This document shows positions 1 to 64,000 of a stretch of 64,000 nucleotides of DNA, in pieces (positions within the stretch are counted from its first letter, which is position 1; every line of letters begins with the position of its first letter). Origin of the DNA: an uncultured delta proteobacterium (GTDB lineage: Bacteria > Desulfobacterota > RBG-13-43-22); contig CAWDKY010000014.1 in assembly GCA_963802945.1 (NCBI GenBank), forward strand, positions 96,001 through 160,000, given 5' to 3'. The position numbers were made by a program, and so were the translations under genes. Below the pieces are notes generated by a model. It ran no database searches. It was given only the letters and a program-made list of their open reading frames with translations, and was not told the origin of the DNA.

Positions 1-2
1 CC

Positions 3-320
3 TTGACCTATATCTATGGGATTGGGCGGGCTACCTCCAAGAAGATTTTGGAGGAGGCCCAAATCGCTTTGGATACCAAAACCGATCAGTTGACAGAAAC
101 CCAGATCGCCCAAATCCGAAAGGCGGTTGACAGTACCTGCCGGGTGGAAGGGGATCTGAGAAGAGAAATCTCCACGAGTATTAAACGGTTGATGGATACG
201 GGGACCTATCGGGGCTTGAGACATCGAAAATCTCTTCCGGCCCGCGGACAACGAACCCATACCAATGCCCGAACCCGCAAAGGGCCGCGTCGAACGCTGG
301 CTGGCAAAAAGAAAAAATAA
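3..320 (+). CDS. rpsM: 30S ribosomal protein S13 (5' truncated by window edge)
   Basis: IYGIGR...[27 protein letters not shown]13 signature; first gene of the alpha operon order. Confidence 0.97.
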
Positions 321-335
321 CTTTCTGGGGGAATC

Positions 336-731
336 ATGGCCAAAGAGGTAAAAAAGACCGTTAAGAAAAGAAAAGAAAAGAAAAATATCCCTATCGGGAT
401 TGTCCATATTCAGTCCACCTTCAATAATACGATCATCACGATTACGGACCCCAACGGGAACGTGGTCTCCTGGGCCAGCGCGGGCACTCAAGGGTTTAAA
501 GGTTCTCGGAAAAGCACCCCTTTTGCCGCCCAATTGGCGGCCGAGGAGGCTGCCAAAAAAGCGATGGATAACGGGATGCGTTCCGTGGACGTTTTCATTA
601 AAGGCCCGGGAGCAGGGCGGGAAGCGGCCTTGAGGGCCTTGCAGGCGACGGGTTTTCAGGTCAAATTGATCCGGGATGTGACTCCCATCCCTCACAATGG
701 GTGTCGTCCTCCCAAAAAACGAAGGGTTTAA
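336..731 (+). CDS. rpsK: 30S ribosomal protein S11
   Basis: [12 protein letters not shown]...[11 protein letters not shown]...[18 protein letters not shown] signature. Confidence 0.98.
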
Positions 732-763
732 TCCCTAAATCATCCATTCATAGGAGGAACAGG

Positions 764-1390
764 TTGGCTAGATATAGAGATTCGGTCTGCCGATTGTGCC
801 GGCGGGAAAACTTAAAAATGTTTCTTAAAGGGGATCGGTGTTATTCGGACAAATGCGGATTTGAACGACGCAGTTATCCCCCGGGGCAACATGGCCAGGG
901 GCGCGGCAAGCATTCAGAATACGGGATTCAGCTTCGAGAGAAACAAAAAGTCAAATGGATGTACGGGTTGCAGGAATCTCAATTCAGGGGAACTTTCGCC
1001 CGGGCCGAGCGATTGAAAGGGATTACCGGAACCAACCTTTTGGTTCTCCTGGAGAGGCGGTTGGACAATGTGGTTTTTCGATTAGGTTTTTCAAATTCTC
1101 GAAGTCAGGCTCGACAATTGGTTCGACATAATCATTTTCTGGTGAACGGCCGAGGGGTCAATATTCCTTCTTTCCTCTTGAAAAAAGGGGATACGGTGTC
1201 AGTCAAAGAGAAGAGCCGGAAGATGGCGTCCATTATTGAATCCATGGAGGCGGTTGCTCGCAGAGGGATTCCACAATGGTTGGAACTCGAGAAAACACAG
1301 TATTCCGGAGTCGTTAAATCTTTACCGGTTCGGGAGGATTTAACCATGCCTATTCAGGAACAGCTGATTGTCGAACTCTATTCCAAGTAA
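764..1390 (+). CDS. rpsD: 30S ribosomal protein S4
   Basis: TTG start at 764 after AGGAGG; ARY...[43 protein letters not shown]. Confidence 0.97.
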
Positions 1391-1426
1391 TTTTCACCTC
1401 TTTTGGGAAAAGTTTAAGGAGAGCAT

Positions 1427-2443
1427 ATGTATCGGAACTGGCGAGAACTGATAAAGCCCAAAAGGCTGGAAGTGGATCCGGATGGTCACAGTCGATTTTA
1501 TGGGAAATTCATCTGTGAACCTTTGGAACGAGGTTTTGCGATTACCCTGGGAAATGCTTTGCGAAGGGTCCTTATTTCTTCACTTCAAGGGGCGGCTATT
1601 GTCTCCGTGAAGATTGATGGGGCTCTCCATGAATTTTCCATTCTACCCGGGGTGGTGGAAGATGTCACCGATATCATCTTGAATCTTAAGGCGGTTCGTT
1701 TGAAGATGCACGGGGAAGAACCGCGGACGATCAAGCTCAATGCCAATAAGGAAGGGGTGGTTCGGGCCGGTGATCTGATTTGTGATCATCAGGTGGAGGT
1801 CTTGAATCCCGAGCTTCCCATTGCCACGCTTTCAGCCGACGGCCGATTGAAGGCCGAAATGACGGCTAAAATGGGTAAGGGGTATGTCCCTTCGGAGAGA
1901 AATAAGGTGGAAAACGCCCCCATTGGGACAATCTTTTTGGACAGTGCTTTTTCTCCGATCAAAAAGGTGACCTACGTCGTGGGTAATGCCCGAGTCGGTC
2001 AAATCACGGATTACGACAAGCTGACCCTGGAGATCTGGACGGATGGCAGTCTCACTCCGGAAGATTCAGTGGCCATAGCGGCCAAGATTTTAAAAGAGCA
2101 GTTGACCCCTTTCATCAATTTTGAAGAAGAAATCGAAGAGCCGGAACGGAAGGAAGTCATTCGTCCGGAGGAACAAGTCAATCAGAATTTATATAAGAGC
2201 GTCGAAGAGCTGGAACTTTCCGTTCGATCGGCCAACTGTCTTAAAAATGCCGATATCCGCCATATTTGGGAACTGGTCCAAAGGACGGAACCGGAAATGT
2301 TAAAGACCAAGAATTTCGGTCGGAAATCGTTGAATGAGATCAAAGCCATATTGGATGAAATGGGTTTGCATTTAGGGATGAAGCTGGATGGGTTTGTACC
2401 CCCCTTGCCGGAAGAAAAGAAGGGAAAGGATAATGAGACATAA
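1427..2443 (+). CDS. rpoA: DNA-directed RNA polymerase subunit alpha
   Basis: [19 protein letters not shown]; alpha-[17 protein letters not shown]...[12 protein letters not shown]. Confidence 0.98.
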
Positions 2444-2894
2444 TTGTGCCGGAAGGCAATTGAGTCGTGATGCCAGCCACCGGAAGGCCTTGATGCGTAA
2501 TATGGTTACTTCCCTTCTGGAGCATGAACGTATCGAAACTACTCTGGCAAAGGCCAAAGAACTGCGGATCGAAGCTGATCATATGATTACTCTAGCCAAG
2601 CAGGGAGATCTTCATGCCCGCCGACAGGCCTTAGCCTATATTCAGAACAAGCAGATGGTCCATAAATTATTCGCCGAAATCAAAGACCGATTTTTGGAAC
2701 GAAATGGCGGTTATACCAAAATCACTAAATTGCGCTATCGCCAAGGAGACGGAGCTCCAGTTTCGGTAATCGAATTGCTCGGGCGCCCTGAAGCGAAAAA
2801 AATCAAAAAGAAAAAGAGTAAGACCCAGGAAGCTGTGGATAAGGTGAAAGGCATGATGCCTGGCCAGGGGAAGAAGGAAGAAACGGACGAGTAA
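2433..2894 (+). CDS. rplQ: 50S ribosomal protein L17
   Basis: ATG at 2433 overlaps the rpoA stop; MRH...[30 protein letters not shown]...RNGGYTKI. Confidence 0.97.
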
Positions 2895-2917
2895 AAAAAC
2901 AAGGCTTCGGAAAAGGA

Positions 2918-2945
2918 TTGACACTTATTATTTTTTGAGTAAAAT
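2918..2945 (+). promoter_or_regulatory. sigma70-type promoter for tRNA-Met
   Basis: TTGACA-N16-TAAAAT, ending 14 nt upstream of the tRNA. Confidence 0.7.
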
Positions 2946-2959
2946 ATTTAAATAATTAT

Positions 2960-3036
<77 letters not shown>

Positions 3037-3048
3037 AAAAGAAGACGT

Positions 3049-3080
3049 AAGGGTTGGAGGTTTCCTCTAACCCTTTTTTT
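3049..3080 (+). terminator. Intrinsic terminator after the tRNA
   Basis: AAGGGTTGGAGG-TTT-CCTCTAACCCTT followed by a T-tract. Confidence 0.8.
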
Positions 3081-3256
3081 GTGGGTTATCCCAGAGGCAT
3101 AAAAAATGGTGGATTAAAGACTCGACTTCAGGACTTTGAGGTATAAAGATTTTTCAAAATTGGCGGACAGGACGTTTGCCCAGAACTCTCTGATCAGAGA
3201 GTTCTCCAGTAAAGGTGCATAAAAATCGTTGACGAATCAAATTGTAAAAATTATTC

Positions 3257-3285
3257 TTGACATGAAAGCCTGTTTTCCTTAAATT
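3257..3285 (+). promoter_or_regulatory. sigma70 promoter of the glp-hdr operon
   Basis: TTGACA-N17-TAAATT. Confidence 0.65.
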
Positions 3286-3323
3286 AATTTTAACAAAAGG
3301 AAATTTTATCCATCAATGATTGG

Positions 3324-3402
3324 GGCACGAGAATAAAGAGTAAGCCCTGATAGATGATGAACATTTAGGAAAAGTGTTCATTGTCCGTCAGGGCTTTTTT
3401 GT
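3324..3402 (+). promoter_or_regulatory. 5' leader with intrinsic terminator, putative GlpP-responsive antiterminator site
   Basis: Purine-rich GAGAATAAAGAG, then a ~25-bp hairpin with several G:U pairs (AAGCCCTGA...TCAGGGCTT) and a T-tract, between promoter and glpA; glpP lies in the same cluster. Confidence 0.75.
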
Positions 3403-3503
3403 TCCAAGATTTTTCAGGACTGCTTGAAAGGGAAGTATTTGAAAACGATTTTTTTATTATCGGAAGCGGGAGAGGATAATGGCCTTGTCCAAGGGGGTGC
3501 CTT

Positions 3504-5051
3504 TTGAAGACCCAGGTACTCATTATCGGGGGAGGGGCTACCGGCACCGGACTGGTGCGGGACCTGGCTCTTCGCGGTGTTCAATGCCTTCTGGTTGAAA
3601 AAAAGGACATCAATGCCGGGGCTTCGGGAGCGAATCACGGTCTTTTGCACAGCGGGGGCCGATACGTCGCCTCCGATCCCACCGCCGCCCAAGAATGCCG
3701 AAATGAAGCTGACATAATCAGACGTGTCGCTCCTCAATGTATTGAAGATACGGGCGGTCTTTTCGTGGCTGTGGAAGGCGACGATGAGAAATTTATCGCC
3801 GATTTTCCCCGCATGTGCGAACGGTCCGGAATCCTCGCGGAAGCGGTTGATCTAAAGGAAGCCCGTATTCTGGAACCGGCCCTTTCGGAAAAGATCATCG
3901 CCGCCTACAAGGTAAGAGATGGGGCCATTGATCCTTTCAAGCTTTCCCTGGATAATCTTTCCCAAGCCCAAGAACTGGGATCCATCCTTTTACGTCATAC
4001 CATGGTGTCAGCCTTCGACATTCGGGAATCAAAAATCAAATCGGTCCATTTACAACAGATCCAGACTGGAGAGGAGATGGTGGTTGAAGCCGATATGGTG
4101 GTCAATGCCGCCGGTGCCTGGGCAGGGCTGGTGGCCGGTTTGGCTGGAATTTCCATCCCAGTCCTCTATTCCAAAGGAAGCCTGGTCATTACCCACAATC
4201 GGATTGCCCGGAGGGTGATCAACCGTTTGCGTGCTGCCTCCAATGCCGATATCTTGGTGCCGGGAGGCACGGTTTCAATTTTGGGAACCACTTCAATCAG
4301 AATAGAAAATCCGGACGAAGTCTATCCAACAGTTGAAGAGATCGATTTGATGATTGAAGATGCCAAGGCCATGATCCCGGCTTTGGAGACGACAAGATAC
4401 ATCCGTGCCTACAGCGGCGTACGGCCGCTTATCGGATCGCTAACCAGCGGAGATGACCGCAGTGTGAGTCGCGGCTTTGCCCTCATGGATCACGGGGCTC
4501 AGGGTATAGATAATTTTATCACCATAACTGGCGGAAAGCTGACCACCTATCGCCTGATGGCCGAAAAAGCGGCCGATTTGGTTTGTCATCGTCTGGGGAT
4601 TTCAAGATCATGTCTAACCGGAACCGAACCGTTGCCAGCGTCACAGCTCGCTCAATGGACCGAACCTGCTTTGGCTCCTAAGACCTGGCTGAAAGGTCAT
4701 AGTCCGGAGGATCTTCTCCATTGTGAATGTGAGATGGTTCCCAAAAGTACGGTCGATGCCATCATTGCATCCCTTCATCAGCAGGGAGGGAGGGTTGATC
4801 TTCAGGGCATCGGCTTGCGCAGCCGGATTGGCAAAGGTCCCTGTCAGGGCGCTTTTTGCGGACCGCGACTTAGTGCTTATCTCTTTGAAAAAGGAGAGCT
4901 TGATCCCGGTCAATGCTTAGACGGTCTTCGGGATTTCGTCCGCAGCCGTTGGAAAGGCCTCTATCCTATCCTCTGGGGAGAGCAGCTTCAACAGTCTGAA
5001 TTATTGGAGGCGATGCATTGCGGAATACTGGGTTTGGAATTGGAGGAGTGA
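3504..5051 (+). CDS. glpA: Anaerobic glycerol-3-phosphate dehydrogenase subunit A
   Basis: IIGGGATG FAD motif, GASGANHGLLHSGGRY, ITGGKLTTYRLMAE, C-terminal BFD-like CECE...GPCQGAFC. Confidence 0.93.
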   Translation: MKTQVLIIGGGATGTGLVRDLALRGVQCLLVEKKDINAGASGANHGLLHSGGRYVASDPTAAQECRNEADIIRRVAPQCIEDTGGLFVAVEGDDEKFIADFPRMCERSGILAEAVDLKEARILEPALSEKIIAAYKVRDGAIDPFKLSLDNLSQAQELGSILLRHTMVSAFDIRESKIKSVHLQQIQTGEEMVVEADMVVNAAGAWAGLVAGLAGISIPVLYSKGSLVITHNRIARRVINRLRAASNADILVPGGTVSILGTTSIRIENPDEVYPTVEEIDLMIEDAKAMIPALETTRYIRAYSGVRPLIGSLTSGDDRSVSRGFALMDHGAQGIDNFITITGGKLTTYRLMAEKAADLVCHRLGISRSCLTGTEPLPASQLAQWTEPALAPKTWLKGHSPEDLLHCECEMVPKSTVDAIIASLHQQGGRVDLQGIGLRSRIGKGPCQGAFCGPRLSAYLFEKGELDPGQCLDGLRDFVRSRWKGLYPILWGEQLQQSELLEAMHCGILGLELEE

Positions 5052-5165
5052 AAAAGGATTCACCTAAACGGGATACTGGACTCCAATTTGAGTAATTACT
5101 TTAGGAAAGATTGTATATCAAAATTGATGGGTAAACTAGCCTGCCATAAACGCAGGTGTATTATC

Positions 5166-5227
5166 GTCATGCCGGACTTGATCCGGCATCCAGTTTTTTT
5201 CTGGCTTACGGCTTTCGCCGGAATGAC
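5166..5227. repeat. GTCA...TGAC palindromic REP-like element (family copy 1)
   Basis: GTCATGCCGG...CCAG / CTGG...TTCGCCGGAATGAC; related copies at 7204, 14777 and 50881. Confidence 0.75.
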
Positions 5228-5283
5228 TATCTCGAAATACACCACAAGGAAAATGCCTTTAGAAGTTTAAAACTCAAATTAAG

Positions 5284-6578
5284 ATGCATGATCTGGAACC
5301 TATCAAAGTCGATTTGACTGTCATCGGGGCCGGAATGGCCGGTATGGCGGCCACGCTGTTTGCAGTCAACCGTGGTCTATCCGTGGCCCAGGTGGGTCGT
5401 ACCAGTGAGATCGGATTTGCCAGTGGTTTATTCGATCTGCTCGGTGTACATCCCATGAGCGAAGGGAATCAGTGGGATGATCCCTGGGCAGGTATCGAGG
5501 CCCTGGTAAAGGATATCCCTGAACATCCTTATGCCCGATTGAGTAAAGAAGAAATCCGGTCCGCCCTTAGCGAACTGCTAGATTTTTTAGAAGGGGCAGG
5601 TCTTCCCTATTCCAGAAATCCCGATCGTAATGTCAGGATCTTTTCTTCCCTCGGGACGATCAAAACGACCTATGGTACACCCAGGACCATGTGGGCAGGG
5701 GTGCAGGCCCTGGAGCAGAAACGCCCCTGTCTGATCGTGGATTTCAAAGGGCTTAAAGGGTTCAGTGCCGAATTGATTGTACATAACCTACGCTCCCGGT
5801 GGCCGGGTTTACGCGCCGTCAGGATTACTTTCCCTGGAACGGAACGCAGAGAGGAAGTATTACCGGAACACTATGGCCAATGCCCTGATCCTGGCAGGCA
5901 ATCGGAAAAAGCTTGCCCAGCGGATACGACCGGAAATCAAAGATGCACAGAGCATAGGTCTGCCGGCCGTTTTGGGATTGTATCAATCCCCCAAAACGGC
6001 TTCTGATCTATCGGAATTGATCGGCGTTCCGGTCTTTGAAATATCCTACCATGCCGCCTTCTATTCCAGGGCTGCGCCTAAAAGAAGCCTTTGAACGGGG
6101 ACTGCGAGAAAGAAGGCCCTATTATTTTTCTCAAAAGAGAGTGGTTGAAACACGACTGGAGCCGGGCGGGGAATTTAAAATCGGTATTGAAAGTCCAACC
6201 GGAAAGCAGGTGATTTTATCCCAGGGGATCATTCTGGCCTCAGGGCGATTTATCGGCGGGGGATTGAGGGCCGATCGAAAGCATGTCCGGGAGACGATTT
6301 TTGATTTACCTGTTTCCCAGCCCGAGAGCAGAAATAAATGGCACAGGGAAGACTTTCTTGACTTGCGAGGCCATTCGATCAATCTGGCCGGGGTGGAGAT
6401 TGATGATTATTTCCGTCCGCTGAATCATCATGGCCAATCAGCTTTCAATACCCTGTTTGCAGCGGGTTCGATTCTTGCCCATCAGGATTGGAAACGGACG
6501 AAATGCGGTTCCGGCCTGGCCGTGGCCACGGCCTTCGGGGCAGTAAAGGCTTTTATCAATATCACTCGTAATGGATGA
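5284..6578 (+). CDS. glpB: Anaerobic glycerol-3-phosphate dehydrogenase subunit B, split by two +1 frameshifts (~5871, ~6044)
   Basis: VIGAGMAG, LGTIKTT, LPAVLG, PVFEI|PTMPPSIPGLRL, LASGRFIGGGL, CGSGLAVAT spread over three frames. Confidence 0.88.
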
Positions 6579-7158
6579 ATGGTATTTAAAGATGACGGAT
6601 TCCATAACACCGGGATATGAATTTACCGAAGAAGTCGAAAAAGGCGGATCCTTTAAGGTTGAGGTCTGCTTCCAATGCCGGAAATGCACCACCGGCTGTC
6701 CGGTGGCCTTTGCCATGGATCTGTTTCCCGACGAAGTCATCCGAATGGTGATTTTAGGTCAACGGGAAAAGGTGCTGAGTTGCCAAACGATCTGGATATG
6801 CTCAGCCTGTGAAACCTGTACTACCCGTTGTCCCAACGAGGTAAAAATCGCCGAACTCATGGATCATCTCAAAGAAATGGCTATAAGGGAGAACGTTCCC
6901 TGTCCAAAGCCGCAGGTTTTAAGTTTTCATAAAATTTTTTTAAAAAATATAGAAAAGCGGGGACGGATATTTGAATCAACGCTTCTGCCGGCCTATCTGC
7001 TTCGAAGCGGTCAGCTCCTTAAAAGATGGAAAGACGGCACTTGGCTGGCAGAACTCGGATTAGGATGGAAGTTGTTTTCCAAAGGGAGAATGCCCCTGTG
7101 GCCGCATAAAAATAAAGGGAAAAAGGAAATCAGCAAGATTTTATTCAGGGGTAAATGA
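6571..7158 (+). CDS. hdrC: Heterodisulfide reductase subunit C-like 2x[4Fe-4S] protein
   Basis: CFQCRKCTTGCP and IWICSACETCTTRCP motifs; adjacent to hdrB (alternative start 6592). Confidence 0.85.
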   Translation: MDEWYLKMTDSITPGYEFTEEVEKGGSFKVEVCFQCRKCTTGCPVAFAMDLFPDEVIRMVILGQREKVLSCQTIWICSACETCTTRCPNEVKIAELMDHLKEMAIRENVPCPKPQVLSFHKIFLKNIEKRGRIFESTLLPAYLLRSGQLLKRWKDGTWLAELGLGWKLFSKGRMPLWPHKNKGKKEISKILFRGK

Positions 7159-7203
7159 AAAAGCAGTCATCTAAGTCCATGTTGACAAATAGTTTCCAAG
7201 ATT

Positions 7204-7335
7204 GTCACCCCGGCGGACCCCGGATCAAGTCCGGGGCAGGCGCCGGGGTCCAGAAATCAAACGGGAGAACTTTGAATAAAATTAACGGCAGGAACCGTAC
7301 TCAGTCACCTGGATTCCGGCGTTCGCCGGAATGAC
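7204..7335. repeat. GTCA...TGAC palindromic REP-like element (copy 2)
   Basis: GTCACCCCGGCG...GGGTCCAG ... CTGGATTCCGGCGTTCGCCGGAATGAC. Confidence 0.75.
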
Positions 7336-7394
7336 GTTAATTTGGTTTTGGCGAAATTTAGAAATTCATAAAATAATTGTATACGAAAAGAAAT

Positions 7395-8252
7395 ATGAAA
7401 TTTTCTTATTATCCAGGGTGTTCGCTTAAAGGGACGGCCAAAGATTATGCCGAGTCGATCCTGGGCATCTGCCAGTCGCTTCAGATCGAACTGGAAGAAA
7501 TTCCGGATTGGAACTGTTGCGGGGCAACCGCGGCCCACAGTATTGATCATCAGGCGGGTATTGCTCTGGCTGCCAGGACCTTGAGTCTGGCGGCTAAAAT
7601 GCCCCATTCCCAAATGCTGGTCCCTTGCCCTTTGTGTTTCAACCGATTGAAAACGGCCTCTTATGCCTTACAGCAGGATCAAAATAATCGCTATAAAATA
7701 AAATTACCGGATTCGGTTCCAAAAATTTTGGATCTGGCAAATTTTTTTGCTACCGAAACGATGTTGGAAATCACGGCCCAAAAAATTCAAAAGCCCCTTA
7801 GGGGGTTAAAAGTGGTCTGCTATTACGGATGCATGGCCAACCGGCCGCCGAAGATCACGGAAGCTAAAGATTTTGAAAATCCTCAAGCTCTGGATCGTAT
7901 CGTGGCCAATTTGGGTGGCACGGTAATCCCCTGGCCTTATAAAACAGATTGTTGCGGTGCCTCGCAGGCCTTTTCGTTGGAGGATATTGAAAACAAACTG
8001 GTGAAAAAACTTTTAGATATGGCCCGGCGTGTCGGAGCACAGGGCATCGTGGTTTCCTGCCAGATGTGTCAGGCCAATCTGGATATGCATGATAAAAGGG
8101 CCGGAGGTGGGTCGAAAAATTCATCGTCTTTGCCGGTGTATTATTTTACCGAGTTGATTGGACTGGCCTTGGGAGTGAAGGGAGTTCAGAAATCGTTGTC
8201 GCGTCATATCGTTGATCCCATACCCCTTCTAAAAGGTCTGGGACTTTTTTGA
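7395..8252 (+). CDS. hdrB: Heterodisulfide reductase subunit B-like (two CCG domains)
   Basis: YYPGCSL, DWNCCGA, PCPLC, YYGC, TDCCGAS, SCQMCQANLD. Confidence 0.88.
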   Translation: MKFSYYPGCSLKGTAKDYAESILGICQSLQIELEEIPDWNCCGATAAHSIDHQAGIALAARTLSLAAKMPHSQMLVPCPLCFNRLKTASYALQQDQNNRYKIKLPDSVPKILDLANFFATETMLEITAQKIQKPLRGLKVVCYYGCMANRPPKITEAKDFENPQALDRIVANLGGTVIPWPYKTDCCGASQAFSLEDIENKLVKKLLDMARRVGAQGIVVSCQMCQANLDMHDKRAGGGSKNSSSLPVYYFTELIGLALGVKGVQKSLSRHIVDPIPLLKGLGLF

Positions 8253-8305
8253 GTGTAGTTGTAATTTCATTTTTTTAAAAAGAACTTTCAGGGACTATTA
8301 ATAAT

Positions 8306-8468
8306 AAGCACGAAATTCGAAGTCCGAAATTCGAAACAAATTCAAATGACCAAAATTAACAACCTCTTTCCCTCTGAGACGAATATTGTCAAAGGAGTGG
8401 ATGTTTCTGTCCATTTGATATTTATTATTTAGATTTGTTTCGTATTTCGATATTAGGATTTCGGATTT
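8306..8468. repeat. Inverted heptameric-repeat element (CGAAATT-type arms)
   Basis: AAGCACGAAATTCGAAGTCCGAAATTCGAAACAAAT ... ATTTGTTTCGTATTTCGATATTAGGATTTCGGATTT. Confidence 0.7.
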
Positions 8469-8524
8469 AATAAAACTAATGAACTCATTCGGGGCGGATA
8501 TCCAGTAATTGACAAGGGACCCAA

Positions 8525-11500
8525 TTGAATAACCAAATCCAAAAAATCGGATCCATTACCGTCATCGGCGGCGGCATCGCCGGGATCCAGGCGGCTTTGG
8601 ACGCAGCCAATTCGGGATTTAAGGTTTATCTGTTGGAAGAAAATTCCACCGTTGGCGGCGCCATGGCCCAACTGGATAAGACCTTTCCCACCAACGACTG
8701 TTCTTCCTGCATGATGGGGCCCAAAATGGTAGAACTCGCCAATCATCCCAACATTGAAATCCTCACCCGCACTTCGCTCGAGGGTATCGATGGCAGGCCC
8801 GGAAATTTCACTATTAAGATCAAGCGTGAACCGAGATTTATCAGGGAAGACCGCTGTACCGCCTGCGGTGAATGCGCCCGGGTTTGCCCGGTGGAATTGC
8901 CGGCCGACTTCAACTTGGGTTTGAATTCCCGCAAAGCCGTCTATCAGCATTTCCCCCAGGCCGTTCCAGCGGCCTTTGCCATTGACAAGACCGGCGTATC
9001 GCCCTGTAAGCAGGCTTGCCCGGCAGGAATAAGCGTACAGGGCTATATCTCTCTAATCGCCCAGGGGCGTTATCAAGAGGCCCTGCAACTGATCAAACAA
9101 AATAACCCTTTCCCAGCCATATGCGGTCGTGTCTGCACGCACCCCTGTGAAGAGGCTTGTAACCGAAGGCAGTTAGACGAGCCGGTAGCCACCGAATATT
9201 TGCATCGCTTTGTGGCCGATCTTGATCTGAAGGCCGAATCACCCTGCCTTCCGGCCAAAAAAGAATCCAAGAACAAGAAGGTGGCGGTGGTCGGTGCCGG
9301 TCCCGGCGGTCTTAGCGCCGCTTATTATCTGGCTGTTGAAGGGTATGAGGTCTGTGTCTTTGAAGCTATGGCGGAACCCGGCGGCTGGATGCGTTACGGT
9401 ATTCCCGAGTATCGTCTGCCCCGGAATATTTTACAGGCCGAGATCGAGATCATCAGAAAATTGGGAGTGCAAATACGTACCGGAGTATCTCTGGGCCAGG
9501 ACTTTTCCATCGGCAGTCTGCGGCAGGATGGCTATGCAGCCGTTTTCCTCGCCGTTGGGACTCAAAATGGCAGACTGTTGAATGTTCCGGGGGAGAATTT
9601 AAAGAATGTTTACTCCGGCGGTGATTTCCTCAAGGCGATCAACAGCGGGCAGGGCCTGACTCTTGGGACCAGGGTGGCGGTGATCGGCGGTGGTAATGTG
9701 GCCATGGATGCGGCCCGCACTGCCCTGCGCCTTGGAGCCCAAGAAGTCCATGTGCTCTATCGGCGCAGCCGCAAAGAGATGCCGGCCAACGAGGAAGAAA
9801 TTGCGGAGGCGCAGGAGGAAGGGATTCAGTTCCATTTTTTAACGGCTCCGGTTGAATTATTGCCGAACGATGTTGGGCGGGTGGGACAAATTCGCTGCCA
9901 GCGAATGAAGCTGGGAGAACCTGATTCCAGCGGCCGGCCGAGGCCGGTGCCGATTCCCGATTCCGAATATGAGATGCCCATTGACTGTGTGATCAGCGCC
10001 ATCGATTTTACTACCGATCTCAGTTGCCTTGATCAGGACCATGAAAACAACAAGCCGGCCGTTACCCGCCGAGGAACATTGGTCGCAGATCCGGTTACTA
10101 TGGCTACATCTATTCCTGGAATCTTTGCCGGAGGGGATGCGGTTACTGGTCCTGCCACCGTAGTTGAAGCCGTCCGGGCCGGCCATGAAGCCGCAATTTC
10201 TATAGGCCGGTATTTATGTGGTGAGGATTTGGCGGCAGGCCGGGGAAGAGATTGCCGGCCAGCCGAAATTCCCGCCGGGCCTCAGGCGTCGCTTCAAAGG
10301 ACCAAGATGCCGCAACTGGCTCCTGATGTGCGCAAACGTTCTTTTGAGGAAGTGCAAACAGGGTTTAACGAAGCTCAGGCCCGGGAAGAAGCCAAGCGAT
10401 GCCTGCAGTGCGGTTTATGCAGCGAATGCTATCGCTGTCTGGAGGTCTGTACGGCTCAGGCGGTGGACCACGATATGGAGCGATGTTATGAAGAATTACA
10501 AACCGGGGCGGTTATTGTAAGCGCCGGCTTTCAGCCTTTTGACGCCCGGCTCAAGCCTGAATACGGTTACGGTTTGTGGCCCAATGTTATGACCACTCTG
10601 GAATACGAACGGATGCTTTCGGCGGCCGGCCCTTTTTCCGGCCGCATCCAGCGCCTTTCGGATGGGAAAAAGGTGCACCGAATGGCCTGGATTCTATGTG
10701 TCGGATCGCGGGATGTTGGCATCGATCGAAATTATTGTTCCTCGGTCTGCTGCATGTCGGCCACCAAGCAGGCCATGATCACCAAAGAACATGATCCTCA
10801 AATCGAGACCGCGATTTTTTTTATCGACCTGCGGGCTCAGGGCAAAGGCTTCGACCGTTTCTATGAACGCGCCGAATCGGAATCCGGCGTGCGATATGTG
10901 CGTTCTATGGTTTCACGAGTGGTCCCGATACCGGAAACCGACCGGCTGCAAGTCACTTACAGCAACGATGAGCACCGGATACAAATGGAAGAGTTCGATC
11001 TGGTGGTCCTGTCCGTAGGTTTATGCGCCCATCCATCGGCGATCAACCTGGCTGAAAGGATAGGTCTTGAGCTTAATCCCTATGGATATTGCGCCACCCA
11101 TCCGTTGGACTCAACGGCGACATCACGGCCCGGTATCTTTGTGGCCGGGGTTTTTCAAGGGCCCAAGGATATTCCGGAGACGGTCCAACAGGGCAGCAGT
11201 GCAGCGGGAGGCGCCACCGCCTTGCTTTCCGATGTGCGCGGTTCGCGTATCAGCCTGCCGGTGCAGACACCGGAGCGGGATGTGACCGGCGAGCTGCCGC
11301 GCATCGGGGTTTTTGTTTGTCACTGCGGAACCAACATCGCCGGTGTAGTGGACGTGGACCGTATCGTCGATTATGTCAAGTCTTTGCCCAATGTGATTTA
11401 TGCCGCCAACGCCATGTTTGCCTGCTCGACCGACCAGCAGCGCGAAATCAAAAGAGTCATTGATGAGCATCGCCTCAATCGTCTGGTGGTGGCCTCCTGT

Positions 11501-12955
11501 ACGCCACGCACGCATGAACCGCTGTTTCGCAACACGTTACGTGAGGCCGGGCTCAACCCGTATCTTTTTGAACTAGCTAATATCCGCGAACATGACTCCT
11601 GGGTGCATCGAAACGAACCGGAAGCGGCGACCCAAAAGGCCCTCGACCTGGTGCGCATGTCTGTTGCCCGGGCGCGGCTTTTGCAACCTTTAGCGGAAAC
11701 GCATTATCCGGTTGTTCAAAGGGCTTTGGTGATCGGAGGGGGACTGGCCGGACTAACGGCAGCTTTGACCATTGCCGAGCAAGGGTATGAGTCTGTGCTG
11801 ATAGAAAAAACACCTGAATTAGGAGGGAATGCCCGCACCCTATATTATACGGAAGACGGTGCGGATCCGGCCCAATATGTTCAGGACTTGATTCATAAAA
11901 TCAAAACAGAGCCGTTGATTACCGTCTACACCAAGGCCGAAGTGGTTGAAACCCAGGGCGTTTGTGGCCATTTGACCACCACGATTTTGAAGGAGGATGA
12001 AGCGAAAGAGATCGTTCATGGCGTGACCATTGTTGCTGTAGGCGGCCAGGAATACCAGCCCGAGGAATATCTTTATGGAAAAGACCACCGGGTGATGACT
12101 CGAAAGGAGTTTGAATCTCTGTTGGCTTTGAATCCCGAGGAGGCTAAACACTATTTGCGGGTAGTGATGATTCAGTGTGTGGGCTCCAGGGAACCCGATC
12201 ATCTCTATTGCAGCCGGGTATGTTGTACCGGGGCAGTGAAAAACAGTTTGAAGCTCAAATCGTTAAATCCGGATGCCCAGGTTTCGATTCTGTATAGAGA
12301 TATGCGTACTTTCGGATTTAGAGAAAGTTATTACTACCAGGCACGGCTCCAAGGGGTGCGCTTTTTCCCGTATGTGAGGGACCAGAAACCGGAAGTCACC
12401 TTGGAGAATAACGAGCTGCAGGTAAAGGTATTTGATCAACAACTTCGCCTTCCGGTGCAGTTGAAAGCGGACCTGCTGGTTTTGAATACGGCCATCCGAC
12501 CCAACCCCAAGGAGAAAGAACTGGCAGGAATCCTGCGTCTTCCCCTGGATCAGGATGGGTTTTTTATGGAGGCCCATCCGAAACTGAGGCCTCTGGATTT
12601 TATCAAACCGGGTTATTATTTGTGTGGTCTGGCCCAAGGGCCCAAGTTCGCTGCTGAGTCCATCACCCAGGCCCGGGGGGCCGCTGCCAGGGCTATGACC
12701 ATCCTTTCCAAAGAAATGATGACCGCCGAGGGGATGGTTGCCCAGGTGGATACGGATCTCTGCCGGGGTTGCTGCGAATGTGAGAAGGCCTGTTTGTTTG
12801 AGGCCATCCGTGTGGAACAAGACGAGGATGGGCGGAAGGCGGCTGTGGTCAACAAAAGCCTATGCACGGGGTGCGGGGCCTGTAATGTGGCTTGCCCTAC
12901 AGGTGCAGCATCTCCGGCCCATTTTCAGGATGACCAGATTGATGGGAATGATTAG
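8525..12955 (+). CDS. hdrA: Large HdrA-like flavo-Fe-S protein (HdrL type) with inserted GltD-like NAD(P)H-binding module; probable frameshift in the last codons
   Basis: GGGIAGIQAAL, LDKTFPTNDC, PCKQACPAG/NPFPAICGRVC, VIGGGNVAMD, two CVGSR..CSxVCC repeats, GVFVCHCG, ANIRE, C-terminal ferredoxin. Confidence 0.9.
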   Translation: MNNQIQKIGSITVIGGGIAGIQAALDAANSGFKVYLLEENSTVGGAMAQLDKTFPTNDCSSCMMGPKMVELANHPNIEILTRTSLEGIDGRPGNFTIKIKREPRFIREDRCTACGECARVCPVELPADFNLGLNSRKAVYQHFPQAVPAAFAIDKTGVSPCKQACPAGISVQGYISLIAQGRYQEALQLIKQNNPFPAICGRVCTHPCEEACNRRQLDEPVATEYLHRFVADLDLKAESPCLPAKKESKNKKVAVVGAGPGGLSAAYYLAVEGYEVCVFEAMAEPGGWMRYGIPEYRLPRNILQAEIEIIRKLGVQIRTGVSLGQDFSIGSLRQDGYAAVFLAVGTQNGRLLNVPGENLKNVYSGGDFLKAINSGQGLTLGTRVAVIGGGNVAMDAARTALRLGAQEVHVLYRRSRKEMPANEEEIAEAQEEGIQFHFLTAPVELLPNDVGRVGQIRCQRMKLGEPDSSGRPRPVPIPDSEYEMPIDCVISAIDFTTDLSCLDQDHENNKPAVTRRGTLVADPVTMATSIPGIFAGGDAVTGPATVVEAVRAGHEAAISIGRYLCGEDLAAGRGRDCRPAEIPAGPQASLQRTKMPQLAPDVRKRSFEEVQTGFNEAQAREEAKRCLQCGLCSECYRCLEVCTAQAVDHDMERCYEELQTGAVIVSAGFQPFDARLKPEYGYGLWPNVMTTLEYERMLSAAGPFSGRIQRLSDGKKVHRMAWILCVGSRDVGIDRNYCSSVCCMSATKQAMITKEHDPQIETAIFFIDLRAQGKGFDRFYERAESESGVRYVRSMVSRVVPIPETDRLQVTYSNDEHRIQMEEFDLVVLSVGLCAHPSAINLAERIGLELNPYGYCATHPLDSTATSRPGIFVAGVFQGPKDIPETVQQGSSAAGGATALLSDVRGSRISLPVQTPERDVTGELPRIGVFVCHCGTNIAGVVDVDRIVDYVKSLPNVIYAANAMFACSTDQQREIKRVIDEHRLNRLVVASCTPRTHEPLFRNTLREAGLNPYLFELANIREHDSWVHRNEPEAATQKALDLVRMSVARARLLQPLAETHYPVVQRALVIGGGLAGLTAALTIAEQGYESVLIEKTPELGGNARTLYYTEDGADPAQYVQDLIHKIKTEPLITVYTKAEVVETQGVCGHLTTTILKEDEAKEIVHGVTIVAVGGQEYQPEEYLYGKDHRVMTRKEFESLLALNPEEAKHYLRVVMIQCVGSREPDHLYCSRVCCTGAVKNSLKLKSLNPDAQVSILYRDMRTFGFRESYYYQARLQGVRFFPYVRDQKPEVTLENNELQVKVFDQQLRLPVQLKADLLVLNTAIRPNPKEKELAGILRLPLDQDGFFMEAHPKLRPLDFIKPGYYLCGLAQGPKFAAESITQARGAAARAMTILSKEMMTAEGMVAQVDTDLCRGCCECEKACLFEAIRVEQDEDGRKAAVVNKSLCTGCGACNVACPTGAASPAHFQDDQIDGND

Positions 12956-13139
12956 GGCGTTTCGTGAAAATAGGGTTTCAAAGATTCAGAGGTTTCGAGG
13001 ATTCAAGGTTATAATATCCGGTATACAGGTTCAGATCGGATTTCCGTGAATAGGACTTTAGAGCTCGGAACGTTAGACCTTGGCCTTGAACCTGCTAGAA
13101 TATGAGTCCTTGGAGTAAAATTGAATTTTGGAGCAATGC

Positions 13140-13668
13140 ATGTCTTTAACTGAACCACCTGAAATCATCGCCTTCGTTTGTCACTGGTGTGCCTATGCCG
13201 GGGCCGATCTGGCGGGGATTTCCCGTATCCAGTATCCGCCGAATGTACGTCTGGTGCGGGTCATGTGCACGGGACGAATTCATTCAGGCTTTCTCCTGCA
13301 TGCCTTTTTCGAAGGTGCGCAAGGCGTTTTGGTTTCCGGGTGTCACCTCGGCGACTGCCATTACCTGGAAGGTAATGTGAAATGCCAAAAGGTGATCGAA
13401 GAAACCTGGGAGTATCTGCGGCTGTTTAGGGATTGACGAAGGGCGGCTCAGGATCAAATGGATTTCCGCCTCGGAAGGGGCCGAGTTTGCCAAGGAGATC
13501 CAAGAGTTTGTTTCATTTCTCCAAGGGCTGGGAGAAAAACCTCTCGCCGATAAAAGAAAATGGGATCTTAAAGGACTGCCATCAGCGGATAATATCGGTC
13601 TTGATAAAGGGCCACCGCTGTTAAGAGATGAGCAGATTGCCAACCTGCATGGAATGCAGCAGTTGTAG
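13140..13668 (+). CDS. mvhD: MvhD-like [2Fe-2S] subunit; frameshift at ~13425, probably fused in frame to the downstream Fe-S/CCG gene
   Basis: FVCHWCAYAGAD, RVMCTGR, GCHLGDCHY; the +1 frame continues LGIDEGRLRIKWISASEGAEF and stays open to 13668. Confidence 0.85.
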
Positions 13669-14734
13669 CGGCACCTGCCCGGTCAGCCGTGAAAATCCTC
13701 TATTTTCCCCGAAACAGATCATTAATCGGACGGCCATGGGACTTGAGGCCGATATCCTTCAAAGCCGCGAGGTCTGGGCCTGTCTGGGGTGTGCTCAATG
13801 CAATACACGCTGTCCGGCCCTGATCGATATCTCGGAATTCAACCGCTCCTTTCGATACCGAGCACGGGAAGCCGGGAATCCGCCAATGGAAAGCCATCAC
13901 GGCATTCATCAAACCATTGCCCGATTGCAGAGGCATCCCCTTTCGCAAAAACGTACGGACTGGGCGGAAAAGACCGGGAATTTCAAATCAACCGGGGACT
14001 ATTTTTATTTTGTAGGCTGTTTGCCTTATTTTGATATCACCTTTCGCTATCTAAATATATCACCGCTGGAAAGTGCCCGAAGCGTACTGACTCTATTGAA
14101 TCGAATCGGAATCGAACCGGTCATCAGCAATGACGAAAGGTGCTGCGGGCACGATGCCCTTTGGTGCGGCGAAGAGGACACTTTCCTGGAGTTGGCCTTA
14201 TGGAACCTTGAGATCCTAAAGGCCTCGGGAGCCAAAACCGTCCTATTCAGTTGTCCGGAAGGCTATTCGACCTTTAAATATTATTATCCCAAATATGTTG
14301 GAGAACTGCCTTTCGAGGTTGTCCATCTGGCCGAATTTTTTGCCCGTGAAATACCCAAGTCAGGGTTGAAGCTGAAACCGTTTTCCGATGGTGCGGTCAC
14401 CTATCAGGACCCTTGCCGGTTGGGACGCTGGGCCGGGATTTATGAACCGCCCAGGGAATTAATAAAATTGGTTTCAGGAACGAAACTCATTGAAATGGAG
14501 AGGACCAGAGAGAATGCCCTGTGCTGCGGAACCAGCGCCTGGATGGAATGTTCCAGTTGTTCCAAGGTCATTCAGACCGAACGACTCATGGAAGCTCAGC
14601 AAACCGGTGCGAAGAAACTGATTACCGCTTGTCCTAAATGCCGGATTCATCTGACCTGTGCTAAACTGGGAGAAAATATTGATATCGGCGTGAAAGACAT
14701 TTATACTTTTTTGGCAGAACACCTAGAAGATTAG
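13628..14734 (+). CDS. HdrD/GlpC-like 2x[4Fe-4S] plus two-CCG-domain protein
   Basis: CMECSSCSGTCP, WACLGCAQCNTRCP, FVGC, ERCCG, TYQDPCRLGR, LCCG, TACPKC. Confidence 0.85.
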   Translation: MSRLPTCMECSSCSGTCPVSRENPLFSPKQIINRTAMGLEADILQSREVWACLGCAQCNTRCPALIDISEFNRSFRYRAREAGNPPMESHHGIHQTIARLQRHPLSQKRTDWAEKTGNFKSTGDYFYFVGCLPYFDITFRYLNISPLESARSVLTLLNRIGIEPVISNDERCCGHDALWCGEEDTFLELALWNLEILKASGAKTVLFSCPEGYSTFKYYYPKYVGELPFEVVHLAEFFAREIPKSGLKLKPFSDGAVTYQDPCRLGRWAGIYEPPRELIKLVSGTKLIEMERTRENALCCGTSAWMECSSCSKVIQTERLMEAQQTGAKKLITACPKCRIHLTCAKLGENIDIGVKDIYTFLAEHLED

Positions 14735-14776
14735 TAAAAACAAGTTCGGAGTTAAGAGTTCGGATAAAAAATCCTT

Positions 14777-14803
14777 CTGGACCCCGGCTTTCGCCGGGGT
14801 GAC
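14777..14803. repeat. Half copy of the GTCA...TGAC REP-like element
   Basis: CTGGACCCCGGCTTTCGCCGGGGTGAC. Confidence 0.65.
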
Positions 14804-14870
14804 GGTTTAGCGGCTTATGGCCCCATTATTTTTTACTCCGAACTAAATACTCTTTTTTGGGGAGGTAGAC

Positions 14871-16352
14871 ATGGCCAAATACATCGGTGCAGTCGATCTG
14901 GGTACGACCAGTAATCGTTTCATCGTTTTCGATCACACCGGCCAAATCGTCGGGCTGTCGCAAAAAGAACATCAACAGATCTTTCCCAAGCCGGGCTGGG
15001 TGGAACATGATCCCCTGGAGATCTGGAACAACACCCAGGAGGTCATCCGCGAAGCCTTGGCCAAAACCAATGTTACCGGAGATGATATTGCGGCCATCGG
15101 TGTGACCAACCAGCGCGAGACCACGGTTGTCTGGGAGAAAGCTACCGGCAAACCTATTTACAATGCCATCGTTTGGCAGGATACACGCACGGATGTTATC
15201 TGCAACGAACTGGCCAAGCATGGAGGTCAGAATCGATGGCGCGGGAAAACCGGCCTTCCTCTGACCACCTATTTTTCAGGCCCTAAAATAAAATGGATTC
15301 TGGACAACGTCCCAGGTGCCCAAGGGAAGGCGGAGAACGGCGAACTGCTTTTCGGAAATATCGATACTTGGTTCATCTGGAATCTGACCGGCGTGCACGT
15401 CACCGACGTAACCAATGCTTCGCGGACGCTCCTGATGAATCTGAACCATCTTGACTGGGATGATGAAATACTGCAGTTGCTGAATATCCCTCGGGCCATG
15501 CTGCCGAAGATTTGTTCATCATCGGAGGTCTATGGCCAGGCCAAGGGTATCCTCAAGGGTGTGCCGGTGGCTGGTGATCTGGGCGACCAGCAAGCGGCCC
15601 TGTTCGGACAGACCTGTTTCAATCCCGGCGAGGCCAAGAACACTTACGGAACCGGATGTTTTATGCTTCTGAATATGGGCGAACGTCCGGTCCCCAGTAC
15701 CAGCGGACTGCTGACCACCGTCGGTTATAAGATCGGCCATCAGAAGGCCGTTTATGCCCTGGAAGGTTCGATCGCTATCGCCGGCGCCCTGGTGCAATGG
15801 TTGCGCGACAACCTGGGCCTGGTTTCCAAATCAGCCGAGGTGGAGGCTTTGGCCCGCACGGTCGAAGACAACGGCGGTATTTATTTCGTACCGGCCTTTT
15901 CCGGGCTGTTTGCCCCTTACTGGAGGTCTGATGCCCGGGGAGTTATCGTCGGTCTGACGCGTTTCATCAATAAAGGTCATCTGGCACGGTCCGTGCTGGA
16001 AGCCACTGCCTTTCAGACCCGTGAGGTTCTTGATGCTATGGAAAAAGACTCGGGTGTACGGCTGAAGGCCCTCAAGGTGGACGGCGGGATGGTTTTCAAC
16101 GAACTGCTGATGCAATTCCAGGCGGATCTATTGGATGTGCCGGTTATCCGCCCAAAGGTCGCTGAAACCACAGCCCTGGGTGCCGCCTACGCCGCCGGGC
16201 TGGCCGTTGGTTTCTGGAAAAATCTCGATGAACTGCGACTCAACTGGGGAAAGGACAAAGAGTGGAAACCCCAAATGGACGTATCCAAACGTGACCAACT
16301 TTACGCCGGCTGGAAAAAAGCCGTCTCACGGACTTTCGACTGGATAGGATAA
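14871..16352 (+). CDS. glpK: Glycerol kinase
   Basis: [53 protein letters not shown]. Confidence 0.97.
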
Positions 16353-16517
16353 AAGCATCCGCTTGACTTTTTGCCTGTCTATCAGATATCTTTTAATTAA
16401 AGTTCGGATGTCGTTGGTTACCCTCGATCCGGGAATCGCCTCTGTGGCAGATAAAGGTAATAGGCAGCCGGAAGGCGGGGGAGTTTTTCTGAAGGGTGTG
16501 CCGAAAGGAGACTGACA

Positions 16518-17102
16518 TTGGATTTTCTGTCAATACTGCGGAACAAACCGGTCATTGCGGCCTTCAGGGATATCGAAAGCCTTCATTTTCAAAGTTTGAA
16601 TCATTCTGATGTTCTTTTTATCTTGGGGGGGACCATTTTTGAACTGCCCCGCATCGTAGAACAGGCAAAAAGGTATCAGAAACTGATTTTCGTCGATATC
16701 GATCTAATAAAGGGGATCGGAAAAGATGCCCCGGGAATCAGGTTTTTGGCTCAGCAGAGTCAGGTCAATGGAATCATCACCACTCGCAGCAATCTTATCA
16801 AAAGCGGGCAGAAAGAAGGTCTGATCTCCATTCAGAGGGTATTCGTTCTGGATTCGGAGTCTCTGAACGGAGGACTCGGGGTCATTGAAAAATCAGGTCC
16901 CGACGCCGTGGAAATCCTTCCCGGTCTGATTCTCCCCAAGGTCATGGAAAAAATAAGGCTAATTACCTCCATTCCGGTCATTGCCGGAGGGTTGATCACC
17001 CAGAAAGAAGAGATAGATGAAATTCTTGCCTCCGGGGCGATCGGGATATCTACCTCCTCATCCCACCTGTTTGATTTTAAGAGAAAGGGGAAGGATTCTT
17101 AG
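16518..17102 (+). CDS. glpP: Glycerol-3-phosphate-responsive antiterminator
   Basis: PVIAA, VDIDLIKGI, GIITTR, IQRVFVLDS, PDAVEILPG, PVIAGGLI, GAIGISTS; directly after glpK. Confidence 0.92.
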   Translation: MDFLSILRNKPVIAAFRDIESLHFQSLNHSDVLFILGGTIFELPRIVEQAKRYQKLIFVDIDLIKGIGKDAPGIRFLAQQSQVNGIITTRSNLIKSGQKEGLISIQRVFVLDSESLNGGLGVIEKSGPDAVEILPGLILPKVMEKIRLITSIPVIAGGLITQKEEIDEILASGAIGISTSSSHLFDFKRKGKDS

Positions 17103-17167
17103 GCTGCCTATCCATCGTCTCTCCCTGACCGAGAATAACTTAATGCTGTCCCTGGTTTTTTTCGCCA

Positions 17168-17209
17168 GGGGTTGTTAGCCAAGTCCGTTCTGCACGAACG
17201 TCCCGTCTT
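17168..17209. repeat. Partial copy of the right flank of repeat family R1
   Basis: GGGGTTGTTAGCCAAGTCCGTTCTGCACGAACGTCCCGTCTT closely matches 24771-24812. Confidence 0.7.
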
Positions 17210-17323
17210 ATTTCCTAGGTACGTGGTTGAACGACAATTTTATAAAAGCGGGGCTAACGTGGAACTGCAATAGAGTTGAAGATGTGTTTCAGCCATCGTT
17301 TTTATTTGGAGTTAAGGAATTAA

Positions 17324-18568
17324 ATGGTCAAAAAAATAAAAAATATCTTTTACGGCTGGTGGATAGTTATTGCCTCTTTTGTCTTGCTGGTCATAGCTGG
17401 GGGAACGGCCCTCTATGGCTTTACGGCTTTTTTTAACCCTATATCTTCGGAAATGAAGTGGGGGAGTGCGGCAGTATCTTTTGCTTTCTCTTTGAGGAGT
17501 GTCGAGGGTGGGGTTTTTCAACCTCTCATAGGTATTTTCGTCGAACGCCTTGGCGTCAGGAAATGTATCTTCGTCGGCCTAACGCTCATGGGGTTTTCGC
17601 TATTTCTTCTCAGTCGAATGACGTCGCTCACGATTTTTTATGTAGGTTTTGTGATCTTATCGTTAGGATTCACAATGGCTGCCGGTATTGCTGAATACAC
17701 GGCCGTAGCGAATTGGTTCAAGAAGCAACGTTCATTAGCCCTTGGCTTAGTTACAACCGGATGGGGCGTCTCCGGCCTAATGACGCCTATCATCGCCATG
17801 ATGATAAGCTTTGTCGGATGGCGTGAGACCATGTTTCTTCTGTGCCCCTTCATCATGGTGATTGGAATTCCCCTGTCTTTTATGATCAGAGACCGGCCCC
17901 AATCTTACGGGATGCAGCCGGATGGTGTCATGCTGGAAGAAAATCCCACGGAGACCGCTCATTTTCAAGAAGGGATGGGACTTACCCTGAAGGAAGGCCT
18001 GAAAACAAGGACGTTCTGGATGCTTTTTCTCTACACCTTCTGCATTGAGTTTGCCTTCAGTACTATTCCCGTGCAGGAAATGCCTCACCTGATCAATGTC
18101 GGCATATCGGAAAAATTGGCTGCCTTTACTATGGCCGGCTATGCTCTGGTAAGCCTGGTTGGCAGACTCTTTATTTCCTGGTTGGGCGACACTTACAGCA
18201 AGAAACATCTTCTCATAGTCTCAGCAGCCATGCAGGCTACCGGTTTTTTCATTTATGCCAAGATAAGCAGCCCCTGGATGATTATCCCCTTCATCATCCT
18301 CTACGGACCAGGCTTCGGCGCTACGACCCCCCTTCTTCCGGCGATTCAGGCCGACTATTTCGGAATCAGGTCCTTCGCCTCTCTTCGGGGTATGATGTCC
18401 ATAGGGTATGCTGTCCCAGGCATCATTGCTCCTGTTTTCGCCGGCTGGATATTTGATACCTATCACAGTTACACGATTGCTTTTCAAATCTACGCCTTAG
18501 TGGCGGCCCTGTCTATTCCGGCCTTGATGATGATACCAAAAAAATCAAAAACAGAAAATTCGGGATGA
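17324..18568 (+). CDS. MFS transporter (OFA/MCT-like)
   Basis: About 12 hydrophobic segments; FYGWWIV start, ERLGVR motif A, VANWFKKQR, ADYFG. Confidence 0.88.
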   Translation: MVKKIKNIFYGWWIVIASFVLLVIAGGTALYGFTAFFNPISSEMKWGSAAVSFAFSLRSVEGGVFQPLIGIFVERLGVRKCIFVGLTLMGFSLFLLSRMTSLTIFYVGFVILSLGFTMAAGIAEYTAVANWFKKQRSLALGLVTTGWGVSGLMTPIIAMMISFVGWRETMFLLCPFIMVIGIPLSFMIRDRPQSYGMQPDGVMLEENPTETAHFQEGMGLTLKEGLKTRTFWMLFLYTFCIEFAFSTIPVQEMPHLINVGISEKLAAFTMAGYALVSLVGRLFISWLGDTYSKKHLLIVSAAMQATGFFIYAKISSPWMIIPFIILYGPGFGATTPLLPAIQADYFGIRSFASLRGMMSIGYAVPGIIAPVFAGWIFDTYHSYTIAFQIYALVAALSIPALMMIPKKSKTENSG

Positions 18569-18595
18569 ACATAGGAATGGAAAGGAGAACTTATC

Positions 18596-19762
18596 ATGTA
18601 CACGGTTCATATCCATTTTACCAAACGACTGGCCAAGGTTCAGGAGGCCATTAAAAAGCATAATCTGGACATCCTGATCGGGACCCGTCTCAAGACCATT
18701 ACGCATGTCTGCGGCGCCTTCTGCCCCTGGCGGAGTGGGGTTATCATCCCGGCCTCAGGGGAGATCTGTCTGATACCTCCATCGATGGATGTGAATCGCC
18801 TGGCTCAGGAAGGCTGGCTTGAACAGGTGGAGGGATACGGCAAACTCACCTTGATGGAAACTATCATCCGGAAGATCCGAAGTCTGGGTCTGGAGGAGGG
18901 GAGAATAGGCTTCGAGAGCGGGTCTTCAGCCTACCTTCCCGAGGGTTACTTAAGCGTTTGGGAGTATCAGGAACTGCAGAAAGGGCTTCCGAAGGCCACC
19001 CTGATTAATGCGGTTGAGATCTTCGATCAGCTCACGCTGGTGAAGGAAGAAGCCGAAGTGCGGCTAATGAGACAGGCCACGGCCATCGTGGATACCGCCC
19101 ACGAGGAAGTGCGCAAATTTTTACGGCCCGGCGTAACCGAGAAACAAATTGCCGGGGTCGCGGAAAAGGTGATGCGGGATGTCGGCAGCGAATTCGCCTG
19201 GACCTTCACGGGCGGGCAGGAAGTGGCTTCCGGTTATCGGACTTGGACAGGGGCCTGCACCCCGGCCACGGATAAGATCGTCCAATACCATGAATTTGTT
19301 CTGCTCGATCTTCATGGCATGTACGGGCTGATGCTTGGAGACGTCTCACATAACGCCATTATGGGCCAGCCGGATGGCGCCCAGAGAAAGGTGATCGATG
19401 CCTACGTAAAAACCTGTGAGCGTATCGTGGAGGTCATGCGTCCGGGAAAGAGCCTGGGAGAAGTCGGCAGAGATGTCCGCGAATTTGTGGTGCGTAACGG
19501 CTGGGATAAGTTTATCCGGGGATTCGGTCATGGGATCGGTCATGCCGGCCATGAATGGTATCCCACGTTGACCGATATCAAAATTCCCCACGTCTCCGAA
19601 CCCGACTATGTCATCGAGCCCAATTACATACAGATGATTGCGGTTACGGCCAATCAGGTCGGTGTGGGCGGTTTAAGAATGGAAAGGCCCCTGCTCATGA
19701 CGGAGACAGGCAATGAACTGCTTTCCAAAATGCCTTTTGAGCCTTGGGTCATCGAAAGGTGA
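18596..19762 (+). CDS. M24 family (Xaa-Pro peptidase/creatinase-like) hydrolase
   Basis: Creatinase-like N-domain, LVKEEAEV, LDLHG..GDVSH, GHGIGH, GLRMER. Confidence 0.8.
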   Translation: MYTVHIHFTKRLAKVQEAIKKHNLDILIGTRLKTITHVCGAFCPWRSGVIIPASGEICLIPPSMDVNRLAQEGWLEQVEGYGKLTLMETIIRKIRSLGLEEGRIGFESGSSAYLPEGYLSVWEYQELQKGLPKATLINAVEIFDQLTLVKEEAEVRLMRQATAIVDTAHEEVRKFLRPGVTEKQIAGVAEKVMRDVGSEFAWTFTGGQEVASGYRTWTGACTPATDKIVQYHEFVLLDLHGMYGLMLGDVSHNAIMGQPDGAQRKVIDAYVKTCERIVEVMRPGKSLGEVGRDVREFVVRNGWDKFIRGFGHGIGHAGHEWYPTLTDIKIPHVSEPDYVIEPNYIQMIAVTANQVGVGGLRMERPLLMTETGNELLSKMPFEPWVIER

Positions 19763-19858
19763 TTTTTTGTTGTTAATAACGAAACCTTCTATAACATAAA
19801 TACTTTTTTTTAGTGAAGGGTGCAGCGCAACAAAGAAGATAGACTTTTTACGAAGTTG

Positions 19859-20906
19859 TCATTCTTCATACAAGGCCCTTTGCTCAGGGTTCATGTTTGA
19901 CAGATGCTTTTTAGCCTCTTCGGGCGAAACGGCCATTAAAGTACCGTCCGGCTCCTGAATGACTACCCCACTGTTGATGATCATTTTATAACGCTCCTGA
20001 CGCACCTGTTTGTCGGGGTGGCAGATAAACTGGCAGTGACCGCAGGTGAACTCAAGGAGGTTTCCGGGCATCAAGGCATGGTAAAGCCCATAATCCGCTT
20101 TTTTTCTGTTGCGATAAGCGGGGACCGCCTTTATCAAGGCGCCCAGAAATTCCTCATCCTTTTCAGGGATCGGGAAACGTCCCGGTGACCAGGTGGACCA
20201 CTTCCCGGATTGATGCAAACCGGTAAACCCTCCACAAACGTATTCGCAACGGTTGTAAGAACGACGCTTGGAATAATTGAAATTTCTATTCCCCAAGGTG
20301 ACCGTGGTTTCCTCATCCGAAGACATCAAACCGGATGCACAGGCGGACATACAAAGACGGCAGCTATCGCAGTAATTATCCTCAGGCGGTAAAGGATCGG
20401 TGGGGATCAGTTCCGCTTCGGTGACCACAGAGGCCAGAATGATGGCCGCCCCGACCTTATTCATAATGACATTACCGGACAGACCAAAGTAACCGATCCC
20501 TGACCTTACGGCCAGATAGCGGTGGGAAATAGGGGGTTTTTCATCATAAGGGCCGTTTGGAGTGTCTTTTCGATAAACGGTATTGGCCACTAACGGCACG
20601 GATTTATAGCCCTTCATATTCAGAAACTCCGACAACTCCAAAGCAAGGCCGCTGGCCATGTTATTGACCCGGCGGTTGTCAATGTTGGCCGAAGCCATAT
20701 CCTCTTTTTTCAAAAAACGTTCGATAGCTCTTTGATCTAACGGCACGGCAAAGACGACGGCCGACCTGGCCTCCGGAAGGACATAAGTCAGGTCTGTGGA
20801 GGGCGGCCCACCTTCAAGGGTTTCTGTGGTTGTAATCCCGACGGCAATAGCGCCCGAATTCTTAACTAAATTTTTCACATATCTGCGTTAATTGCTCCTT
20901 ATCCAT
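19859..20906 (-). CDS. QueG/reductive-dehalogenase-like Fe-S protein; frameshift near the N-terminus
   Basis: ISHRYLAVRSGIGYFGLSG, CDSCRLCMSAC, RCEYVC, TCGHCQFIC; ATG at 20906 with GGAGG is out of frame by 1 nt. Confidence 0.72.
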
Positions 20907-20938
20907 TTTTTCCTCCTTACCGTATAAATTTTATTCTC

Positions 20939-21387
20939 TCATAAAAGCAACCCAAGCCTGCGGAGATCTCTCAGATTTCCGCAGGGGGCACAGTCTGCGG
21001 CACTACATCCCTCGAAATTTTGGTTTTTTCAAGTAAGCTAAGCCAGCAATCTTTTCTCCGCGCGGAGGTTAAGAGGTCTATTTCGCTTTCAATCCTGGAA
21101 AGGGAGTCAGAAAGCGGCCTTCTCAATTTTCGAGTTAGCCTTCGATCCTTGGTATTCTCAGATTTAGAAAGTAAAAGGATCCTACGGATATCTTTAATGG
21201 AGTAACCGATACGTTTGAGAACCTGGGCAGTTTGGATTACTAAAACTACCTCTTCCGCATATAATTTACGACCTCCAGGTGTAATGGAGATTGGAGTTAA
21301 AAGTCCTTCCGCCTCATAATGTCGAATTGTCCGAGGCGTGCAACCTGTGTGGCGGCAAATCTTGCCAATCAATATTCCATCGGCCAT
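20939..21387 (-). CDS. MerR-family transcriptional regulator with frameshifted Cys-rich C-terminus
   Basis: IGKICRHTGCTPRTIRHYEAEGLL HTH; alternate frame ends EGCSAADCAPCGNLRDLRRLGLLL* at 20939. Confidence 0.8.
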
Positions 21388-21421
21388 AAGATTTCTTTAG
21401 GATCCTTGAGGCTTTATTTTT

Positions 21422-21441
21422 ATTACATTACGTAACGTAAT
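21422..21441. promoter_or_regulatory. Palindromic operator candidate upstream of the MerR gene
   Basis: ATTACATTACGTAACGTAAT, 9 of 10 pairs complementary. Confidence 0.55.
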
Positions 21442-21546
21442 ATAATTAGAAGATCATGCCAAGCTTTTTTAAAAAGAGAATTAAAATTAGGTTGAGGTTG
21501 CTTAGAAGGAGTTGATTGTTTTGATAGAATAAACAAATATAATTAG

Positions 21547-21675
21547 TGATAGCGCCTAGTTATTAACCTTTGAGGAAAAGGGGACAAAGGTTTCAAAGGT
21601 GATCAGACTGCCGTCGTAACCATAGGTGATAGCTTTTGTCTCCCTGGTGATGTTCCCGATCTTGGGACCACAGAG
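21547..21675 (-). repeat. Repeat family R1 copy A (RHS/YD-like gene fragment)
   Basis: Core AAGGTTTCAAAGGTGATCAGACTGCCGTCGTAA; minus strand reads LCGPKIGNITRETKAITYGYDGSLITFETF. Confidence 0.8.
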
Positions 21676-21700
21676 CAATCCCGGTGCTGACAGGGGAATA

Positions 21701-22291
21701 TTACTTTGCAGCTGCCTGAAATTCGTTAGACTGAATGAACGCCAACAATTGCTTCTGTATCTCATTGAATACCACATCAAACGCCTCACGTGTCTTGCCA
21801 GGGGATGAAAGCGAAAATTCTCTCTCGAAGTTAATTTGTCTCTGAGCAAGGACCTTTCCATCCAGCGGATCAACAAGTTTTGCTGCAAGTTCGGCTTCTA
21901 TCATATACCTATTGCCATACCCATCACACCAAAAGCGAATTACATCAATAACCAACCTGGGGGCTTTCCTGTCGGTCCCTTCTGAAGTATAGCCGGTATG
22001 CTCCAGGGTATTTTTAGCCATCCCCCTCAAAACTATGTTAATCTCTTTTCCTTCCTCTGTTTGCAGGTCAAAAGGATTTCCATATCCTCCACGAATTTTC
22101 CCTAATAACCCAAAACTCTGGCCTCCATAGTTTATAAGACGTTTGTTGTTGACCTCTCCAACCACGACCGTCCCCCGCCTCACATCCGTTTTAGAAAGCG
22201 AATCAACTTTTATATCCATTGACGGAACACATGCACTCAGGAATGAAAGCAATGGCAATGCAAAAAACAATAACTGGGTTTTTTTCATCAT
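21701..22291 (-). CDS. Lipoprotein (YajG-like)
   Basis: Signal peptide with lipobox LSAC. Confidence 0.7.
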   Translation of the reverse strand: MMKKTQLLFFALPLLSFLSACVPSMDIKVDSLSKTDVRRGTVVVGEVNNKRLINYGGQSFGLLGKIRGGYGNPFDLQTEEGKEINIVLRGMAKNTLEHTGYTSEGTDRKAPRLVIDVIRFWCDGYGNRYMIEAELAAKLVDPLDGKVLAQRQINFEREFSLSSPGKTREAFDVVFNEIQKQLLAFIQSNEFQAAAK

Positions 22292-22425
22292 GTTCTTGTC
22301 CTCCTCTCTTATGCGATTTTGAGGCCGTTGTATAACAGCCTAGGTAACAATGTTTTTTCCTTAAAGAACCAAGCTTGAAAATTTATCACAGCCTATCATA
22401 ACAGAACCAATCCAAATCATAAGGG

Positions 22426-23190
22426 TCAGGCCGAGGCGCCTCCATCGATCACCAGTACGGAACCGGTAATATAACTCGAAGCATCAGAGGCCAGAAAGAT
22501 GGCTCCTGCGGCGACGTCATTGGGTGTACCAATACGACGCAGGGGGTAGCGATTGATGAGGGCCGCCCTTTTTTCCTCCGTGTCGATGAGAGCTTTGGAG
22601 AAACTGGTCTCCACCAACCCTGGAGCGATGGCATTGACCCGGATATTATCAGGCCCCAGCTCTTTGGCAAACCCTTTGGTCAAGTTGATGATACCGGCCT
22701 TGGTCAAACCATAAGTCACTTCGCCCGGCAACGGTCTGATCCCGGCAATAGAGGAGATGTTGATGATCGAGCCGCCGCCCCGCTTCTTCATCAGCTTGGC
22801 GGCCAATTGTATCATCAGATAGAAGCCCTTGAGGTTGACTTCGAAGGTCTTGTCTATCGTGCTCTCGGGGGCGTCGACGGCCGGGCCGTAATAGGGATTG
22901 GTCGCGACGTTGTTGACCAGTATATCGAGCCCTCCGAGTTCCTGCTCCACTCTGGTGAACAGGAGCTTCATGTCAGCAAGTTTTCCACCGTGGCAGACGA
23001 TAGGAACGGCCTTTCCGCCGCTTTGGCGAATAGAGGCGGCGACTTTTTCCAGGTTCTCCGGCTTGCGTGCCGTGATTACGACGGTTGCGCCCTGTTCGGC
23101 AAACCCTCTGGCGATGGCCTCTCCATTGCCGCGACTGGCTCCGCTTATGATGGCAATACGGTTGGTAAGGTCAAAGTTGGCAGTCGGCAT
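22426..23190 (-). CDS. Short-chain dehydrogenase/reductase
   Basis: SGASRGNG, LVNN, YGLTK catalytic motif, IRVNAIAPG. Confidence 0.92.
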   Translation of the reverse strand: MPTANFDLTNRIAIISGASRGNGEAIARGFAEQGATVVITARKPENLEKVAASIRQSGGKAVPIVCHGGKLADMKLLFTRVEQELGGLDILVNNVATNPYYGPAVDAPESTIDKTFEVNLKGFYLMIQLAAKLMKKRGGGSIINISSIAGIRPLPGEVTYGLTKAGIINLTKGFAKELGPDNIRVNAIAPGLVETSFSKALIDTEEKRAALINRYPLRRIGTPNDVAAGAIFLASDASSYITGSVLVIDGGASA

Positions 23191-23462
23191 GGCATTTATC
23201 CTTTCATTGATGAATAATAGAACTAACTATTTCAAGGTTAAAATATACGAAGAATGATCTTGGATGTCAAAGGAATTTATAAAATATGGGGGCTGGTAGT
23301 ATGGCTAACTTTCTTTATTTTGCTTGACAGAAAAATCCTGTTTCAATATATTCAGTGCCGTAAAGAAGAGAGCCTTTAGTCCATTTCGTTGCAAGGGGCG
23401 CTCCTTTTTTTCAAGAAACCCCCTTCTCAAAAGACAATAATTTTTCGACAGGAGGAGATCAT

Positions 23463-24230
23463 ATGAGTTATGAAAGTATTATTGTAGAAACTAAAGATTT
23501 CATTACCACCATTACCCTCAACCGTCCACCCATGAACGCCGTCAATCATGTTTTGCGTATAGAATTTCAAAAGGCCGTTCAGGAAATCGAAAACAGCAAG
23601 GAAACCCGGGTGGTCATCATTACGGGCGCCGGAGATAGGGGGTTCAGCGCCGGCATGGATTTGTCGGACATGGCCAACTACGGCTTAGGGCCTGACGGCA
23701 ATGAAATCATGAATGCCATTTCCCGTTCGGCGAAGCCCTATATAGCGGCGATCAACGGCCACGCTCTGGGCGGCGGCTGCGAAACCGCTCTGGCCTGTCA
23801 TTTCCGTTTCATGACGGACAGTCCCAAGGCCACGATCGGTCTTACGGAAGTCAATCTCGGCATTACCCCAGGCTGGGGCGGCATCCAGCGTTTGCCGCAC
23901 GTAGTCGGGAAACCCAAAGCCCTGGATATGATTTTGTTCAGTAAGAGACTTACCGGGCCGGAAGCCCTGGCGATCGGGTTAGTCGATCGAGTTGTTCCCG
24001 CCGCCGATCTTATGAAGGAGGCCACAGCGTTTGCCCAGACCCTGGCCAAGCGCGCGCCCCTGTCGGTATCTGCGGTACTGGTAGGCATGAGCGTCGGCCT
24101 GGACAAAGGCATTGATGAAGGGTTGAAAGTGGATCGTGAATGGTCATCTAAACTGGGTGCGAGCAAAGACGCCCAGGAAGGCATGGGGGCGTTTTTTCAA
24201 AAACGCGAACCCGTATTTACCGGGGAATAG
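23463..24230 (+). CDS. Enoyl-CoA hydratase/isomerase
   Basis: LNRPPMNA, FSAGMDL, NGHALGGGCE, LTEVNLGITPGWGG. Confidence 0.92.
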   Translation: MSYESIIVETKDFITTITLNRPPMNAVNHVLRIEFQKAVQEIENSKETRVVIITGAGDRGFSAGMDLSDMANYGLGPDGNEIMNAISRSAKPYIAAINGHALGGGCETALACHFRFMTDSPKATIGLTEVNLGITPGWGGIQRLPHVVGKPKALDMILFSKRLTGPEALAIGLVDRVVPAADLMKEATAFAQTLAKRAPLSVSAVLVGMSVGLDKGIDEGLKVDREWSSKLGASKDAQEGMGAFFQKREPVFTGE

Positions 24231-24250
24231 TCACTGAACATCGCTTTAAT

Positions 24251-24312
24251 AAAAGGCGCAGGCTATCGACTTTAACCTGGCAGTGAGGTCATCAGCCTGC
24301 GCCATTTTTTTT
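24251..24312. terminator. Probable bidirectional terminator between convergent genes
   Basis: AAAAGGCGCAGGCT...AGCCTGCGCCATTTTTTTT. Confidence 0.7.
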
Positions 24313-24370
24313 CAAAAATCCTTGGATACCCCGCATGGAAGTATCGGGGTTGAAAAACTAACGGTCCATT

Positions 24371-24652
24371 CTATTTTTTGGCCAGTTGTCTGGCCCAAAT
24401 GGTCAGCCAGATGACGACAAATAACATCAGGGCGATGACGAACTTGGAGGCCACCATGGCCCGCAGCCAGATCGTACGGATTTCCGGCCAGGAAACGCCT
24501 GGACCCCATAAGCAAACTATTCCTGTCGGCTGCTTGTTCATCATCAGTAAATAAACAATCCATTGATACAGCAGGATACAAAAGGCGATTAACAAAGTCC
24601 ACCATCCAGCCGTTGCCGCTCCCCGCACTTTTTTTATAAATAGTTCATCCAT
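24371..24652 (-). CDS. Small two-TM membrane protein
   Basis: AGGAG SD, two hydrophobic helices, 93 aa. Confidence 0.65.
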   Translation of the reverse strand: MDELFIKKVRGAATAGWWTLLIAFCILLYQWIVYLLMMNKQPTGIVCLWGPGVSWPEIRTIWLRAMVASKFVIALMLFVVIWLTIWARQLAKK

Positions 24653-24670
24653 ACCGATCTCCTTTTTTTT

Positions 24671-24810
24671 AAGGTTTCAAAGATGATTAGTCTGTTTTCA
24701 TAACCGTTGTTGATGTTCCTAATCTTCGAACGCAGATATAGTTAAAAGCAAAGTTTTCATCAGAAGTGATGGGTTATCGGCTAAGCACGTTCTGCACGAA
24801 CGCCCCGTCT
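24671..24810 (-). repeat. Repeat family R1 copy B
   Basis: AAGGTTTCAAAGATGATTAGTCTG...TTTTCATCAGAAGTGATGGGTT...; fills almost the whole intergenic space. Confidence 0.8.
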
Positions 24811-25815
24811 TTATTTACTCGGGGAGGGCTTTAAATATTTATCAAACCATTCAACAGCCATCCCGATGGTCTCTGCCCGGCCTTGGTCGTAAATCTGAAA
24901 ATGTGTTCCTGCAAAAACCTCATATTTTGCAGGTACATTACCTTTGACCATATCGTACACCCTTTCCCCATTTTCCCTATTAACAATCAATTCGTCTTTT
25001 TCGGCGACGATGATCAGAATAGGGATCTTTAACCGGCCGGCAAATTCTACAGGACGATATTTTGCAATTCTGGACAAGTGGGGAGTACCGCTGAGGGAAA
25101 ACAGCTTGAAGCCTTGAGGTACCGGATCGATCTCCCCGCGGGCCTGCTGAGTGGCCAGCTTGCGAGGCTGGTAGATCTGATTCACCCAATTGCCGTCCAT
25201 GGAAGGGACATGACTGACGATGCATTGGACACGATCGTCATGTGCGGCCACATAGAGGACATGGCCCCCGCCAAAACTGGTTCCCCAGAGACCGATGCGC
25301 TTGGTGTCCACACCAGGCTCACCGGAAAGAAAGTCGAGGCAATGGATGATGTCTTCGGTCTGGTCAAAGGGGTCCACCAGTTCCCGAATGGCCCGGGCGC
25401 GGACGGTAACATCTCCATTCGCATCAGGAACAGGCATCTTTCCCTTGATGACCAGACGACTGTCACTGTCTCCCCAACCGCGATAGTCAAAAGTCAAAAC
25501 CACGTATCCAGCTTTAGCGAATAGCGGGGCATACCCGGCGTTCAGATGGGACCGCACGCCACCCCATCCATGGCAAAGTATAATGGCCGGGCACTTGTCT
25601 TCGGCTTTCAAACCTTTGGGCCGCCAGAGATCACCGGAAATTCTGGTGCCGTCGCTCCAGATATCCACATGGCGGGATTCTATCCCTACGCTTACGGCCT
25701 CCTCTGACTGCACCTCCCGCGTCCCAAAAAGGATAAGGACCATCAGGGTCATAAGACCGATAACAAAAAAGGTAATGGGAGGTTTTCTCATTTTAAGAGC
25801 GCTCTTTTTTTCCAC
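24811..25815 (-). CDS. Exported alpha/beta hydrolase (S15/S9-like)
   Basis: N-terminal hydrophobic signal, HGWGG, FDYRGWGDS, GTSFGG nucleophile elbow, THF. Confidence 0.85.
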   Translation of the reverse strand: MEKKSALKMRKPPITFFVIGLMTLMVLILFGTREVQSEEAVSVGIESRHVDIWSDGTRISGDLWRPKGLKAEDKCPAIILCHGWGGVRSHLNAGYAPLFAKAGYVVLTFDYRGWGDSDSRLVIKGKMPVPDANGDVTVRARAIRELVDPFDQTEDIIHCLDFLSGEPGVDTKRIGLWGTSFGGGHVLYVAAHDDRVQCIVSHVPSMDGNWVNQIYQPRKLATQQARGEIDPVPQGFKLFSLSGTPHLSRIAKYRPVEFAGRLKIPILIIVAEKDELIVNRENGERVYDMVKGNVPAKYEVFAGTHFQIYDQGRAETIGMAVEWFDKYLKPSPSK

Positions 25816-25842
25816 CTGGGCACAAGACGACAGCTAATCGTT

Positions 25843-26955
25843 CTAACAAGGCGGCCCATATTGACTCATAATAGCCGTATAGGGAACCACCGTTGGCCTG
25901 GCAAAATTTTGCCTGACATCGTTCAGTTTTTCCCCTCTAATCTCAATATCATTCAGGTTTCCCGGGGTCATTCCAGCCTTCCAGGCCCAGACGAAGGTCG
26001 AGATTTCACTCGGTTGAAAACCCATGATGGAGGCAGCGACCATATCTGTTGCCAGCGGGTTCGTACCGGCAATGATGACATCCATCTTTATCAATTTTCC
26101 GCCTCCCATTGCGGATGGACCCTGTCCTTGCATGGCCATAGACCCATCTATGACCACCAGTCCTAGCTTGTTCGCCCGTACCATATCTACGATAGCAGAG
26201 GCCGTTCCAGAACTCTCCACCTTTGTGGCCTCGGAGTGAACTGCCGAACGGACGGTTCCATAGACTTGCCCGGGATAGACCCCTATGAGGTTTTTCATTC
26301 CCAAGGTGACGGTCGCCAGGCCATGTGTTTTCATCATGGGAACGGAACAGAGGAGGTCGGTGTCGGCCAGTGAACGATGAATACTGATCTCCTTGAAAAC
26401 GAAGTTGTTGGGCAAACTCTTTTTCGACATTTCACCAACATGGAGGTTCACGAGTGGTATCTTGAGCGACTTGGCCAGATCGGAATAACCAAGACTGTCG
26501 AAAACGCTTTTTTGGATCTGGTTGAGCATTTCTTTATCGGTCGTTCTGCAAACACTGCCAAAGATGCCCGGACGTATATTACCAGCCCCCGCGGCTGAGC
26601 CTTCGCCGATGGATACATCTTTTCCGGATTCGATCATGAGTTGCGCCAGCGCCTTGATAACGCTCGGTTTTGTTACATCGGTCGGCGCGGGGCTTACAAG
26701 GTTGGGCTTCAACATGATCCGCTCCTTACCAGACGTTATTGACCGCATGCCGCCAAGCAGGTCTATGGCCTTCCTTAGGGCATAATCGATATTGTCTTTA
26801 TCGATCTTCACAACAGAAACGACGTCTTTGTTTTCTAAAGCCAGCGATTCTTTAAGACCTGGAAAGGCAAAAGAAGTCACGATATTTCCCAACCCTAAAA
26901 CAGCTCCTCCTGCTGCCACTTTTTTAATAAAATCTCTTCTGTTGATTTCTTTCAT
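25843..26955 (-). CDS. Tat-exported DUF362-domain protein
   Basis: NRRDFIK Tat motif; KPNLV, VPMMKTH, TLGMKNLIG, GQGP, NPLATD. Confidence 0.85.
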   Translation of the reverse strand: MKEINRRDFIKKVAAGGAVLGLGNIVTSFAFPGLKESLALENKDVVSVVKIDKDNIDYALRKAIDLLGGMRSITSGKERIMLKPNLVSPAPTDVTKPSVIKALAQLMIESGKDVSIGEGSAAGAGNIRPGIFGSVCRTTDKEMLNQIQKSVFDSLGYSDLAKSLKIPLVNLHVGEMSKKSLPNNFVFKEISIHRSLADTDLLCSVPMMKTHGLATVTLGMKNLIGVYPGQVYGTVRSAVHSEATKVESSGTASAIVDMVRANKLGLVVIDGSMAMQGQGPSAMGGGKLIKMDVIIAGTNPLATDMVAASIMGFQPSEISTFVWAWKAGMTPGNLNDIEIRGEKLNDVRQNFARPTVVPYTAIMSQYGPPC

Positions 26956-27160
26956 CGTGACCTCCTATTTTGTTTCTTTCCCTTAGAAAATACATACAGC
27001 GTCTGATGCTCAATAGAAAACAAAAGCCACAACAACCGATTATGTTTTTGCAGACCAACGGTTCCCCAAAATGTACATTATTAATGTTGTTAAGCAGACA
27101 ACCGTTCCCTATTGCCTATTCATCTCCAACAATTCCGAAGATAAATTAGAAATAAAAATT

Positions 27161-27238
27161 AGGGACAGCGCTTCCGTTTTTAGAAAGGTTTCAAAGGTGA
27201 TCAGGCTCCCGTCATAACTGTAGGTGATAGCTTCTGTC
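27161..27238 (-). repeat. Repeat family R1 copy C
   Basis: AGGGACAGCGCTTCCGTTTTTAGAAAGGTTTCAAAGGTGATCAGGCTCCCGTCATAACTGTAGGTGATAGCTTCTGTC. Confidence 0.8.
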
Positions 27239-27274
27239 CGGCTCCACGTCCTGCCTCAGACGAGAAGGGGGATG

Positions 27275-28576
27275 CTATGTGCAAAGTTTTCTTACGATAT
27301 CAATATAAATGGCAGTCCCCTTTATCATATTATCAATAGATATCTTTTCATCCTTTCCATGAATCATATTTAAATGCTCTCCAGGAATAACAATAGGACT
27401 AAACCCATAAGCAGTTATTCCCTTTTCCCTAAAATAACGAGAATCAGATGTCCCAGATAAAAGGTAAAAAAGCATTAGAGAATTTTTAAAATGTTCATTA
27501 AGCACATCCTGAATAATAATAAAATCTTTATTATGGGTATCAGACACATTTCCTTCTGAGGCTAATATTTTTTCTATTTTTATATCCTTATCAGCAAGTT
27601 TTTCCCTTACAAAGTCAACGAACTCATTAATATCCTGACCCGGCAACAATCGGATATCCAGCTGTGCTTTAGCATAATCTGGAATTACATTTATCTTATC
27701 ACCTGCCTTTAACATATTAAGGCTAATGGTGTTTCTTACCATCGCATTTATTTGTGGCACTCCGAGCATACCATTTTTCTTTATTACCCGGGCTAATGTT
27801 TTATATTTGCCATCTTTTTTAAAGGGACTGAGGAAAGTCCATTCGGATGAAAGCTTTTTAAAATAGTCTCCCACGATTGGAGTAATAATTATTGGCAGCT
27901 CTGCTGAAAGAAGCCTGTTTAATGCTTTAGTCATTTTCACTAAGGCATTCTGAAAATGGGGTGTAGAACCATGCCCGGAAGGTCCGTTACAAGTTAACTT
28001 AAGCCAGCATGGTCCCTTTTCAGCAGTGGCAAAAAGCATTATAATTTTATCTGGAATAATATCTGAAATTCCATAGGCACCTTCATTTAAAACAAGGGCT
28101 GCTTTAAAATCATCAGGGTAATTTTCCAATAGGTACCTCATCCCCAACGAGCCCCCCGTTTCTTCGTCGGCCACCGCAAGAAATACCAGGTCGCGATTAA
28201 GCGAGACGTCCTCTCTTCTCATAGCCAAAATGGCCATAAGCTGCATTACACCAATACTTTTCATATCCAGGGCCCCACGCCCACAGATATACCCGTCTAT
28301 GATATTCCCCCCGAATGGATCGAATGTAAACTCCTTGGAGTTTGCAAAAACCACATCCATATGGTTTAGGAGTATAAGGGGCCCTTTTTTACCGGGACCG
28401 GTTAATTTAGCTTTTATGGAAACTCTTCCAGGTTTGGATTCATAAGTCTGGTAGGTTATTTTTTCTTTGTCGAATATTTCAGCAAAGAACTCCACCGCTT
28501 TCGCCTCATTTCCAGGCGGATTTGTTGTATTGATCTGTAGGTATTTTGAAAGAATTTCTACCGGTTCAGGTATCAT
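27275..28576 (-). CDS. M20/M25/M40 metallopeptidase (ArgE/DapE-like)
   Basis: NPPGNE, NHMDVV, GRGALDMK, ADEETGG, GHGS, IHGKDE; visibly AT-rich. Confidence 0.9.
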   Translation of the reverse strand: MIPEPVEILSKYLQINTTNPPGNEAKAVEFFAEIFDKEKITYQTYESKPGRVSIKAKLTGPGKKGPLILLNHMDVVFANSKEFTFDPFGGNIIDGYICGRGALDMKSIGVMQLMAILAMRREDVSLNRDLVFLAVADEETGGSLGMRYLLENYPDDFKAALVLNEGAYGISDIIPDKIIMLFATAEKGPCWLKLTCNGPSGHGSTPHFQNALVKMTKALNRLLSAELPIIITPIVGDYFKKLSSEWTFLSPFKKDGKYKTLARVIKKNGMLGVPQINAMVRNTISLNMLKAGDKINVIPDYAKAQLDIRLLPGQDINEFVDFVREKLADKDIKIEKILASEGNVSDTHNKDFIIIQDVLNEHFKNSLMLFYLLSGTSDSRYFREKGITAYGFSPIVIPGEHLNMIHGKDEKISIDNMIKGTAIYIDIVRKLCT

Positions 28577-28595
28577 AATACAAACTCCCAAAGCT

Positions 28596-28650
28596 AAGGA
28601 CAGTGCCCGTTTTTAATAAGGTTTCAGAGGTGATCAGACTGCCGTCATAA
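28596..28650 (-). repeat. Repeat family R1 copy D
   Basis: AAGGACAGTGCCCGTTTTTAATAAGGTTTCAGAGGTGATCAGACTGCCGTCATAA. Confidence 0.8.
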
Positions 28651-28666
28651 AAGCTGACCGGATCAT

Positions 28667-30103
28667 CTAATCTTCAATCCCCGCCAATTTTTTAGCCAGC
28701 TTCTTCTTGCTTTCCGTATCACTTTCCCGGAAAAGGGTCACCCTGTGGGCCTCGGGAGAACCACCGCCATGGATATCCGATATAGTATCCGCGCTTTCCA
28801 GGGCCATTTTTTCAACGAGCCTAAACATCTTGACGCGGTTTTCCACGGGGACTCCCTCCGCACCCTTCATGTATTTCTTTAAAAGACCGCCGATCTCCGA
28901 ATTATCAAAGTCCCTGTCGGACGGCAGGTCAGCCACATAACCACCACAGATATCCACCATAAGGCGCATGGCCTCGCTTAATTCCTTCCCTTCATGGATC
29001 TTCGATGCATTGGCCAGGACTGTATCGATAAAATAGGTACCCGAAGGCTCTTTTTTACCTTCATAGGATGAAGCCAAACAACATCCATAGAGGGTTTCAG
29101 CCCTGTGGATCATGTCAATAACCTTCTGCTTAAGATGACCGGCCTTTTGGGTGCCGTTGTAGTCCATCATGGTCAGGGAAGCGCCGATCATGCAGTCGAT
29201 CTTGCCGGCCTTACAGCCGCCGTGACTCTGTCTGTGGAATGAGGAAAAACGGACTACCATTTCCGAGGCGAATTCCGTCTCCCCGCACATAAAGACCCTT
29301 TTCCAGGGGACAAAGACGTCATTGAAAATAATGGTCGGGCAATATTTGGAGTACCTAAAATTGCCAAGGTCGCAGCCGTCCAGTTCGCGGGTGTCCAGGC
29401 TGGATCGTCCTACGACATGGATCAATCCCTTGGTATCGGCCGGCACGGCAAAGGATACCGCGTAATCCTTATCTTCTTTGCTCAAGGCCCTGGTGGGTAA
29501 GACGATAATCTCATGACAGGACAGGGATCCTGTCTGATGCGCCTTGGCGCCGCGCACCACGATCCCGTCATCCCTTTTCTCAACGACGTGCAGGTACATG
29601 TCCTTGTCTTTCTGTTCCGTAGGGCCGAGCGACCTGTCGCCCTTGACGTCGGTGACGGCGGCATTGCCGGTCAGGTCATTTTTCTGCATATGTTTAAGAA
29701 ACTGGATAAAGTTTTCATAATATTTCGTGCCGTATTTCTTATCGATATCAAAGGTCACTATGGATAAAGCGGATAGACAATCCAGGCCGGTGCATCTTTG
29801 GTGGCATGTACCGACCAGGTTGGCCACCTTCCTATTGAGCTTTACCCGCGCGACCAGGTCTTCAATGGAAGAAGGCGGCAAGGTGAAACGGTTGACCGGT
29901 TCGTTAATGAGGGGGCTTTGGGTAACCGCCAGCCCTCGATATTCATCCTTCTCGGCCACTTCATAGGTTACGGCCGTGGCCTCAATCCCGGCCCTGAGCC
30001 TGGGGTTATCTACAATATTCGTAATCCTCTCACCGAACATGAAGGCCGTCGGTTTCAATTTTCGCAAAGACTCTATATATTGTTCTTTGGTCATCAATCC
30101 CAT
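28667..30103 (-). CDS. abfD: 4-hydroxybutyryl-CoA dehydratase/vinylacetyl-CoA isomerase family
   Basis: GTCHQRCTGLD and HRQSHGGCK Fe-S ligands, TDVKGDRS, RGAKAHQTG, IHGGGSP. Confidence 0.8.
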   Translation of the reverse strand: MGLMTKEQYIESLRKLKPTAFMFGERITNIVDNPRLRAGIEATAVTYEVAEKDEYRGLAVTQSPLINEPVNRFTLPPSSIEDLVARVKLNRKVANLVGTCHQRCTGLDCLSALSIVTFDIDKKYGTKYYENFIQFLKHMQKNDLTGNAAVTDVKGDRSLGPTEQKDKDMYLHVVEKRDDGIVVRGAKAHQTGSLSCHEIIVLPTRALSKEDKDYAVSFAVPADTKGLIHVVGRSSLDTRELDGCDLGNFRYSKYCPTIIFNDVFVPWKRVFMCGETEFASEMVVRFSSFHRQSHGGCKAGKIDCMIGASLTMMDYNGTQKAGHLKQKVIDMIHRAETLYGCCLASSYEGKKEPSGTYFIDTVLANASKIHEGKELSEAMRLMVDICGGYVADLPSDRDFDNSEIGGLLKKYMKGAEGVPVENRVKMFRLVEKMALESADTISDIHGGGSPEAHRVTLFRESDTESKKKLAKKLAGIED

Positions 30104-30163
30104 TTATGTTCCTCCTCGTGTTTTTTGAATAAATGCTTATTTCCCGATTATAACTTTAAACTT

Positions 30164-30338
30164 GGCATAGCGCCCATTTTTAGTAAGATTTCAGAGGTGA
30201 TCAGACTGCCGTCATAATGCTGGTGATAGTTTCTGTCTTCCTGGAGATGTTCCTGATCTTCAAACCGCATAGATAGTTAAAAACAACATTTTCATCAGAA
30301 GTGATGGGTTGTTGGCTAAGAATGTTTTGCAAGGGCGT
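30164..30338 (-). repeat. Repeat family R1 copy E (longest)
   Basis: Minus strand reads ITSDENVVFNYLCGLKIRNISRKTETIT-x-YDGSLITSEIL with one frameshift. Confidence 0.8.
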
Positions 30339-30455
30339 TAAGCTTTACGTACCATAGTTGGTGGTCATTAAAATATGGGAAGTGTCCCTCATTTTCACAT
30401 TTTTTATTGAATTCATTAAGATTTGAATCTCTTGGTTTGGTCCCCCCGTTCAATA

Positions 30456-30547
30456 AAAATTGCCTCACCGCACGGAATTCAACCTGTGCACCTACAACTC
30501 TTCAAAAAAGTTGGAACTAAAAATTAATGATTATGGATGGAAATATG
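30456..30547 (+). repeat. Repeat family R2 copy 1
   Basis: AAAATTGCCTCACCGCACGGAATTCAAC...CACCTACAACTCTTCAAAAAA...AAAATTAATGATTATGGATGGAAATATG. Confidence 0.7.
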
Positions 30548-30690
30548 GGAGAAATGGTTGGACCCCTCTGATCCTGAACTTAAAGTGCCATCGCTCCTTT
30601 TTTGGCCGTAGCCGCCTTCTTTCTTTGGGCTAACTCAGAGCTTATCCCCATGTTCAGGCTGCCCAACTAAGGAATCCACCCCCCCTTCAT

Positions 30691-31170
30691 TTAAATGAGT
30701 TTTTCTAGGTCGATATCTCTTTTAATATAGGATTCAAAATTTTTCAGCTCAGGAGTGTATCTTTGATTCATTAATGGAGAGGACATGATAAAATCCGCGG
30801 TTGCCCGGTTGCAGGCTATCGGCACATTGTAAAGGACGGCAATCCGCAATAACGCCTTCACGTCGACATCATGAGGATGAGGCTGCATCGGATCCCATAG
30901 AAATATGACCAGATCAATTTGGCCTTCCGTAATCAGTGCGCCCAACTGCTGGTCCCCGCCCAGCGGACCTGATTTCAATTTCTTTATGTGATAATCAACC
31001 GGTTCCCCCTCCAGCTTTGATTTAAGAGCTTCCTCAATCATTTTTCCTGTTGTCCCGGTACTAATCAGCTTGTGTTTTATTAAAGACCGGTAATTATATT
31101 CAAACCATTCGAGCAAATCCCTTTTACGGTTATCATGTGCGACGAGCGCGATATTTTTTATTTCTTCCAT
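30691..31170 (-). CDS. mgsA: Methylglyoxal synthase
   Basis: IALVAHD, STGTTG, SGPLGGDQQLGA, DPMQPHPHDVDVKALLR. Confidence 0.96.
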   Translation of the reverse strand: MEEIKNIALVAHDNRKRDLLEWFEYNYRSLIKHKLISTGTTGKMIEEALKSKLEGEPVDYHIKKLKSGPLGGDQQLGALITEGQIDLVIFLWDPMQPHPHDVDVKALLRIAVLYNVPIACNRATADFIMSSPLMNQRYTPELKNFESYIKRDIDLEKLI

Positions 31171-31347
31171 CTGCCCTCCTCAATAATATTCTTGTCTCAA
31201 AAAAAGATACAACAAAAAGAGAATAGTGGTCAAGGAAAAATCATTTTTGTGTGCAGGGGAAATTTGAAATACCAGAGGCAGCGGTCACCTTTTATACAGC
31301 CGGCCGCCATTCAGTCCGCAGTTCCCGGCTTCATTCGAGGAACGGAC

Positions 31348-31560
31348 TCAGGAGCAGCCCTTCTTTGAACTGGTTTGCGTTGAGCCATAGTCAAGTTTGA
31401 GCGGGGAGCCTTTGCCGAGATGTCGTTCAAAGATGTCGCCATAGTTGCCGACAGCCGCGAGAACTCGGCGCTGCCATCCCTTGTCCAGGCTCAACTCCTG
31501 CGCTGCGAACAGCATCGCTCCTGCGTCTCCTCCATACCAATGCGTTTCAGGCCTCTCCGC
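31348..31560 (-). pseudogene. C-terminal fragment of an AapJ/BztA-type amino-acid ABC transporter binding protein
   Basis: LDKGWQRRVLAAVGNYGDIFERHLGKGSPLKLD; no intact N-terminus. Confidence 0.6.
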
Positions 31561-31830
31561 GCTGGTTAGCGTATTCACAGTCCAGGCGACGACCGCTGGC
31601 GGACTCGATGGAAAAAGAGCCCTTGAGAATTCTATCCGTTCTTTCATACTGGAAAGCCTCAGACCCCTTTTGGACTTATCTTTTCGATTAGCTTTGAGGT
31701 TTCAGGATCGCCTTATTGTGTGGTTCTGAAAGAATCAAATCGAATTCTTCGGTTTTTAGGAGTTGTATGGCCTGCTGGAGTTGAACAGGGGAACGGATTA
31801 ATGTTCCCATTTTATTCAAAATAGGTTTTA

Positions 31831-31950
31831 GAAGAGTTCAGGAAGAAATCCTCAGGTTTTCTCAAACATGGCCGCACAGAACCGAATTCAACTCTTATCT
31901 ACTACTACACATTCGTGAACTGGATTTGAGGTGATGATTACGGGATGAAA
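31831..31950 (+). repeat. Repeat family R2 copy 2
   Basis: GAAGAGTTCAGGAAGAAATCCTCAGGTTTTCTCAAACATGGCCGCACAGAACCGAATTCAAC...GATGATTACGGGATGAAA. Confidence 0.65.
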
Positions 31951-32016
31951 GCAGCGTAATGTATTCAGCACAGACGAAAGCCAACAGGCTTTAGAAAATA
32001 GTTTGCGACTTTGTTA

Positions 32017-32949
32017 TTAATTAAACAGGCCATAAACGTTTTCTTCTGGTGGGGTACCTCTCTTTTCCAAAGAATACACAACCTTTTTGTAGTCGGGTTT
32101 ACCCTTTCGGTGTATAGAAATCAAAAACCGGAGTATATCTGTAGAGAATTTTCCTTCTACCGTCATTTGAGTCAAGACCTCAAGACAGGTGCGTAAATCA
32201 AAAGGTCGGTTGCGGTAGGGACGTGGCGAGATCAAGGCATCATAAACGTCACAAATGGCCACCATTTCCACAATAGGGCTGGAAATCGGAACTCCAAAGG
32301 GGTATCCGGAGCCGTCCAGCCGCTCGTGATGTTCCAGGGCTACCGTGGAGCCTAACAGATCCTTTTCCCCGTGAAAACAAGTGAGGAGAATGGCACCTGC
32401 CACCGTGTGATGACGAATACGTTGAAGTTCACTCCGGGTCAGCGGGGTCTTCTTTTGCAGGATTTCCATGGGTACATTGATCTTGCCAATATCATGGAGA
32501 GGTCCCATGACGGCAAAATGTCGTTCCCAATCCAGGAGGCGGATCAGTTCCATCGCCATGTAACCGGTAAGAACAAAAACATGAAGGGAATGCCAGTAGG
32601 TTGAGGGGTCTTTTTCTTTAAAAAAGTTCAGCCCATCTATTACGAAGGGAGAAAGCTGGGCATTTTTTAACATAGCTACCAATTTAGTTTTTACTTTAGT
32701 ATTTTTGAAAAGTTTCTGGTATGGCAAATCGGAAATGGCTTTGTTTAAGTCCGACCAGAGGGTGGGAAGGCCCTCGACAGGAATGAAAGGTTTGGGTTGG
32801 GAGGAAACCTCAATAATCTTCCAGAGAAATTGTTTGGAAAGCGGGGCACCCTTTCGGGCAATTAGATTACCCTTCAGATCCAACACCGGAAAAAGAAGAA
32901 TGTTATTTTTTTTCTTGGTTGAGGCAGTTAGAATTGGAAGCTTAGCCAT
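32017..32949 (-). CDS. HD-GYP domain phosphodiesterase
   Basis: TYWHS, LHDIGK, HHERLDGSGYP, DVYDALISPRPYR. Confidence 0.92.
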   Translation of the reverse strand: MAKLPILTASTKKKNNILLFPVLDLKGNLIARKGAPLSKQFLWKIIEVSSQPKPFIPVEGLPTLWSDLNKAISDLPYQKLFKNTKVKTKLVAMLKNAQLSPFVIDGLNFFKEKDPSTYWHSLHVFVLTGYMAMELIRLLDWERHFAVMGPLHDIGKINVPMEILQKKTPLTRSELQRIRHHTVAGAILLTCFHGEKDLLGSTVALEHHERLDGSGYPFGVPISSPIVEMVAICDVYDALISPRPYRNRPFDLRTCLEVLTQMTVEGKFSTDILRFLISIHRKGKPDYKKVVYSLEKRGTPPEENVYGLFN

Positions 32950-33031
32950 TTTTAATCCCCTTATGAGTAATATTATAAGTTTTGTTTGCGGTTAACCAAA
33001 TAAAAAGTGTACAAAAAACGATTTTAAAGAA

Positions 33032-33115
33032 CAAAAAACCCCATATCTCTGTTGAGAAATGGGGTCCGTTATTCATCCATCGACACTCCCTTGGTAAAAG
33101 GTTGCCACCAAGAAA
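33032..33115 (-). ncRNA. Unrecognised structured leader or sRNA motif (hairpin plus terminator), copy 1
   Basis: Minus strand TTTCTTGGTGGCAAC...GGAGTGTCGATGGATGAA...ACCCCATTTCTCAACAGAGATATGGGGTTTTTT; aligns without gaps to 45630-45713. Confidence 0.6.
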
Positions 33116-33255
33116 ACTTTGTTAAGTTACTAAGAATTTCGTACTATTTAATTGGTAAAAAGTCAATTAATTTCAATTTCCTTTAATCGACCACGATCCA
33201 TCCCATACCCCTGCCAATAGGGTAGAATCCTCTGATGCCGCCTTTTTTTGAAGAC

Positions 33256-33317
33256 TTCACCTACCAACTCTTCAAAAAATCTGGCCCAAAAAATTAATGA
33301 TTACGATGGAAATATGC
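33256..33317 (+). repeat. Repeat family R2 copy 3
   Basis: TTCACCTACCAACTCTTCAAAAAATCTGGCCCAAAAAATTAATGATTACGATGGAAATATG. Confidence 0.7.
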
Positions 33318-33544
33318 ATGGTGAGTTGAATAACTTTAATGCTGTTTGTTCCTCTTCTCCTCGTACATCAGGGTGTCTGCCTTAGCCATAAGTTCATCGA
33401 GAGAAAAGGGTTTTTGGGGGTCATAAGGTGCTATGCCTATGCTCAGTTCAGGGGGGTCAGGTCTATTTTCTTTGCATTCTGCTTTCTGTCTCCCGTCCCT
33501 CAGCTAAATTTTCAAACCCGTAAAAGTAAGCTCCGCCCCAATTG

Positions 33545-33640
33545 GATGGACTTGAAGTCGCAAATTGCGATATCAAGTTTCAAATTCCCTGAAATAAAAA
33601 ATCTTAAACGTTCGAAAAAAGAAATGTGTGTTCAGCTATC
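33545..33640 (+). pseudogene. Remnant of an ORF6N-like DNA-binding gene
   Basis: LKSQIAISS and NLKRSKKEMCVQL resemble the ORF6N motifs LRSQxxTSS and NxxRFPxDFMFQL. Confidence 0.4.
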
Positions 33641-33942
33641 CATTCAACCGGCAATCAGGCCCGGAAACTTACTTCAAAAAGCAAGGAAATGTTAACTTCA
33701 CAAATATGGGGGAAAGGCTTTAAAAAACGTTCGTCGTTCGTCGACAACTAAGCAAGTAAATCCTAAGAACACAACGATAATATTAAGAAAATAAAGAGAA
33801 AGAGGGGGGAAGTCAAGGGGAAAATAGGTCCAAGATTCGAAGGGGGCGGAGGGTGTCGAAGAAAATAGGGCTATGCGATGGACTTTAAAAATAGATTACC
33901 GTTTGTAAGGTAGCATAAAGAGCCAAAATTTAAAATCAACAT

Positions 33943-34019
33943 TTCAGGAAGGAGTGCGCAGGTTTCCTCAAAATTGGCCTCACACCACTGAATTCAACGA
34001 GTACACCTGTAAATCTTCA
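33943..34019 (+). repeat. Repeat family R2 copy 4
   Basis: TTCAGGAAGGAGTGCGCAGGTTTCCTCAAAATTGGCCTCACACCACTGAATTCAAC...CACCTGTAAATCTTCA. Confidence 0.7.
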
Positions 34020-34185
34020 GGACCGATGAATGCTGACAAGAAAGATTTGTGTTTAAAAGCAAGCAGAAAGTTTATATGAGAAGGTTTGGAAAATGAGGCA
34101 ACAAGACTGACAGCCAATTTAAGGGAGAGAAGATATTTTATTTCTGGTCATCTTTTGACCGGTAAATGATCGGGGTCATGGGCAT

Positions 34186-34554
34186 CTACTCTTGGTTAAT
34201 GTCCTTGAGAAACCTTCTGACAAGATTTTCAATAGCTTTTCCTTGTTTCTCTGTTAACCTAAGAAACTTTATGCCCAGTTGATAATTATAATCGTTTGTC
34301 CCTCTATTATATTTAGTAGCTCTTACTATTTGGCCTTTTAGGCTAATAATATCCGACGAATTTTTAAGACCGAAGGAAATCTCAATCTGTTTGTTAACTT
34401 GTACTGGAACAGGAGAGTAGCAGTAAATAAGGCACCCTCCTTTACTCAGATTTGTCATATAGCCTTCCTCTGATATCTTTCGCATATTGTAGAGGATAAC
34501 TCTCTGCAGTCCCCCTCTTTTGAATTCTCTTCGTTGTTCACTCTTTTGATTCAT
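34186..34554 (-). CDS. PilZ-domain protein
   Basis: QRREFKR (RxxxR) and NLSKGG (D/NxSxxG) motifs, LGIKF. Confidence 0.88.
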   Translation of the reverse strand: MNQKSEQRREFKRGGLQRVILYNMRKISEEGYMTNLSKGGCLIYCYSPVPVQVNKQIEISFGLKNSSDIISLKGQIVRATKYNRGTNDYNYQLGIKFLRLTEKQGKAIENLVRRFLKDINQE

Positions 34555-34600
34555 TAACCAACCCTATTGAACTCTTGTCTTTTTTCATGAAAGGAATTTT

Positions 34601-34728
34601 GAGGAGTTCAGAAAGGAGTATGCAAGTTTTCTCAAAATTGGCCCCCACGAACTAAATTAAAATCTTTCACCTACAAATGTTTTAAGAAGATAGACCAAAA
34701 AGTTGACGATTACTGTTTGAACTATGCA
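34601..34728 (+). repeat. Repeat family R2 copy 5 (longest)
   Basis: GAGGAGTTCAGAAAGGAGTATGCAAGTTTTCTCAAAATTGGCC...TTCACCTACAAATG...AAAAAGTTGACGATTAC...AACTATGCA. Confidence 0.7.
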
Positions 34729-34959
34729 ATCCGCCCCTCGATCAGATGAGGCGGCTCGTAGAGTATCTCCATAGATTATAAGGGAATTAGACATTTTGAT
34801 TTTATTTTTAACGAAGCCTCCGGGAGACGTTACTATAGAAGCCATAATATCGGACCATTTGTTCGCCCTGGTCGGGGATGTGGGAGGGCATGGCTGCCAG
34901 CCAATTCAAAGCGCCAAAAATTATTATTGATGGTAGGCCTTGAATCGGTAAGTAAGTTT

Positions 34960-35481
34960 TTACTTCACCACACCACAAGCTACTCTGGCGCCACCACCAC
35001 CAAGCATGGCCGGAATGTCGGAATAATTGTCCCCCCCCGCATGGATCATAAGGGATCTCTCCTTGATGTCTGCCACTCTGAGACGCGGAGCAAGCACTGG
35101 AAGGGTTGCCTTTCCATCAGCAGTTACATAGAGTGCGGGCAGATCGCCGAGATGTCCGTTACCATAGGGTCCTTCGTGTTTGCCCGTATGGGTAGGGTCG
35201 TAATGCCCGCCAGCTGCAAGCCCCGCAACTGGCTTCCCTTCCATCATGGCCTGGGAACAATCCGGCTTGGCATGCACGTGGAACCCGTGCAGACCGGCTG
35301 CAAGATCGCTTAACTGTGGTGTCAGGATAAGTCCATACTTGCTATCGGATGCCGTGACCGTGCCGATTTCCTTCCCCACTCCCTGTTCGGACACCAAAAA
35401 GACCTTAATAGTCAACTCCTCAGCAAAGACCAACCCTGAGAGTACAATAATACACGATAAGACAATTATAGTTTTTAACAT
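34960..35481 (-). CDS. sodC: Periplasmic Cu/Zn superoxide dismutase
   Basis: Signal peptide; [43 protein letters not shown]. Confidence 0.96.
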
Positions 35482-35791
35482 TGCATTCTCCTCTCCAGTT
35501 TTGATGGTTTAAGTTTATCGCAATTGGGTGATAAGAGGTTACTTTTAGATAGTAAAGTATAAGGAAAGAAAAAGGTATGGTCAAGGAGAAAAGAAGCCGA
35601 ATTCCGGGGACGCTATACTAATTTCTTGTCACCTTAAATCCTCGATCCCTTATTTCTCATCAAGTTAGACCATGGACAACATAATCTTCTTGAATTAATA
35701 AAGGCATTTATTACAATGGGGTAACAGGCCATTATAGAAAACTTTTTCCCTTGCCGGTCAAAAACATCTAAGGGATGAAAGGAGTAAACGG

Positions 35792-36355
35792 ATGAAGAAA
35801 AAAAAATTGGATTATTTTGAGGCCCTGTACAATGTAGCCAAGGTCATTAACGCTACGCTGGAACTCCCCCAGGTTTTATCGGAAATTGTCCATTGTATAA
35901 CAGAAACGATGGGGGTCAAGGCCAGTTCCTTGCGTCTCTTGGACCCTCGAAAGAAGAAGCTGCTCATGGCCGCCACCCATGGTTTAACGGCCGGGTATAT
36001 TAGAAAAGGGCCGGTCCTGGTGGAAAAAAGCGGCTTGGATCGCAAGGCCCTGAAAGGGAAATCCATCTGGATTAAGGATGCTCAGACCGACAAAAACTTC
36101 CAATATGGGGGGCGGGCCAAAGAGGAAGGGATCAGGTCCGTATTGGTAGTTCCCCTGGGGATCGGGAAAAAAGTCATCGGGGTCATGAGGGTCTATACGG
36201 AAAAGGTCCATGAATTTAGCGCCCAGGATATTCAATTCCTGGAGGCTGTGGCCAGCTTAAGCACCTTAGCTATTGAAAATGCCCGACTCCATCAACATCT
36301 TAGAACCGAGTGCGATCTGCTTTCGGCCTACAAATACCGTCTGGACGACAATTAG
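35792..36355 (+). CDS. Stand-alone GAF-domain protein
   Basis: [39 protein letters not shown]. Confidence 0.85.
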
Positions 36356-36369
36356 AAAGGAGAAAGCCG

Positions 36370-37380
36370 ATGATACGCATTGGGATAAATGGTTTTGGTC
36401 GAATTGGACGGCAAGTGTTGAAGGCCGTGCTGGAAAGATATCCGAAAACTCTGCAGGTCGTGGCGATTAATGATCTTTTTGATGCGGAAACCAACGCCCA
36501 TCTTTTCAAATACGATACCAACTACGGGAGATTTTCGGCCGATGTTGCCGTTGAAAAGGACCTTTTTTATATCAATAAAAATCCGATCAAATGCTTTGCT
36601 TTCCGTGATCCGGCGGCTATTCCCTGGGACGACGAAGGGGTGCAGATCGTCATTGAAAGTACGGGCTTATTTACCGCTGGCCCCAAGGCCGCAACCCATT
36701 TGGAAGCCGGGGCTAAAAAAGTCATTATCACCGCTCCGGCCACAGAAGTTGATCTGACCGTGGTTATGGGCGTCAACCAGGGGGTTTATGATCCTAAAAA
36801 ACATCATATTGTTTCCAATGCCTCCTGTACCACCAATTGTCTGGCCCCGCCGGCTTTGGTCATCCATCAGGCCTTCGGCATAGAAAAAGGGATGATGGTT
36901 ACCATCCATTCCTACACCAACGACCAGCGCATCCTGGATCTGCCTCATAAGGATCTGCGCCGGGCCCGGGCTGCCGGACAAAATATCATTCCCACCACCA
37001 CCGGCGCGGCCAGGGCTTTGTCATTGGTTATCCCCGACCTGGCCGGACGTCTTGACGGCTACTCTCTGCGAGTGCCTACCCCGACGGTTTCGGTGGTGGA
37101 CCTTACTGTGGCCTTGAAAAAAGAAACTCAGACTGAGGAATTTAAGGATGTATTAAAGAAAGCCGCTCAATCCGACTTAACGGGGATTATGGCCTGTGAA
37201 GAAGAACGACTGGTCTCCATGGATTTCAAAGGCGATGAGCATTCTTCTATTGTGGACTTGGAGTTCACCCAAGTGTTGCAGAAGAATATGGCCAAAGTCG
37301 TTGCCTGGTATGACAATGAATGGGGTTATTCCTGCCGGGTGGCCGACCTGGCGAATTTAATGGATCAGAAAGGGATATAG
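36370..37380 (+). CDS. gap: Type I glyceraldehyde-3-phosphate dehydrogenase
   Basis: [38 protein letters not shown]. Confidence 0.97.
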
Positions 37381-37423
37381 GACTCAACTTAATATTGCTA
37401 TAAGTTCCCGGTCAGAAGAAAAA

Positions 37424-37473
37424 GGGTCAAACCTTGATTTGTGATTTCAAAGTAACTAGTCAAGGTTTGATCC
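37424..37473. repeat. GGGTCA...TGACCC-type inverted-repeat element
   Basis: GGGTCAAACCTTGA ... TCAAGGTTTGATCC between convergent genes. Confidence 0.6.
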
Positions 37474-37505
37474 TCATAAAAAATATTTGCCTAATATTAT
37501 CCGGA

Positions 37506-38624
37506 TTAATAATGTCGAAAGACCTCTACATCCGGCACCTCCATCGCTCCTTCCGGACACAGTTCAACACAACAATAACAGGCAATACAAGCGTCGTTGA
37601 TGGAAAATTCCGGTTCCAAAGTAATTGCCTCTGCCGGACAGTTAAGGGCGCAGTCACCGCAGGTAATGCATTTTCCCTCGTTCTTTTCCGGTTTAATTGT
37701 AATCCGAGTCTCCATCATCCTTTGGGGATAAAGTCTTCTAAACTCGGCCAGGACTTTTTCTTCCAGGTGCACGGCATAGAAGGTGGCCGGCATCTTGAAT
37801 CCAGGGATCGGCACCAATTCACCCAAAATTTCAGTCTCTTTTTCCTGCAAGGTGCCCAGACAACGGGCCTGGGCCTCTTTCTGTATTGGAAGCAAGGTCG
37901 GATCCACGCCCATCATCCGGGCCATAACACTGTCCAGGGCTAAAGGATCGTTGCTGGCCAGTAGTTTTCTCACCTCCCGTAGTTGTCCACCGTGGCAGGG
38001 GCCGTTACCTTCAATGGCCGTGATGGCATCCATAATATGCAAATCAGGCGGACGTACCTGGTGAATGTCACAAACGGTTTTGGCAAAGGTTTCTGCGCTC
38101 CGGGACTGGATATGAAGACGGGCCTTACAGGATCCGGCTATATAGCCGTAAACATTTTTTAAGGCCCCGGTGATCATCATTCCTGAATGGGTTTTAAAAA
38201 CCGGCAGGTTGATTATGTAGTCGGCCTCAAGAATGGCCCGGGAGATGATCAATTGAAACCCGGTCTGGCTGCCTCTTTTTTCTACGACTCGGTTTGATAG
38301 TGAGATAAAACATCCTTCTGAGGCATCCAATATACCGGTAATTTTGGCTACGTTGCGGGAACTGCGGTTAAGGCCTCCGGGATTGTCACCCACCCACACC
38401 TTTCCATTACGATCCAGACAGGAACGGACCACTTCCCTGACCAGTTCCGGGTGTGTTGTATGCCCAAGTTCGGGTACTGAAGGTCCCACCATGTTGGGTT
38501 TAATAAGGACCTTGGCCCCGGCGAAGGTGCGAGGTGCAAGGGTCGTCATAATATACTCGACCGACGGCCTCAGATCGTAACCCACCTTCTCAATCATTAC
38601 CCGGGAAACTTGTTTTTCAGACAT
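37506..38624 (-). CDS. DUF362 protein with C-terminal 2x[4Fe-4S] ferredoxin
   Basis: IKPN, THPELV, LPVFKTH, TGALKN, EGNGP, CITCGDCALNCP, CIACYCCVELCP. Confidence 0.88.
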   Translation of the reverse strand: MSEKQVSRVMIEKVGYDLRPSVEYIMTTLAPRTFAGAKVLIKPNMVGPSVPELGHTTHPELVREVVRSCLDRNGKVWVGDNPGGLNRSSRNVAKITGILDASEGCFISLSNRVVEKRGSQTGFQLIISRAILEADYIINLPVFKTHSGMMITGALKNVYGYIAGSCKARLHIQSRSAETFAKTVCDIHQVRPPDLHIMDAITAIEGNGPCHGGQLREVRKLLASNDPLALDSVMARMMGVDPTLLPIQKEAQARCLGTLQEKETEILGELVPIPGFKMPATFYAVHLEEKVLAEFRRLYPQRMMETRITIKPEKNEGKCITCGDCALNCPAEAITLEPEFSINDACIACYCCVELCPEGAMEVPDVEVFRHY

Positions 38625-38651
38625 TTATTCTGACCACCCTAATCGAAAACC

Positions 38652-39413
38652 TCAAGGGGTCACTGTTTGGCCGCCGCCGATAGTAATGGAATAGCCGGTC
38701 ATAAAGGAGGCTTCGTTGGAACACAGCCATAAGACAGCGCCGGCAATCTCCTCAGGCAATCCGAACCGGCCCATGGGCACTGTGGAAAGGTAAGCCTCTT
38801 TCATGGGCGGCCTGGCGGTAAACCCTTCCTCAAGCATGGGCGTCATGATCGGCCCGGGACAGACGGCGTTGATCCGGATGTTTTTAGTCGCATACTCGGC
38901 TGCTGTGGATTTGGTCAGGCCGATGACACCGTGCTTGCTGGCGCTGTAAATGGCGCTGCCCGGTGAACCGCTGATGCCTGCTGTAGAGGCCGTGTTGACT
39001 ATGGCTCCGCCTCCCTGCTGGAGCATTTGCTGTATCTCATATTTCATACAAAGCCAGACTCCCCTGAGATTGGTGTTGATGATCTGGTCCCAGGTCTCCA
39101 TAGTCTGTTTGACCAGACGATTCATGGGACCCCCTACTCCTGCATTGTTGAAGGCGTAATCGAGTTTCCCAAAACGATCAGCGATCTCTTTAAAAAGGTT
39201 TTCCACATCCGATGGGCTGGTGACATCGGTCTTAATGAAAACAGCTTCTCCGCCTTTTTGGGTAATCTCCCGGACTGCCGCTTGACCGAGATTTTCCCTT
39301 CGGGCGGCAATGACCACCTTGGCGCCGTCTCCGGCAAAGGCCAAGGCCGTGGCTCTGCCGATGCCTGAATTGCCACCGGTGATCAAGGCCACTTTATCTG
39401 CGAACCTTTTCAT
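38652..39413 (-). CDS. Short-chain dehydrogenase/reductase
   Basis: TGGNSGIG, FNNAG, YSASK, RINAVCPG. Confidence 0.93.
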   Translation of the reverse strand: MKRFADKVALITGGNSGIGRATALAFAGDGAKVVIAARRENLGQAAVREITQKGGEAVFIKTDVTSPSDVENLFKEIADRFGKLDYAFNNAGVGGPMNRLVKQTMETWDQIINTNLRGVWLCMKYEIQQMLQQGGGAIVNTASTAGISGSPGSAIYSASKHGVIGLTKSTAAEYATKNIRINAVCPGPIMTPMLEEGFTARPPMKEAYLSTVPMGRFGLPEEIAGAVLWLCSNEASFMTGYSITIGGGQTVTP

Positions 39414-39441
39414 GGGAGTTCCTCCTGTAAAAAGAATTTAA

Positions 39442-39566
39442 CAGGTTGTTGAAAAAGGCCCATCTACTGCGTTGCCATCATTCCTCGTCATTACGACGTA
39501 CTTCTATGTACGTCTCATTCCTCAGAATTTCTGGCGCCTTGTATCTGAACCTTTTTGAACAACCTG
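39442..39566. mobile_element. MITE-like non-autonomous element (copy 1)
   Basis: Terminal IR CAGGTTGTTGAAAAAGG / CCTTTTTGAACAACCTG; internal homology to 58681-58818. Confidence 0.8.
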
Positions 39567-39671
39567 TACTAAAGAGTTTTATTCATTCTGTTAATGACCA
39601 GTTGCTTTTGAATAAAAAGAATATAAAATAGAGAGGAAAAGAGAGTCAAGGGAAAAAGGAGGTAATAAAGC

Positions 39672-41912
39672 GTGGTTATTGCACAAGCCCCTGAGGGCAC
39701 CCAAAACGAGGCAAGCCTTAAGGAGGATGGGAAGCCGATACGGATCGGCCGATTCATTGACGGTCCGTTGATCGGTGTTGATTACCATACTCTTTCGATG
39801 ACAGGGGTGACCGACAAGAAAGGCGCCTTCCGCTTCCGTGACGGCGAGAAAGTCACCCTACATATCGGAAAGCTCCAATTGGGTACTACCGCAGCCGCAG
39901 TGTCTATTTCTCCTGTTGATCTTGTCCCCGATTCTAATAAAAGTCAATCATCCTTAATGGATCATCGTGTCATCAATCGTGCGCGGTTTCTACATAGCCT
40001 CGCTTCAAAGACCGATCTTTCCAAAGGCATTATCATTACTGAGACGATACACCAGGTTATCAACCGGGTGGCCGCCCACATCAATTTCGACCAGGAAGAG
40101 GCGGCCTTTACAGCCGATCCATCGGTGCGTTACCTCTTTGAAGAGCTTGGGTTGCGTCTGCACAGTGTCGAGGAAGCTCGAAACCATCTTCGGCGCAGCC
40201 TGGCCGGGATCAAGAAGATCGTTGATGTCAAAATTCCAACCCGCGACGGATCGTACTTGTCGGCTGATGTATATCGTCCTCTGGATGAAGGGCATTATCC
40301 TGTTATTCTGCGGCTGAGTGTTTACGGCAAGGCCTTCGGAAACGGTTCCATCTGTTCAGAGGAAGACTACTTTCGAAGTGAAAAAAGGGAGGATGCCTGG
40401 TTCCAGGAGCGTCGTAAGGGCCTCCCCCCGTCTTTACGATATGCGGAAAATATCGTCAGCGCCAATACCATGGACTGGGTGCCGCGTGGGTATGTAGTGA
40501 TGCGGGTTGACTGCCGGGGAGTCGGACGCACACCCGGTGTGCTTAATCCCTTTTCGCGGCAGGAAGCGGAGGACTATTTCGATGTCATCGAATGGGCCGC
40601 AGCCCAGCCCTGGAGTAACGGGAACGTGGGGCTGCATGGGGCCTCTTATGCAGCAACTATCCAATGGAACGTGGCCGCCCTAAAGCCGCCGTCCCTGCGG
40701 GCCATGATTCCCTGGACCGGTGACGCTGACTCCTACCGCGATCTCTCTTATCCCGGCGGCATCTTTAACGAAGGATATCGCCGTCAATGGTGGAACAACC
40801 TGCTGGGAAACTCATGCGGGGCCGAGACCGTTGATCTGATCGATAACATGCTGGCCCATCCTTTTGATGATCCCGAGTTCTATGGACCGAAGGGTAAGGG
40901 CCCGTTAAGTGCTGATTTCAAGCACATCACCCTTCCATTTTTGACAGCTATCAGCCAGACCGGAGTCTTACATGCCAGGGCCGGGTTTGAGGCCTTTACC
41001 CAATCACCTTCTTTAGACAAACGACTTGTCGTGGTTGACGCCAATTACTTCAAGTTTCTCTATCAAGATTGTCTGACGGACCAGTTCGCTTTTTTTGATC
41101 GTTGGCTTAAAGGCATTGATGATCCAACGACTGCTTTGCCGTCGGTTAGAATGATCATGAGAAACGGATGGGGTAATTTTGAATGGCGTGATGAAGAGTC
41201 CTGGCCAGTTCCCGGCACTATGTACCGAAGTTTATTTCTTGATGCTGGGACAAAAGGCCCCATAGGCGGTGTCGATCCAGCGAGGCCTTCTTTGAAACTC
41301 GTCGAGTCACCTCTGGCGACCGAGGCCCTGGTCTCTTACTCGGCGGATGTCGAGGATATTGAAAGGGGTGTCCGATCAGGTATTTCCTTCATTTCGGATA
41401 TGCTTAGCGAAGACCTCGAACTGGCCGGTCACTTCACGGCCACCCTTTGGATTTCTTCCAGTTCGTTTGATATGGACGTCTATATGTCCCTGCGGGTAAT
41501 CGGACCTGACGGGATTGAAGTACCCTATGCCGTTTATGCGCGTCAATCCAAGGCCCCGGTGACCTGGGGATGTCTGAAGGTCTCCCAAAGGAAGATCGAT
41601 CCGGTCCTTTCCACAGATCATCGTCCCTGGCATACACACCGTTTAATCGATCGGGCGCCCCTCAAGTCCTCGGATGAGATCGTCCGTATTGAGGTGGAGC
41701 TGATGCCGGCCACTTCCAGAATTCCGGCAGGCCATCGGCTCCGCGTCGATGTGCAGCCAGTGGAAGGTGAGGGAGGATTCCTCGATGCCCAGGGCCATCC
41801 GGCCCGCCGGGCTTATGATCCGAGTTATCACAATGGAGCAGAGAACAGAATCCATACCGGCAACAAATTCCCAAGCTCTATCCGGATTCCCGTGGTATCA
41901 AGGCATAGCTGA
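39672..41912 (+). CDS. CocE/NonD (peptidase S15) family hydrolase with extra N-terminal domain
   Basis: IPTRDG, RGVGRTPG, WSNGNVGLHGASY, C-terminal PepX-like jelly-roll (GCLKVSQR, GHRLRVDV). Confidence 0.88.
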   Translation: MVIAQAPEGTQNEASLKEDGKPIRIGRFIDGPLIGVDYHTLSMTGVTDKKGAFRFRDGEKVTLHIGKLQLGTTAAAVSISPVDLVPDSNKSQSSLMDHRVINRARFLHSLASKTDLSKGIIITETIHQVINRVAAHINFDQEEAAFTADPSVRYLFEELGLRLHSVEEARNHLRRSLAGIKKIVDVKIPTRDGSYLSADVYRPLDEGHYPVILRLSVYGKAFGNGSICSEEDYFRSEKREDAWFQERRKGLPPSLRYAENIVSANTMDWVPRGYVVMRVDCRGVGRTPGVLNPFSRQEAEDYFDVIEWAAAQPWSNGNVGLHGASYAATIQWNVAALKPPSLRAMIPWTGDADSYRDLSYPGGIFNEGYRRQWWNNLLGNSCGAETVDLIDNMLAHPFDDPEFYGPKGKGPLSADFKHITLPFLTAISQTGVLHARAGFEAFTQSPSLDKRLVVVDANYFKFLYQDCLTDQFAFFDRWLKGIDDPTTALPSVRMIMRNGWGNFEWRDEESWPVPGTMYRSLFLDAGTKGPIGGVDPARPSLKLVESPLATEALVSYSADVEDIERGVRSGISFISDMLSEDLELAGHFTATLWISSSSFDMDVYMSLRVIGPDGIEVPYAVYARQSKAPVTWGCLKVSQRKIDPVLSTDHRPWHTHRLIDRAPLKSSDEIVRIEVELMPATSRIPAGHRLRVDVQPVEGEGGFLDAQGHPARRAYDPSYHNGAENRIHTGNKFPSSIRIPVVSRHS

Positions 41913-42015
41913 TTCATGTTGCTAGGCCCTTAGGGGATGTTTCGTGAATAAACCGAATGTTTTTTTGAACGAAGATTAATGATTAATGATCAAACTCAGG
42001 GGGAAAAAAGATAAG

Positions 42016-42979
42016 ATGAAAGCAGCCGTTTATTATGAGACCGGTGGCCCCAATGTCTTTAAATATGAAGAAGTCCCGGATCCGATATGCGGGCCCCGGG
42101 ATGTTGTCGTTGATATTAAAGCCATTTCCATCGAAGGCGGTGATGTGCTCAATCGGGCTGGAGGACTTGTGCCCGATGTTCCCCATATTGTGGGTTATGA
42201 CGCCGCAGGTATTATCAGTCAAGTGGGGGCCAAGGTGACCAATCGCCAAATAGGACAGAGGGTGACAACGTTGAATCCCTTCGGCTCCCATGCGGAAAAA
42301 AGAGCAGCGGCGGCTATCACCTCCTGGATCATCCCCGACAAGGTGTCCTTTGAAGAAGCGGCTTGTGTGCCGGTGACTTTCGGAACGGCCCATGATTGCC
42401 TGTTTGAATTCGGCCGTTTGAAGGCTGGAGAGACGGTTTTAATCCAGGCCGGAGCCAGCGGTGTAGGGTTAGCGGCTATCCAGTTGGCCAAGAGGGCTGG
42501 TGCGAAGGTGTTGGCCACTGCTTCCAGCGATCAACGGTTGGAGCGGTTGAAGGAATACGGCCTGGATGAAGGAATCAATTACGCTGAAAAGGATCTGGTG
42601 TCCGAAGTCAGACGATTGACCGACAATCAGGGCGTGGATTTGGTAGTCGATGGGGTTGGAGGAAAAGTCCTCCAGAAAAGCATCGAGGCTGCCCGTGCTC
42701 GCGGTCGTATCATCACCTTCGGCCAGGCCGGGCGCGGCTCTTGGAAAATAGATGTCAGCGGCCTGCCGTTAGGCAATAAAACGCTGACCGGGGTCTATCT
42801 GGGGGCCGAGATCGCCACCGACGCGGGCGCAAAAAATGATCAACCAAATATTAGAGAATATCGCCGCCGGTGCCATTAAAGTGCCTATCGATCGGACATT
42901 CCCCCTATCTCAGGCGGCTGAAGCCCATGCCTACATCGAGAGTCGGCAGGCTGTTGGACGGGTGCTTTTGATTCCTTAA
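42016..42979 (+). CDS. NADPH:quinone oxidoreductase (MDR family); frameshift at ~42823
   Basis: VGYDAAG, AGASGVGLAAIQLAK; the +1 frame supplies IDRTFPLSQAAEAHAYIESRQAVGRVLLIP*. Confidence 0.88.
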
Positions 42980-43019
42980 AGGGCTTTAGCTCTTAATTTG
43001 ACGGATAAAGGACCGAAGG

Positions 43020-43190
43020 TAGGTCAAAGACTACTTTGATCTCATGGGTGTTCCTATGGATGAAGCGGATTTTCTGGAGCACCCCGGCTGCTGCGATTGG
43101 TACGACACCGATGTTTCCCAGGACATCCTGCACTACCAGAATACCTCCTATCCGGATCATCTGGACCGGCTCCGAAAAGAAGTGGAACAA
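43020..43190 (+). pseudogene. Gene remnant, possibly the C-terminus of an NAD-dependent epimerase-like protein
   Basis: Open stretch KDYFDLMGVP...DWYDTDVSQDILHYQNTSYPDHLDRL without a convincing start. Confidence 0.35.
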
Positions 43191-43325
43191 ATGATGGAGG
43201 AGTGATCCTGGGTCGAGAAAAGGCCGCCGATTTCAAAAAATCCTGTTCAAAAAAATCCTTGACATACATGAGTAACTTATATAACAGTTCCTTTTAAAAG
43301 GAAAAATCTGAATTTAGATATTTAA

Positions 43326-43404
43326 GGCAAGAGTATAAAGAGAAAGCCGTGGTAGACAATGAGCACTCAATTGAAGTGGTTTTTTCTATCAGGGCTTTTT
43401 TGTT
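43326..43404 (+). promoter_or_regulatory. Second copy of the glpA leader terminator (putative GlpP target)
   Basis: GGCAAGAGTATAAAGAGAAAGCCGTGGTAGA...TCTATCAGGGCTTTTTTGTT versus the 3324 copy; TTGACA at 43259 upstream. Confidence 0.72.
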
Positions 43405-43671
43405 TTTTGAGGGATAAAGTGAGTGCAAACATTGTAAAAGCTAAAAGCTTAAAAGCCTAAAAACGGATTTGATTACTTAAGGCGCACAAGCAGGTAATGG
43501 TTTGAAAATAATAACGAAAGGAGGTTAGAGAAAAGAACGAAAAGGTATAGGCCTTGTCCCGATGAGATATCTTTTGAAGGCTGCTTTTTTTATTGTTGTC
43601 TGGGTGTTATGAAAACAGGTCATTGAGTCTTTGGGTGAATAACAACCTTTTCCTTTAAAAGGAGGTTTTTT

Positions 43672-45468
43672 ATGAGTTCAAATTCCAAAAAACTGTTTAA
43701 TTGGCCTATGGTGATTGCCCTGATACTCATTTTGGGAGGGGGGGTTTTTGCCTATCTGGTCCAGACAGGTGGTGGCGACATCGCCATCCGAGATGTCCGA
43801 TTTATGGGGGCTAACAATACCATGATGAGTGCATTACTCTATATACCCAAGGGAGTAGATGCCAAACATAAAGCCCCGGGTATTTTAGCCATCCACGGGT
43901 ATATTAATTCCCGTGAGACGCAGGACGGCTTTGCTATTGAATTTGCTCGTCGAGGATATGTTGTCCTGGCCCTGGATCAGACAGGCCATGGATATTCCGA
44001 TCCCCCGGCCTTGTCCAATGGTTTTGGTGGCCCAGATGGGCTGAAATATTTGCGGTCACTGGATATGGTTGACCTTGACAACATAGGGCTGGAAGGACAC
44101 TCCATGGGGGGTTGGGCCATCGGTATTGCTATGGGCCTGATGAAGGATGGTTACAAGTCTTGTGTTTTGGCCAGCACCTCTACCGGAACTTATGGCGCTC
44201 CGGATGGTACTCCGACTTTTCCGCGAAACATGGGCCTCATCTACGCCAAGTATGACGAGTTTTCACAGTTAATGTGGAATTCTCCGATTCCCAGGGATGC
44301 TGTTAAAGGCGACAAGATGAAAAAGGTTTTCGGTACCACGGAAGATGTGGTGGTTGGAAAGCTTTATGGCTCCATTGAAGATGGCACCGCCCGGAAGCTG
44401 TATCAACCTTCCACGACCCACGCCCGAGTCCATCTCTCCAGAGTGGGCATCGGTGATGCCGTTGAATGGTTCCAGATGACTTTGAAAGGGGGGAAAAACC
44501 TGCCCCCATCGAACCAGACCTGGTACTGGAAAGAGTTTTTTAACTTAGTGGCCTTGGTCGGGATGGTCATCCTGCTTGTAGCCTTGGGAGGATACCTGCT
44601 CAAGACCGATTATTTTAAAGAGCTCCAAGAGGAACCTGCTCCCCAAAAATCCCTATCCGGAGGAGGATGGTGGGGCAATGCGGTGATCATGGTATTCCTG
44701 CCGCTCGTAATGTATTTGTGGGCCTGGATATATCATTGGAACAGCAAAGGGTTAGCCAAACCCACCTTCATATGGCCGGAGCAAATTACAACGGTCATTA
44801 TGTTTTGGGCTTTTGGCGTGGCCATCATTTCGCTGATTCTCTTCTTGGTGTGGTATTTCCTGACCAAAGAGAAATCGGGAGCCACCTTGGTTAATTTTGG
44901 TTTGACCTGGAAGGATGCAGGACTGCAATGGGGGAAAATCGGTAGGTCGTTTCTGCTGTCCTTCATTGTGATCTTCGTTGCCCATCTGACATTGGCTATC
45001 TCGACCTGGTGGTTTCAGACGGACTACCGTTTTTGGGTCTTTGCCATAAAGCCGCTGGATGCTCTTCATTTCGGCATCACTCTGGGTTATATCATCCCCT
45101 TTCTCTTCTATTTTATTATACTGGGGATTGTATTGCACGGGCAGATGCGACTGGGAAAACCTGATGCACCCCTGGGCATGGGAAAAGAGACGATTATCAA
45201 TATACTCCTACTGATCGTCGGATATTTCATTTTTCTGGCTTACCATTATATCCCGCTTTTTGCCGGTGGGACACTGGGATTTACAGACCGTTCCGCAGCG
45301 TTATTTGGTATCGTCATGTTCCAGTATATTCCTATATTCGCTATCGTAGGGTGGGTCTCAACCTATTTCTATCGAAAAACAGGTCACATCTATGTGGGCG
45401 CCTTTTTGTGCGCCATGCTGATTACCTGGATCATCGTATCAGGCCAGGCGATTCATTTTAAGTACTGA
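43672..45468 (+). CDS. Membrane-bound alpha/beta hydrolase (N-terminal TM, catalytic domain, multi-TM C-terminus), paralog 1
   Basis: HGYINS, DQTGHGYS, GHSMGG, D-E-F and TH; about 8 C-terminal TM helices. Confidence 0.85.
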   Translation: MSSNSKKLFNWPMVIALILILGGGVFAYLVQTGGGDIAIRDVRFMGANNTMMSALLYIPKGVDAKHKAPGILAIHGYINSRETQDGFAIEFARRGYVVLALDQTGHGYSDPPALSNGFGGPDGLKYLRSLDMVDLDNIGLEGHSMGGWAIGIAMGLMKDGYKSCVLASTSTGTYGAPDGTPTFPRNMGLIYAKYDEFSQLMWNSPIPRDAVKGDKMKKVFGTTEDVVVGKLYGSIEDGTARKLYQPSTTHARVHLSRVGIGDAVEWFQMTLKGGKNLPPSNQTWYWKEFFNLVALVGMVILLVALGGYLLKTDYFKELQEEPAPQKSLSGGGWWGNAVIMVFLPLVMYLWAWIYHWNSKGLAKPTFIWPEQITTVIMFWAFGVAIISLILFLVWYFLTKEKSGATLVNFGLTWKDAGLQWGKIGRSFLLSFIVIFVAHLTLAISTWWFQTDYRFWVFAIKPLDALHFGITLGYIIPFLFYFIILGIVLHGQMRLGKPDAPLGMGKETIINILLLIVGYFIFLAYHYIPLFAGGTLGFTDRSAALFGIVMFQYIPIFAIVGWVSTYFYRKTGHIYVGAFLCAMLITWIIVSGQAIHFKY

Positions 45469-45477
45469 GTAAGTCTT

Positions 45478-45558
45478 CAGGGTCAGCCCTTGACGTGTAA
45501 GGCGTTTAGTCGGTTTTGTAAGGTATATGAGAAATAAAAAAGTCAAGGGCTGACCCTG
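45478..45558. repeat. 17-bp inverted-repeat REP-like element
   Basis: CAGGGTCAGCCCTTGAC ... GTCAAGGGCTGACCCTG. Confidence 0.8.
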
Positions 45559-45629
45559 ATCCTTCCTTTTACAATTGATTGATTTTAAATCCATTAACAG
45601 GTAAAATATTTATGGTTAAATAGCTTAGC

Positions 45630-45713
45630 TTTCTTGTTGGCAACTCACACCCTTAGGAGTTCCAATGAAAGAACATTAAACCCCATTTCTTTATAAAGAA
45701 GTGGGGTTTCCTT
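45630..45713 (+). ncRNA. Unrecognised structured leader or sRNA motif, copy 2
   Basis: TTTCTTGTTGGCAACTC...GAGTTCCAATGAAAGAA...ACCCCATTTCTTTATAAAGAAGTGGGGTTT; TTGATT-N17-TAAAAT promoter upstream. Confidence 0.6.
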
Positions 45714-45994
45714 ATTCAGCAATATTGGAAAAATAGTCAAGTCGGGTCCAACGAGAATTGGAGATTTCTATAACTGAGATCTCTCGACAGGTAGAGGTTG
45801 GAACAACCGGGGTGGCCATGGCGACTAAAATGGTGGGGCGGAAAACTTAAGTGAATGAAGTGGACAACGTCCCCTTCTGCGTCTGCGTGGTCTTTTCTGT
45901 CAGGGCTTTTTTTATTGGAAAAACAAAATTGGATCTGAGGGGAAAGGAGTATAACACTCATTTACTGATAACCATTAAATATTAAGGAGGTCTT

Positions 45995-47788
45995 ATGAAA
46001 GAGACAATTGACAAGAAGCCATTAACCCTTTTAGTATTTGCCTTAATATTAATCCTGGTAGGAGGCCTTTTGGCCTACTGCATCCAAACCAGCGGAGGTG
46101 TTTCAATTAAAGATGTACGGTTTGTGGGTAGTGAAGGAAAATTGGTCAGCGCCCTCCTTTACGTTCCGAACGGAGTAACTCCACAAAAGCCGGCACCGGC
46201 CATCGTCGCTACACATGGTTATATCAACTCCCGAGAAACCCAAGACGGGTTTGCCATTGAATTTGCCAGACGCGGTTTTGTCGTTCTGGCCCCTGATCAA
46301 CCCGGACATGGTTTTTCCGATCCACCGTGCTATGTCAACGGTTTTGGTGGCCTGGACACCCTGAAATATTTGCGAACGTTGGACATCGTTGATCCCAACA
46401 ATATCGGTCTGGAAGGTCATTCCATGGGAGGCTGGGCATCGGTGATTGCCGCCGGAGCAAACAAAGATGGGTATAAATCTTTGGTCCTGGCAGATTCTTC
46501 AACCGGAACATTGGGGGCCCCAAATGGAACTGCGGATTTTCCGCGCAACATGGCTCTCATCTTCGCCAAATATGATGAGTTTGCCCCTTTCATGTGGGGT
46601 TCGCTAATTCCGGCGGATATCGTAAAAACAGACAAACTTAAGAAAGCTTTTGGAACTACAGAAACCGTAGAAGTCGGTAAACTGTATGGTTCCATCGAGA
46701 AGGGCACAGCCAGAAAGCTTTATCAGCCGAACATGACCCATGCCCGCGTGCATTTCTCCATAGCGGGCATTGGGGATGCCGTTGAATGGATGCAGGCCAC
46801 CTTGAAAGGCGGCAAGAACATACCCCCGTCCAATCAGATTTGGTACTGGAAAGAGCTCGGCAACTTGATCGCCTTGATCGGAATGGTCATTCTCCTCATG
46901 GCCCTGGGGGGATATTTGCTTAAAACCGATTACTTTAAAGAGCTCCAAGAGGAACCCGCCCCGAAAAAATCCATGTCCGGAGTAGGATGGTGGATCGGTG
47001 CGGCGATCATGGTGCTTCTGCCGATTTTTCTCTATTGGTGGGCCTGGTGGCAGCATTACGACAGCAATGGGATAGCCAAAGCCTCTTTTATATGGCCGGA
47101 GCAGCTTACCAACGTCATTATGTTCTGGGCCCTTGGTGTGGCTGTGGTTTCGCTGGTGCTTTTCCTTATATGGTATTTCTCGACCAAAAAGAAATCGAAG
47201 GCCACTATGGCCGATTATGGTCTGACTTGGAAGGATAAAGGTCTGAAATGGGGGAAGATCGGCAAGTCCTTCCTGCTGGCTTTCGTTATTGTCTTTATTG
47301 CCCATCTCACCTTAATTATCTCAACCTGGTTGTTTCAAACGGACTACCGTATTTGGGTCTTTGCCGTAAAGCCGCTGGATGCTCTTCATTTCGGCATCTC
47401 TCTGGGTTATGTCATCCCCTTTCTTTTCTATTTTCTCGTTTTGGGGATTGTCTTGCACGGGCAGATGCGCCCGGGTAAACCTGATGCGGTCATAGGAATT
47501 GGAAAAGAAACCATCATCAATATCATCCTGCTGATTCTCGGTTATTTTATTTTTCTGGCCTACCACTATATTCCGCTTTTTGCCGGTGGGACGCTGGGAA
47601 TAAAATTGGGATCCATGATGTTGGGTGGTATCGTTATGTTCCAGTATATTCCCATATTTGCCATCGTCGGCTTGGTTACAACCTATTTCTATCGAAAAAC
47701 AGGTCATATCTATGTGGGCGCCTTTTTGTGCGCCATGCTGATTACCTGGATCATCGTAGCTGGCCAGGCGGTTCATTTTTTCTACTAA
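45995..47788 (+). CDS. Membrane-bound alpha/beta hydrolase, paralog 2
   Basis: Same architecture and long identical blocks with 43672-45468 (GHSMGG; YFYRKTGHIYVGAFLCAML). Confidence 0.85.
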   Translation: MKETIDKKPLTLLVFALILILVGGLLAYCIQTSGGVSIKDVRFVGSEGKLVSALLYVPNGVTPQKPAPAIVATHGYINSRETQDGFAIEFARRGFVVLAPDQPGHGFSDPPCYVNGFGGLDTLKYLRTLDIVDPNNIGLEGHSMGGWASVIAAGANKDGYKSLVLADSSTGTLGAPNGTADFPRNMALIFAKYDEFAPFMWGSLIPADIVKTDKLKKAFGTTETVEVGKLYGSIEKGTARKLYQPNMTHARVHFSIAGIGDAVEWMQATLKGGKNIPPSNQIWYWKELGNLIALIGMVILLMALGGYLLKTDYFKELQEEPAPKKSMSGVGWWIGAAIMVLLPIFLYWWAWWQHYDSNGIAKASFIWPEQLTNVIMFWALGVAVVSLVLFLIWYFSTKKKSKATMADYGLTWKDKGLKWGKIGKSFLLAFVIVFIAHLTLIISTWLFQTDYRIWVFAVKPLDALHFGISLGYVIPFLFYFLVLGIVLHGQMRPGKPDAVIGIGKETIINIILLILGYFIFLAYHYIPLFAGGTLGIKLGSMMLGGIVMFQYIPIFAIVGLVTTYFYRKTGHIYVGAFLCAMLITWIIVAGQAVHFFY

Positions 47789-47799
47789 GTAAGCCTTCT

Positions 47800-47871
47800 G
47801 GGTCAGTCCTTGACGTGTAATGCCCTTGCCCGATGTTGCAAGGTGTGAAAAAAAAAGTCAAGGGCTGACCC
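47800..47871. repeat. Inverted-repeat REP-like element, duplicated with the hydrolase
   Basis: GGGTCAGTCCTTGAC ... GTCAAGGGCTGACCC. Confidence 0.78.
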
Positions 47872-47933
47872 TTATACCTCCCTGGTATTTTGTTTCAGAA
47901 GATAACATCCGTTACCCTAAAGGAGAATCAAAG

Positions 47934-48923
47934 ATGACCAGAGAATTCACTCCTGAATCCATCTATGGCCTGGCGCGAAGTTTTATGGAATGCCGCCTGC
48001 TGTTAACGGGTGTAGAGCTAAACCTCTTCAGCCTGGTTGCTTCAGCTCTCTTAACAGCGGAAGGGATTGCGGGTGAAATAAAAGGCGATCTCAGGGCTAC
48101 AACCATCCTGCTGGATGCCCTCAGTGCTTTGGGATTCCTGGAAAAGCATGATAATCATTACCGGACCGTTCCCTCCCTTATCCTTCTATTATCTGAATCC
48201 GATCCCCAATCCATTCTGCCGGGCCTTATGCATACGGCTCACCTCTGGCAGACATGGTCCAAGCTTACGGATGTCGTGCTTAGGGGCGGACCGACCAAGA
48301 GAAATGGGTCCGGCTTTACCGATGATCGTCTGTCAGCCTTTATCGGGGCTATGCACGTAGGCGCGGCCGGAGCTGCCGACGGTATCGTGGCGGCGATTTC
48401 ACCCGGCCCGGCAAAAGCCATCATTGATATCGGAGGTGGTTCCGGCACGTACACCATTGCTTTCCTCAAGGCCTCCCCAAAAATGAAAGCTACACTTTTT
48501 GATCTGCCGCCGGTTATTGAAATGGCCCGAAAACGGATTACGCAGGCGGGTATGCAGGATCGTGTTACTTTGGTCCCTGGTGATTTCTACAAAGATGCCC
48601 TCCCATCAGGTCATGATCTAGCCCTATTGTCGGCGATTATTCATCAAAACAGTCCTGAGCAAAATCGCGCCTTATATCAAAATATTTTTCAGGCCCTGGA
48701 TTCCGGGGGCCGCATTATCATACGGGATCATGTAATGGAACCGGATCGCACCAGGCCTGTTTCCGGGGCGATTTTTGCGGTCAACATGCTGGTCAACACT
48801 CCCGGAGGAGGGACCTATACCTTTGAGGAGATCAGAGAGGGCTTGACCAAGGCCAAGTTTGATCGAGTGAAACAACTACAAACACAAGGGATGTTTTCCC
48901 TGGTCGAGGCCTTTAAGCCTTAA
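47934..48923 (+). CDS. SAM-dependent O-methyltransferase with dimerisation domain
   Basis: IDIGGGSG, FDLPPV, GDFY, SAIIH; AGGAG upstream of ATG 47934. Confidence 0.88.
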   Translation: MTREFTPESIYGLARSFMECRLLLTGVELNLFSLVASALLTAEGIAGEIKGDLRATTILLDALSALGFLEKHDNHYRTVPSLILLLSESDPQSILPGLMHTAHLWQTWSKLTDVVLRGGPTKRNGSGFTDDRLSAFIGAMHVGAAGAADGIVAAISPGPAKAIIDIGGGSGTYTIAFLKASPKMKATLFDLPPVIEMARKRITQAGMQDRVTLVPGDFYKDALPSGHDLALLSAIIHQNSPEQNRALYQNIFQALDSGGRIIIRDHVMEPDRTRPVSGAIFAVNMLVNTPGGGTYTFEEIREGLTKAKFDRVKQLQTQGMFSLVEAFKP

Positions 48924-48946
48924 AAGCGGAAAAGATATTGGAAATG

Positions 48947-50581
48947 TTAGGGGGCCATCCTAGAAAGATCGGTAGGGACGGTACGGAGCGACAGGGGTTC
49001 AACCAATTTTGAAATCTCGATGTTTTTCAGCCAGAGCTTGTTGTTCTCCTCCGGATAATCGGACCGGTAATGGGCGCCTCTGCTCTCGGTCCTTTTAAGG
49101 GAGGAGCGCACTACCATGTCCGAGACCTTTAACATATTCTCCAATTCAAAGGCACCAAAAAGATCTTGGGCACTGCTGATGGAGATCATTTTAAACCGTG
49201 CTTTCAGATCGGTGATCTTATCAAGAGCTGTTTGAAGCCCTTCTTCATTTCTTATGATTCCTACCTTGTTCCACATGGTGGTTTTTAGAAGATGCCCTAT
49301 TTCTTTGATCCCTTCCCCTCCGTCTGAGGAGGCCATCGCCCTGAGCCGGTCCACCTCTTTGGAAATTTCTTTTTGGGCCTCAGGGGCTTTTTTTTCTGCC
49401 CTGGCCCTTTGAGCCGCTTTCTGACCGGCGATTTTTCCGAAAACAAAAGTCTCGGCCAGGGCATTGCCTCCAAGCCTGTTCGCTCCGTTGACACCGGCAC
49501 AGACTTCTCCGGCCGCGTAAAGACGGTCAATTCCGGTTTCGGTCCCTTCATCAATTTTCGCCCCGCCCATAAAAAAGTGGGCATAGAGACCGACAGGGAA
49601 ATGCCTTTTGTCCGGCGGGGTGTTTTTAGGCAATAGAACGCTTAATTTCTCAAACCGCCCCGCATCTAAAGGCGTGGTGTCCAGAGTCAGGGTTTCTCCG
49701 TCATTGGAATGGCCGGCCTGGATTTCCAGCATGATGGCCCTGGAGATGGCATCCCGGGTCATCTTGACCGGGTCGCTTATAGCGTACTTTTCCAGAATAT
49801 TCTCCTCCAGAGCGTTTCGGATAACCGCTCCCTCTCGGGCACAGAACATTTCGGCGTTGGGGCCGGAAACGGAAAACTGTACAAACTCCATATCCATCAT
49901 GGGAACTCCTACCTCAAAGGCCAGAACATAGCCATCACCAGTGGAGCCCGCCGCATTGCTGGTTCGGAGATAAATTTGTCCTCCTCCTCCCAAGGCTAAA
50001 ACGATCGATCGGGCCTTGAAAATATAAACACCGCCGGCCTCATCCAGACCCACAGCCCCGGTCGCTTCATTTCCTTGAACCAGAAGCCCGGTAATCAGCA
50101 CACCCGACCTATGGGCAATACCTTTATTTATCGCGTAATCTCGCAAGGGCAGGGTGAGATCAGTGCCGACCGCCTTATCGCCAAAGACATTCCTGGGATG
50201 GGTATGCCCGGCCATAAGTGCCATATGAAAGGTTTCTCCCTGCTTTCTAAATCGAACCCCGAAGCTTTCCAGTTCCAGCACCAGCGGTCCGATCTCTTGA
50301 GTCAACACTTCAACCAGACGCTGGTTGTTCATGTACCTTCCCCCGATGATGGTGTCCTTGAAATGCAAAGCCGGGGAATCCGCAGGCACCCTCCACCCGG
50401 TGCCCGCGGCAATGCCGCTGCCCGATATGGCGGTATTGTTTCCCAGCCCGATTTTGGACTTGGAGATCAGCAGCACTTCGGCCCCGAATTTTCTGGCCTC
50501 GATGGCCGCTCTAAGTCCTGCCGCCCCGCTTCCAAGAATCAGGACCTCGGTTTCGATTGTTTGAGGGATTTTCAACTCCAT
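48947..50581 (-). CDS. Orphan SdhA/FrdA/NadB-family flavoprotein
   Basis: LGSGAAGLRAA, STGDG, MEFVQF, HFFMGG, AAGEV, GANRLGGNAL, RTESRGAHYR. Confidence 0.85.
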   Translation of the reverse strand: MELKIPQTIETEVLILGSGAAGLRAAIEARKFGAEVLLISKSKIGLGNNTAISGSGIAAGTGWRVPADSPALHFKDTIIGGRYMNNQRLVEVLTQEIGPLVLELESFGVRFRKQGETFHMALMAGHTHPRNVFGDKAVGTDLTLPLRDYAINKGIAHRSGVLITGLLVQGNEATGAVGLDEAGGVYIFKARSIVLALGGGGQIYLRTSNAAGSTGDGYVLAFEVGVPMMDMEFVQFSVSGPNAEMFCAREGAVIRNALEENILEKYAISDPVKMTRDAISRAIMLEIQAGHSNDGETLTLDTTPLDAGRFEKLSVLLPKNTPPDKRHFPVGLYAHFFMGGAKIDEGTETGIDRLYAAGEVCAGVNGANRLGGNALAETFVFGKIAGQKAAQRARAEKKAPEAQKEISKEVDRLRAMASSDGGEGIKEIGHLLKTTMWNKVGIIRNEEGLQTALDKITDLKARFKMISISSAQDLFGAFELENMLKVSDMVVRSSLKRTESRGAHYRSDYPEENNKLWLKNIEISKLVEPLSLRTVPTDLSRMAP

Positions 50582-50880
50582 ATTTTTCTCCTTAAAAAAA
50601 TTATCTCCCACATCTATTTTTTATCGAAGTAATTTTTACACGGATGACTGAAGGAAAGCAAAAGAAAACTAGTGATCAAAAAGTAGTCACAGCACCTATT
50701 TAGTATCAGCGAAAAGAAACGAGAAGAGGATAAAGGGGAAAATCCTTTGTATTTAAAATATGTTATTTTAAACTATCATTTTCCCCTTGCCTTTTTCTTG
50801 AAAATTGACCAAAACATTATTGTAAAAAAGCTTTGACTTCCCTATCAGGTGTGACGGCTCCGCAAAAATCCACCCTTTTT

Positions 50881-50972
50881 GTCATTCCTGCCAAAACAGG
50901 AATCCAGGAAGATGAAGTAGTTTTGGACCCCTGCGCCTGCCCCGGACGAGATCCGGGGTTCTCAGGGATGAC
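50881..50972. repeat. GTCA...TGAC palindromic REP-like element (copy 4)
   Basis: GTCATTCCTGCC...GGAATCCAG ... TGGACCCC...CAGGGATGAC. Confidence 0.7.
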
Positions 50973-51047
50973 GGTCTAGGTGGTATTTGGCCCATTCATC
51001 AGGAACAGGGAAGCTTGAGAAGTTAAACTAACGAAGGAGGAAGATAG

Positions 51048-52157
51048 ATGGCTGATTTTACATTAGATGAAGACCAGAAGCAGATTCAAGACATGATGCG
51101 CAAATTTGCCGAGAAGGAGCTGAGGCCGATGGCCCGGGATTGCGATGAGAAAGACGAGCTGCCGGCCGAGCTTTTGGCCAAGGTCTGGGAGCTGGGATTT
51201 TGTCCCAATATTATTCCCGAGAAATTTGGGGGATACGAGATGGGCCGCTCGGCGCTCAATGCGGCCATTATGGCCGAAGAACTGGCCTGGGGGGATGTTA
51301 GTCTGTCCATAGGGGCCTTATCACCCCTGTTGATGGCCATACCGGTTCTGGAATATGGGACCGAGGAACAGAAAGAGGAATGGCTGCCTAAGTTTTGCGG
51401 AGAGAAGTTTTTTCCGGCGACTGCGGCCTTGATGGAGAAGCGGATCACCTTTGAACCGACCATACTGCATACCACGGTGGAGATGCAGAAGGATGTGATG
51501 GTTGTGAACGGGGCCAAATGCATGGTGCCGTTAGCCGACCAGGCGGAACAGATCCTGGTGTATGCCGCCACGGCCAAAGGGGCCGGGGCAGCGGCCATCG
51601 AAGCGATTATTGTGGACAAAAACACGCCAGGGGTGAGTGTAGGGGAACGGGAGAAGAACATGGGTTTCAAGCCATTGCCTCTTTTTCCGGTCACTTTCAA
51701 GGATGTTGAGGTACCCATTGCCCGGCGGCTGGGGGGGGATAAAGGGATCAACTTCATGAGACTTTTGAATCTCTCCCGGGCCAATCTGTGTGCCATGGCC
51801 GTGGGGGTATCGCGGGCCTCGAATGAGTATGCGATCAAATATGCCAAGGAGCGAATTGCCTTTGGGGAGCCGATAGCCAGCCGGCAGGCGGTGGCCTGGA
51901 TGCTGGGGGAATCGGCCATCGAAGTGGCCGGGATGCGGTTGATGGTCTGGCGGACGGCCTGGCGGCTGGACCGGCAAGAGGATGCGACCCGGGACGCTGG
52001 ACTGACCAAGATGTATTGTGCCGACAAGACGATGCTGATCACGGATTACGGGGTACAGGTTTTGGGCGGACATGGATATATACGCGAACATCCGGTGGAG
52101 TTATGGTTCAGGAACGGCCGTGGTTTTGACACCATGGAAGGACTGGCCATCGGCTGA
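51048..52157 (+). CDS. Acyl-CoA dehydrogenase family protein (FadE24-like)
   Basis: EELAWGD, ERIAFGEPIASRQAV, GVQVLGGHGYIREHPVELWFR. Confidence 0.9.
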   Translation: MADFTLDEDQKQIQDMMRKFAEKELRPMARDCDEKDELPAELLAKVWELGFCPNIIPEKFGGYEMGRSALNAAIMAEELAWGDVSLSIGALSPLLMAIPVLEYGTEEQKEEWLPKFCGEKFFPATAALMEKRITFEPTILHTTVEMQKDVMVVNGAKCMVPLADQAEQILVYAATAKGAGAAAIEAIIVDKNTPGVSVGEREKNMGFKPLPLFPVTFKDVEVPIARRLGGDKGINFMRLLNLSRANLCAMAVGVSRASNEYAIKYAKERIAFGEPIASRQAVAWMLGESAIEVAGMRLMVWRTAWRLDRQEDATRDAGLTKMYCADKTMLITDYGVQVLGGHGYIREHPVELWFRNGRGFDTMEGLAIG

Positions 52158-52240
52158 TCAAAGAAGAAAAATACAGAACTATACCCTGATATCATACAGA
52201 ACGAAGCTGAAACAGGCTTCCAGCAATAAGGAGGAAGAAC

Positions 52241-53416
52241 ATGATTGATTTTTCATTTACGCCCAAAACGTTAAAAGCCAAAAAGAAATCCAAAGAAGCA
52301 GCAGAATTTTTAAAAAGCATTACCCGCTATTACGATGAATATGAACATGAAGAATTAAAGGAAAACGAAATAAAGACGGCCAAAGAATATGGAAAAGCCG
52401 TCATGGATATATTGGCCGAGCCCGGTCCGGGGGATGGCCAGTTCCTGACGGGAATTATCAACAGCGAAGAGCGTTGCACCGGAGACCCGATGATGTCCCA
52501 GACCGTGGCCAATTTCGGACTCGGCAATGCGGCTATCCGGGCCGTAGCCACACCGGAACAGAAAGAACGCTTCGGTAATTTATTTTGTGCCATGGCTATC
52601 ACCGAACCCGGTTTCGGGTCCGATACGGCCGCTGTATCCACCACCGCCAAACTCGATCCTGAAACAAACGAGTGGATTCTGAATGGCGAGAAGATCTTCG
52701 TGACCTCGGGTAAACGTTGCAATGCCGTAGTAGCCTGGGCCACGCTGGATAAAAGCAAGGGACGGGCGGCCATTAAAAGTTTTGTGGTCGAAAAATTTCG
52801 CAAGGGGTGTACGTTGACCAAGCTGGAACATAAGTTAGGAATCAGGGTATCGGACACCGCCTCGATTGTTTTCGAAGACTGCCGCATCCCCTATGACAAC
52901 ATCCTGGGTTCGCCGGAGATTAAAGAAGCCAAGGGCGGACAGGTGGGTGTCCTGGCCACCTTCGACGCCACCAGACCGGGAGTGGCCTCTCAGGCCATCG
53001 GTGTGGCCAGGGCTGCCCTGGAGTTCACCAAAGAGAAACTGGAAGAGGCGGGAGTTACCTTTCCCTACGACCGTGGTATTCATTCGTTGAGCGCCGTTCA
53101 GAAAGAAATACTGGATATGGAGGCCAATCTTGAGGCGGCCCGACTTCTGGTCTGGCAATCGGCCTCTATGCTCGACAAGGCCCTCCGAAACAGTCTGGAA
53201 TCCTCCATGGGAAAGGCCAAAGCCGGCAAGGCAGCCTCGCAGGTTTGCCAGAGATGCGTGGCCCTGCTCGGGCCTCTTGGCTACTCCCGTGAATGGCTGG
53301 CGGAAAAATGGATGCGGGATGTCAAAATCAACGACATTTTCGAGGGAACCGGTCAGATCCAGATGCTGGTGGTCTGCCGTCAGATCCTGGGGTTTTCGCG
53401 CAATCAGTTAAAGTAA
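52241..53416 (+). CDS. Acyl-CoA dehydrogenase (FadE23-like)
   Basis: AMAITEPGFGSD, LNGEKIFVT, KLGIRVSDT, EKWMRDVKINDIFEGTGQIQ. Confidence 0.92.
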   Translation: MIDFSFTPKTLKAKKKSKEAAEFLKSITRYYDEYEHEELKENEIKTAKEYGKAVMDILAEPGPGDGQFLTGIINSEERCTGDPMMSQTVANFGLGNAAIRAVATPEQKERFGNLFCAMAITEPGFGSDTAAVSTTAKLDPETNEWILNGEKIFVTSGKRCNAVVAWATLDKSKGRAAIKSFVVEKFRKGCTLTKLEHKLGIRVSDTASIVFEDCRIPYDNILGSPEIKEAKGGQVGVLATFDATRPGVASQAIGVARAALEFTKEKLEEAGVTFPYDRGIHSLSAVQKEILDMEANLEAARLLVWQSASMLDKALRNSLESSMGKAKAGKAASQVCQRCVALLGPLGYSREWLAEKWMRDVKINDIFEGTGQIQMLVVCRQILGFSRNQLK

Positions 53417-53439
53417 AAATACTTTTTCTATTTTAAACT

Positions 53440-53490
53440 AAAACAGGTAACCCCCGAGGTTTTTAGTTCTTGGAGTTACCTGTTTTTTTT
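53440..53490. terminator. Probable bidirectional terminator
   Basis: AAAACAGGTAAC...GTTACCTGTTTTTTTT between convergent genes. Confidence 0.75.
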
Positions 53491-53567
53491 ACCTTCCCGA
53501 AAAGTATTAAACGTTAGCTGATCCAGGACTTAGGTTCAGGGTAAACGGTGTACGGGTTTTTTCTAAT

Positions 53568-54335
53568 TTACTTCCAACCGCCGCGTGCCCCGCGTCCCAT
53601 ACCTAAGGGGCCGACCGGCCAGTTAAAACCCGTGGTCATCACGATATCGATATCCTCGGCCGTGGCCAGGCCCTCTTCCACAATTTTGTTACATTCGGCT
53701 CTTAAGGCACGATAAACCCGGTTGCCGATGAAACCAGTGTCCCCTGGCCTGTCTTTGACTTTTACTGGCATCTTTCCCCATCTGCGTCCCAGCTCCATGG
53801 TGATTTCGATTACCTCAGGCATCACATCCTTTGTCCAGATGACTTCACAGCCTTTCATGACGTTGGCCGGGCTGAAGAAGTGCATACCGATGAAACGATC
53901 CTTACGGGTCGTCACTGCCGCCAGATCGGCGATGGTGAAGAATGAGGTGTTGCTGGCGAAAATGGCCTCCTTCTTGACGACTTTGTCCATTTCGCTGAAC
54001 ACCTTGATCTTGACGCCCTTGTCTTCCATCACACCGGTTGTTCCGCCGATGGCCTCGATCATGAAATCTACGTTTTTTAAATCATCGACCTTACTGGTTA
54101 CCGTGAAAAGGGACAAGGCTTTGTCCGCCTGTTCCTTGGTCAACTTGCCCCGCTGAACTGCGCCGGCCAAGCCAAAACGGCCGTTGGCAACGCTATCTCT
54201 GGTTTTGGCCACGATTTCGTCGGTCAGATCACGGCAAATAACTTTGTACCCGGCCAGGATCGCCGATTGACTGATCCCTTGTCCCATCAGACCACCACCA
54301 AGCACACCGATTGTTTTGATGTCATTAATGTTCAT
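53568..54335 (-). CDS. 3-hydroxyacyl-CoA dehydrogenase family protein (short C-domain)
   Basis: GGGLMGQGI, ASNTS, GMHFFSP, GFIGNR, TGFNWPVGP. Confidence 0.9.
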   Translation of the reverse strand: MNINDIKTIGVLGGGLMGQGISQSAILAGYKVICRDLTDEIVAKTRDSVANGRFGLAGAVQRGKLTKEQADKALSLFTVTSKVDDLKNVDFMIEAIGGTTGVMEDKGVKIKVFSEMDKVVKKEAIFASNTSFFTIADLAAVTTRKDRFIGMHFFSPANVMKGCEVIWTKDVMPEVIEITMELGRRWGKMPVKVKDRPGDTGFIGNRVYRALRAECNKIVEEGLATAEDIDIVMTTGFNWPVGPLGMGRGARGGWK

Positions 54336-54537
54336 TGCTGCTCCTCCTTTTTGGTTTTTTCTTCATTGCTTATTGATTCAAAAGGTATAAAGAAAATAGA
54401 TTATCTGTCAAGGAAATTTTTTAGAAGAAAAAAAGGACAGAAGGCGCCTTCACAAGAAAATCGGACAATGCAGACAAGACCCCCCTAATAGGTTTCTTTC
54501 TTGAGGAACTCCGTAAGAATCCTTTTTGTAATGGTAT

Positions 54538-54719
54538 TTGACAAATTATCCATATAATACGAATATCGTTTTATCTCTTTATTTTCATTAAATACGAATT
54601 TGTGTAGATATGTATCTCTTTATTATTATGTAAATTTTACCTGTTATCAAATAGGATGGTGTGTTATAATATTATGTAAAACATCGGGGAAAAAGAACTT
54701 CGTATGTTAATTGTTCGGC
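54538..54719 (+). promoter_or_regulatory. AT-rich promoter/attI-like region heading the cassette array
   Basis: Direct repeats TATCTCTTTATT (54572, 54613) and ATTATGTAAA (54625, 54671); extended -10 TGtTATAAT at 54662; core site GTTCGGC at 54713. Confidence 0.5.
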
Positions 54720-54732
54720 AGAGGGAATAATT

Positions 54733-55335
54733 ATGAAACAAACCATTTCACCACTCTACAAAGATGATGAGGGGATTCAGAGGGTTATTCTGAATCCCAA
54801 GGTTCCTATACCGATGCAAGTATGCAATGCCTGCTGGAATATTCTCGACAATGATACAGCGTATTGTCGTAGGTGCGGTAATGTTGGCACAGTGTTTTCT
54901 ACCGCAAGTGCAGTTCATCAAAAATGCTTCAGTCATGAGTCGAAAAGCGCTGTCCATTTTTGCAATTATTGTAGCAGGCCGTTTTGTGAAGAATGTTTGG
55001 AGATCAACAAGGAAAGCATCTTGGCAATGGGTATGTATTCATATTATTGCCACCTCTGTCTTTCAGACATTGAAAGAATAAAGCAACAACATTCAGGTAG
55101 AGATAAGACTATTTGTTCCAGGCACACCGACCGGCATGCAACGCTGACTTGTGTGGCCTGTGGGGAAAGAGTTTGTTCATTTTGCGCATATCATCCGATT
55201 GTAGGGTTGTTTAGAAAGCGGGTCGAAGATAGAATCTTCTGTTTTTCTTGTATCAGAGGTCTTATCTATGAGCGTAAGTTCAAATATAGCGTAATTGATC
55301 AGTTCGTAAAGGTGTTTGAGCAATATATATTTTGA
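54733..55335 (+). CDS. Cassette 1: Cys-rich protein with zinc ribbon and two B-box-like fingers
   Basis: CxxC..CxxC, then twice CxxH-x8-CxxC-x4-CxxC...CxxC. Confidence 0.7.
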   Translation: MKQTISPLYKDDEGIQRVILNPKVPIPMQVCNACWNILDNDTAYCRRCGNVGTVFSTASAVHQKCFSHESKSAVHFCNYCSRPFCEECLEINKESILAMGMYSYYCHLCLSDIERIKQQHSGRDKTICSRHTDRHATLTCVACGERVCSFCAYHPIVGLFRKRVEDRIFCFSCIRGLIYERKFKYSVIDQFVKVFEQYIF

Positions 55336-55347
55336 TGATTTGAAGTG

Positions 55348-55406
55348 ACCGAACGCGAGTCGTTCCACCGGATCACGTACCGCTCCCCGTGATTCGGGCG
55401 TTCGGC
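55348..55406 (+). mobile_element. Integron attC site 1 (59 bp)
   Basis: R'' ACCGAAC just after the stop; GTTCCACC/CGTGATT inner boxes (degenerate); R' GTTCGGC. Confidence 0.7.
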
Positions 55407-55460
55407 GTAGCGGACAAATTCCCCACTTTTGGGGCATGCTTCAAGGCGGAGTGATTTGAG

Positions 55461-56007
55461 ATGTCTGATCAACAAATCGGAAAGAAGATGCTGGAAGGGT
55501 TCGAGTTGGAACCGTTTCTGGAGGCCTACAAATGGGTAACGGGTGATGCTCTTAGAGTAGCCGAGGCCAACGACAGCCCTGACTTTATTTGTGAACGTCC
55601 TGACGGCAGTCGGGTGGGTGTCGAATTGACAAAGGTCACCCGTGACAAGAATCTTATCTTTGCTGAAAAGGTTCTGGATAGAAAATATAAGATTGACCCT
55701 TATGAGGCAACCGACATTATTCACTACTTGCTGGAAAGGAAAGAGGAAAGCAGAGCTGCCCGCTATGTACTGAAGGCGGCGAAAAACATGCTCGTACTTC
55801 AAGCTTGTCGATGGCAGCCTTGATAATATCATGTGGGTTTTTGACAGGCTACAAGATGATTTTGTTGACCATGGATTCGAAGAGGTATGGCTTGCCGATT
55901 ATTCTGGATATGAGGCCTATGGTGATATTGAGCTGTTCGGTCTCTTTCCTGCCCAATGGTGGGGTTATCACCAGCGTCCGTGCCCATATCGAAAACCATA
56001 TGGTTAA
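55461..56007 (+). CDS. Cassette 2: PD-(D/E)xK-like hypothetical protein; frameshift at ~55803
   Basis: SPDFICE...VGVELT motif; the +1 frame continues LVDGSLD...GFEEVWLAD...RKPYG* to 56007. Confidence 0.65.
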
Positions 56008-56012
56008 AAGGT

Positions 56013-56078
56013 GCCGAACAAGGCGCTGAACCCGATCGTGGCCCTGTCGGGCCACTCCCGGTGAGTTTCTTGTTAGGC
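56013..56078 (+). mobile_element. Integron attC site 2 (66 bp)
   Basis: GCCGAAC-N5-GCTGAACC-[GTGGCCC..GGGCCAC]-GGTGAGT-N5-GTTAGGC. Confidence 0.85.
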
Positions 56079-56088
56079 AATATTAAAA

Positions 56089-56652
56089 ATGTCAAAAATA
56101 CAAAAAGATTTCGAGCTGTTGAGAAAGCACTGCATTGAGTTGAGGCAGAATTTCAATACTTACGCAGAATTGTTCAATGAAGAGAACCGAGAAATTCTGT
56201 CAAGGGTAGCAGCTACTTTTTTTTCAGATATCGCAGAAATTATGCAACGAGATTGGATCCTTCAAGCTTGTAAATTAATGGATCTAGCCATCACAAAACG
56301 GAAAAGGATTGAATTAGAAAATATAACAATCCGATTAATTAATAATCAGCTAAAAACCTGCTTATTATTAACTCAGGAAATTCAAAAAGTAACAGAATCA
56401 ATTTTGAAGTTCGGAGAAAAAATCAAACCTGCCCGACATAAAAGGTTAGCACACTATGATAGAGAGCATCAGGTAAAAGGGATAACTTTAGGGCAAATAT
56501 CTGAGGAAGAACTCTTAAATTTCATGAAAGATATACAACAGTACTGCGATTTAGTTGGAAACGCTATAGGAGTTGGGCCACTGGATTTCTCTAATTCAAG
56601 CTGTAAAGGTGATGTATTAGATTTTCTAAAAGTTCTGCATGAAAAAGTATAA
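56089..56652 (+). CDS. Cassette 3: HEPN-like (AbiU2-type) protein
   Basis: Helical-looking protein with RHKRLAH (R-x5-H) motif and upstream CKLMD; AT-rich. Confidence 0.7.
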   Translation: MSKIQKDFELLRKHCIELRQNFNTYAELFNEENREILSRVAATFFSDIAEIMQRDWILQACKLMDLAITKRKRIELENITIRLINNQLKTCLLLTQEIQKVTESILKFGEKIKPARHKRLAHYDREHQVKGITLGQISEEELLNFMKDIQQYCDLVGNAIGVGPLDFSNSSCKGDVLDFLKVLHEKV

Positions 56653-56655
56653 GTT

Positions 56656-56710
56656 TCCTAACATTCACATCCATCGGACACTAAACGCGCCGGTGATTTA
56701 AGCGTTATTA
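56656..56710 (+). mobile_element. Integron attC site 3 (55 bp)
   Basis: TCCTAAC-N5-CATCCATC...GGTGATT-N5-GTTATTA. Confidence 0.75.
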
Positions 56711-57217
56711 AGGTTGAATGAGGAGAGAGGTCAAGCGCCCCTCAGCCCTGCCCACTCCATGCCTGGTAAAACGGCAATCCAGCATATTTCTCCGGTGACT
56801 CGGGTTATGCAGCCAGATCTCGTAAACTTCTTTTCCGGTTTTTGGACCAGAAGCGATATTTTCGGCGGCTGCGGAGAAAACAAGATTCGCCGCTTCCAGC
56901 CGGTCGAAAGGATCTTTGCCGTCAGGATTGGTGTGACTGAAAAAGTTCCGTGAAGCCATGTCCCGGCTATGGTTAAACGCGACGACCGCAATCCGGTCAT
57001 CCCACTTCAATTCCGGACAACCAATATTCTGCCGCCGGGCATTAACACAACGTATAAATTCCCGGATCTCGGGATCAACAGGGCCGGACCGGATCGGTTC
57101 TTCTTTGGAATAGCCCGAAGAAAACAAAAAAACCAGAATCAGAATACTGACTGCCGGCAGATACTTCAAGTGCCCCTTGCCGATTACATTTGAGCAAACC
57201 GGAACCTTTCTTTTCAT
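56708..57217 (-). CDS. CAP/SCP-domain protein
   Basis: VNARR, HSRDMASRNFFSH, AENIA, WLHNPSHRRNML. Confidence 0.88.
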   Translation of the reverse strand: MKRKVPVCSNVIGKGHLKYLPAVSILILVFLFSSGYSKEEPIRSGPVDPEIREFIRCVNARRQNIGCPELKWDDRIAVVAFNHSRDMASRNFFSHTNPDGKDPFDRLEAANLVFSAAAENIASGPKTGKEVYEIWLHNPSHRRNMLDCRFTRHGVGRAEGRLTSLLIQP

Positions 57218-57230
57218 AAAGAAGCCGGAG

Positions 57231-58667
57231 TCATGTTCTGGAAACCAGTATCTCCAACAGTCTTTCGTGAATATTATCAAATCCGCCGTTGGACATGATC
57301 AAAACCACATCATTGCTCTTTAGATGGTGTGAAAGAAATTTCAATATTTCATCCGTATCCGGAAAATAGCTGGCTTGTTTACCGGAAGCGATCAGCTCCT
57401 CAACCAATCGGGCCGATGAAAATCGTTCCCCTTCCGGTATCTTTTCCAGGCCGGGGGCCTCCCGGATCAGGATCAGAGCGGCTCCATCAAAGGATGAAAC
57501 ATATTCCTGTTGAAAAATATTGCGCCGGCTGGTATTGGTCCGGGGTTCAAAGACGGCGATCAATCTCCGGCCAGGATATTGCGATCTGACGGCCCGTAAG
57601 GTCTCCCGAACCGCCGTCGGATGGTGGGCAAAGTCATCGATCACAGTGACTCCGGCCTTGATCCCTCGGATTTCCTGACGGCGATGGACCCCTTGAAAGC
57701 CGGCTAATCCCTGGGCAATTGACTCGGGCTTCAAGCCCACGTGGAGCAAGATCGGAATCAGCGAGAGAAAATTCAAGGCATTATGTTCCCCGGGCATTGG
57801 GGAATCAAAACTATACCAATACGCACTGCGGCGATAAATTTTGAAACGGCTGCCGTTTTCATGGGTGGTCAAATCTTCCAAATGCCAGTCCCATTGATTT
57901 TCCATTCCATAGGTTTCCACCGGACAGGAGGCCAGGTGAATAATTTCCTGAATCCGGGGCTCGGCCCCGTAGGCCGCCAATAACCCATCTTCTGAAATAA
58001 TGGACAGGAATCGGCCAAAGGCCTTCTGTATGGTCTTTACATCAGGATAAATATCGGCATGGTCGAATTCGATGCTGGTCAAAACCGCATAGTAGGGTTG
58101 GTAATGCAAAAACTTTGGACCTTTGTCAAAAAAAGCCGTGTCGTATTCGTCCCCTTCAATCACAAAAAACGGCCCGCTGCCAAGCTGATAATTCCGTTCA
58201 TAGCCCTTAAGGATACCGCCGATCATAAAAGATGGAGATAAACCGGCTTGATCAAGGATAGAAGCCAATAAAGACGAAGTCGTCGTCTTGCCATGGGTCC
58301 CGGTCACCACCATAGGGATCTTTTTCTTGAGAAAAAATCGGGCCAGGGCCTGAGGCAGAGAAAGAAAAGGCAGCTTAAGGCGTATCAGTTCCTGGGCCTC
58401 GGGATTGACCTGAGTGATGACGTTTCCCACGATGACCAGATCAGGACGCCTTTTGAGGTTTTCCGGCCTGTAGTCCTGCATAACCTCGATCCCCATACTC
58501 GTAAGGAAAGAGCTCATGGGTGGATAAACCGCCTGGTCGGAGCCGGTGATATGAAATCCCTGCTCTTTAAGCATCCCGGCCAGAGAACCCATAGCGGTGC
58601 CGCAGATGCCCATCAGATGGATGTGTTTGATTTTTTCAGGGAGATAATTCTCCGTCAGGTCGATCAT
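57231..58667 (-). CDS. mpl: UDP-MurNAc:L-Ala-gamma-D-Glu-mDAP ligase (murein peptide ligase)
   Basis: GICGTAMG, VYPPMS, GTHGKTTT, EGDEYDTAFFDK, DDFAHHPTA, MSNGGF. Confidence 0.93.
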   Translation of the reverse strand: MIDLTENYLPEKIKHIHLMGICGTAMGSLAGMLKEQGFHITGSDQAVYPPMSSFLTSMGIEVMQDYRPENLKRRPDLVIVGNVITQVNPEAQELIRLKLPFLSLPQALARFFLKKKIPMVVTGTHGKTTTSSLLASILDQAGLSPSFMIGGILKGYERNYQLGSGPFFVIEGDEYDTAFFDKGPKFLHYQPYYAVLTSIEFDHADIYPDVKTIQKAFGRFLSIISEDGLLAAYGAEPRIQEIIHLASCPVETYGMENQWDWHLEDLTTHENGSRFKIYRRSAYWYSFDSPMPGEHNALNFLSLIPILLHVGLKPESIAQGLAGFQGVHRRQEIRGIKAGVTVIDDFAHHPTAVRETLRAVRSQYPGRRLIAVFEPRTNTSRRNIFQQEYVSSFDGAALILIREAPGLEKIPEGERFSSARLVEELIASGKQASYFPDTDEILKFLSHHLKSNDVVLIMSNGGFDNIHERLLEILVSRT

Positions 58668-58680
58668 GATTTTACCTTAA

Positions 58681-58818
58681 CAGGTTGCTGAAAAAGACCC
58701 ATCAATCCCGCTACCGGCGGGATTGCCATCACCCCTCGTCTTTGCGGCGTACTTGTTTGTACGCCTCATTCCTCGGGATTTCGGGACGTCTTGTATCTAG
58801 ACCTTTTTGAGCAACCTG
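58681..58818. mobile_element. MITE-like element (copy 2)
   Basis: CAGGTTGCTGAAAAAG ... CTTTTTGAGCAACCTG; internal extra palindrome ATCCCGCTACCGGCGGGAT. Confidence 0.8.
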
Positions 58819-58871
58819 TAAAAAAGAGTTTTTCCGCATCCTGTTAATTTGTGCTTGGAGTTGTATAGATG

Positions 58872-60584
58872 TTATTTTGGCTTTATCTGCAGGCTGCGCA
58901 GGCGATTGACAGCCCCGGCGATTTCAAAGAGCCTGGGCCTGCCCAGGTTTCCAACTGGATAGGGCATCAGAATATCCAGCCCTTTCTCTTCGATCTCGGC
59001 CAGGGCCTTTTCTAAGCCTTCCTTGAGACAGGGGCTATTATCCAAATACTTGTTGGCATAAAGGTGAATGCACCGGCCGATGGCCCGGGTTTGACTGGTT
59101 TCCACTAACTGTTCCAGAAAAGACAGGTCAATGAACTGTTCTCCGTAAACAATGGTTTCCAGACCCTTGGCATCGATGCGGACTTCTCTGTTCCCCCGGC
59201 TGGGATCAAAACTTTCGGGTTTGGGCTGTCTGGCGGTAATTTCTCCAAAACCCTCGCCGCCTTCATCTATACGTTGAACCGGAAATTTTTGGGCAATGGC
59301 CCGGGCTTCCTGGGTCACGGCAAAAGGGCGGTAATTATTCATCCAGATGACTGTATCGGCCACTTCAAAGTAGTCCCCGGAACCCCCCATGACCAAAATG
59401 GTGGAAACCCCCAGGTCCTGATAGAGCTGGCGGACCTTGTCGATAAAAGGGGTGATCGGTTCATGGGCCTTCTGCACCAGTTCCTGCATACGCCGGTCCC
59501 GAATCATGAAATTGGTGGCTGAGGTGTCCTCATCAATCAGCAAAACTTTTGCCCCCATTTCCAGGGCCTCCATAATATTCGCGGCCTGCGAAGTGCTGCC
59601 GCTGGCGTTGTCGGTGCTGAAACGAAGCGTATCCCGAAGTAAGGGAAGTGATTTGATGAATGAGCTGATATTGACTTTTTCCACAAACCGGCCGTCTTCG
59701 GCCCTGATTTTTACCGTTGCCGCAGCAGTGACCACATATTCCCGTCCATCTCCTGGAATATGGCTATAGATCCCCAGTTCCAGGGCCCGCAGGAGGGTGG
59801 ATTTTCCCTGAAAGCCTCCACCGACAATCAGGGTGACCCCTTTGGACAGTCCGAGTCCGTTAATCAATCCTTTATGAGGAAGCTGGAAAGATACGGAGAT
59901 TTCCTGAGGGGGATAAAAGGGGACAGCCCCCATGGTCAACGGACGGGCGCTGATGCCGCTTTCCCTGGGCAGGATCGCCCCTTCGGGGATAAAGGCCACC
60001 AGCCCTTTTTCGTCAAGGGCCGATCTCAACCACTCCTGGTCCTCATAGGCATCAACAAAGTGCTTTACCTTAAGTCCCATATTGGGAAACTGAAAGACCC
60101 CTTGCTGAATAACCTTGGGCAGGTCTTCAAAAAAGATGGAAACTGCCTCCATGCCCTGAATGTTTCGCCCGGCAGACGGCAGGCCGACAGTCAGGCGCAG
60201 TTCCAGGGTTTCTCCGTCAATGATTACAGCCGATCGTTCCAGGATTTCCGGGCCGCCGGATTCGATAAACAAATGACCTCTACTCCCTGTGTCCCGGTGT
60301 TTGGAAGAAAGGTTCTGTATGGCTTGCTGGACCTGCCGACCGATAAAATCGCAAAAGCCGATCCGGCGGGTCTTGTTTTCCCACAGATCCGAAAATATCT
60401 TCCATTTTTTCAAGGAAAGGATTACCCGAAACCGGGACGGCGGGGCAAAAGGATCGGGTTGGACGCGATCGATAGACAGTTCATATTGGGAAAAAAGATA
60501 AAGGCCTTCGATATCCTGATAGGCCTTGTAGCCTTTATCATGAATACGGAACAGGGTCTTTTTCAAATCATCGGCTGATTTCAT
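58872..60584 (-). CDS. Predicted ABC-class ATPase (stand-alone ABC_ATPase family)
   Basis: VQPDPFAPPS, GGGFQGKSTLL, RAEDGR, NASGSTSQAAN, IDEDTSATNFMIRD. Confidence 0.88.
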   Translation of the reverse strand: MKSADDLKKTLFRIHDKGYKAYQDIEGLYLFSQYELSIDRVQPDPFAPPSRFRVILSLKKWKIFSDLWENKTRRIGFCDFIGRQVQQAIQNLSSKHRDTGSRGHLFIESGGPEILERSAVIIDGETLELRLTVGLPSAGRNIQGMEAVSIFFEDLPKVIQQGVFQFPNMGLKVKHFVDAYEDQEWLRSALDEKGLVAFIPEGAILPRESGISARPLTMGAVPFYPPQEISVSFQLPHKGLINGLGLSKGVTLIVGGGFQGKSTLLRALELGIYSHIPGDGREYVVTAAATVKIRAEDGRFVEKVNISSFIKSLPLLRDTLRFSTDNASGSTSQAANIMEALEMGAKVLLIDEDTSATNFMIRDRRMQELVQKAHEPITPFIDKVRQLYQDLGVSTILVMGGSGDYFEVADTVIWMNNYRPFAVTQEARAIAQKFPVQRIDEGGEGFGEITARQPKPESFDPSRGNREVRIDAKGLETIVYGEQFIDLSFLEQLVETSQTRAIGRCIHLYANKYLDNSPCLKEGLEKALAEIEEKGLDILMPYPVGNLGRPRLFEIAGAVNRLRSLQIKPK

Positions 60585-60727
60585 GCCTTCGCTCCTAACG
60601 ATTTTTTAAGATTAATATCAAAATCCGTAGAGGGTGTCATTAAAGAAATGACCCAGTCCCTTTTTTCTCCTTGAACTTCCCCTTAGCATCTTTTATGCTC
60701 TTTTCAACTCAAAGGAATTTTTACTTT

Positions 60728-61051
60728 ATGAAGCCAACGCAAAGTATGGTACTTGATTCTTATAAAGAACACTTCAAGGAAGCCTTAAATAATTACGAGA
60801 GTATTTTGGGCATCTTAGATCAATTTGAACTTGAGCTTCCCTATGACGACAATGAGTCTTTCCCGGAAGATTGGCCGGAAGATCCCACGGCCCTTTTGGG
60901 ACAATATCTTGAAATCTTGGAATTTAGTGAAATAGAGGAAGATGAGTTCCGATGCAGTGTGAATGATTTGGTTGAGAGCAACGGTGCGGAATGGTTTTGG
61001 GGCAACAGGATGAGGCTGGCAGCGGAGATTGAATTTATACGCAGGTTGTAG
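60728..61051 (+). CDS. Small acidic hypothetical protein
   Basis: 107-aa ORF divergent from the ATPase gene, protein-like composition. Confidence 0.6.
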   Translation: MKPTQSMVLDSYKEHFKEALNNYESILGILDQFELELPYDDNESFPEDWPEDPTALLGQYLEILEFSEIEEDEFRCSVNDLVESNGAEWFWGNRMRLAAEIEFIRRL

Positions 61052-61259
61052 CCTAACAGTAAGCAAAAAATAAAAGAGGACATCCGTCCCCCCCGTATTT
61101 TATCAAGCCGTAGACTTTGATTTTTAATGCCCCGTGTGCCAGCATAGGATTCTTTACTAATTTATATTATTAATAAATAATATAATAATTATTAATTGGA
61201 CAAATGCTAATTGTTTCTTTATTCTTGCCGAAAAAATATTGATTATATGAACAAAGCCC

Positions 61260-62159
61260 TTGGGAAAAATTGCCTCCATTGATATCGGTTCCAATACGTT
61301 ACGATTATTAATCGCCGAAAAAACAAGGGATGGGATTCGTGCTTTTTCCCGGGATCGGGAGATTGTCAGGTTAGGGAGAAGTTTTTATCCTAACCTGCTC
61401 CTGGCTTCCCAGGCGATGGAAGCCGCAATAACGGTCTTGAGTCGATTTAAGATCAGGACCAAGCAGGAAGGGGTGAGGAAAATCATTGCTGCCGGTACCG
61501 GGGTCCTTCGAGAGGCTAAAAATAGTTCTGATTTTCTGGAAAGGGTTAAAAGGGAAACCGGGGTATCGGTTAAGATTCTTAAAGGGACTGAGGAAGCCCG
61601 GATTATGGCTAAGGGGGTGCTTTCCGTTTTTCCTTCAACCTTTGGGAGAACTGTTATTTTTGATGTGGGCGGCGGGAGCACCGAATTTGTTGTTGTGACC
61701 GATGCGCAGATAGGCCGAAGGACCAGTTTGCCCCTTGGGGTTGTGGAATTAACCGAAAGGTTTTTAATGTCCGATCCACCGAAAAAGAAAGAAGCGGATT
61801 CTCTGAAGGTTCATTGCCAAAATATTTTAAGGAAAAATTTGCCAAAGGATGATAAAATAAATTGCTTAATTGGAACGGCAGGGACTATTACCACTTTAGC
61901 TGCAATGGTCAAAAAGCTTTCCAACTATGACCCGGAGAAGATCAATGAGACGGTACTGACCAAAGAAAATCTTATTGAATTATCAAAAAAGATCTTAGCC
62001 CTTTCTTGTCATCAAAGGGCCGAATTGACAGGTCTGGAAACTGAAAGGGCCGATATCATCGGAGCCGGGATTCTGCTGGTTCTGGAGGTTATGGATTATT
62101 TTTCCAAAGAGTCCCTGCTGGTCAGTGATGCCGGGCTGTTGGAAGGATTGATTTTATAG
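61260..62159 (+). CDS. ppx: Ppx/GppA family phosphatase
   Basis: IDIGSNTLRL, LREAKN, EEAR, DVGGGSTE, GTAGT, RADII, GLLEG. Confidence 0.92.
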   Translation: MGKIASIDIGSNTLRLLIAEKTRDGIRAFSRDREIVRLGRSFYPNLLLASQAMEAAITVLSRFKIRTKQEGVRKIIAAGTGVLREAKNSSDFLERVKRETGVSVKILKGTEEARIMAKGVLSVFPSTFGRTVIFDVGGGSTEFVVVTDAQIGRRTSLPLGVVELTERFLMSDPPKKKEADSLKVHCQNILRKNLPKDDKINCLIGTAGTITTLAAMVKKLSNYDPEKINETVLTKENLIELSKKILALSCHQRAELTGLETERADIIGAGILLVLEVMDYFSKESLLVSDAGLLEGLIL

Positions 62160-62161
62160 AA

Positions 62162-63781
<1,620 letters not shown>

Positions 63782-63786
63782 ATAGA

Positions 63787-63820
63787 GGTTCACGGTTCAT
63801 GGTTTAAGGTTCAAGGTATA
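63787..63820 (+). repeat. Heptameric tandem repeat preceding the four-helix-bundle gene
   Basis: GGTTCAC GGTTCAT GGTTTAA GGTTCAA GGTATAA. Confidence 0.75.
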
Positions 63821-63848
63821 AATCTTAGGTGCATGAGAGACAGAATAA

Positions 63849-64000
63849 GTGGGGAATTTTATCGAACTAAAAGTCTGGCAACGATCTAAGGATTTATCCG
63901 TATTTATTTATCAGTTGACCAACCAAGGCTTTTTTCTAAAGATTTTGGTTTGAGAGATCAGATTCGCCGTGCCGCGGTATCCGTTCCGAGCAATATCGCC
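63849..64000 (+). CDS. Four-helix-bundle protein (23S rRNA-IVP-like), partial; frameshift in T-run at ~63930
   Basis: GNFIELKVWQRSKDL... then KDFGLRDQIRRAAVSVPSNIA in the adjacent frame. Confidence 0.82.

Follow-up and report, generated by a model that had tools for sequence, protein, structure and literature searches.

The window, a stretch of 64,000 nucleotides, carries a glycerol operon and, further downstream, a tandem pair of membrane hydrolase genes, all on the forward strand. The operon opens with glpA (3504..5051), encoding anaerobic glycerol-3-phosphate dehydrogenase subunit A (TIGR03377, 569 bits; cut-off 552.8), followed by glpB (5284..6578). The latter appears as two ORFs in different frames (5284-6006 and 6036-6578), each half matching NF003725; in the related genome G005, glpB is one ORF of 429 amino acids, relative to which the window shows an indel near 6043. 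Four electron-transfer genes lie within the operon (6571..14734) and encode an HdrC-like protein (6571-7158), HdrB/CCG (7377-8252), an HdrA/GltD-like flavoprotein of 1476 amino acids (8525-12955) and a GlpC/HdrD-like protein (13628-14734), in the same order as in G005, G008 and G004. Next comes glpK, encoding glycerol kinase (14871..16352; TIGR01311, 759 bits, cut-off 590). The last gene is glpP (16518..17102), encoding a glycerol-3-phosphate-responsive antiterminator. Present once in the genome, it matches PF04309 over profile positions 1-173 of 173 with 195 bits, above the cut-off of 27. A consensus scan places a promoter-like site just 5' of glpP (16363-16392); promoter-like sites here and below are consensus matches only.

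The two hydrolase genes, Hyd1 (43672..45468) and Hyd2 (45995..47788), encode products that are 75% identical. Each has a GHSMGG motif, a single helix at the N terminus and eight hydrophobic ones at the C terminus; Hyd1 is a membrane-anchored alpha/beta hydrolase whose C-terminal domain comprises eight membrane helices. The identities that the original prediction had assigned to glpA, glpK, glpP and this hydrolase pair all hold.

Two copies of one leader in the window

The original prediction also held that the leaders of glpA and of the first hydrolase gene are nearly identical at both ends, fold into long hairpins with a U tract, lie about 65 nucleotides downstream of a TTGACA and are preceded by a common sequence. 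These observations are confirmed. The degenerate 31-nucleotide 5' box GGCANGAGNATAAAGAGNAAGCCNTGNTAGA matches the window at 3324 and 43326 alone (none expected from 100 shuffles), and the same two places remain the only matches in the whole 4,369,355-base genome when up to five mismatches are allowed. Covariance-model and pattern searches agree that this 4.37-Mb genome holds just two strong leader copies, at 3306-3408 and 43308-43409, so the leader is not the high-copy generic repeat that would have spoken against the prediction. The shared sequence AAAAGGAAA stands ahead of both, at 3296-3304 and 43297-43305.

In the glpA leader (3306..3408, forward strand; covariance model R2, 88.3 bits), the 5' box UUGGGGC (3320-3326) is followed by GAGA (3329-3332) and AGAG (3337-3340), then by a terminator hairpin (3342-3394) and a U tract (3395-3400). 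This leader folds at -38.4 kcal/mol (z -8.2), a long hairpin followed by U6. The hydrolase leader (43308..43409, forward strand; R2, 89 bits) has the 5' box UUUAAGGC (43322-43328), GAGU (43331-43334), AGAG (43339-43342), a terminator hairpin (43344-43395) and a U tract (43396-43401); it too forms a long hairpin before U6, at -26.1 kcal/mol (z -3.7).

Each leader lies behind a promoter-like sequence whose TTGACA (3257-3262 and 43259-43264) is about 60-65 nucleotides 5' of the box. At the glpA operon the site (3257..3285, forward strand) combines TTGACA, a 17-nucleotide spacer and TAAATT, with 10 of 12 consensus matches, and the -35 element CTTGAC is retained in 12 of 13 leaders of the genus (alignment A4). 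The hydrolase region (43259..43287, forward strand), with a -10-like TATAAC/TAACAG, was read from the sequence; it is absent from the list of the consensus promoter scan, and alignment A4 matches it to the leaders that precede the hydrolase in G005, G008 and G004. A further short stretch is common to both 5' UTRs (3481-3512 and 43550-43582).

The predicted link between the glycerol operon and both tandem hydrolases stands for Hyd1, whose leader is intact, and in part for Hyd2. Before Hyd2 lies a decayed copy (45819..45920, forward strand) in which only the 3' arm with its U tract (GTGGTCTTTTCTGTCAGGGCTTTTTTT) is retained; the sequence itself and alignment A8 indicate that its 5' arm no longer pairs with the 3' arm, and it scores only 10 bits with R2 (E 0.94).

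Searching Rfam 15 with the window, we found one tRNA that reached its gathering score and no other family that did; between 3200 and 3520, the best sub-threshold match was a plant microRNA hairpin at 28.8 bits, with a gathering score of 66.

The leader has two mutually exclusive folds

The conserved 5' box, GGGGC-N2-GAGA-N4-AGAG, can pair with the 5' arm of the terminator as an alternative hairpin, and the leader therefore has two mutually exclusive folds. In the glpA leader, GCCCUGA (3344-3350) has two possible partners, the 5' box or the 3' arm of the terminator, and the nascent 5' part forms the alternative hairpin at -9.4 kcal/mol. This hairpin is the minimum free energy fold of the nascent 5' part in 40/40 aligned leaders; the hydrolase leader of the window has the weakest of them, at -2.7 kcal/mol with an A/G mismatch. 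Terminators of -21.6 to -35.3 kcal/mol were predicted in 39/40 leaders.

Conservation covers the 5' box and the lower stem; the upper stems differ from leader to leader. Invariance in the pattern columns of the metagenome copies arises by construction, because those copies were chosen by pattern; GGGY-N2-GAG of the 5' box lies outside the search pattern, yet is invariant in all 40 leaders. In the alternative helix, 97.8% of cells pair across the 13 leaders of the genus, compared with 13-55% for slid partners, and pairing survives every change, with a two-sided change in one cell only; these pair counts carry low statistical weight because the leader sequences are close kin. Shuffle controls reached the observed value in 4/500 cases for cells paired and in 74/500 for the covariation measures.

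The leader mostly accompanies glpP and precedes glycerol-linked genes

We searched 101 relatives and 21 genomes of the class with the leader covariance models, a check that the original prediction had proposed with the expectation of hits only in glpP-positive genomes, upstream of glp or hydrolase genes. Among the 101 relatives, matches were restricted to the window's own genus. Within the class, 8/21 genomes carry 13 sense-strand copies, upstream of glpA (seven), the hydrolase (four), an ABC transporter (one) or glpP (one). The leader is present in all six PF04309-positive genomes and absent from 13 of the 15 in which glpP was not found. The outcome was largely the expected one, the exceptions being the remaining two, G011 (96% complete) and G012 (93% complete), which have an intact glpA leader; the PF04309 profile search found no glpP in them, nor was a glpP remnant found downstream of glpK. 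The glpK of G011 is frameshifted, which may reflect decay.

A pattern scan of metagenomes matched 36 contigs, three of them cut by the contig end. Among the 33 assessable contigs, the leader always precedes glpA (21), a type-2 G3P-oxidase-like gene (GlpO/GlpD-like; 5-6), the hydrolase (4) or a UgpC-type ABC transporter (2), often directly 3' of glpP, and GlpP is encoded on at least 12 of the stretches analysed. One leader element is common to several operons: those of glpA, the GlpO/GlpD-like gene, the UgpC-type ABC transporter, the hydrolase and glpP.

The link between leader and hydrolase recurs independently in G004, G005, G008 and four metagenome contigs. On these contigs GlpP or GlpK is encoded immediately upstream, in the order GlpP, leader, hydrolase in three (L048, L049 and L070) and GlpK, leader, hydrolase in the fourth (L072). 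Hyd2 is orthologous to the hydrolase that lies behind the leader in G005, G008 and G004, with 95%, 67% and 66% identity, respectively. No genomes other than the GlpP-positive G000, G004, G005 and G008 have orthologues at or above 66% identity, and each of these orthologues is preceded by a leader.

The hydrolases resemble serine carboxyl-esterases

The Pfam matches of the hydrolase are Abhydrolase_1, Abhydrolase_6 and Hydrolase_4. G141-H-S143-M-G-G, D194, H249 and H74-G-Y are invariant across 46 homologues, and the conserved D194 and H249 may complete the catalytic triad. In a structure model of Hyd2 (mean pLDDT 87.3), residues 37-275 share the fold of serine carboxyl-esterases and lipases such as PET46, the L. 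buchneri feruloyl esterase and the Thermoanaerobacter lipase TTL (Z 18-19, rmsd 2.4-2.9 A over about 200-211 residues; Foldseek E 1e-7). The protein thus shows the GxSxG elbow, conserved acid and histidine, and fold of an alpha/beta-hydrolase serine esterase. It differs from those enzymes in sequence, at only 14-23% identity, and in having the hydrolase domain set between an N-terminal anchor helix and an eight-helix C-terminal membrane domain; for the latter we found no Pfam family and obtained no fold match.

One structural neighbour is a lipase that carries a monoacylglycerol intermediate (7q4j), and feruloyl esterases, PETases and dienelactone hydrolases have structural scores equal to it. 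The fold says only 'serine carboxyl-esterase/lipase-like', and the tie to glycerol is by gene context only. A lipase role, the acylglycerol or lysophospholipid substrates of the original prediction and the feeding of beta-oxidation are suggestions that may or may not suit this enzyme.

A proposed GlpP-dependent antitermination switch

From the leader elements, their specificity and conservation, their gene contexts and their co-occurrence with glpP, we propose, with a probability of roughly three in four, that both leaders are RNA targets in a GlpP/G3P antitermination regulon that includes the membrane esterase as a new target. The interpretation originally put forward, a GlpP lipid/glycerol regulon, is supported to that extent, and a literature search found no GlpP regulon described for the deltaproteobacterial group, as had been supposed.

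Transcription would start at a sigma-70-type promoter about 30 nucleotides 5' of the conserved box and, without inducer, would stop at the strong intrinsic terminator, leaving a leader RNA of about 100 nucleotides. When GlpK phosphorylates glycerol, the resulting glycerol-3-phosphate, the presumed signal, would load GlpP. GlpP would then bind the purine repeats GAGA-N4-AGAG, which occupy the loop of a weak hairpin made when the 5' box (U)UGGGGC pairs with GCCCUGA at the start of the terminator 5' arm. Held by GlpP, this hairpin would act as the antiterminator; it would keep the terminator from forming, and RNA polymerase would therefore read on. The glpA leader would control glpA-glpB, the four Hdr-like electron-transfer genes, glpK and glpP, and since glpP lies within the controlled operon, a positive feedback loop is proposed. 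The second leader would control a periplasm-facing, membrane-anchored serine esterase that may free glycerol from esters, and its tandem paralogue Hyd2 would probably be controlled by read-through. A leader of this kind in front of an uncharacterised membrane esterase points to a likely glycerol-supply role for a large unknown enzyme family.

The two genomes that carry the leader and in which no glpP was found would fit two other readings. The small hairpin might be a protein-independent riboswitch that binds G3P, glycerol or a related metabolite directly, GlpP being merely co-encoded; the invariance of the 5' box in 40/40 leaders and the expression-platform logic of the fold would suit this. 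We consider it improbable, as the conserved part 5' of the terminator is about 30 nucleotides with a 5-7-bp stem and a 16-18-nucleotide loop, a very small aptamer, and matches no Rfam family. The leader also occurs in 6/6 PF04309-positive genomes, glpP adjoins many copies, and in Firmicutes and E. coli such GA repeats are found at the terminators next to PF04309 genes.

Alternatively, a real conditional terminator might be opened by some other factor (a different protein that binds RNA, a small RNA, or a process linked to translation or to Rho), with GlpP having other targets or none here. This is conceivable in that the evidence tying GlpP to this RNA is indirect, but the strong co-occurrence and adjacency with glpP make it unlikely; a leader peptide was looked for and is not present, and the genes next to the leaders in the loci that we read include no second regulator seen repeatedly. 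A duplicated promoter-terminator cassette or mobile-element leftover without shared regulation would explain the duplication and decay of a leader copy at the hydrolase locus and the additional short stretch shared by the 5' UTRs, but is hardly tenable given just two copies per genome, a position that is invariably ahead of glycerol-linked genes and in their sense orientation in eight genomes and 33/33 assessable contigs, no transposase among the ORFs adjoining the leaders, and an upper stem that drifts while the 5' box and lower stem stay conserved.

Comparison with known antitermination systems

The GlpP-dependent switch proposed here resembles the RAT/terminator switches of BglG, SacY and LicT, which are opened by CAT-PRD antiterminators, in that a weak hairpin, stabilised by protein, would overlap the 5' arm of a strong terminator. 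It differs in that the protein is of the PF04309 family, not CAT-PRD, and the leader sequence has no known likeness to RAT.

B. subtilis GlpP reportedly binds the glpD leader mRNA, going by the title of Glatz et al. from 1998. Two further publications describe GlpP with G3P as disrupting the terminators of the B. subtilis glpD, glpFK and glpTQ leaders (PMC9604022, PMC10573289). As in that system, the PF04309 protein is encoded with glycerol genes, a common leader, in which an intrinsic terminator closely follows the promoter, precedes several operons per genome, and the proposed targets include G3P dehydrogenase and uptake or scavenging genes. Unlike B. subtilis, the organism belongs, by the names on its relatives, to the phylum Thermodesulfobacteriota; GlpP would act on the anaerobic glpAB operon, which includes Hdr-like genes, rather than on glpD, glpP lies within the operon to be controlled, and a membrane esterase is among the proposed targets. 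The second repeat is 1-2 nucleotides 5' of the terminator stem, not inside it, and the GGGGC box forms an explicit alternative hairpin.

In S. aureus and Cytobacillus, the relatives from the Bacillales that we examined, purine repeats (GAGA) likewise border the terminator on its 5' side. AGAGA-N3-5-GAGA opens the terminator 5' arm in 7/7 leaders examined beside PF04309 genes (glpF and glpD of S. aureus, glpF and glpD of Cytobacillus, one in Acetoanaerobium and two at E. coli ygcP), a short pattern whose overall hits in the comparison loci are not enriched (L087, 3 against 3.9 expected; L101, 6 against 5.3). In E. coli, of a different phylum from the organism of the window, both terminator leaders beside the PF04309 gene for the GlpP-like YgcP have AGAGA-N3-4-GAGA opening the terminator arm.

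A conserved leader element occurs twice in the genome

The original prediction held that two leaders, one before glpA (3306-3408, plus strand) and one before a membrane alpha/beta hydrolase gene (43308-43409, plus strand), are antitermination targets of GlpP responding to glycerol-3-phosphate (G3P). Both stretches are present in the sequence as described, and folding gives each a long hairpin followed by U6. Their near-identity at both ends also held: the first 31 nt and the final ~20 nt are almost the same, the top of the hairpin differs, and the alignment has 84% column identity over 90 columns. A (U)UGGGGC box lies upstream of GAGA-N4-AGAG repeats, and the 5' arm of the terminator begins with GCCCUGA.

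We asked how specific this element is. A degenerate pattern for the 31-nt 5' part matched twice in the window and never in 100 shuffles. Across the entire genome (G000, 4.37 Mb in 72 contigs, in which the window is C14:96001-160000), it again matched just twice, even with up to five mismatches. Two covariance models, R1 built from the two window leaders and R2 from 40 leaders, each returned two strong sense-strand matches in this genome (106 and 106 bits with R1, 89 and 88 bits with R2). Beyond the two leaders and the reverse strands of their hairpins, neither model scored anything in the genome above 24 bits. The 24-bit match, at G000:C28:194738, is an ordinary terminator that lacks the box and was rejected as a leader. 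With two copies per genome, a high-copy generic repeat, the alternative that the original prediction had itself raised, and a mobile-element end were both rejected. Translational attenuation through a leader peptide was likewise rejected, as neither leader holds a plausible small open reading frame. Comparison of the leaders with Rfam found no matching family.

The two 5' untranslated regions have a second short stretch in common, 3' of the terminators (3481-3512 and 43550-43582), which reads GGCCTTGTCC, a gap of 10-11 nt, and CTTTTGAAG. At glpA it covers the ribosome-binding region and the TTG start, and at the hydrolase it lies 90 nt 5' of the ATG. It may be left over from a duplication that took in the entire glpA 5' region.

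The first leader precedes a glp operon that ends in glpP

Downstream of the first leader the gene order is glpA, glpB, an HdrC-like gene, an HdrB-like gene, a gene for a 1476-aa HdrA/GltD-like flavoprotein, a GlpC/HdrD-like gene, glpK and glpP. GlpA matches TIGR03377 above its cut-off, and glpP (16518-17102) is the sole gene of the genome that matches the GlpP family PF04309 (195 bits). A single-protein scan with GlpP returned two close relatives. The gene itself is not new, because NCBI names it 'glycerol-3-phosphate responsive antiterminator' in related metagenome-assembled genomes (MAGs). A promoter-like site between glpK and glpP could supply basal GlpP for a feedback loop.

The glpB gene (5284-6578) is split into open reading frames in different frames (5284-6006 and 6036-6578); it is a single 429-aa frame in the related genome G005, relative to which the window has an extra A near 6043, reflecting either a real frameshift or a MAG assembly error. 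Between glpB and glpK (6571-14734), the HdrC-, HdrB- and HdrD/GlpC-like genes and the flavoprotein gene keep their arrangement in G004, G005 and G008, which suggests an Hdr-type complex, possibly an electron-bifurcating one, as the partner of G3P oxidation in place of a simple GlpC anchor. It is unusual for a G3P dehydrogenase operon to be tied to Hdr-like electron-transfer proteins.

Leaders mostly co-occur with glpP and precede glycerol-linked genes

Among 101 relatives searched with R1, the element was confined to the window's genus. Across the 21 genomes of the class, R2 found 13 sense-strand leaders in eight genomes. On the expectation that leaders occur only where glpP does, the counts are divided: all six of the class genomes with a PF04309 match carry a leader, and 13 of the 15 without a match lack one, but two genomes, G011 and G012, have a leader before glpA despite having no PF04309 match. 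In both (G011:C89, L096 93-1615; G012:C2, L097) the glpA leader and operon are kept, and neither glpP nor the hydrolase was found, which suggests that both were lost. We looked for a glpP remnant 3' of glpK in these two genomes and found none; the glpK of G011 is frameshifted. These genomes are the main evidence counter to strict dependence on GlpP, and glpP was possibly missed in them because they are fragmented and 96% and 93% complete.

Within the genus, leaders precede glpA orthologues in seven genomes (G000, G001, G004, G005, G008, G011 and G012) and the hydrolase in four (G000, G004, G005 and G008). The hydrolase leader begins ~150 nt past glpP in G008 and 2.7 kb past it in G004. One leader of G001 is divergent from glpP and lies upstream of an ABC transporter operon (L039, G001:C225, 2024-6355), which encodes two UgpC/MalK-type ATPases, two permeases, a DUF1254/DUF1214 protein and two proteins, of 264 and 580 aa, that match no Pfam or NCBIfam family. 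The 580-aa protein, which within the genus occurs in G001 only, may be an unusual substrate-binding component. In G002, one copy of the leader precedes glpP itself and has no U tract. The title of Glatz et al. 1996 reportedly names an mRNA-stabilising role of GlpP, which this copy recalls.

We also scanned metagenome contigs with a gapped pattern that joins the second repeat, the lower stem and the U tract, and assigned the downstream genes through BLAST against the proteins of the window and through NCBIfam. Of 36 loci, three end too early for the downstream gene to be assessed. In each of the other 33, the leader stands before a gene of one of four classes: glpA (21 loci), a type-2 G3P-oxidase-like flavoprotein (five or six loci, depending on L068, which is cut and was counted through its identical leader), the hydrolase (four) and an ABC transporter (two). 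Three of these classes are clearly genes for glycerol or G3P. At least 12 of the metagenome stretches also encode GlpP, and the order is GlpP, leader, hydrolase in L048, L049 and L070, and GlpK, leader, hydrolase in L072.

This comparative evidence supports the original interpretation of a GlpP-type leader regulon. We put at about 0.75 the probability that GlpP controls the leaders, and read the system as a probable GlpP-type antitermination regulon of this uncultured Thermodesulfobacteriota lineage, with a new class of target.

The leader RNA has two mutually exclusive predicted folds

In the alignment of 40 leaders, columns within the search pattern are invariant by construction, and GGGY-N2-GAG, which lies 5' of that pattern and was unselected, is invariant in 40 of 40. 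The lower stem of the terminator is conserved in sequence, and the upper stem varies by group yet still pairs; predicted terminator hairpins range from -21.6 to -35.3 kcal/mol in 39 of the 40. An outer helix proposed by RNAalifold in the two-sequence alignment (columns 5-10 with 83-88) was unsupported and discarded.

The terminator's 5' arm opens with GCCCUGA, to which the (U)UGGGGC box is complementary. In the 13 genus leaders, 97.8% of cells pair in this 7-bp helix, and pairing drops to 13-55% when the partner is slid by one to three columns. All variants pair (G-U to A-U, C-G to U-G, U-G to C-G and one U-A to C-G). When the nascent 5' part is folded alone, the box/arm hairpin is the minimum-energy structure in all 40 leaders (-2.7 to -13.2 kcal/mol), the weakest being that of the window's hydrolase leader. 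The pair statistics are weak because the leader sequences are close kin: shuffles matched the observed covariation of the alternative helix in 74 of 500 cases, and the terminator's own score in 154 of 500. We regard the alternative helix as a supported hypothesis on these alignments.

As both use GCCCUGA, the terminator and the alternative hairpin are mutually exclusive, and GAGA-N4-AGAG falls within the 16-18-nt loop of the latter. This two-fold arrangement is the logic of a protein-stabilised antiterminator. The proposed switch is a competition between this hairpin, with the GA repeats in its loop, and the terminator. The analysis supplies a defined, conserved RNA element and a model that finds it cleanly, as well as a concrete switch hypothesis and regulon for an uncultured anaerobic lineage; the regulon, switch and hydrolase hypotheses are all open to standard assays.

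GA repeats mark the terminator arm beside other GlpP-family genes

To our knowledge, GlpP antitermination has been worked out in Bacillus subtilis only. There, GlpP with G3P disrupts the leader terminators of glpD, glpFK and glpTQ (PMC9604022, PMC10573289). For comparison we drew PF04309 loci of other species from chromosome-sized records in a plasmid collection. Staphylococcus aureus and Cytobacillus spongiae have the order glpP-glpF-glpK-glpD, as in B. subtilis, and their glpF and glpD leaders carry AGAGA-N3-5-GAGA, the terminator's 5' arm starting with the second repeat. The same pattern at the terminator arm occurs in the leader after glpP in Acetoanaerobium and in two divergent leaders at the Escherichia coli ygcP locus. 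It was thus found in all seven leaders examined beside PF04309 genes, and, the pattern being short and not enriched across the comparison loci, its weight rests on position. In leaders of the present lineage the second repeat sits 1-2 nt ahead of the stem, and the GGGGC box contributes an explicit hairpin that competes with it; the S. aureus leaders reached only 10-13 bits with R1. Bacillus sp. F19, C. butyricum and a Listeria record have no glp genes beside glpP and were uninformative.

In the S. aureus record (L087), an annotated 305-aa alpha/beta hydrolase (13430-14344) directly follows glpP-glpF-glpK-glpD, a position that parallels the esterase link in the present lineage. Our literature search, which left subscription journals mostly outside its coverage, found neither a GlpP regulon described for Thermodesulfobacteriota or Syntrophales nor an esterase target.

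The second leader precedes an esterase-type membrane protein

Hyd1 (43672-45468, 598 aa) and Hyd2 (45995-47788, 597 aa) lie in tandem 3' of the second leader and are 75% identical. Hydropathy and the positive-inside rule predict an N-terminal anchor helix, a 246-aa domain outside the cytoplasmic membrane and eight helices. H74-G-Y, G-H-S143-M-G-G, D194 and H249 are invariant in 46 homologues, as are the polar residues D450, R452, H488, N509, H571 and H594 of the membrane part. In the AlphaFold model of Hyd2, which is confident (pLDDT 87.3, pTM 0.88), residues 37-275 match serine esterases and lipases with Z of 18-19, including feruloyl esterases, PET46, dienelactone hydrolases and a thermophilic lipase. 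By its modelled fold, which gives no substrate, the hydrolase is esterase-type; a lipase-type function is a reasonable guess only. The C-terminal membrane domain matched no Pfam family, gave no atlas lead above 0.9 and folded poorly alone (pLDDT 55.5); whole-model structure searches returned lists filled by esterase domain matches, which are no sign of a new C-terminal fold. Among 8000 candidates scored, 4035 proteins belong to the family at E ≤0.001, under generic names such as 'alpha/beta fold hydrolase' and 'pimeloyl-ACP methyl ester carboxylesterase'. The proposed regulon would give this family of more than 4000 homologues, so far named generically only, its first functional context.

Orthologues of at least 66% identity within the genus are limited to G000, G004, G005 and G008, all GlpP-positive, and every one is behind a leader. 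The paralogues of G002, G006 and G007 (31-33%) lack a leader, and G001 carries, at the edge of a contig, an incomplete 52% copy that contains an in-frame TGA. The single hydrolase behind the leader in G005 is 95% identical to Hyd2; in the window, Hyd1 is inserted between leader and Hyd2. Of the two hydrolases that the original prediction put under GlpP, Hyd1 has an intact leader and Hyd2 a remnant, which keeps the 3' arm and U tract but whose 5' arm has changed too far to pair. Most simply, leader and gene would have been duplicated together, after which the inner terminator decayed; transcription from the first leader of the pair could then extend into Hyd2. Between the genes (45470-45720) are two hairpins, a long inverted repeat, GGGTCAGCCCTTGAC ... 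GTCAAGGGCTGACCC, and AAACCCCA...TGGGGTTT, which may or may not stop Hyd1 transcription.

In this genome, 100% complete by marker genes, we found neither a MIP family/GlpF gene nor a glycerol-type ABC transporter, which prompted us to consider that the protein joins two functions as an 'esterase-permease'. The periplasmic serine esterase part would release glycerol from acylglycerols or lysolipids at the surface of the membrane, and the eight-helix domain, with its invariant membrane His, Asp and Asn, would move glycerol or the acyl chain inward. Two further observations count for it: the second leader found within the genus precedes the hydrolase in four genomes and an ABC transporter in G001 only, and a second glpK-like gene lies 3' of the hydrolase in L048. 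Even so, we consider it unlikely that the protein is the glycerol-acquisition module of the GlpP regulon in genomes without GlpF or a glycerol-type ABC transporter.

An O-methyltransferase gene (PF00891, 47820-48923) lies 3' of the hydrolase in the window and in G004; its orthologue persists without the hydrolase in G012, 2.6 kb after glpK.

Follow-up and report, generated by a model that had tools for sequence, protein, structure and literature searches.

In Desulfovibrio, the FlxABCD-HdrABC system couples a bacterial HdrABC-type module to NAD(H), and its proposed acceptor is DsrC. MetFV-HdrABC-MvhD of Moorella thermoacetica is a methylene-tetrahydrofolate reductase (Mock et al. 2014, as related in PMC5861303). 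FngABC of Pyrococcus furiosus co-oxidizes reduced ferredoxin, and GlpABC of E. coli has been proposed to bifurcate (Schut, Poole, Adams 2026, PMC13689815); in the relevant passages of that paper, the HdrA type is treated as an unrelated bifurcating family and Hdr is not named as a neighbor of GlpA. According to the description in a recent preprint, low-potential electrons leave methanogen Hdr and BamE through the inserted ferredoxin domain (10.64898/2026.04.10.717634). Our search of the full-text literature found no description of a linkage between glp and hdr genes.

The window, a 64,000-nt stretch of DNA, contains a cluster in which genes of both kinds are co-oriented (Table 1). The gene identities given in an earlier note on this DNA hold, and the same order is kept in relatives. 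Tentatively, and with a confidence that falls a little short of even, we read the cluster as a glycerol/G3P operon encoding a soluble complex like MetFV-HdrABC-MvhD, in which electrons from G3P and reduced ferredoxin would together reduce NAD(P)+. The family and motif assignments support this reading, and the cofactor motifs were all present. The tRNA-Met gene and its terminator form the upstream boundary of the unit. Profile-based gene calls revealed no glpC, glpF, hydrogenase or Flx-type genes in the cluster, and none of its proteins matched a membrane-protein Pfam family, in agreement with the soluble products that had been proposed.

Table 1. Features of the glp-hdr locus, in nucleotides of the window or, where stated, residues of HdrL.
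Feature	Position	Strand	Basis or remark
tRNA-Met	2960-3036	+	ARAGORN; Rfam tRNA 65.4 bits
Terminator, 12-bp hairpin and T-run	3049-3075	+	terminator scan
Promoter-like site, TTGACA, 17 nt, TAAATT	3257-3285	+	consensus match only
Conserved glpA leader	3320-3404	+	alignment of 5 sequences
Leader box TTGGGGCACGAGA	3320-3332	+	occurs once in genome
Leader long hairpin, then U-run	3337-3400, core 3344-3394	+	consensus fold
glpA-glpB-hdrC-like-hdrB-like-HdrL-mvhD-HdrD-like-glpK-glpP	3504-17102	+	uncultured anaerobe
glpA, FAD subunit of anaerobic G3P dehydrogenase	3504-5051	+	TIGR03377, 569.1 bits vs cut-off 552.8; Pfam DAO
glpB, three frames (5284-5871, 5873-6043, 6045-6578)	5284-6578	+	NF003725
hdrC-like, 2x[4Fe-4S]	6571/6592-7158	+	Fer4_8/Fer4_17
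hdrB-like, two complete CCG (noncubane-cluster) motifs	7395-8252	+	PF02754, 72.4 bits, 2 stretches
HdrL, fused two-module HdrA, 1476 aa	8525-12955	+	PDB matches, motifs
HdrL TrxR-like module 1	residues 1-~900
HdrL HdrA N-terminal domain	residues 923-1060
HdrL TrxR-like module 2	residues 1066-~1400
HdrL C-terminal ferredoxin domain	after TrxR-like module 2
mvhD~hdrD-like: MvhD domain, linker, 2x[4Fe-4S], 2xCCG	13140-14734	+	PF02662, 125.8 bits; PF02754
glpK, glycerol kinase	14871-16352	+	TIGR01311, 759.1 bits vs cut-off 590.35
glpP, G3P-responsive antiterminator family	16518-17102	+	PF04309, 195 bits

Two genes are broken in this assembly, which counts against the proposed function. DNA alignment with L001, L015 and L017, in which glpB is one frame of 429-446 aa, showed that two inserted bases, at 5872 and 6043, split the gene into three frames; its N-terminal part scored 275.7 bits against NF003725 (profile positions 6-200) and its C-terminal part 237.9 bits (253-424). 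The mvhD and HdrD-like sequences form one fused gene of approximately 531 aa in the nearest relatives, either as a plain ORF (L001/L059) or as an ORF with an in-frame TGA within G-U-H-x-G-D-C-H (L060, L061, L062, L077 and L081); in the window, insertions of one base each at 13425 and 13644 interrupt the fusion. The MvhD part matched PDB 7bkb_F with 158.3 bits. Thus, the earlier gene list was right in its identities, but its single glpB ORF is not found here, and its separate mvhD and Fe-S/CCG genes are not found in relatives. Because these four frameshifts fall in just two genes, with none in the other ~27 kb compared directly, the operon might be decaying in this organism and both genes might be true pseudogenes. 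We consider this very improbable. A comparison of the genome (G000) with 274 kb of its closest genome, G005, yielded 17 junctions that resemble frameshifts among 66,764 aligned residues, with many genes containing two; since breaks of this kind are met roughly every 12 kb genome-wide, the insertions are probably assembly errors. The dN/dS values relative to L001 were 0.10-0.26 for all genes, broken pieces included, except for the linker (0.50), and the six further glpB-bearing genomes of the genus all have the gene as a single open frame. The low dN/dS values also favor a functional complex.

Cys407, Cys409, Cys447 and Cys452 of GlpA were invariant in 34 sequences and form a C-terminal CxC...CxxxxC motif, which we take to resemble a BFD-type [2Fe-2S] site. 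The HdrC-like protein contains two CxxCxxCxxxCP motifs (residues 33 and 77) and scored below the cut-offs of both TIGR03290 (62.4 bits) and the GlpC profile NF008369 (42.4 bits). Its start is likely ATG 6592, as the alignment of relatives begins at residue 8; the overlap of glpB with hdrC described in the earlier note amounts to 8 nt if translation starts at ATG 6571, but vanishes with the start used by relatives. The start of hdrB is most likely ATG 7395 rather than TTG 7377. The HdrB-like protein has invariant Cys residues; among NCBIfam profiles, it matched the SdhE type best (NF042965, 164.5 bits) and then HdrB (TIGR03288, 116.3 bits), both under the cut-off. The SdhE type is quinone-associated.

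The hdrC and hdrB genes occupy the position of glpC in glpABC operons, and their products jointly have the domain make-up of GlpC. Therefore, the claim that an Hdr module stands here instead of GlpC may in part describe a GlpC that was split and wired to HdrA. A genome-wide search for glpC (completeness 100%, contamination 6.72%) found no protein at the GlpC cut-off (best 72.6 bits vs 279.9), so that part of the claim stood; however, a NarI/Fe-S + CCG module, a type found behind glpAB in other Desulfobacterota, is located at C17:312.8-315.3 kb and is 40-47% identical to the glpAB-adjacent module of L029. MenG/UbiE is also present (237.5 bits vs 158.35), and the organism probably makes quinone. 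With these two components, a quinone route for G3P electrons is possible, which weakens our preferred reading, as does the fact that the HdrB-like protein matches the SdhE type best.

These observations bring in an arrangement of two functions side by side: GlpA, GlpB, HdrC and HdrB would be an ordinary GlpABC with a split GlpC, delivering electrons to quinone, and HdrL with MvhD~HdrD would be a separate NAD(P)H/ferredoxin-linked module that is co-located or co-regulated. Besides the glpC position, the SdhE-type match and the probable quinone, this arrangement is favored by four loci (L003, L004, L029 and L030) in which the genes after glpAB encode an Fe-S protein and, separately, a CCG protein with 26-32% identity to the HdrB of the window. 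We nevertheless regard it as rather unlikely, given that no cluster protein matches a membrane-protein family and that the genome holds only one copy of HdrB/HdrC of this type. Furthermore, in nearly all of 80 surveyed loci, hdrA/hdrL-mvhD comes after this type of HdrC/HdrB, like HdrABC operons; the exceptions are L093, L110, L112 and L113, where no hdrA/hdrL-mvhD is seen, and L107, L108 and L131, which have it on the opposite strand only, ~7 kb away. The complex modeling suggested in the earlier note was run for GlpA with HdrC+HdrB and gave a score of 0.42 (runs 0.11, 0.42 and 0.51; best of three controls 0.00), with a partner pLDDT of at least 79 and at least 16% of contacts shared between runs. 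Of 80 solved complexes, 58 reach the pass mark, as do 2 of 110 mismatched pairs, and those passing at or below 0.60 comprise only seven of the 80 solved complexes and both mismatches; the prediction thus lends weak support to the single complex that we prefer.

The linkage survey covered 80 loci with an HdrB-like protein, 46 of them with an HdrB at least 57% identical and 34 more distant. The earlier note had called for a search for glp-hdr synteny in relatives, and it was found at 14 of the 80 loci: glpA and/or glpB were present at 14 of the 46 close-HdrB loci, glpK only at one and none at 31 (many on short contigs), with no glp genes at the 34 distant ones. In the first arrangement (eight loci), glpA lies co-oriented upstream of hdrC, together with glpB except at L079, which has glpA-hdrCB-hdrL and no glpB on its 14-kb contig. 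In the second (six loci), glpAB or glpB is convergent and downstream of hdrD; L064 has only a plus-strand glpB fragment. The order rpoA-rplQ-glpA-glpB-hdrC-hdrB-hdrA-mvhD~hdrD-glpK(-glpP) is shared by L001/L059, L015/L062 and L017/L060, L061 has the same glp-hdr order without rpoA-rplQ or glpP, and L002 follows it up to hdrC, where its contig ends. All 12 Hdr-linked GlpA sequences fell in one 13-row group of the GlpA tree (SH-aLRT 93-94, UFBoot 73), and the AU test did not reject a single clade of the 12 (p = 0.27). The HdrB tree placed the eight glp-linked rows all within one 25-row group. As judged by gene order, glp genes accompany the hdr genes in several lineages. This conserved linkage, in two arrangements and with grouping in both trees, supports the preferred reading, as does the MvhD~HdrD fusion, which is confined to loci with co-oriented glpAB (present in all six of these where both parts can be read). 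However, L079 shows no glpB on its contig, and because the hdr module of several marine loci is also near metFV, fdhA-like or NiFe-hydrogenase genes, the module is not glycerol-specific.

A single conserved leader precedes glpA, and glpK and glpP lie 3' of the hdr genes, which argues for one unit and against two functions side by side. The -35 hexamer of the promoter-like site was invariant across five related sequences, and the consensus fold of the leader has 28 pairs, two of them with compensatory changes. The hairpin with its U-run is a leader terminator and a candidate target of GlpP antitermination, through which G3P would probably switch on expression. The leader was also found in G004, G008, G014 and G017, although the last two yielded no GlpP; of 301 genomes sampled from the phylum, 4 had glpP.

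HdrL matched PDB 5odc_A with 630.3 bits in four stretches. It contains the motifs GGGIAG (15), GAGPGG (257), GGGNVA (388) and GGGLAG (1071), four CxxCxxCxxxC motifs and two CVGSR..YCS..CC...K motifs. In module 1, an NfnB/GltD-like NAD(P)H module (residues ~157-631) interrupts the inserted ferredoxin domain between the cluster motifs of that domain at 111 and 632; residues 159-567 scored 346.8 bits against 4ylf_B and 321 bits against NfnI 5jca_L, which confirms the large HdrA with an NAD(P)H-binding insert described previously. The insert is carried by the window and only 3 of the 14 glp-linked loci, so it cannot be a general means of NAD(P)H coupling. Its location raises the possibility of G3P-driven bifurcation, with G3P as a mid-potential donor whose electron pair the HdrA flavin would split. 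G3P electrons would enter via the HdrD-like protein and the fused MvhD domain (the hydrogenase-adaptor position), the low-potential electron would pass through the inserted ferredoxin domain and the insert to NAD(P)+, and the high-potential electron would leave through HdrC/HdrB. Its acceptor would have to lie above about -60 mV; examples are ETF, an unknown disulfide, and quinone reached by way of a separate membrane module. An insert within the domain described as the low-potential exit of BamE and HdrA fits this scheme at least as well as ours; the restriction of the fusion to co-oriented glpAB loci, the presence of MenG/UbiE and the stand-alone NarI/Fe-S + CCG module, and the proposal for E. 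coli GlpABC (in the passages of PMC13689815 noted above), whose scheme would here be assembled from Hdr components, are also in its favor. However, 11 of the 14 loci lack the insert, and if ferredoxin were then the low-potential acceptor, G3P would need an acceptor above ~+40 mV, by arithmetic from standard potentials. Since the operon encodes no high-potential partner and intact DsrC is absent, we hold bifurcation to be unlikely.

The earlier note had proposed a thiol/disulfide carrier, for instance DsrC, as an electron partner of the complex; the exchange would take place at the CCG sites. The cysteine motifs are complete or near-complete in both CCG proteins, and this hdr module has many other carriers whose annotation is Desulfobacterales, an order of sulfate reducers. 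However, dsrA was not found in the genome, nor was intact DsrC; the sole DsrC-family match is a 50-aa fragment without the C-terminal Cys arm. In the preprint's description, moreover, BamD with ETF is a precedent for CCG clusters that dock a flavoprotein (10.64898/2026.04.10.717634). A DsrC-type carrier is therefore not supported by the gene content, and we judge this version improbable.

Our preferred reading, confurcation, would proceed as follows, although the electron direction, the role of ferredoxin and the preference for NAD or NADP are all inferred. GlpA(B) would take the place of MetFV in one soluble complex. GlpA would oxidize G3P (about -190 mV), and its [2Fe-2S] site would pass electrons to the Fe-S/CCG subunits, with HdrC/HdrB as the likeliest entry; the CCG clusters would dock the flavoprotein rather than reduce a disulfide. 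At the HdrA flavin, the G3P electrons would be joined with the low-potential ones of reduced ferredoxin to reduce NAD(P)+ (about -320 mV), a net reaction identical to that of FngABC by unrelated machinery. The genome fits this scheme in lacking a GlpC over the cut-off, a MIP channel (glpF) and dsrA, and in carrying hdrL-mvhD-metV-metF on contig C17, a gene set of the same design for a substrate couple of ~-200 mV, as given in PMC5861303. As inferred from sequence, the pairing of glp and Hdr genes suggests a so far undescribed way of putting G3P electrons onto NAD(P), via an Hdr-type module and not a quinone-linked subunit.

Compared with known systems, the locus resembles MetFV-HdrABC-MvhD, which, in the account of PMC5861303, combines a two-flavin-module HdrA, HdrB, HdrC and MvhD with a flavoprotein whose couple is near -200 mV, uses NADH as pyridine nucleotide and has a proposed ferredoxin-type third partner. 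It differs in its GlpA(B) partner, the fusion of MvhD to an HdrD-like protein and the NfnB/GltD insert in HdrA, and the complex would work toward substrate oxidation. It shares with FngABC/GlpABC a GlpA/FngA-type G3P-oxidizing subunit and the problem of G3P at -190 mV versus NAD+ at -320 mV, but has neither FngB/FngC nor canonical GlpC, and the coupling would be performed by HdrA-type machinery (PMC13689815, in the sections cited). The likeness to BamDEF of class II benzoyl-CoA reductase was judged by the preprint's description and not by sequence: HdrA is a fused dimer in which the domains are permuted and two TrxR modules occur, and it is joined by an MvhD-like adaptor that contains selenocysteine in relatives and by an HdrD/HdrBC-like CCG subunit, which in Bam passes electrons to ETF (10.64898/2026.04.10.717634). 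In contrast to Bam so described, both TrxR modules of the window keep ...CC...K (the second flavin of BamE has Gln), HdrC/HdrB is separate in addition to the HdrD-like protein, and BamB/C and BamGHI are absent. Unlike FlxABCD-HdrABC, the window has no Flx genes, its NAD(P)H binding lies within HdrA and its genome has no intact DsrC; what the two share, in line with the analogy drawn earlier, is a bacterial HdrABC-type module with a coupling to NAD(H). Finally, the glpAB loci of Desulfobacteraceae with membrane-bound HdrF or NarI-Fe-S + CCG proteins, as outlined by Strittmatter et al. (2009, PMC2702500), likewise place an Fe-S protein and a CCG protein after glpA-glpB in Desulfobacterota; this type, seen in L003, L004, L029 and L030, has a NarI-like membrane domain and no hdrA/mvhD and is thus presumably quinone-linked, unlike the window.

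The glp-hdr cluster of the window (3504-17102) belongs to an uncultured member of the Thermodesulfobacteriota, and its nearest public record is a peat MAG (locus L001, also numbered L059) with a GlpA identity of 91%. The predicted GlpA passed its equivalog cut-off and contains the FAD motif (GGGATG at residue 9) and a C-terminal [2Fe-2S]-type cysteine motif, with C407, C409, C447 and C452 invariant in 34 sequences. The canonical GlpC profiles TIGR03379 and NF008369 (cut-offs, 279.9 and 278 bits) gave only 26.5 and 42.4 bits with the HdrC-like protein and 45.2 and 72.8 bits with the HdrD-like protein. The earlier note had seen no glpC directly after glpB; in the window's own genome (G000), no protein exceeded the GlpC cut-off, the best score being 72.6 versus 279.9 bits.

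Features of the glp-hdr region and of HdrL (window positions, or residues where stated)
Feature	Position	Strand	Evidence or remark
rpoA	1427-2443	+	then rplQ
tRNA-Met	2960-3036	+	after rplQ
Strong terminator	3049-3075	+	after tRNA-Met, before cluster
Promoter-like site	3257-3285	+	upstream of glpA
Box TTGGGGCACGAGA	3320	+	upstream of glpA
Long hairpin and U-run	3337-3404	+	upstream of glpA
glpA	3504-5051	+	TIGR03377, 569.1 bits (cut-off 552.8)
glpB	5284-6578	+	NF003725, 275.7 + 237.9 bits for two large pieces (cut-off 345)
hdrC-like, 2x[4Fe-4S]	6571/6592-7158	+	two CxxCxxCxxxCP motifs complete; TIGR03290, 62.4 bits (cut-off 160)
hdrB-like, two CCG domains	7395-8252	+	all motif Cys present; TIGR03288, 116.3 bits (cut-off 345.15)
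HdrA-type (HdrL), 1476 aa	8525-12955	+	below cut-offs: NF040770, 963.4 (1100); NF041778, 698.2 (1400)
mvhD	from 13140	+	PF02662 (FlpD domain), 125.8 bits
HdrD-like, 2x[4Fe-4S] + 2xCCG	ends 14734	+	motif and domain content
glpK	14871-16352	+	
glpP	16518-17102	+	
HdrL stretch 1	residues 42-156		HdrA 177-291 (5odc_A)
HdrL stretch 2	residues 632-850		HdrA 293-512 (5odc_A)
HdrL stretch 3	residues 923-1101		HdrA 2-180 (5odc_A)
HdrL stretch 4	residues 1332-1471		HdrA 503-641 (5odc_A)

The spacers of the operon are unlike those of L001 in length. Three of them carry a REP-like repeat, CTGG..CCGGC.TTCGCCGG..TGAC (5201-5227, 7309-7335 and 14777-14803), with inverted partners at 5172-5191 and 7204-7234; the copy between glpA and glpB includes a terminator-like hairpin with a T-run (5169-5189). 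An imperfect inverted repeat with 58-nt arms (71% complementary; 8302-8359 and 8415-8472) occupies the AT-rich hdrB-hdrL spacer. Genes for an MFS transporter and an M24 peptidase come after glpP, the former without a counterpart behind glpP in the related loci L060 and L062. At 19859-21387 (minus strand), a 339-aa Fe-S protein adjoins a MerR-family regulator; its QueG and reductive-dehalogenase-family matches were weak (40.5 and 32.5 bits, far under the cut-offs). A ~170-nt element at about 58677-58850 recurs in dozens of copies (77-90% identity) in G000 and other genomes of the genus.

Two genes of the cluster are broken in frame. The glpB gene, listed as one gene in the earlier note, is spread over three frames, and DNA alignment with three relatives located single extra bases at 5872 and 6043. 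Likewise, what had been listed as separate mvhD and Fe-S/CCG genes is one open frame of about 531 aa in L001, comprising an MvhD domain (158.3 bits over residues 6-135 against the MvhD structure 7bkb_F), a linker of ~70 residues, two ferredoxin-type motifs and two CCG motifs; in the window one additional base at 13425 and another at 13644 interrupt it. Direct comparison over about 27 kb placed all four frameshifts in these two genes and found none in the upstream ribosomal genes, the remaining genes of the cluster or ~8 kb farther along the window, a concentration that speaks for true pseudogenes. Against such decay stands a genome-wide control, in which the closest genome, G005, was compared over 274 kb. 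Of 271 long open frames there, 206 matched G000 at 80% identity or more, and their 66,764 aligned residues (~200 kb) contained 17 frameshift-like junctions, or about one per 12 kb of coding sequence. Two such junctions fell in each of five genes, one pair being the same site on both strands (examples in G000: C15:306478-307965, C15:534237-536859 and C48:3640-5742). GlpB was found in 7 of 14 genus genomes including G000; it is a single frame in the other 6 and is also intact in L001. The dN/dS ratio relative to L001 was 0.10-0.26 for every piece (0.50 for the linker). Because of the junction rate, the intact GlpB in those six genomes and the low dN/dS, the frame breaks are probably assembly errors; gene decay is very improbable and was dropped as the main reading on the junction control and dN/dS. 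Pseudogene calls in G000 therefore require a check at the read level. A 3-hydroxyacyl-CoA dehydrogenase ORF at 53568-54335 (minus strand) stops after 47 of 97 C-terminal-domain positions and may be another assembly frameshift. Frameshift-prone assemblies are not confined to G000, since the glpA match in another MAG (L015, also L062; L062:6390-7930) is spread over three frames.

The fused MvhD-HdrD form was confined to loci with co-oriented glpAB, being present in 6 of the 6 that were readable; in other loci mvhD and hdrD are neighbouring but distinct genes. In five loci (L060, L061, L062, L077 and L081) the motif G-U-H-x-G-D-C-H of the fusion contains an in-frame TGA, as does the MvhD of most other loci with mvhD, and the position is Cys in the window and L001. 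This TGA reads as selenocysteine, and because it lies in frame, gene callers begin the protein past it, so that selenocysteine forms of the fusion are shortened in annotation. Among the top 120 protein clusters, about 35 have the FlpD and CCG domains, and most of these are about 447-452 aa in length, not 531 aa. In the sources, such proteins are called no more than 'heterodisulfide reductase subunit D' or 'Fe-S oxidoreductase'.

HdrL was defined in 2009 as a fusion of HdrA with a glutamate-synthase-type NADH-binding protein, with mvhD downstream (Strittmatter et al., PMC2702500). Directly ahead of mvhD, the gene in the window likewise encodes a single polypeptide with HdrA domains and a GltD-type module. 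Its product matched methanogen HdrA (5odc_A) with 630.3 bits in four stretches of permuted order (see table), and residues 159-567 matched NAD(P)H flavoproteins of the NfnB/GltD/DPD type (4ylf_B, 346.8 bits; NfnI 5jca_L, 321 bits). The domains of methanogen-type HdrA are all present, but permuted and doubled; HdrL is thus a fusion of two thioredoxin-reductase-like flavin modules (GGGIAG at 15 and GGGLAG at 1071). A single N-terminal domain and a single C-terminal ferredoxin domain accompany them, and the one inserted ferredoxin domain has its cluster motifs, at residues 111 and 632, on either side of the NAD(P)H module (GAGPGG at 257 and GGGNVA at 388). In the window, as in the 12 glp-linked loci examined, CVGSR..YCS..CC...K is retained in each of the two flavin modules. 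In the alignment, K748 corresponds to Lys409 of HdrA, a residue that contacts the flavin. The layout resembles that of BamE, described as a 'fused HdrA dimer with domain permutation' (preprint 10.64898/2026.04.10.717634).

A search with the HdrB-like protein found 160 related stretches, of which 80 loci were retained. HdrB was at least 57% identical in 46 loci; glpA and/or glpB was present in 14 of these, glpK only in one (L086, divergent from hdrC) and no glp gene was seen in 31, many of which are contigs of only a few kb. None of the 34 loci with more distant HdrB had glp genes. Upstream of hdrC, glpA is co-oriented in eight loci (L059-L062, L077, L081, L095 and L079). No glpB occurs anywhere in the 14-kb contig of L079, where ~500 nt of non-coding repeats lie between glpA and the genes hdrC-hdrB-hdrL-mvhD-hdrD (L079:4206-14247). 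In six other loci (L063, L066, L074, L090, L091 and L064) glp genes are convergent and lie just downstream of hdrD, represented in L064 by a small plus-strand glpB fragment only. The glp-hdr adjacency thus survives rearrangement. The same module has other neighbours: metV-metF with a NuoF/GltD fusion (L063, L074 and L090), a formate-dehydrogenase-like gene (L076 and L083), and NiFe hydrogenase genes together with a second hdrA-mvhD (L097 and L103). This variety suggests a coupling module of general use, whose partners can be exchanged. A direct metFV link in the marine loci L063, L074 and L090 was rejected because a transporter gene or other unrelated genes separate the upstream metFV from hdrC, so that they are not one operon.

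In a tree of 37 GlpA sequences, all 12 Hdr-linked members fell inside one group of 13 (SH-aLRT 93 in the quick tree; UFBoot 73 and SH-aLRT 94 in the careful tree), the sole other member being the long-branched L003; a single clade of the 12 was not rejected (AU p = 0.27). Because relatives share labels, the tree points to common descent of the linkage and not to independent origins. By neighbourhood, 4 of the 37 GlpA-related loci are Hdr-linked (L001, L015, L017 and, in part, L002). In another four (L003, L004, L029 and L030), the genes after glpAB encode a NarI-like/Fe-S membrane protein and, separately, a CCG protein; this is the HdrF-type arrangement noted for Desulfobacterium autotrophicum (PMC2702500) and is presumably quinone-linked. 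The rest have other neighbours, or the contig ends early.

The promoter-like site, box and hairpin upstream of glpA were conserved in five related sequences, with compensatory changes in 2 of 28 pairs. The genome contains a single copy of the box, whose 5' G-run could base-pair with the 5' terminator arm, as in the usual attenuator layout. A known RNA element in the leader was rejected, since the matches in Rfam were confined to the tRNA and to MIR8008, the latter below threshold (28.8 versus 66 bits) and judged spurious. Within the phylum GlpP is uncommon, being found in 4 of the 301 genomes sampled. Leader and GlpP are both present in G000, G005, G004 and G008; the leader was found without detectable GlpP in G014 (96% complete) and G017 (93% complete), and GlpP without the leader in G001. 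Since the two are not always together, G3P-responsive antitermination of the whole operon by GlpP is plausible but not established. As a guide to further Hdr-linked loci, GlpP yielded only two loci, and L162 (Syntrophaceae UBA4810) has glpP without hdr.

The host genome (100% complete, 6.72% contamination) contains no MIP channel and probably makes a quinone, as suggested by MenG/UbiE (237.5 bits; cut-off, 158.35). The HdrB/HdrC type of the window is unique in it, beside at least five further HdrA-like genes. By tblastn, contig C17 has a cluster of the MetFV-Hdr type (30645-37314), in which mvhD, metV and metF come after another HdrL (49% identical) and hdrB/hdrC are not adjacent. Contig C17 also encodes, at 312770-316657 (L163:5771-9658), a NarI-like/Fe-S membrane protein (566 aa) and two CCG proteins (284 and 392 aa); the first two are 40% and 47% identical to the pair adjoining glpAB in L029, and the set has no glp or etf neighbours. 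This membrane module of the right kind, the probable quinone and the best score of the HdrB-like protein, which was to the quinone-associated SdhE type, would suit an ordinary, quinone-linked GlpC split into two genes beside an unrelated HdrL module. We consider that quite improbable, as hdrA-mvhD follows this HdrCB type in nearly all 80 loci and glpK and glpP are placed behind the hdr genes.

We tentatively favor, at somewhat less than an even chance, a soluble complex like MetFV-HdrABC-MvhD in which electrons from G3P and reduced ferredoxin would together reduce NAD(P)+: G3P + Fd(red) + 2 NAD(P)+ -> DHAP + Fd(ox) + 2 NAD(P)H. The G3P/DHAP couple lies at -190 mV, and direct reduction of NAD+ is not possible (PMC13689815). 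HdrC and HdrB would be the entry for the electrons of GlpA, because they occupy the glpC position and have the domain content of GlpC. The earlier note had proposed a DsrC-type thiol/disulfide carrier; that candidate was rejected, as dsrA was not found in G000 and the only DsrC-family match is a 50-aa remnant. The BamD-ETF contact indicates that CCG clusters can serve a flavoprotein partner (10.64898/2026.04.10.717634), so that the model does not require a disulfide substrate, in keeping with the lack of DsrC in this genome. Complex prediction of GlpA against HdrC+HdrB, with our own alignments as input, gave a score of 0.42 (runs, 0.11, 0.42 and 0.51; best of three controls, 0.00), with partner pLDDT of at least 79 and runs agreeing in at least 16% of contacts; 58 of 80 solved complexes passed, as did 2 of 110 mismatches, but at scores of 0.60 or below the passes were just 7 of those 80 plus both mismatches. 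This hints that GlpA may sit on HdrC+HdrB.

The NAD(P)H insert of HdrL lies in the domain that forms the low-potential exit of Hdr and BamE (10.64898/2026.04.10.717634), as would be expected if G3P instead drove a bifurcation with NAD(P)+ as the low-potential acceptor and a high-potential acceptor served through HdrCB, a scheme proposed by Schut et al. for GlpABC (PMC13689815). The insert is variable, however: the window, L059, L079 and L091 have it, the other 11 of the 14 glp-linked loci lack it, and bifurcation from -190 mV with ferredoxin as acceptor would require a very positive second acceptor; we regard this scheme as unlikely. In a fuller and more doubtful version of the favored reading, a G3P:NAD(P)+ oxidoreductase on an HdrA platform would chain an HdrA-type to an NfnB-type flavin site within one 1476-aa polypeptide, as two modules that could each bifurcate, and would use the noncubane CCG clusters as docks for the GlpA(B) flavoprotein, not as disulfide reductases. 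The genes, motifs, linkage and conserved leader were observed directly; we infer from sequence that the proteins form a complex, by which path and in which direction electrons move through it, that it depends on ferredoxin and which pyridine nucleotide it uses.

Among the donors and acceptors known to date for HdrA-type complexes are H2, formate, F420H2, NADH/Flx, methylene-THF and benzoyl-CoA. G3P would join them if GlpA and Hdr are functionally linked, and the system would then provide a test case both for the roles of bacterial HdrB/HdrD CCG domains without CoM-S-S-CoB or DsrC and for the role of the NAD(P)H insert of HdrL. Beyond the gene linkage itself, the finding would be an HdrA-type bifurcating complex with a new dehydrogenase partner. 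The thermodynamic question of G3P oxidation is a current one, and the proposal is directly testable.

A full-text literature search found no paper describing glpAB linked to hdrA, hdrCB or mvhD, although Table S1 of PMC13689815 may list such contexts, for instance among the 27% of FngA/GlpA neighbourhoods that belong to neither FngABC nor GlpABC; a bioRxiv Asgard paper names GlpABC and Hdr separately and was set aside as not relevant. The nearest literature is the glpAB-hdrF note of 2009 (PMC2702500) and the 2026 paper that described FngABC as a new bifurcating family, before which glycerol oxidation in non-respiring anaerobes was unclear (PMC13689815). In the passages considered here, the latter treats Hdr as an unrelated family and does not mention it as a neighbour of GlpA. 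FngABC was shown to carry out the same reaction as that proposed here with machinery unrelated to Hdr (PMC13689815); a functional GlpA-Hdr linkage would mean that one thermodynamic problem was solved twice with unrelated parts, the fuller version being a second answer, evolved independently beside FngABC, to how strict anaerobes raise electrons from G3P to the potential of pyridine nucleotides. The closest precedent is MetFV-HdrABC-MvhD of Moorella, which combines a two-FAD HdrA, HdrBC and MvhD with a flavoprotein whose substrate couple lies at -200 mV, and for which the reaction 2 NADH + methylene-H4F + Fd(ox) -> 2 NAD+ + methyl-H4F + Fd(red) was proposed (PMC5861303); in the complex suggested here, GlpA(B) would take the place of MetFV and the reaction would run in the oxidative direction.

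Follow-up and report, generated by a model that had tools for sequence, protein, structure and literature searches.

A decayed piece of an RHS/YD-shell gene, repeated between metabolic gene modules, apparently serves as a swap point in a Thermodesulfobacteriota lineage

Gene modules and repeat copies of the array

The window, i.e. the whole 64-kb stretch of DNA that was analysed, contains an array of gene modules separated by copies of a repeat, F1. The module between the first two copies is a 4-hydroxybutyryl-CoA dehydratase-like gene (28667..30103, minus strand; PDB 1u8v, E 2e-137), which we take to be abfD. It is followed by an M20 peptidase gene (27275..28591, minus), which has a low GC3 of 0.34 and also occurs in the related contig L004 (see below), and by the genes of a DUF362 protein with a TAT signal and an alpha/beta hydrolase (24811..26955, minus). 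The module at 21701..24652 codes for a small membrane protein (minus), an enoyl-CoA hydratase (ECH; plus), an SDR (minus) and a lipoprotein-like product (minus), and that at 17324..21387 for a MerR (minus), a QueG-like Fe-S protein (minus), an M24 peptidase (plus) and an MFS transporter (plus), i.e. the cargo genes are not all co-oriented. These labels agree with the Pfam, NCBIfam and PDB matches, except for those of the lipoprotein and the membrane protein, which were given from the sequence alone and matched no family. The original prediction spoke of units of one to three genes, and one unit was found to have four. The differing base composition that it reported was confirmed: the standard deviation of GC3 is 0.100 in 12 array genes vs 0.049 in 26 genes outside both this array and a second one, F2 (Levene p 0.026), while the mean is equal in the two sets, only the scatter being different.

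An nhmmer profile identified six F1 copies in the window, all on the minus strand and named E, D, C, B, A and Z. Copy E (30155..30342; nhmmer span 30342-30167, E 2e-54) is a full-length unit of the 1-nt-deletion subtype, whose right-end hairpin (30155-30183, minus) is degenerate. Copy D (28589..28650; nhmmer span 28675-28600) consists of a 5'-truncated core with an intact right end, and a 9-nt microhomology to the F1 unit overlaps the abfD stop codon. Copy C (27153..27243; nhmmer span 27243-27170) is a 55-nt core plus right end. Copy B (24653..24810) retains the full 5' part, carries an internal deletion of ~21 nt and lacks the right-end hairpin; in its place follows the poly-A/RBS stretch of the membrane-protein gene. 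Copy A (21541..21681; nhmmer span 21681-21584) is truncated at its 5' side and has a rearranged right end. Copy Z (17167..17207; E 4.5e-4), which adjoins glpP and forms the array boundary, retains only the 5'-most ~41 nt of the unit.

All five core copies proposed earlier were recovered, and with Z they make six. The latter had been described as a flank-only copy at 17168; a copy is indeed present there, but it is the 5' end of the F1 unit rather than a flank. The repeat length, given as 55-175 bp, is better described as a full unit of ~165 nt plus a right end of ~25 nt, with copies A, C and D truncated at different 5' points. Our re-measurement agrees with the claim that copies A-D begin within 0-36 nt of the stop codon of the upstream gene, and the M20 and membrane-protein genes start ~20 nt or less from the unit. 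The copy pairs reported by self-blastn have E-values of 3e-19 to 4.5e-5, and the present copies are 75-94% identical. The predicted clustering holds within the window: the six copies lie in 13 kb, the other 51 kb are free of them, and no further match of the profile in the 64 kb scored better than E 0.09. Six random points would fall inside 13.2 kb of the 64 kb with a probability of 0.0018, and all six would share one orientation with a probability of 0.031.

Searches for an RNA gene or riboswitch gave nothing near the Rfam gathering scores and no conserved fold (over the window, a single tRNA reached the gathering score), and the folding of no F1 copy clearly exceeds that of its shuffled versions (z -1.1 to +2.2). 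Within the F1 unit, only two sigma-70 promoter candidates reached 9/12, both at copy E and on the opposite strand, and in total such sites are no commoner than expected by chance.

Origin of the unit and nature of its ends

Judged by similarity, F1 is an internal piece of ~165 nt from a teneurin-like RHS/YD-shell gene, now non-coding. The RHS/YD origin suggested in the original prediction is upheld by tblastn (E 2.4e-6 and 1.3e-5) and by an nhmmer match (E 8e-24) to the related RHS locus L003. Copy A, in which the RHS frame is best preserved, matches the L003 RHS protein with 70% over 30 aa (E 2.4e-6, tblastn), and copy E matches its gene with 74.5% over 110 nt. Pfam assigns this parent TEN_YD-shell, NHL and RHS_repeat domains, as well as TTR and weak FN-plug matches, and the F1 piece maps to residues ~1874-1927 of 2417, i.e. 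inside the shell. In one genome scan, the pattern lay in frame within RHS-type reading frames at 4/5 loci. Bacterial teneurin-like proteins (PMC13018210) are the source family of F1; unlike them, it keeps only ~55 decayed codons and encodes nothing functional.

Of the 14 element ORFs that the test matched, 13 have a spacing of 14 residues, vs 18 in 5/9 of the RHS proteins given. This 4-codon deletion common to the F1 copies points to one founder, from which all of them descend. The loss of coding is evident from the changes by codon position, which number 2/8/8 in seven F1 copies vs 2/0/13 in four RHS genes. This pattern also rules out a small conserved protein encoded by F1, for which the ESM Atlas returned weak unnamed clusters only.

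The fragments had further been likened to RHS orphan modules. They cannot be classed as such, because the pieces derive from within the shell and lack a toxin tip; the hallmark of orphan arrays, a variable tip behind the hyperconserved 3' end of the core, is absent from F1. Neither an intact rhs gene, nor toxin-immunity cargo, nor any further RHS match was found in the window. A relic orphan array, in which metabolic genes overwrote the toxin-immunity tips, is largely refuted and in our opinion highly improbable. A truncated anchor followed by a module does mirror the dissociated tips of PMC2935791, and true RHS orphan arrays occur in the loci L002, L003 and L005; however, a mid-shell piece is not the conserved core end, other RHS remnants are missing from the window, and all copies share a deletion that is derived, as well as an end that is not of RHS type.

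Outside the window, at least 28 predicted short ORFs show the F1 unit. In three pairs among 25 element ORFs the longest contigs are equally long, an indirect sign of clustering outside the window, but these contigs may all represent the locus analysed here. The longer relatives were found by a profile search, the search with a single 42-aa protein being empty, and plasmid and phage collections yielded no real F1 copy.

At its fixed 3' end F1 carries an imperfect hairpin, similar to the GGGGWSAS repeats that terminate TIRYT (Y1 HUH) elements (PMC3733652). This motif is matched at 7/8 positions at C, at the left side of E and at r2 (r1-r3 are copies in L004), at 6/8 at D, and is degenerate or absent at A, B and the right side of E; A, B, E, r1 and r3 have a degenerate hairpin or none at all. 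A TIR-like left partner of copy E (30367..30400, minus), inverted with respect to the right end and ~25 nt upstream of the unit, scores higher against the right ends (76) than any other site of the window outside the training set, the next being at 64. Both TIR-like ends are present at copy E only; for the founder, the same bracketing by two TIRs may be assumed. The translated heads of P0009 and P0054 likewise suggest an inverted TIR pair, and the right-end motif continues in 11 of the 14 printed element-ORF tails. GGGGWSAS-type motif counts in the window show no enrichment; one 9-mer, chosen after the fact, is enriched (6 vs 1.3 expected), which is weak evidence. No target duplication was seen by eye at copy E.

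Related RHS loci also hold TIRs: in L005 a TIR-flanked Y1 gene lies in the RHS locus and a third TIR cuts an RHS orphan, and the RHS locus of L003 contains a 180-nt TIR dimer, whose interior had no plasmid match. Together with the GGGGWSAS-like end and the inverted pair at E, this likens F1 to TIRtrons (TIRYT subclass 2.1; PMC3733652; bioRxiv 10.1101/279083). Unlike TIRtrons, F1 carries a captured host-gene piece, most of its copies are one-ended, they lie in a single orientation amid the modules, and the 64-kb window revealed no Y1 gene; cargo exchange by TIRtrons is not described in the available text of these two sources.

The end motif had originally been compared with either the right half of an attC site or a GGGACAG REP-like end. 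Sites of the attC type are characterised by R''/R' box motifs. Such a pair occurs in 0/6 copies on either strand, with no hairpin beyond shuffles, and no IntI integrase was detected in the window among 71 ORFs or gene candidates or in six-frame translations of 11 intergenic stretches. The GGGACAG comparison stands, as this type resembles the GGGGWSAS TIRs, and the attC comparison falls. The TIRYT-like hairpin and its inverted partner at E, with attC fold and integrase absent, identify the common breakpoint as an element end and not attC. Copy B lacks the right-end motif and runs on into poly-A/RBS. The site-specific step that the common breakpoint was thought to hint at is not needed, because all copies derive from a founder with that end. 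An integron or CALIN with unusual attC sites is hardly credible. Its gene-repeat-gene layout and short stop-to-repeat distances would fit, integrons are known in Desulfobacterota, and integron/CALIN arrays also have co-oriented repeats between genes and variable content (PMC8618304); besides lacking attC structure and integrase, however, the F1 array showed no reordering and its modules comprise up to four genes, some of them divergent.

Gene content in a related genome

The sole relative with DNA context is L004, a 7.5-kb MAG contig 91-94% identical to the window. It has four F1 copies, 4/4 co-oriented, and its cargo differs, as had been anticipated for relatives, in this one genome pair. Cytochrome genes occupy the abfD position (r1-r2 vs E-D). 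The DUF362 and hydrolase genes are missing, and the two genomes, compared at the sequence level, show this change in content to coincide with r3, a clean hybrid between C and B. The left flank of r3 equals the C flank (0/36 differences) and its right flank the B flank (1/100), while the core differs at 9-10/55 positions from C and at 10/40 from B, vs 7/140 in a control spacer (the Fisher p of 0.025 for the exchange test entered this control as 8/140, the counted value being 7/140). Rapid core decay could mimic core exchange. From the pairwise comparison of cores the rows for B and r2 were left out, being out of register.

Identity to the downstream module starts sharply at the 3' end of the F1 core, and the deletion and intact core subtypes were both found at three right flanks. 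The order of the shared genes (M20, membrane protein, ECH, MFS) is kept; with these genes collinear, module shuffling is unsupported in L004. The SDR-to-M24 block is absent, with a junction within the last MFS codons, outside any repeat, and a short TIR-like remnant (23282-23290) lies near the point where L004 diverges. Only one difference is a clean repeat-to-repeat event. Just upstream of copy r2, L004 contains a Y1 N-terminal remnant (E 5e-6, pairwise).

Because a related bacterium bears different gene blocks between the same copies, we propose that the repeat acts as a swap point for genes, as it seems to do. F1 might instead be a passive repeat, i.e. a genome-wide TIR/MITE-like family that is dense in a plastic island whose genes were there earlier, the clean difference being a chance direct-repeat deletion. 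We consider this unlikely, though worth serious attention. It agrees with the TIR-like ends, the neutral decay by codon position, the collinear genes and extra-repeat junctions of L004, the dimers or clusters formed by TIR families (PMC3733652) and a genome view limited to 64 kb. It is weakened by the copy-free 51 kb, by the single orientation of 6/6 window and 4/4 L004 copies, by the different genes enclosed by r1-r2 and E-D, by core subtypes unlinked from right flanks and by the tight M20 and membrane-gene starts. Like prokaryotic MITEs (PMC10969869; definition in PMC3733652), the element is ~200 nt long and non-coding, with TIR-like ends and several subfamilies; unlike them, it is clustered and co-oriented in the window and has a host-gene interior, and stable fold and target duplication were not seen.

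Proposed portable homology, the F2 array and possible gene capture

Based on these observations, we suggest, with a probability of about 0.5, that an accessory island was seeded by a non-autonomous mini-element, whose copies now provide portable homology through which modules are gained and lost. The element of ~200 nt would have been founded once, when an internal teneurin-like RHS/YD-shell piece landed between TIRYT-type terminal repeats, and would then have been copied, probably by a Y1 HUH transposase in trans, its copies seeding one accessory-gene island in a Thermodesulfobacteriota lineage. Being co-oriented, these would offer portable homology, and modules would drop out or enter because crossovers in the last ~55 nt pair a left module with a new right one. 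Modules may leave as circles or arrive from a relative bearing the same unit, presumably through host recombination, and the fixed 3' breakpoint would be the inherited end of the element. Copies 75-94% alike are poor substrates for homologous recombination. Of the earlier idea that an RHS-derived anchor is a recombination site for metabolic cargo, the RHS anchor and the different cargo in L004 survive, and the site-specific step does not.

Such a system would work like RHS C-terminal displacement, only with a non-coding anchor and metabolic cargo. Displacement arrays (Jackson et al. 2009, PMC2935791), with which T6SS immunity arrays (PMC5361080) are grouped here, also have co-oriented anchors of variable 5' length, a fixed 3' junction and differing modules; their content varies between relatives, and circle excision with homology re-entry has been proposed. 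Unlike these, the F1 anchor is non-coding, mid-shell and of single-founder origin; neither toxin tips and immunity genes nor an intact rhs gene accompany it, and its cargo is metabolic, with 1-4 genes.

A second array, F2 (30432..34725, minus), overlooked in the original prediction, adjoins the F1 array beside IS91-like remnants. Its five co-oriented copies (30432-30546, 31820-31950, 33251-33315, 33926-34056 and 34590-34725, minus) are unrelated in sequence to F1; mgsA and the genes of an HD protein, a GGDEF remnant and PilZ lie amid them, with sodC upstream. At the head of the array is a remnant of an IS91-family (Y2 HUH) transposase (34805..34918, minus; 66% over 38 aa to a plasmid transposase, E 6e-10; Pfam Y2_Tnp E 0.006, below the cut-off), and a second IS91-like remnant (34084..34170, minus; 45% over 29 aa, E 0.001) lies directly upstream of an F2 copy. 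As the oriIS of these remnants, F2 gave no match above shuffles to the one plasmid element compared; as a gene fragment, it was blank in Pfam, protein search and Atlas.

The two arrays could also represent a non-integron cassette system, in which a HUH enzyme in trans (TIRYT or IS91-like Y2) nicks the right-end hairpin on single-stranded DNA, and the unit is copied with variable upstream DNA by one-ended transfer and inserted at another copy. In that case Thermodesulfobacteriota would possess an undescribed integrase-free cassette system, whose TIRYT/IS91-type enzymes capture genes behind small gene-derived anchors and string metabolic and signalling modules into co-oriented arrays, with F1 and F2 as neighbouring, independent anchor families; this we think doubtful. 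Fixed 3' and variable 5' ends match one-ended transposition (PMC13181058), identity to the downstream module starts sharply at the core 3' end, HUH remnants abut copies in both arrays on the same strand, and genes are packed tightly against the unit. However, the 64 kb yielded neither an intact enzyme nor an end that matches the oriIS of the plasmid IS91 element; five copies (A, B, E, r1 and r3) have lost the hairpin or keep a degenerate form of it, there is no conserved fold, and common descent accounts for the fixed end. The likeness to IS91/ISCR elements (PMC13181058; PMC5737581) lies in one fixed and one variable end, the capture of adjacent genes and the remnants within F2; unlike these elements, F1 has ends resembling Y1 TIRs, and the enzymes are present as remnants only.

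Whichever reading holds, public sets list as 'hypothetical proteins' at least 28 predicted ORFs that are spurious and lie on the F1 element. If F1 does provide portable homology, little-studied TIRYT repeats would gain a possible genomic role and a substrate on which it can be tested, and such a route to accessory-gene arrays would escape integron finders and IS annotators. Our results suggest that part of a toxin-shell gene, once dead, can turn into a site at which metabolic genes are swapped repeatedly.

Clustered repeats and the modules they separate

A profile of F1, the RHS-derived repeat unit, trained on five copies of the window and four of a relative (L004, JBEKPQ010000154.1), detected six copies in the 64 kb, all on the minus strand, at 17167-30342, and none better than E 0.09 in the rest of it. 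The copies are clustered: by random placement the six-copy span has a P of 0.0018, and the single orientation arises by chance with P 0.031. Positions of the five core copies in the original prediction were confirmed; its flank-only copy at 17168 is present, but represents the first 41 nt of the unit (copy Z) and not flank. Copies B and E are full-length, and the 5' truncation points of A, C and D differ.

The modules consist of an abfD-like gene (PDB 1u8v, E 2e-137); an M20 peptidase; DUF362 with a hydrolase; a membrane protein, ECH, SDR and a lipoprotein-like gene; and MerR, a QueG-like Fe-S protein, M24 and MFS. The difference in base composition noted beforehand was borne out by GC3, whose sd was 0.100 in 12 array genes versus 0.049 in 26 genes outside arrays (Levene p 0.026). 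The MerR C-terminus (20971-21387) shows an apparent frameshift or truncation.

The suggested likeness of the motif beyond the breakpoint to an attC right half, which would point to an integron, did not hold: no R''/R' box pair was found in any of the six copies, no copy folds clearly beyond shuffles, and 71 ORFs or gene candidates plus 11 intergenic stretches of the window, read in six frames, contained no integrase or recombinase. An integron is very unlikely.

Other repeats in the window, some of them inverted and REP-like, are ordinary and dispersed, unlike the clustered F1 and F2 (a second repeat family): 39438-39595/58677-58848, 3324-3403/43326-43404, and 5201, 7196-7335, 14777 and 50921-50980. 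Two tandem alpha/beta hydrolase genes (~598 aa; 43672-47788) are 77% identical over 1.7 kb and have short repeated palindromic ends. In a glycerol-3-phosphate dehydrogenase cluster, a FAD_binding_2 protein extends over two adjacent ORFs (5284-6578), which may be a natural split, a frameshift or an assembly error. A HEPN_AbiU2 domain gene (56089-56652) adjoins a CAP-domain gene, possibly as a defence islet.

RHS origin and single founding of the F1 unit

The F1 unit is of RHS origin. One scan of 185,579 GTDB genomes with a degenerate F1 core pattern yielded 5 loci, all in Thermodesulfobacteriota/Desulfobacterales MAGs other than the window's own, and at 4 of these loci the pattern lies in frame within an RHS-type gene. 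The parent protein of one locus, L003 (2417 aa), matches teneurin NHL, TTR, YD-shell and RHS_repeat families. Bacterial teneurin-like toxins are built in this way (PMC13018210). The RHS resemblance noticed at the outset proved correct, as copies A and E match residues ~1874-1927 of this parent (E 2.4e-6 and 1.3e-5), a piece inside the shell and ~490 residues ahead of the C-terminus. No convincing match to other parts of RHS proteins was found in the window, and we consider a relic orphan array very improbable. Departures by codon position number 2/8/8 in seven F1 copies versus 2/0/13 in four RHS genes, so the copies no longer code. Very large teneurin-like proteins (>2400 aa) also occur in Desulfobacterota MAGs at L001 749-9271 and L003 8524-15777; the tips of the latter match phospholipase A2 families.

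Searching 1.84 billion representatives with a profile gave 44 proteins, 32 of which were retrieved (15 RHS cores and 17 short ORFs called on the F1 unit). With a second search (25 matches, 11 new) the F1-unit ORFs amount to at least 28, among which P0012 is not independent, being identical to a frame of L004. A 14-residue spacing was found in 13 of the 14 F1 ORFs matched by the spacing test, versus 18 residues in 5/9 RHS proteins (remaining RHS rows unmatched or mis-anchored); the unit thus had a single founder. Judging from translations, 11 of 14 printed ORF tails would share the non-RHS right end, the fixed 3' end of the unit. Among the 25 ORFs of the second search, three pairs agree in the length of their longest contig (7936, 9687 and 3405), which hints indirectly that the unit is clustered at other places too.

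Putative terminal repeats and HUH remnants

The F1 right end forms a short, imperfect palindrome. Its reverse complement is similar to GGGGWSAS, the consensus given for the TIRs on either side of TIRYT Y1 transposases (PMC3733652; bioRxiv 10.1101/279083). With the right ends of D, C and L004 r2 as the reference, the highest-scoring site in the window, right ends excluded, was inverted and ~25 nt upstream of E (score 76, next 64). Against this reading, both TIR-like ends occur at copy E only, agreement with the consensus reaches 6-7 of 8 positions at best, and the short terminal motif is not enriched in the 64-kb window. In locus L005, a Y1 gene (5886-7649) that is flanked by TIRs and weakly matches a DnaA-type HTH lies in a teneurin-like RHS orphan array, in which a third TIR truncates an RHS orphan. 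L003 contains a TIR dimer, 180 nt apart, inside such an array (3085-3298). TIRYT is seldom treated in the literature searched.

Directly beside E, five co-oriented copies of F2, unrelated to F1, occupy 4.3 kb (30432-34725) among mgsA and cyclic-di-GMP-type genes (HD protein, GGDEF remnant, PilZ), with sodC upstream. The C-terminal GGDEF remnant (33336-33470, Pfam E 1.6e-5) ends just before an F2 copy. A 99-aa ORF (31348-31647) without Pfam or NCBIfam match resembles part of a gene for an amino-acid-binding protein. Two IS91-family transposase remnants, at 34805-34918 (E 6e-10) and 34084-34170 (E 0.001), share the strand of F2, and each is immediately upstream of one of its copies. Comparison of F2 with the end of a single IS91-like element gave no match. 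Since IS91 elements mobilise adjacent DNA of variable length from one fixed end (PMC13181058; PMC5737581), an HUH-driven mechanism is conceivable. A dedicated HUH cassette system seems unlikely. The 290-kb plasmid NZ_CP058410.1, with 13 transposase matches, has an IS91-like element (10069-12670, 17846-20456) whose cargo is a Phd/YoeB toxin-antitoxin pair plus a hydrolase gene.

Cargo differences in a relative

L004 (7.5 kb) is 91-94% identical to the window over three shared blocks and carries four co-oriented F1 copies. L004 is arranged as follows: end of an unknown ORF, r1, nine membrane-gene codons, flavocytochrome c, cytochrome c3, Y1 remnant, r2, M20, r3, membrane protein, ECH, r4 (5' part only) and MFS. 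Different cargo between the same repeats, as had been anticipated, was seen in this one genome pair: DUF362 and the hydrolase are missing at r3, and the cytochromes occupy the place of abfD. At r3 the left flank of C (0/36 differences) is joined to the right flank of B (1/100) in a clean hybrid junction; the r3 core differs from C at 9-10/55 and from B at 10/40 positions (control spacer 7/140), which could reflect fast core decay mimicking exchange. Both core subtypes (1-nt deletion, intact) precede the M20 (r2 vs P0050), abfD (E vs P0041, a short match) and membrane-gene (r1 vs r3) flanks, P0050 and P0041 being F1-unit ORFs, which suggests crossovers within the last few tens of bases, although a one-base deletion could recur. 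Behind r1 (L004 590-626) stands a duplicate of the membrane gene's first nine codons, joined at the point that is also seen at r3 and at copy B of the window.

The order of the common genes is unchanged, and the SDR-to-M24 block is missing from L004, where the junction falls within the tail of MFS, outside any repeat. That F1 is a passive repeat is a possibility, which we rate as the less probable one. The best explanation, to which we give a probability of roughly 0.5, is that the F1 founder was bracketed by TIRs, that a Y1 enzyme spread the unit in trans, and that modules were exchanged by homologous recombination. Circles might be the intermediates of this exchange, a route put forward for RHS tips (PMC2935791), or it might occur by homology-facilitated illegitimate recombination (PMC5361080). 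The literature searched, largely outside subscription journals, yielded no case in which a non-coding repeat of RHS descent separates metabolic modules. On this reading, the F1 array would unite two known kinds of arrangement, the RHS-style displacement array and the TIR mini-element.
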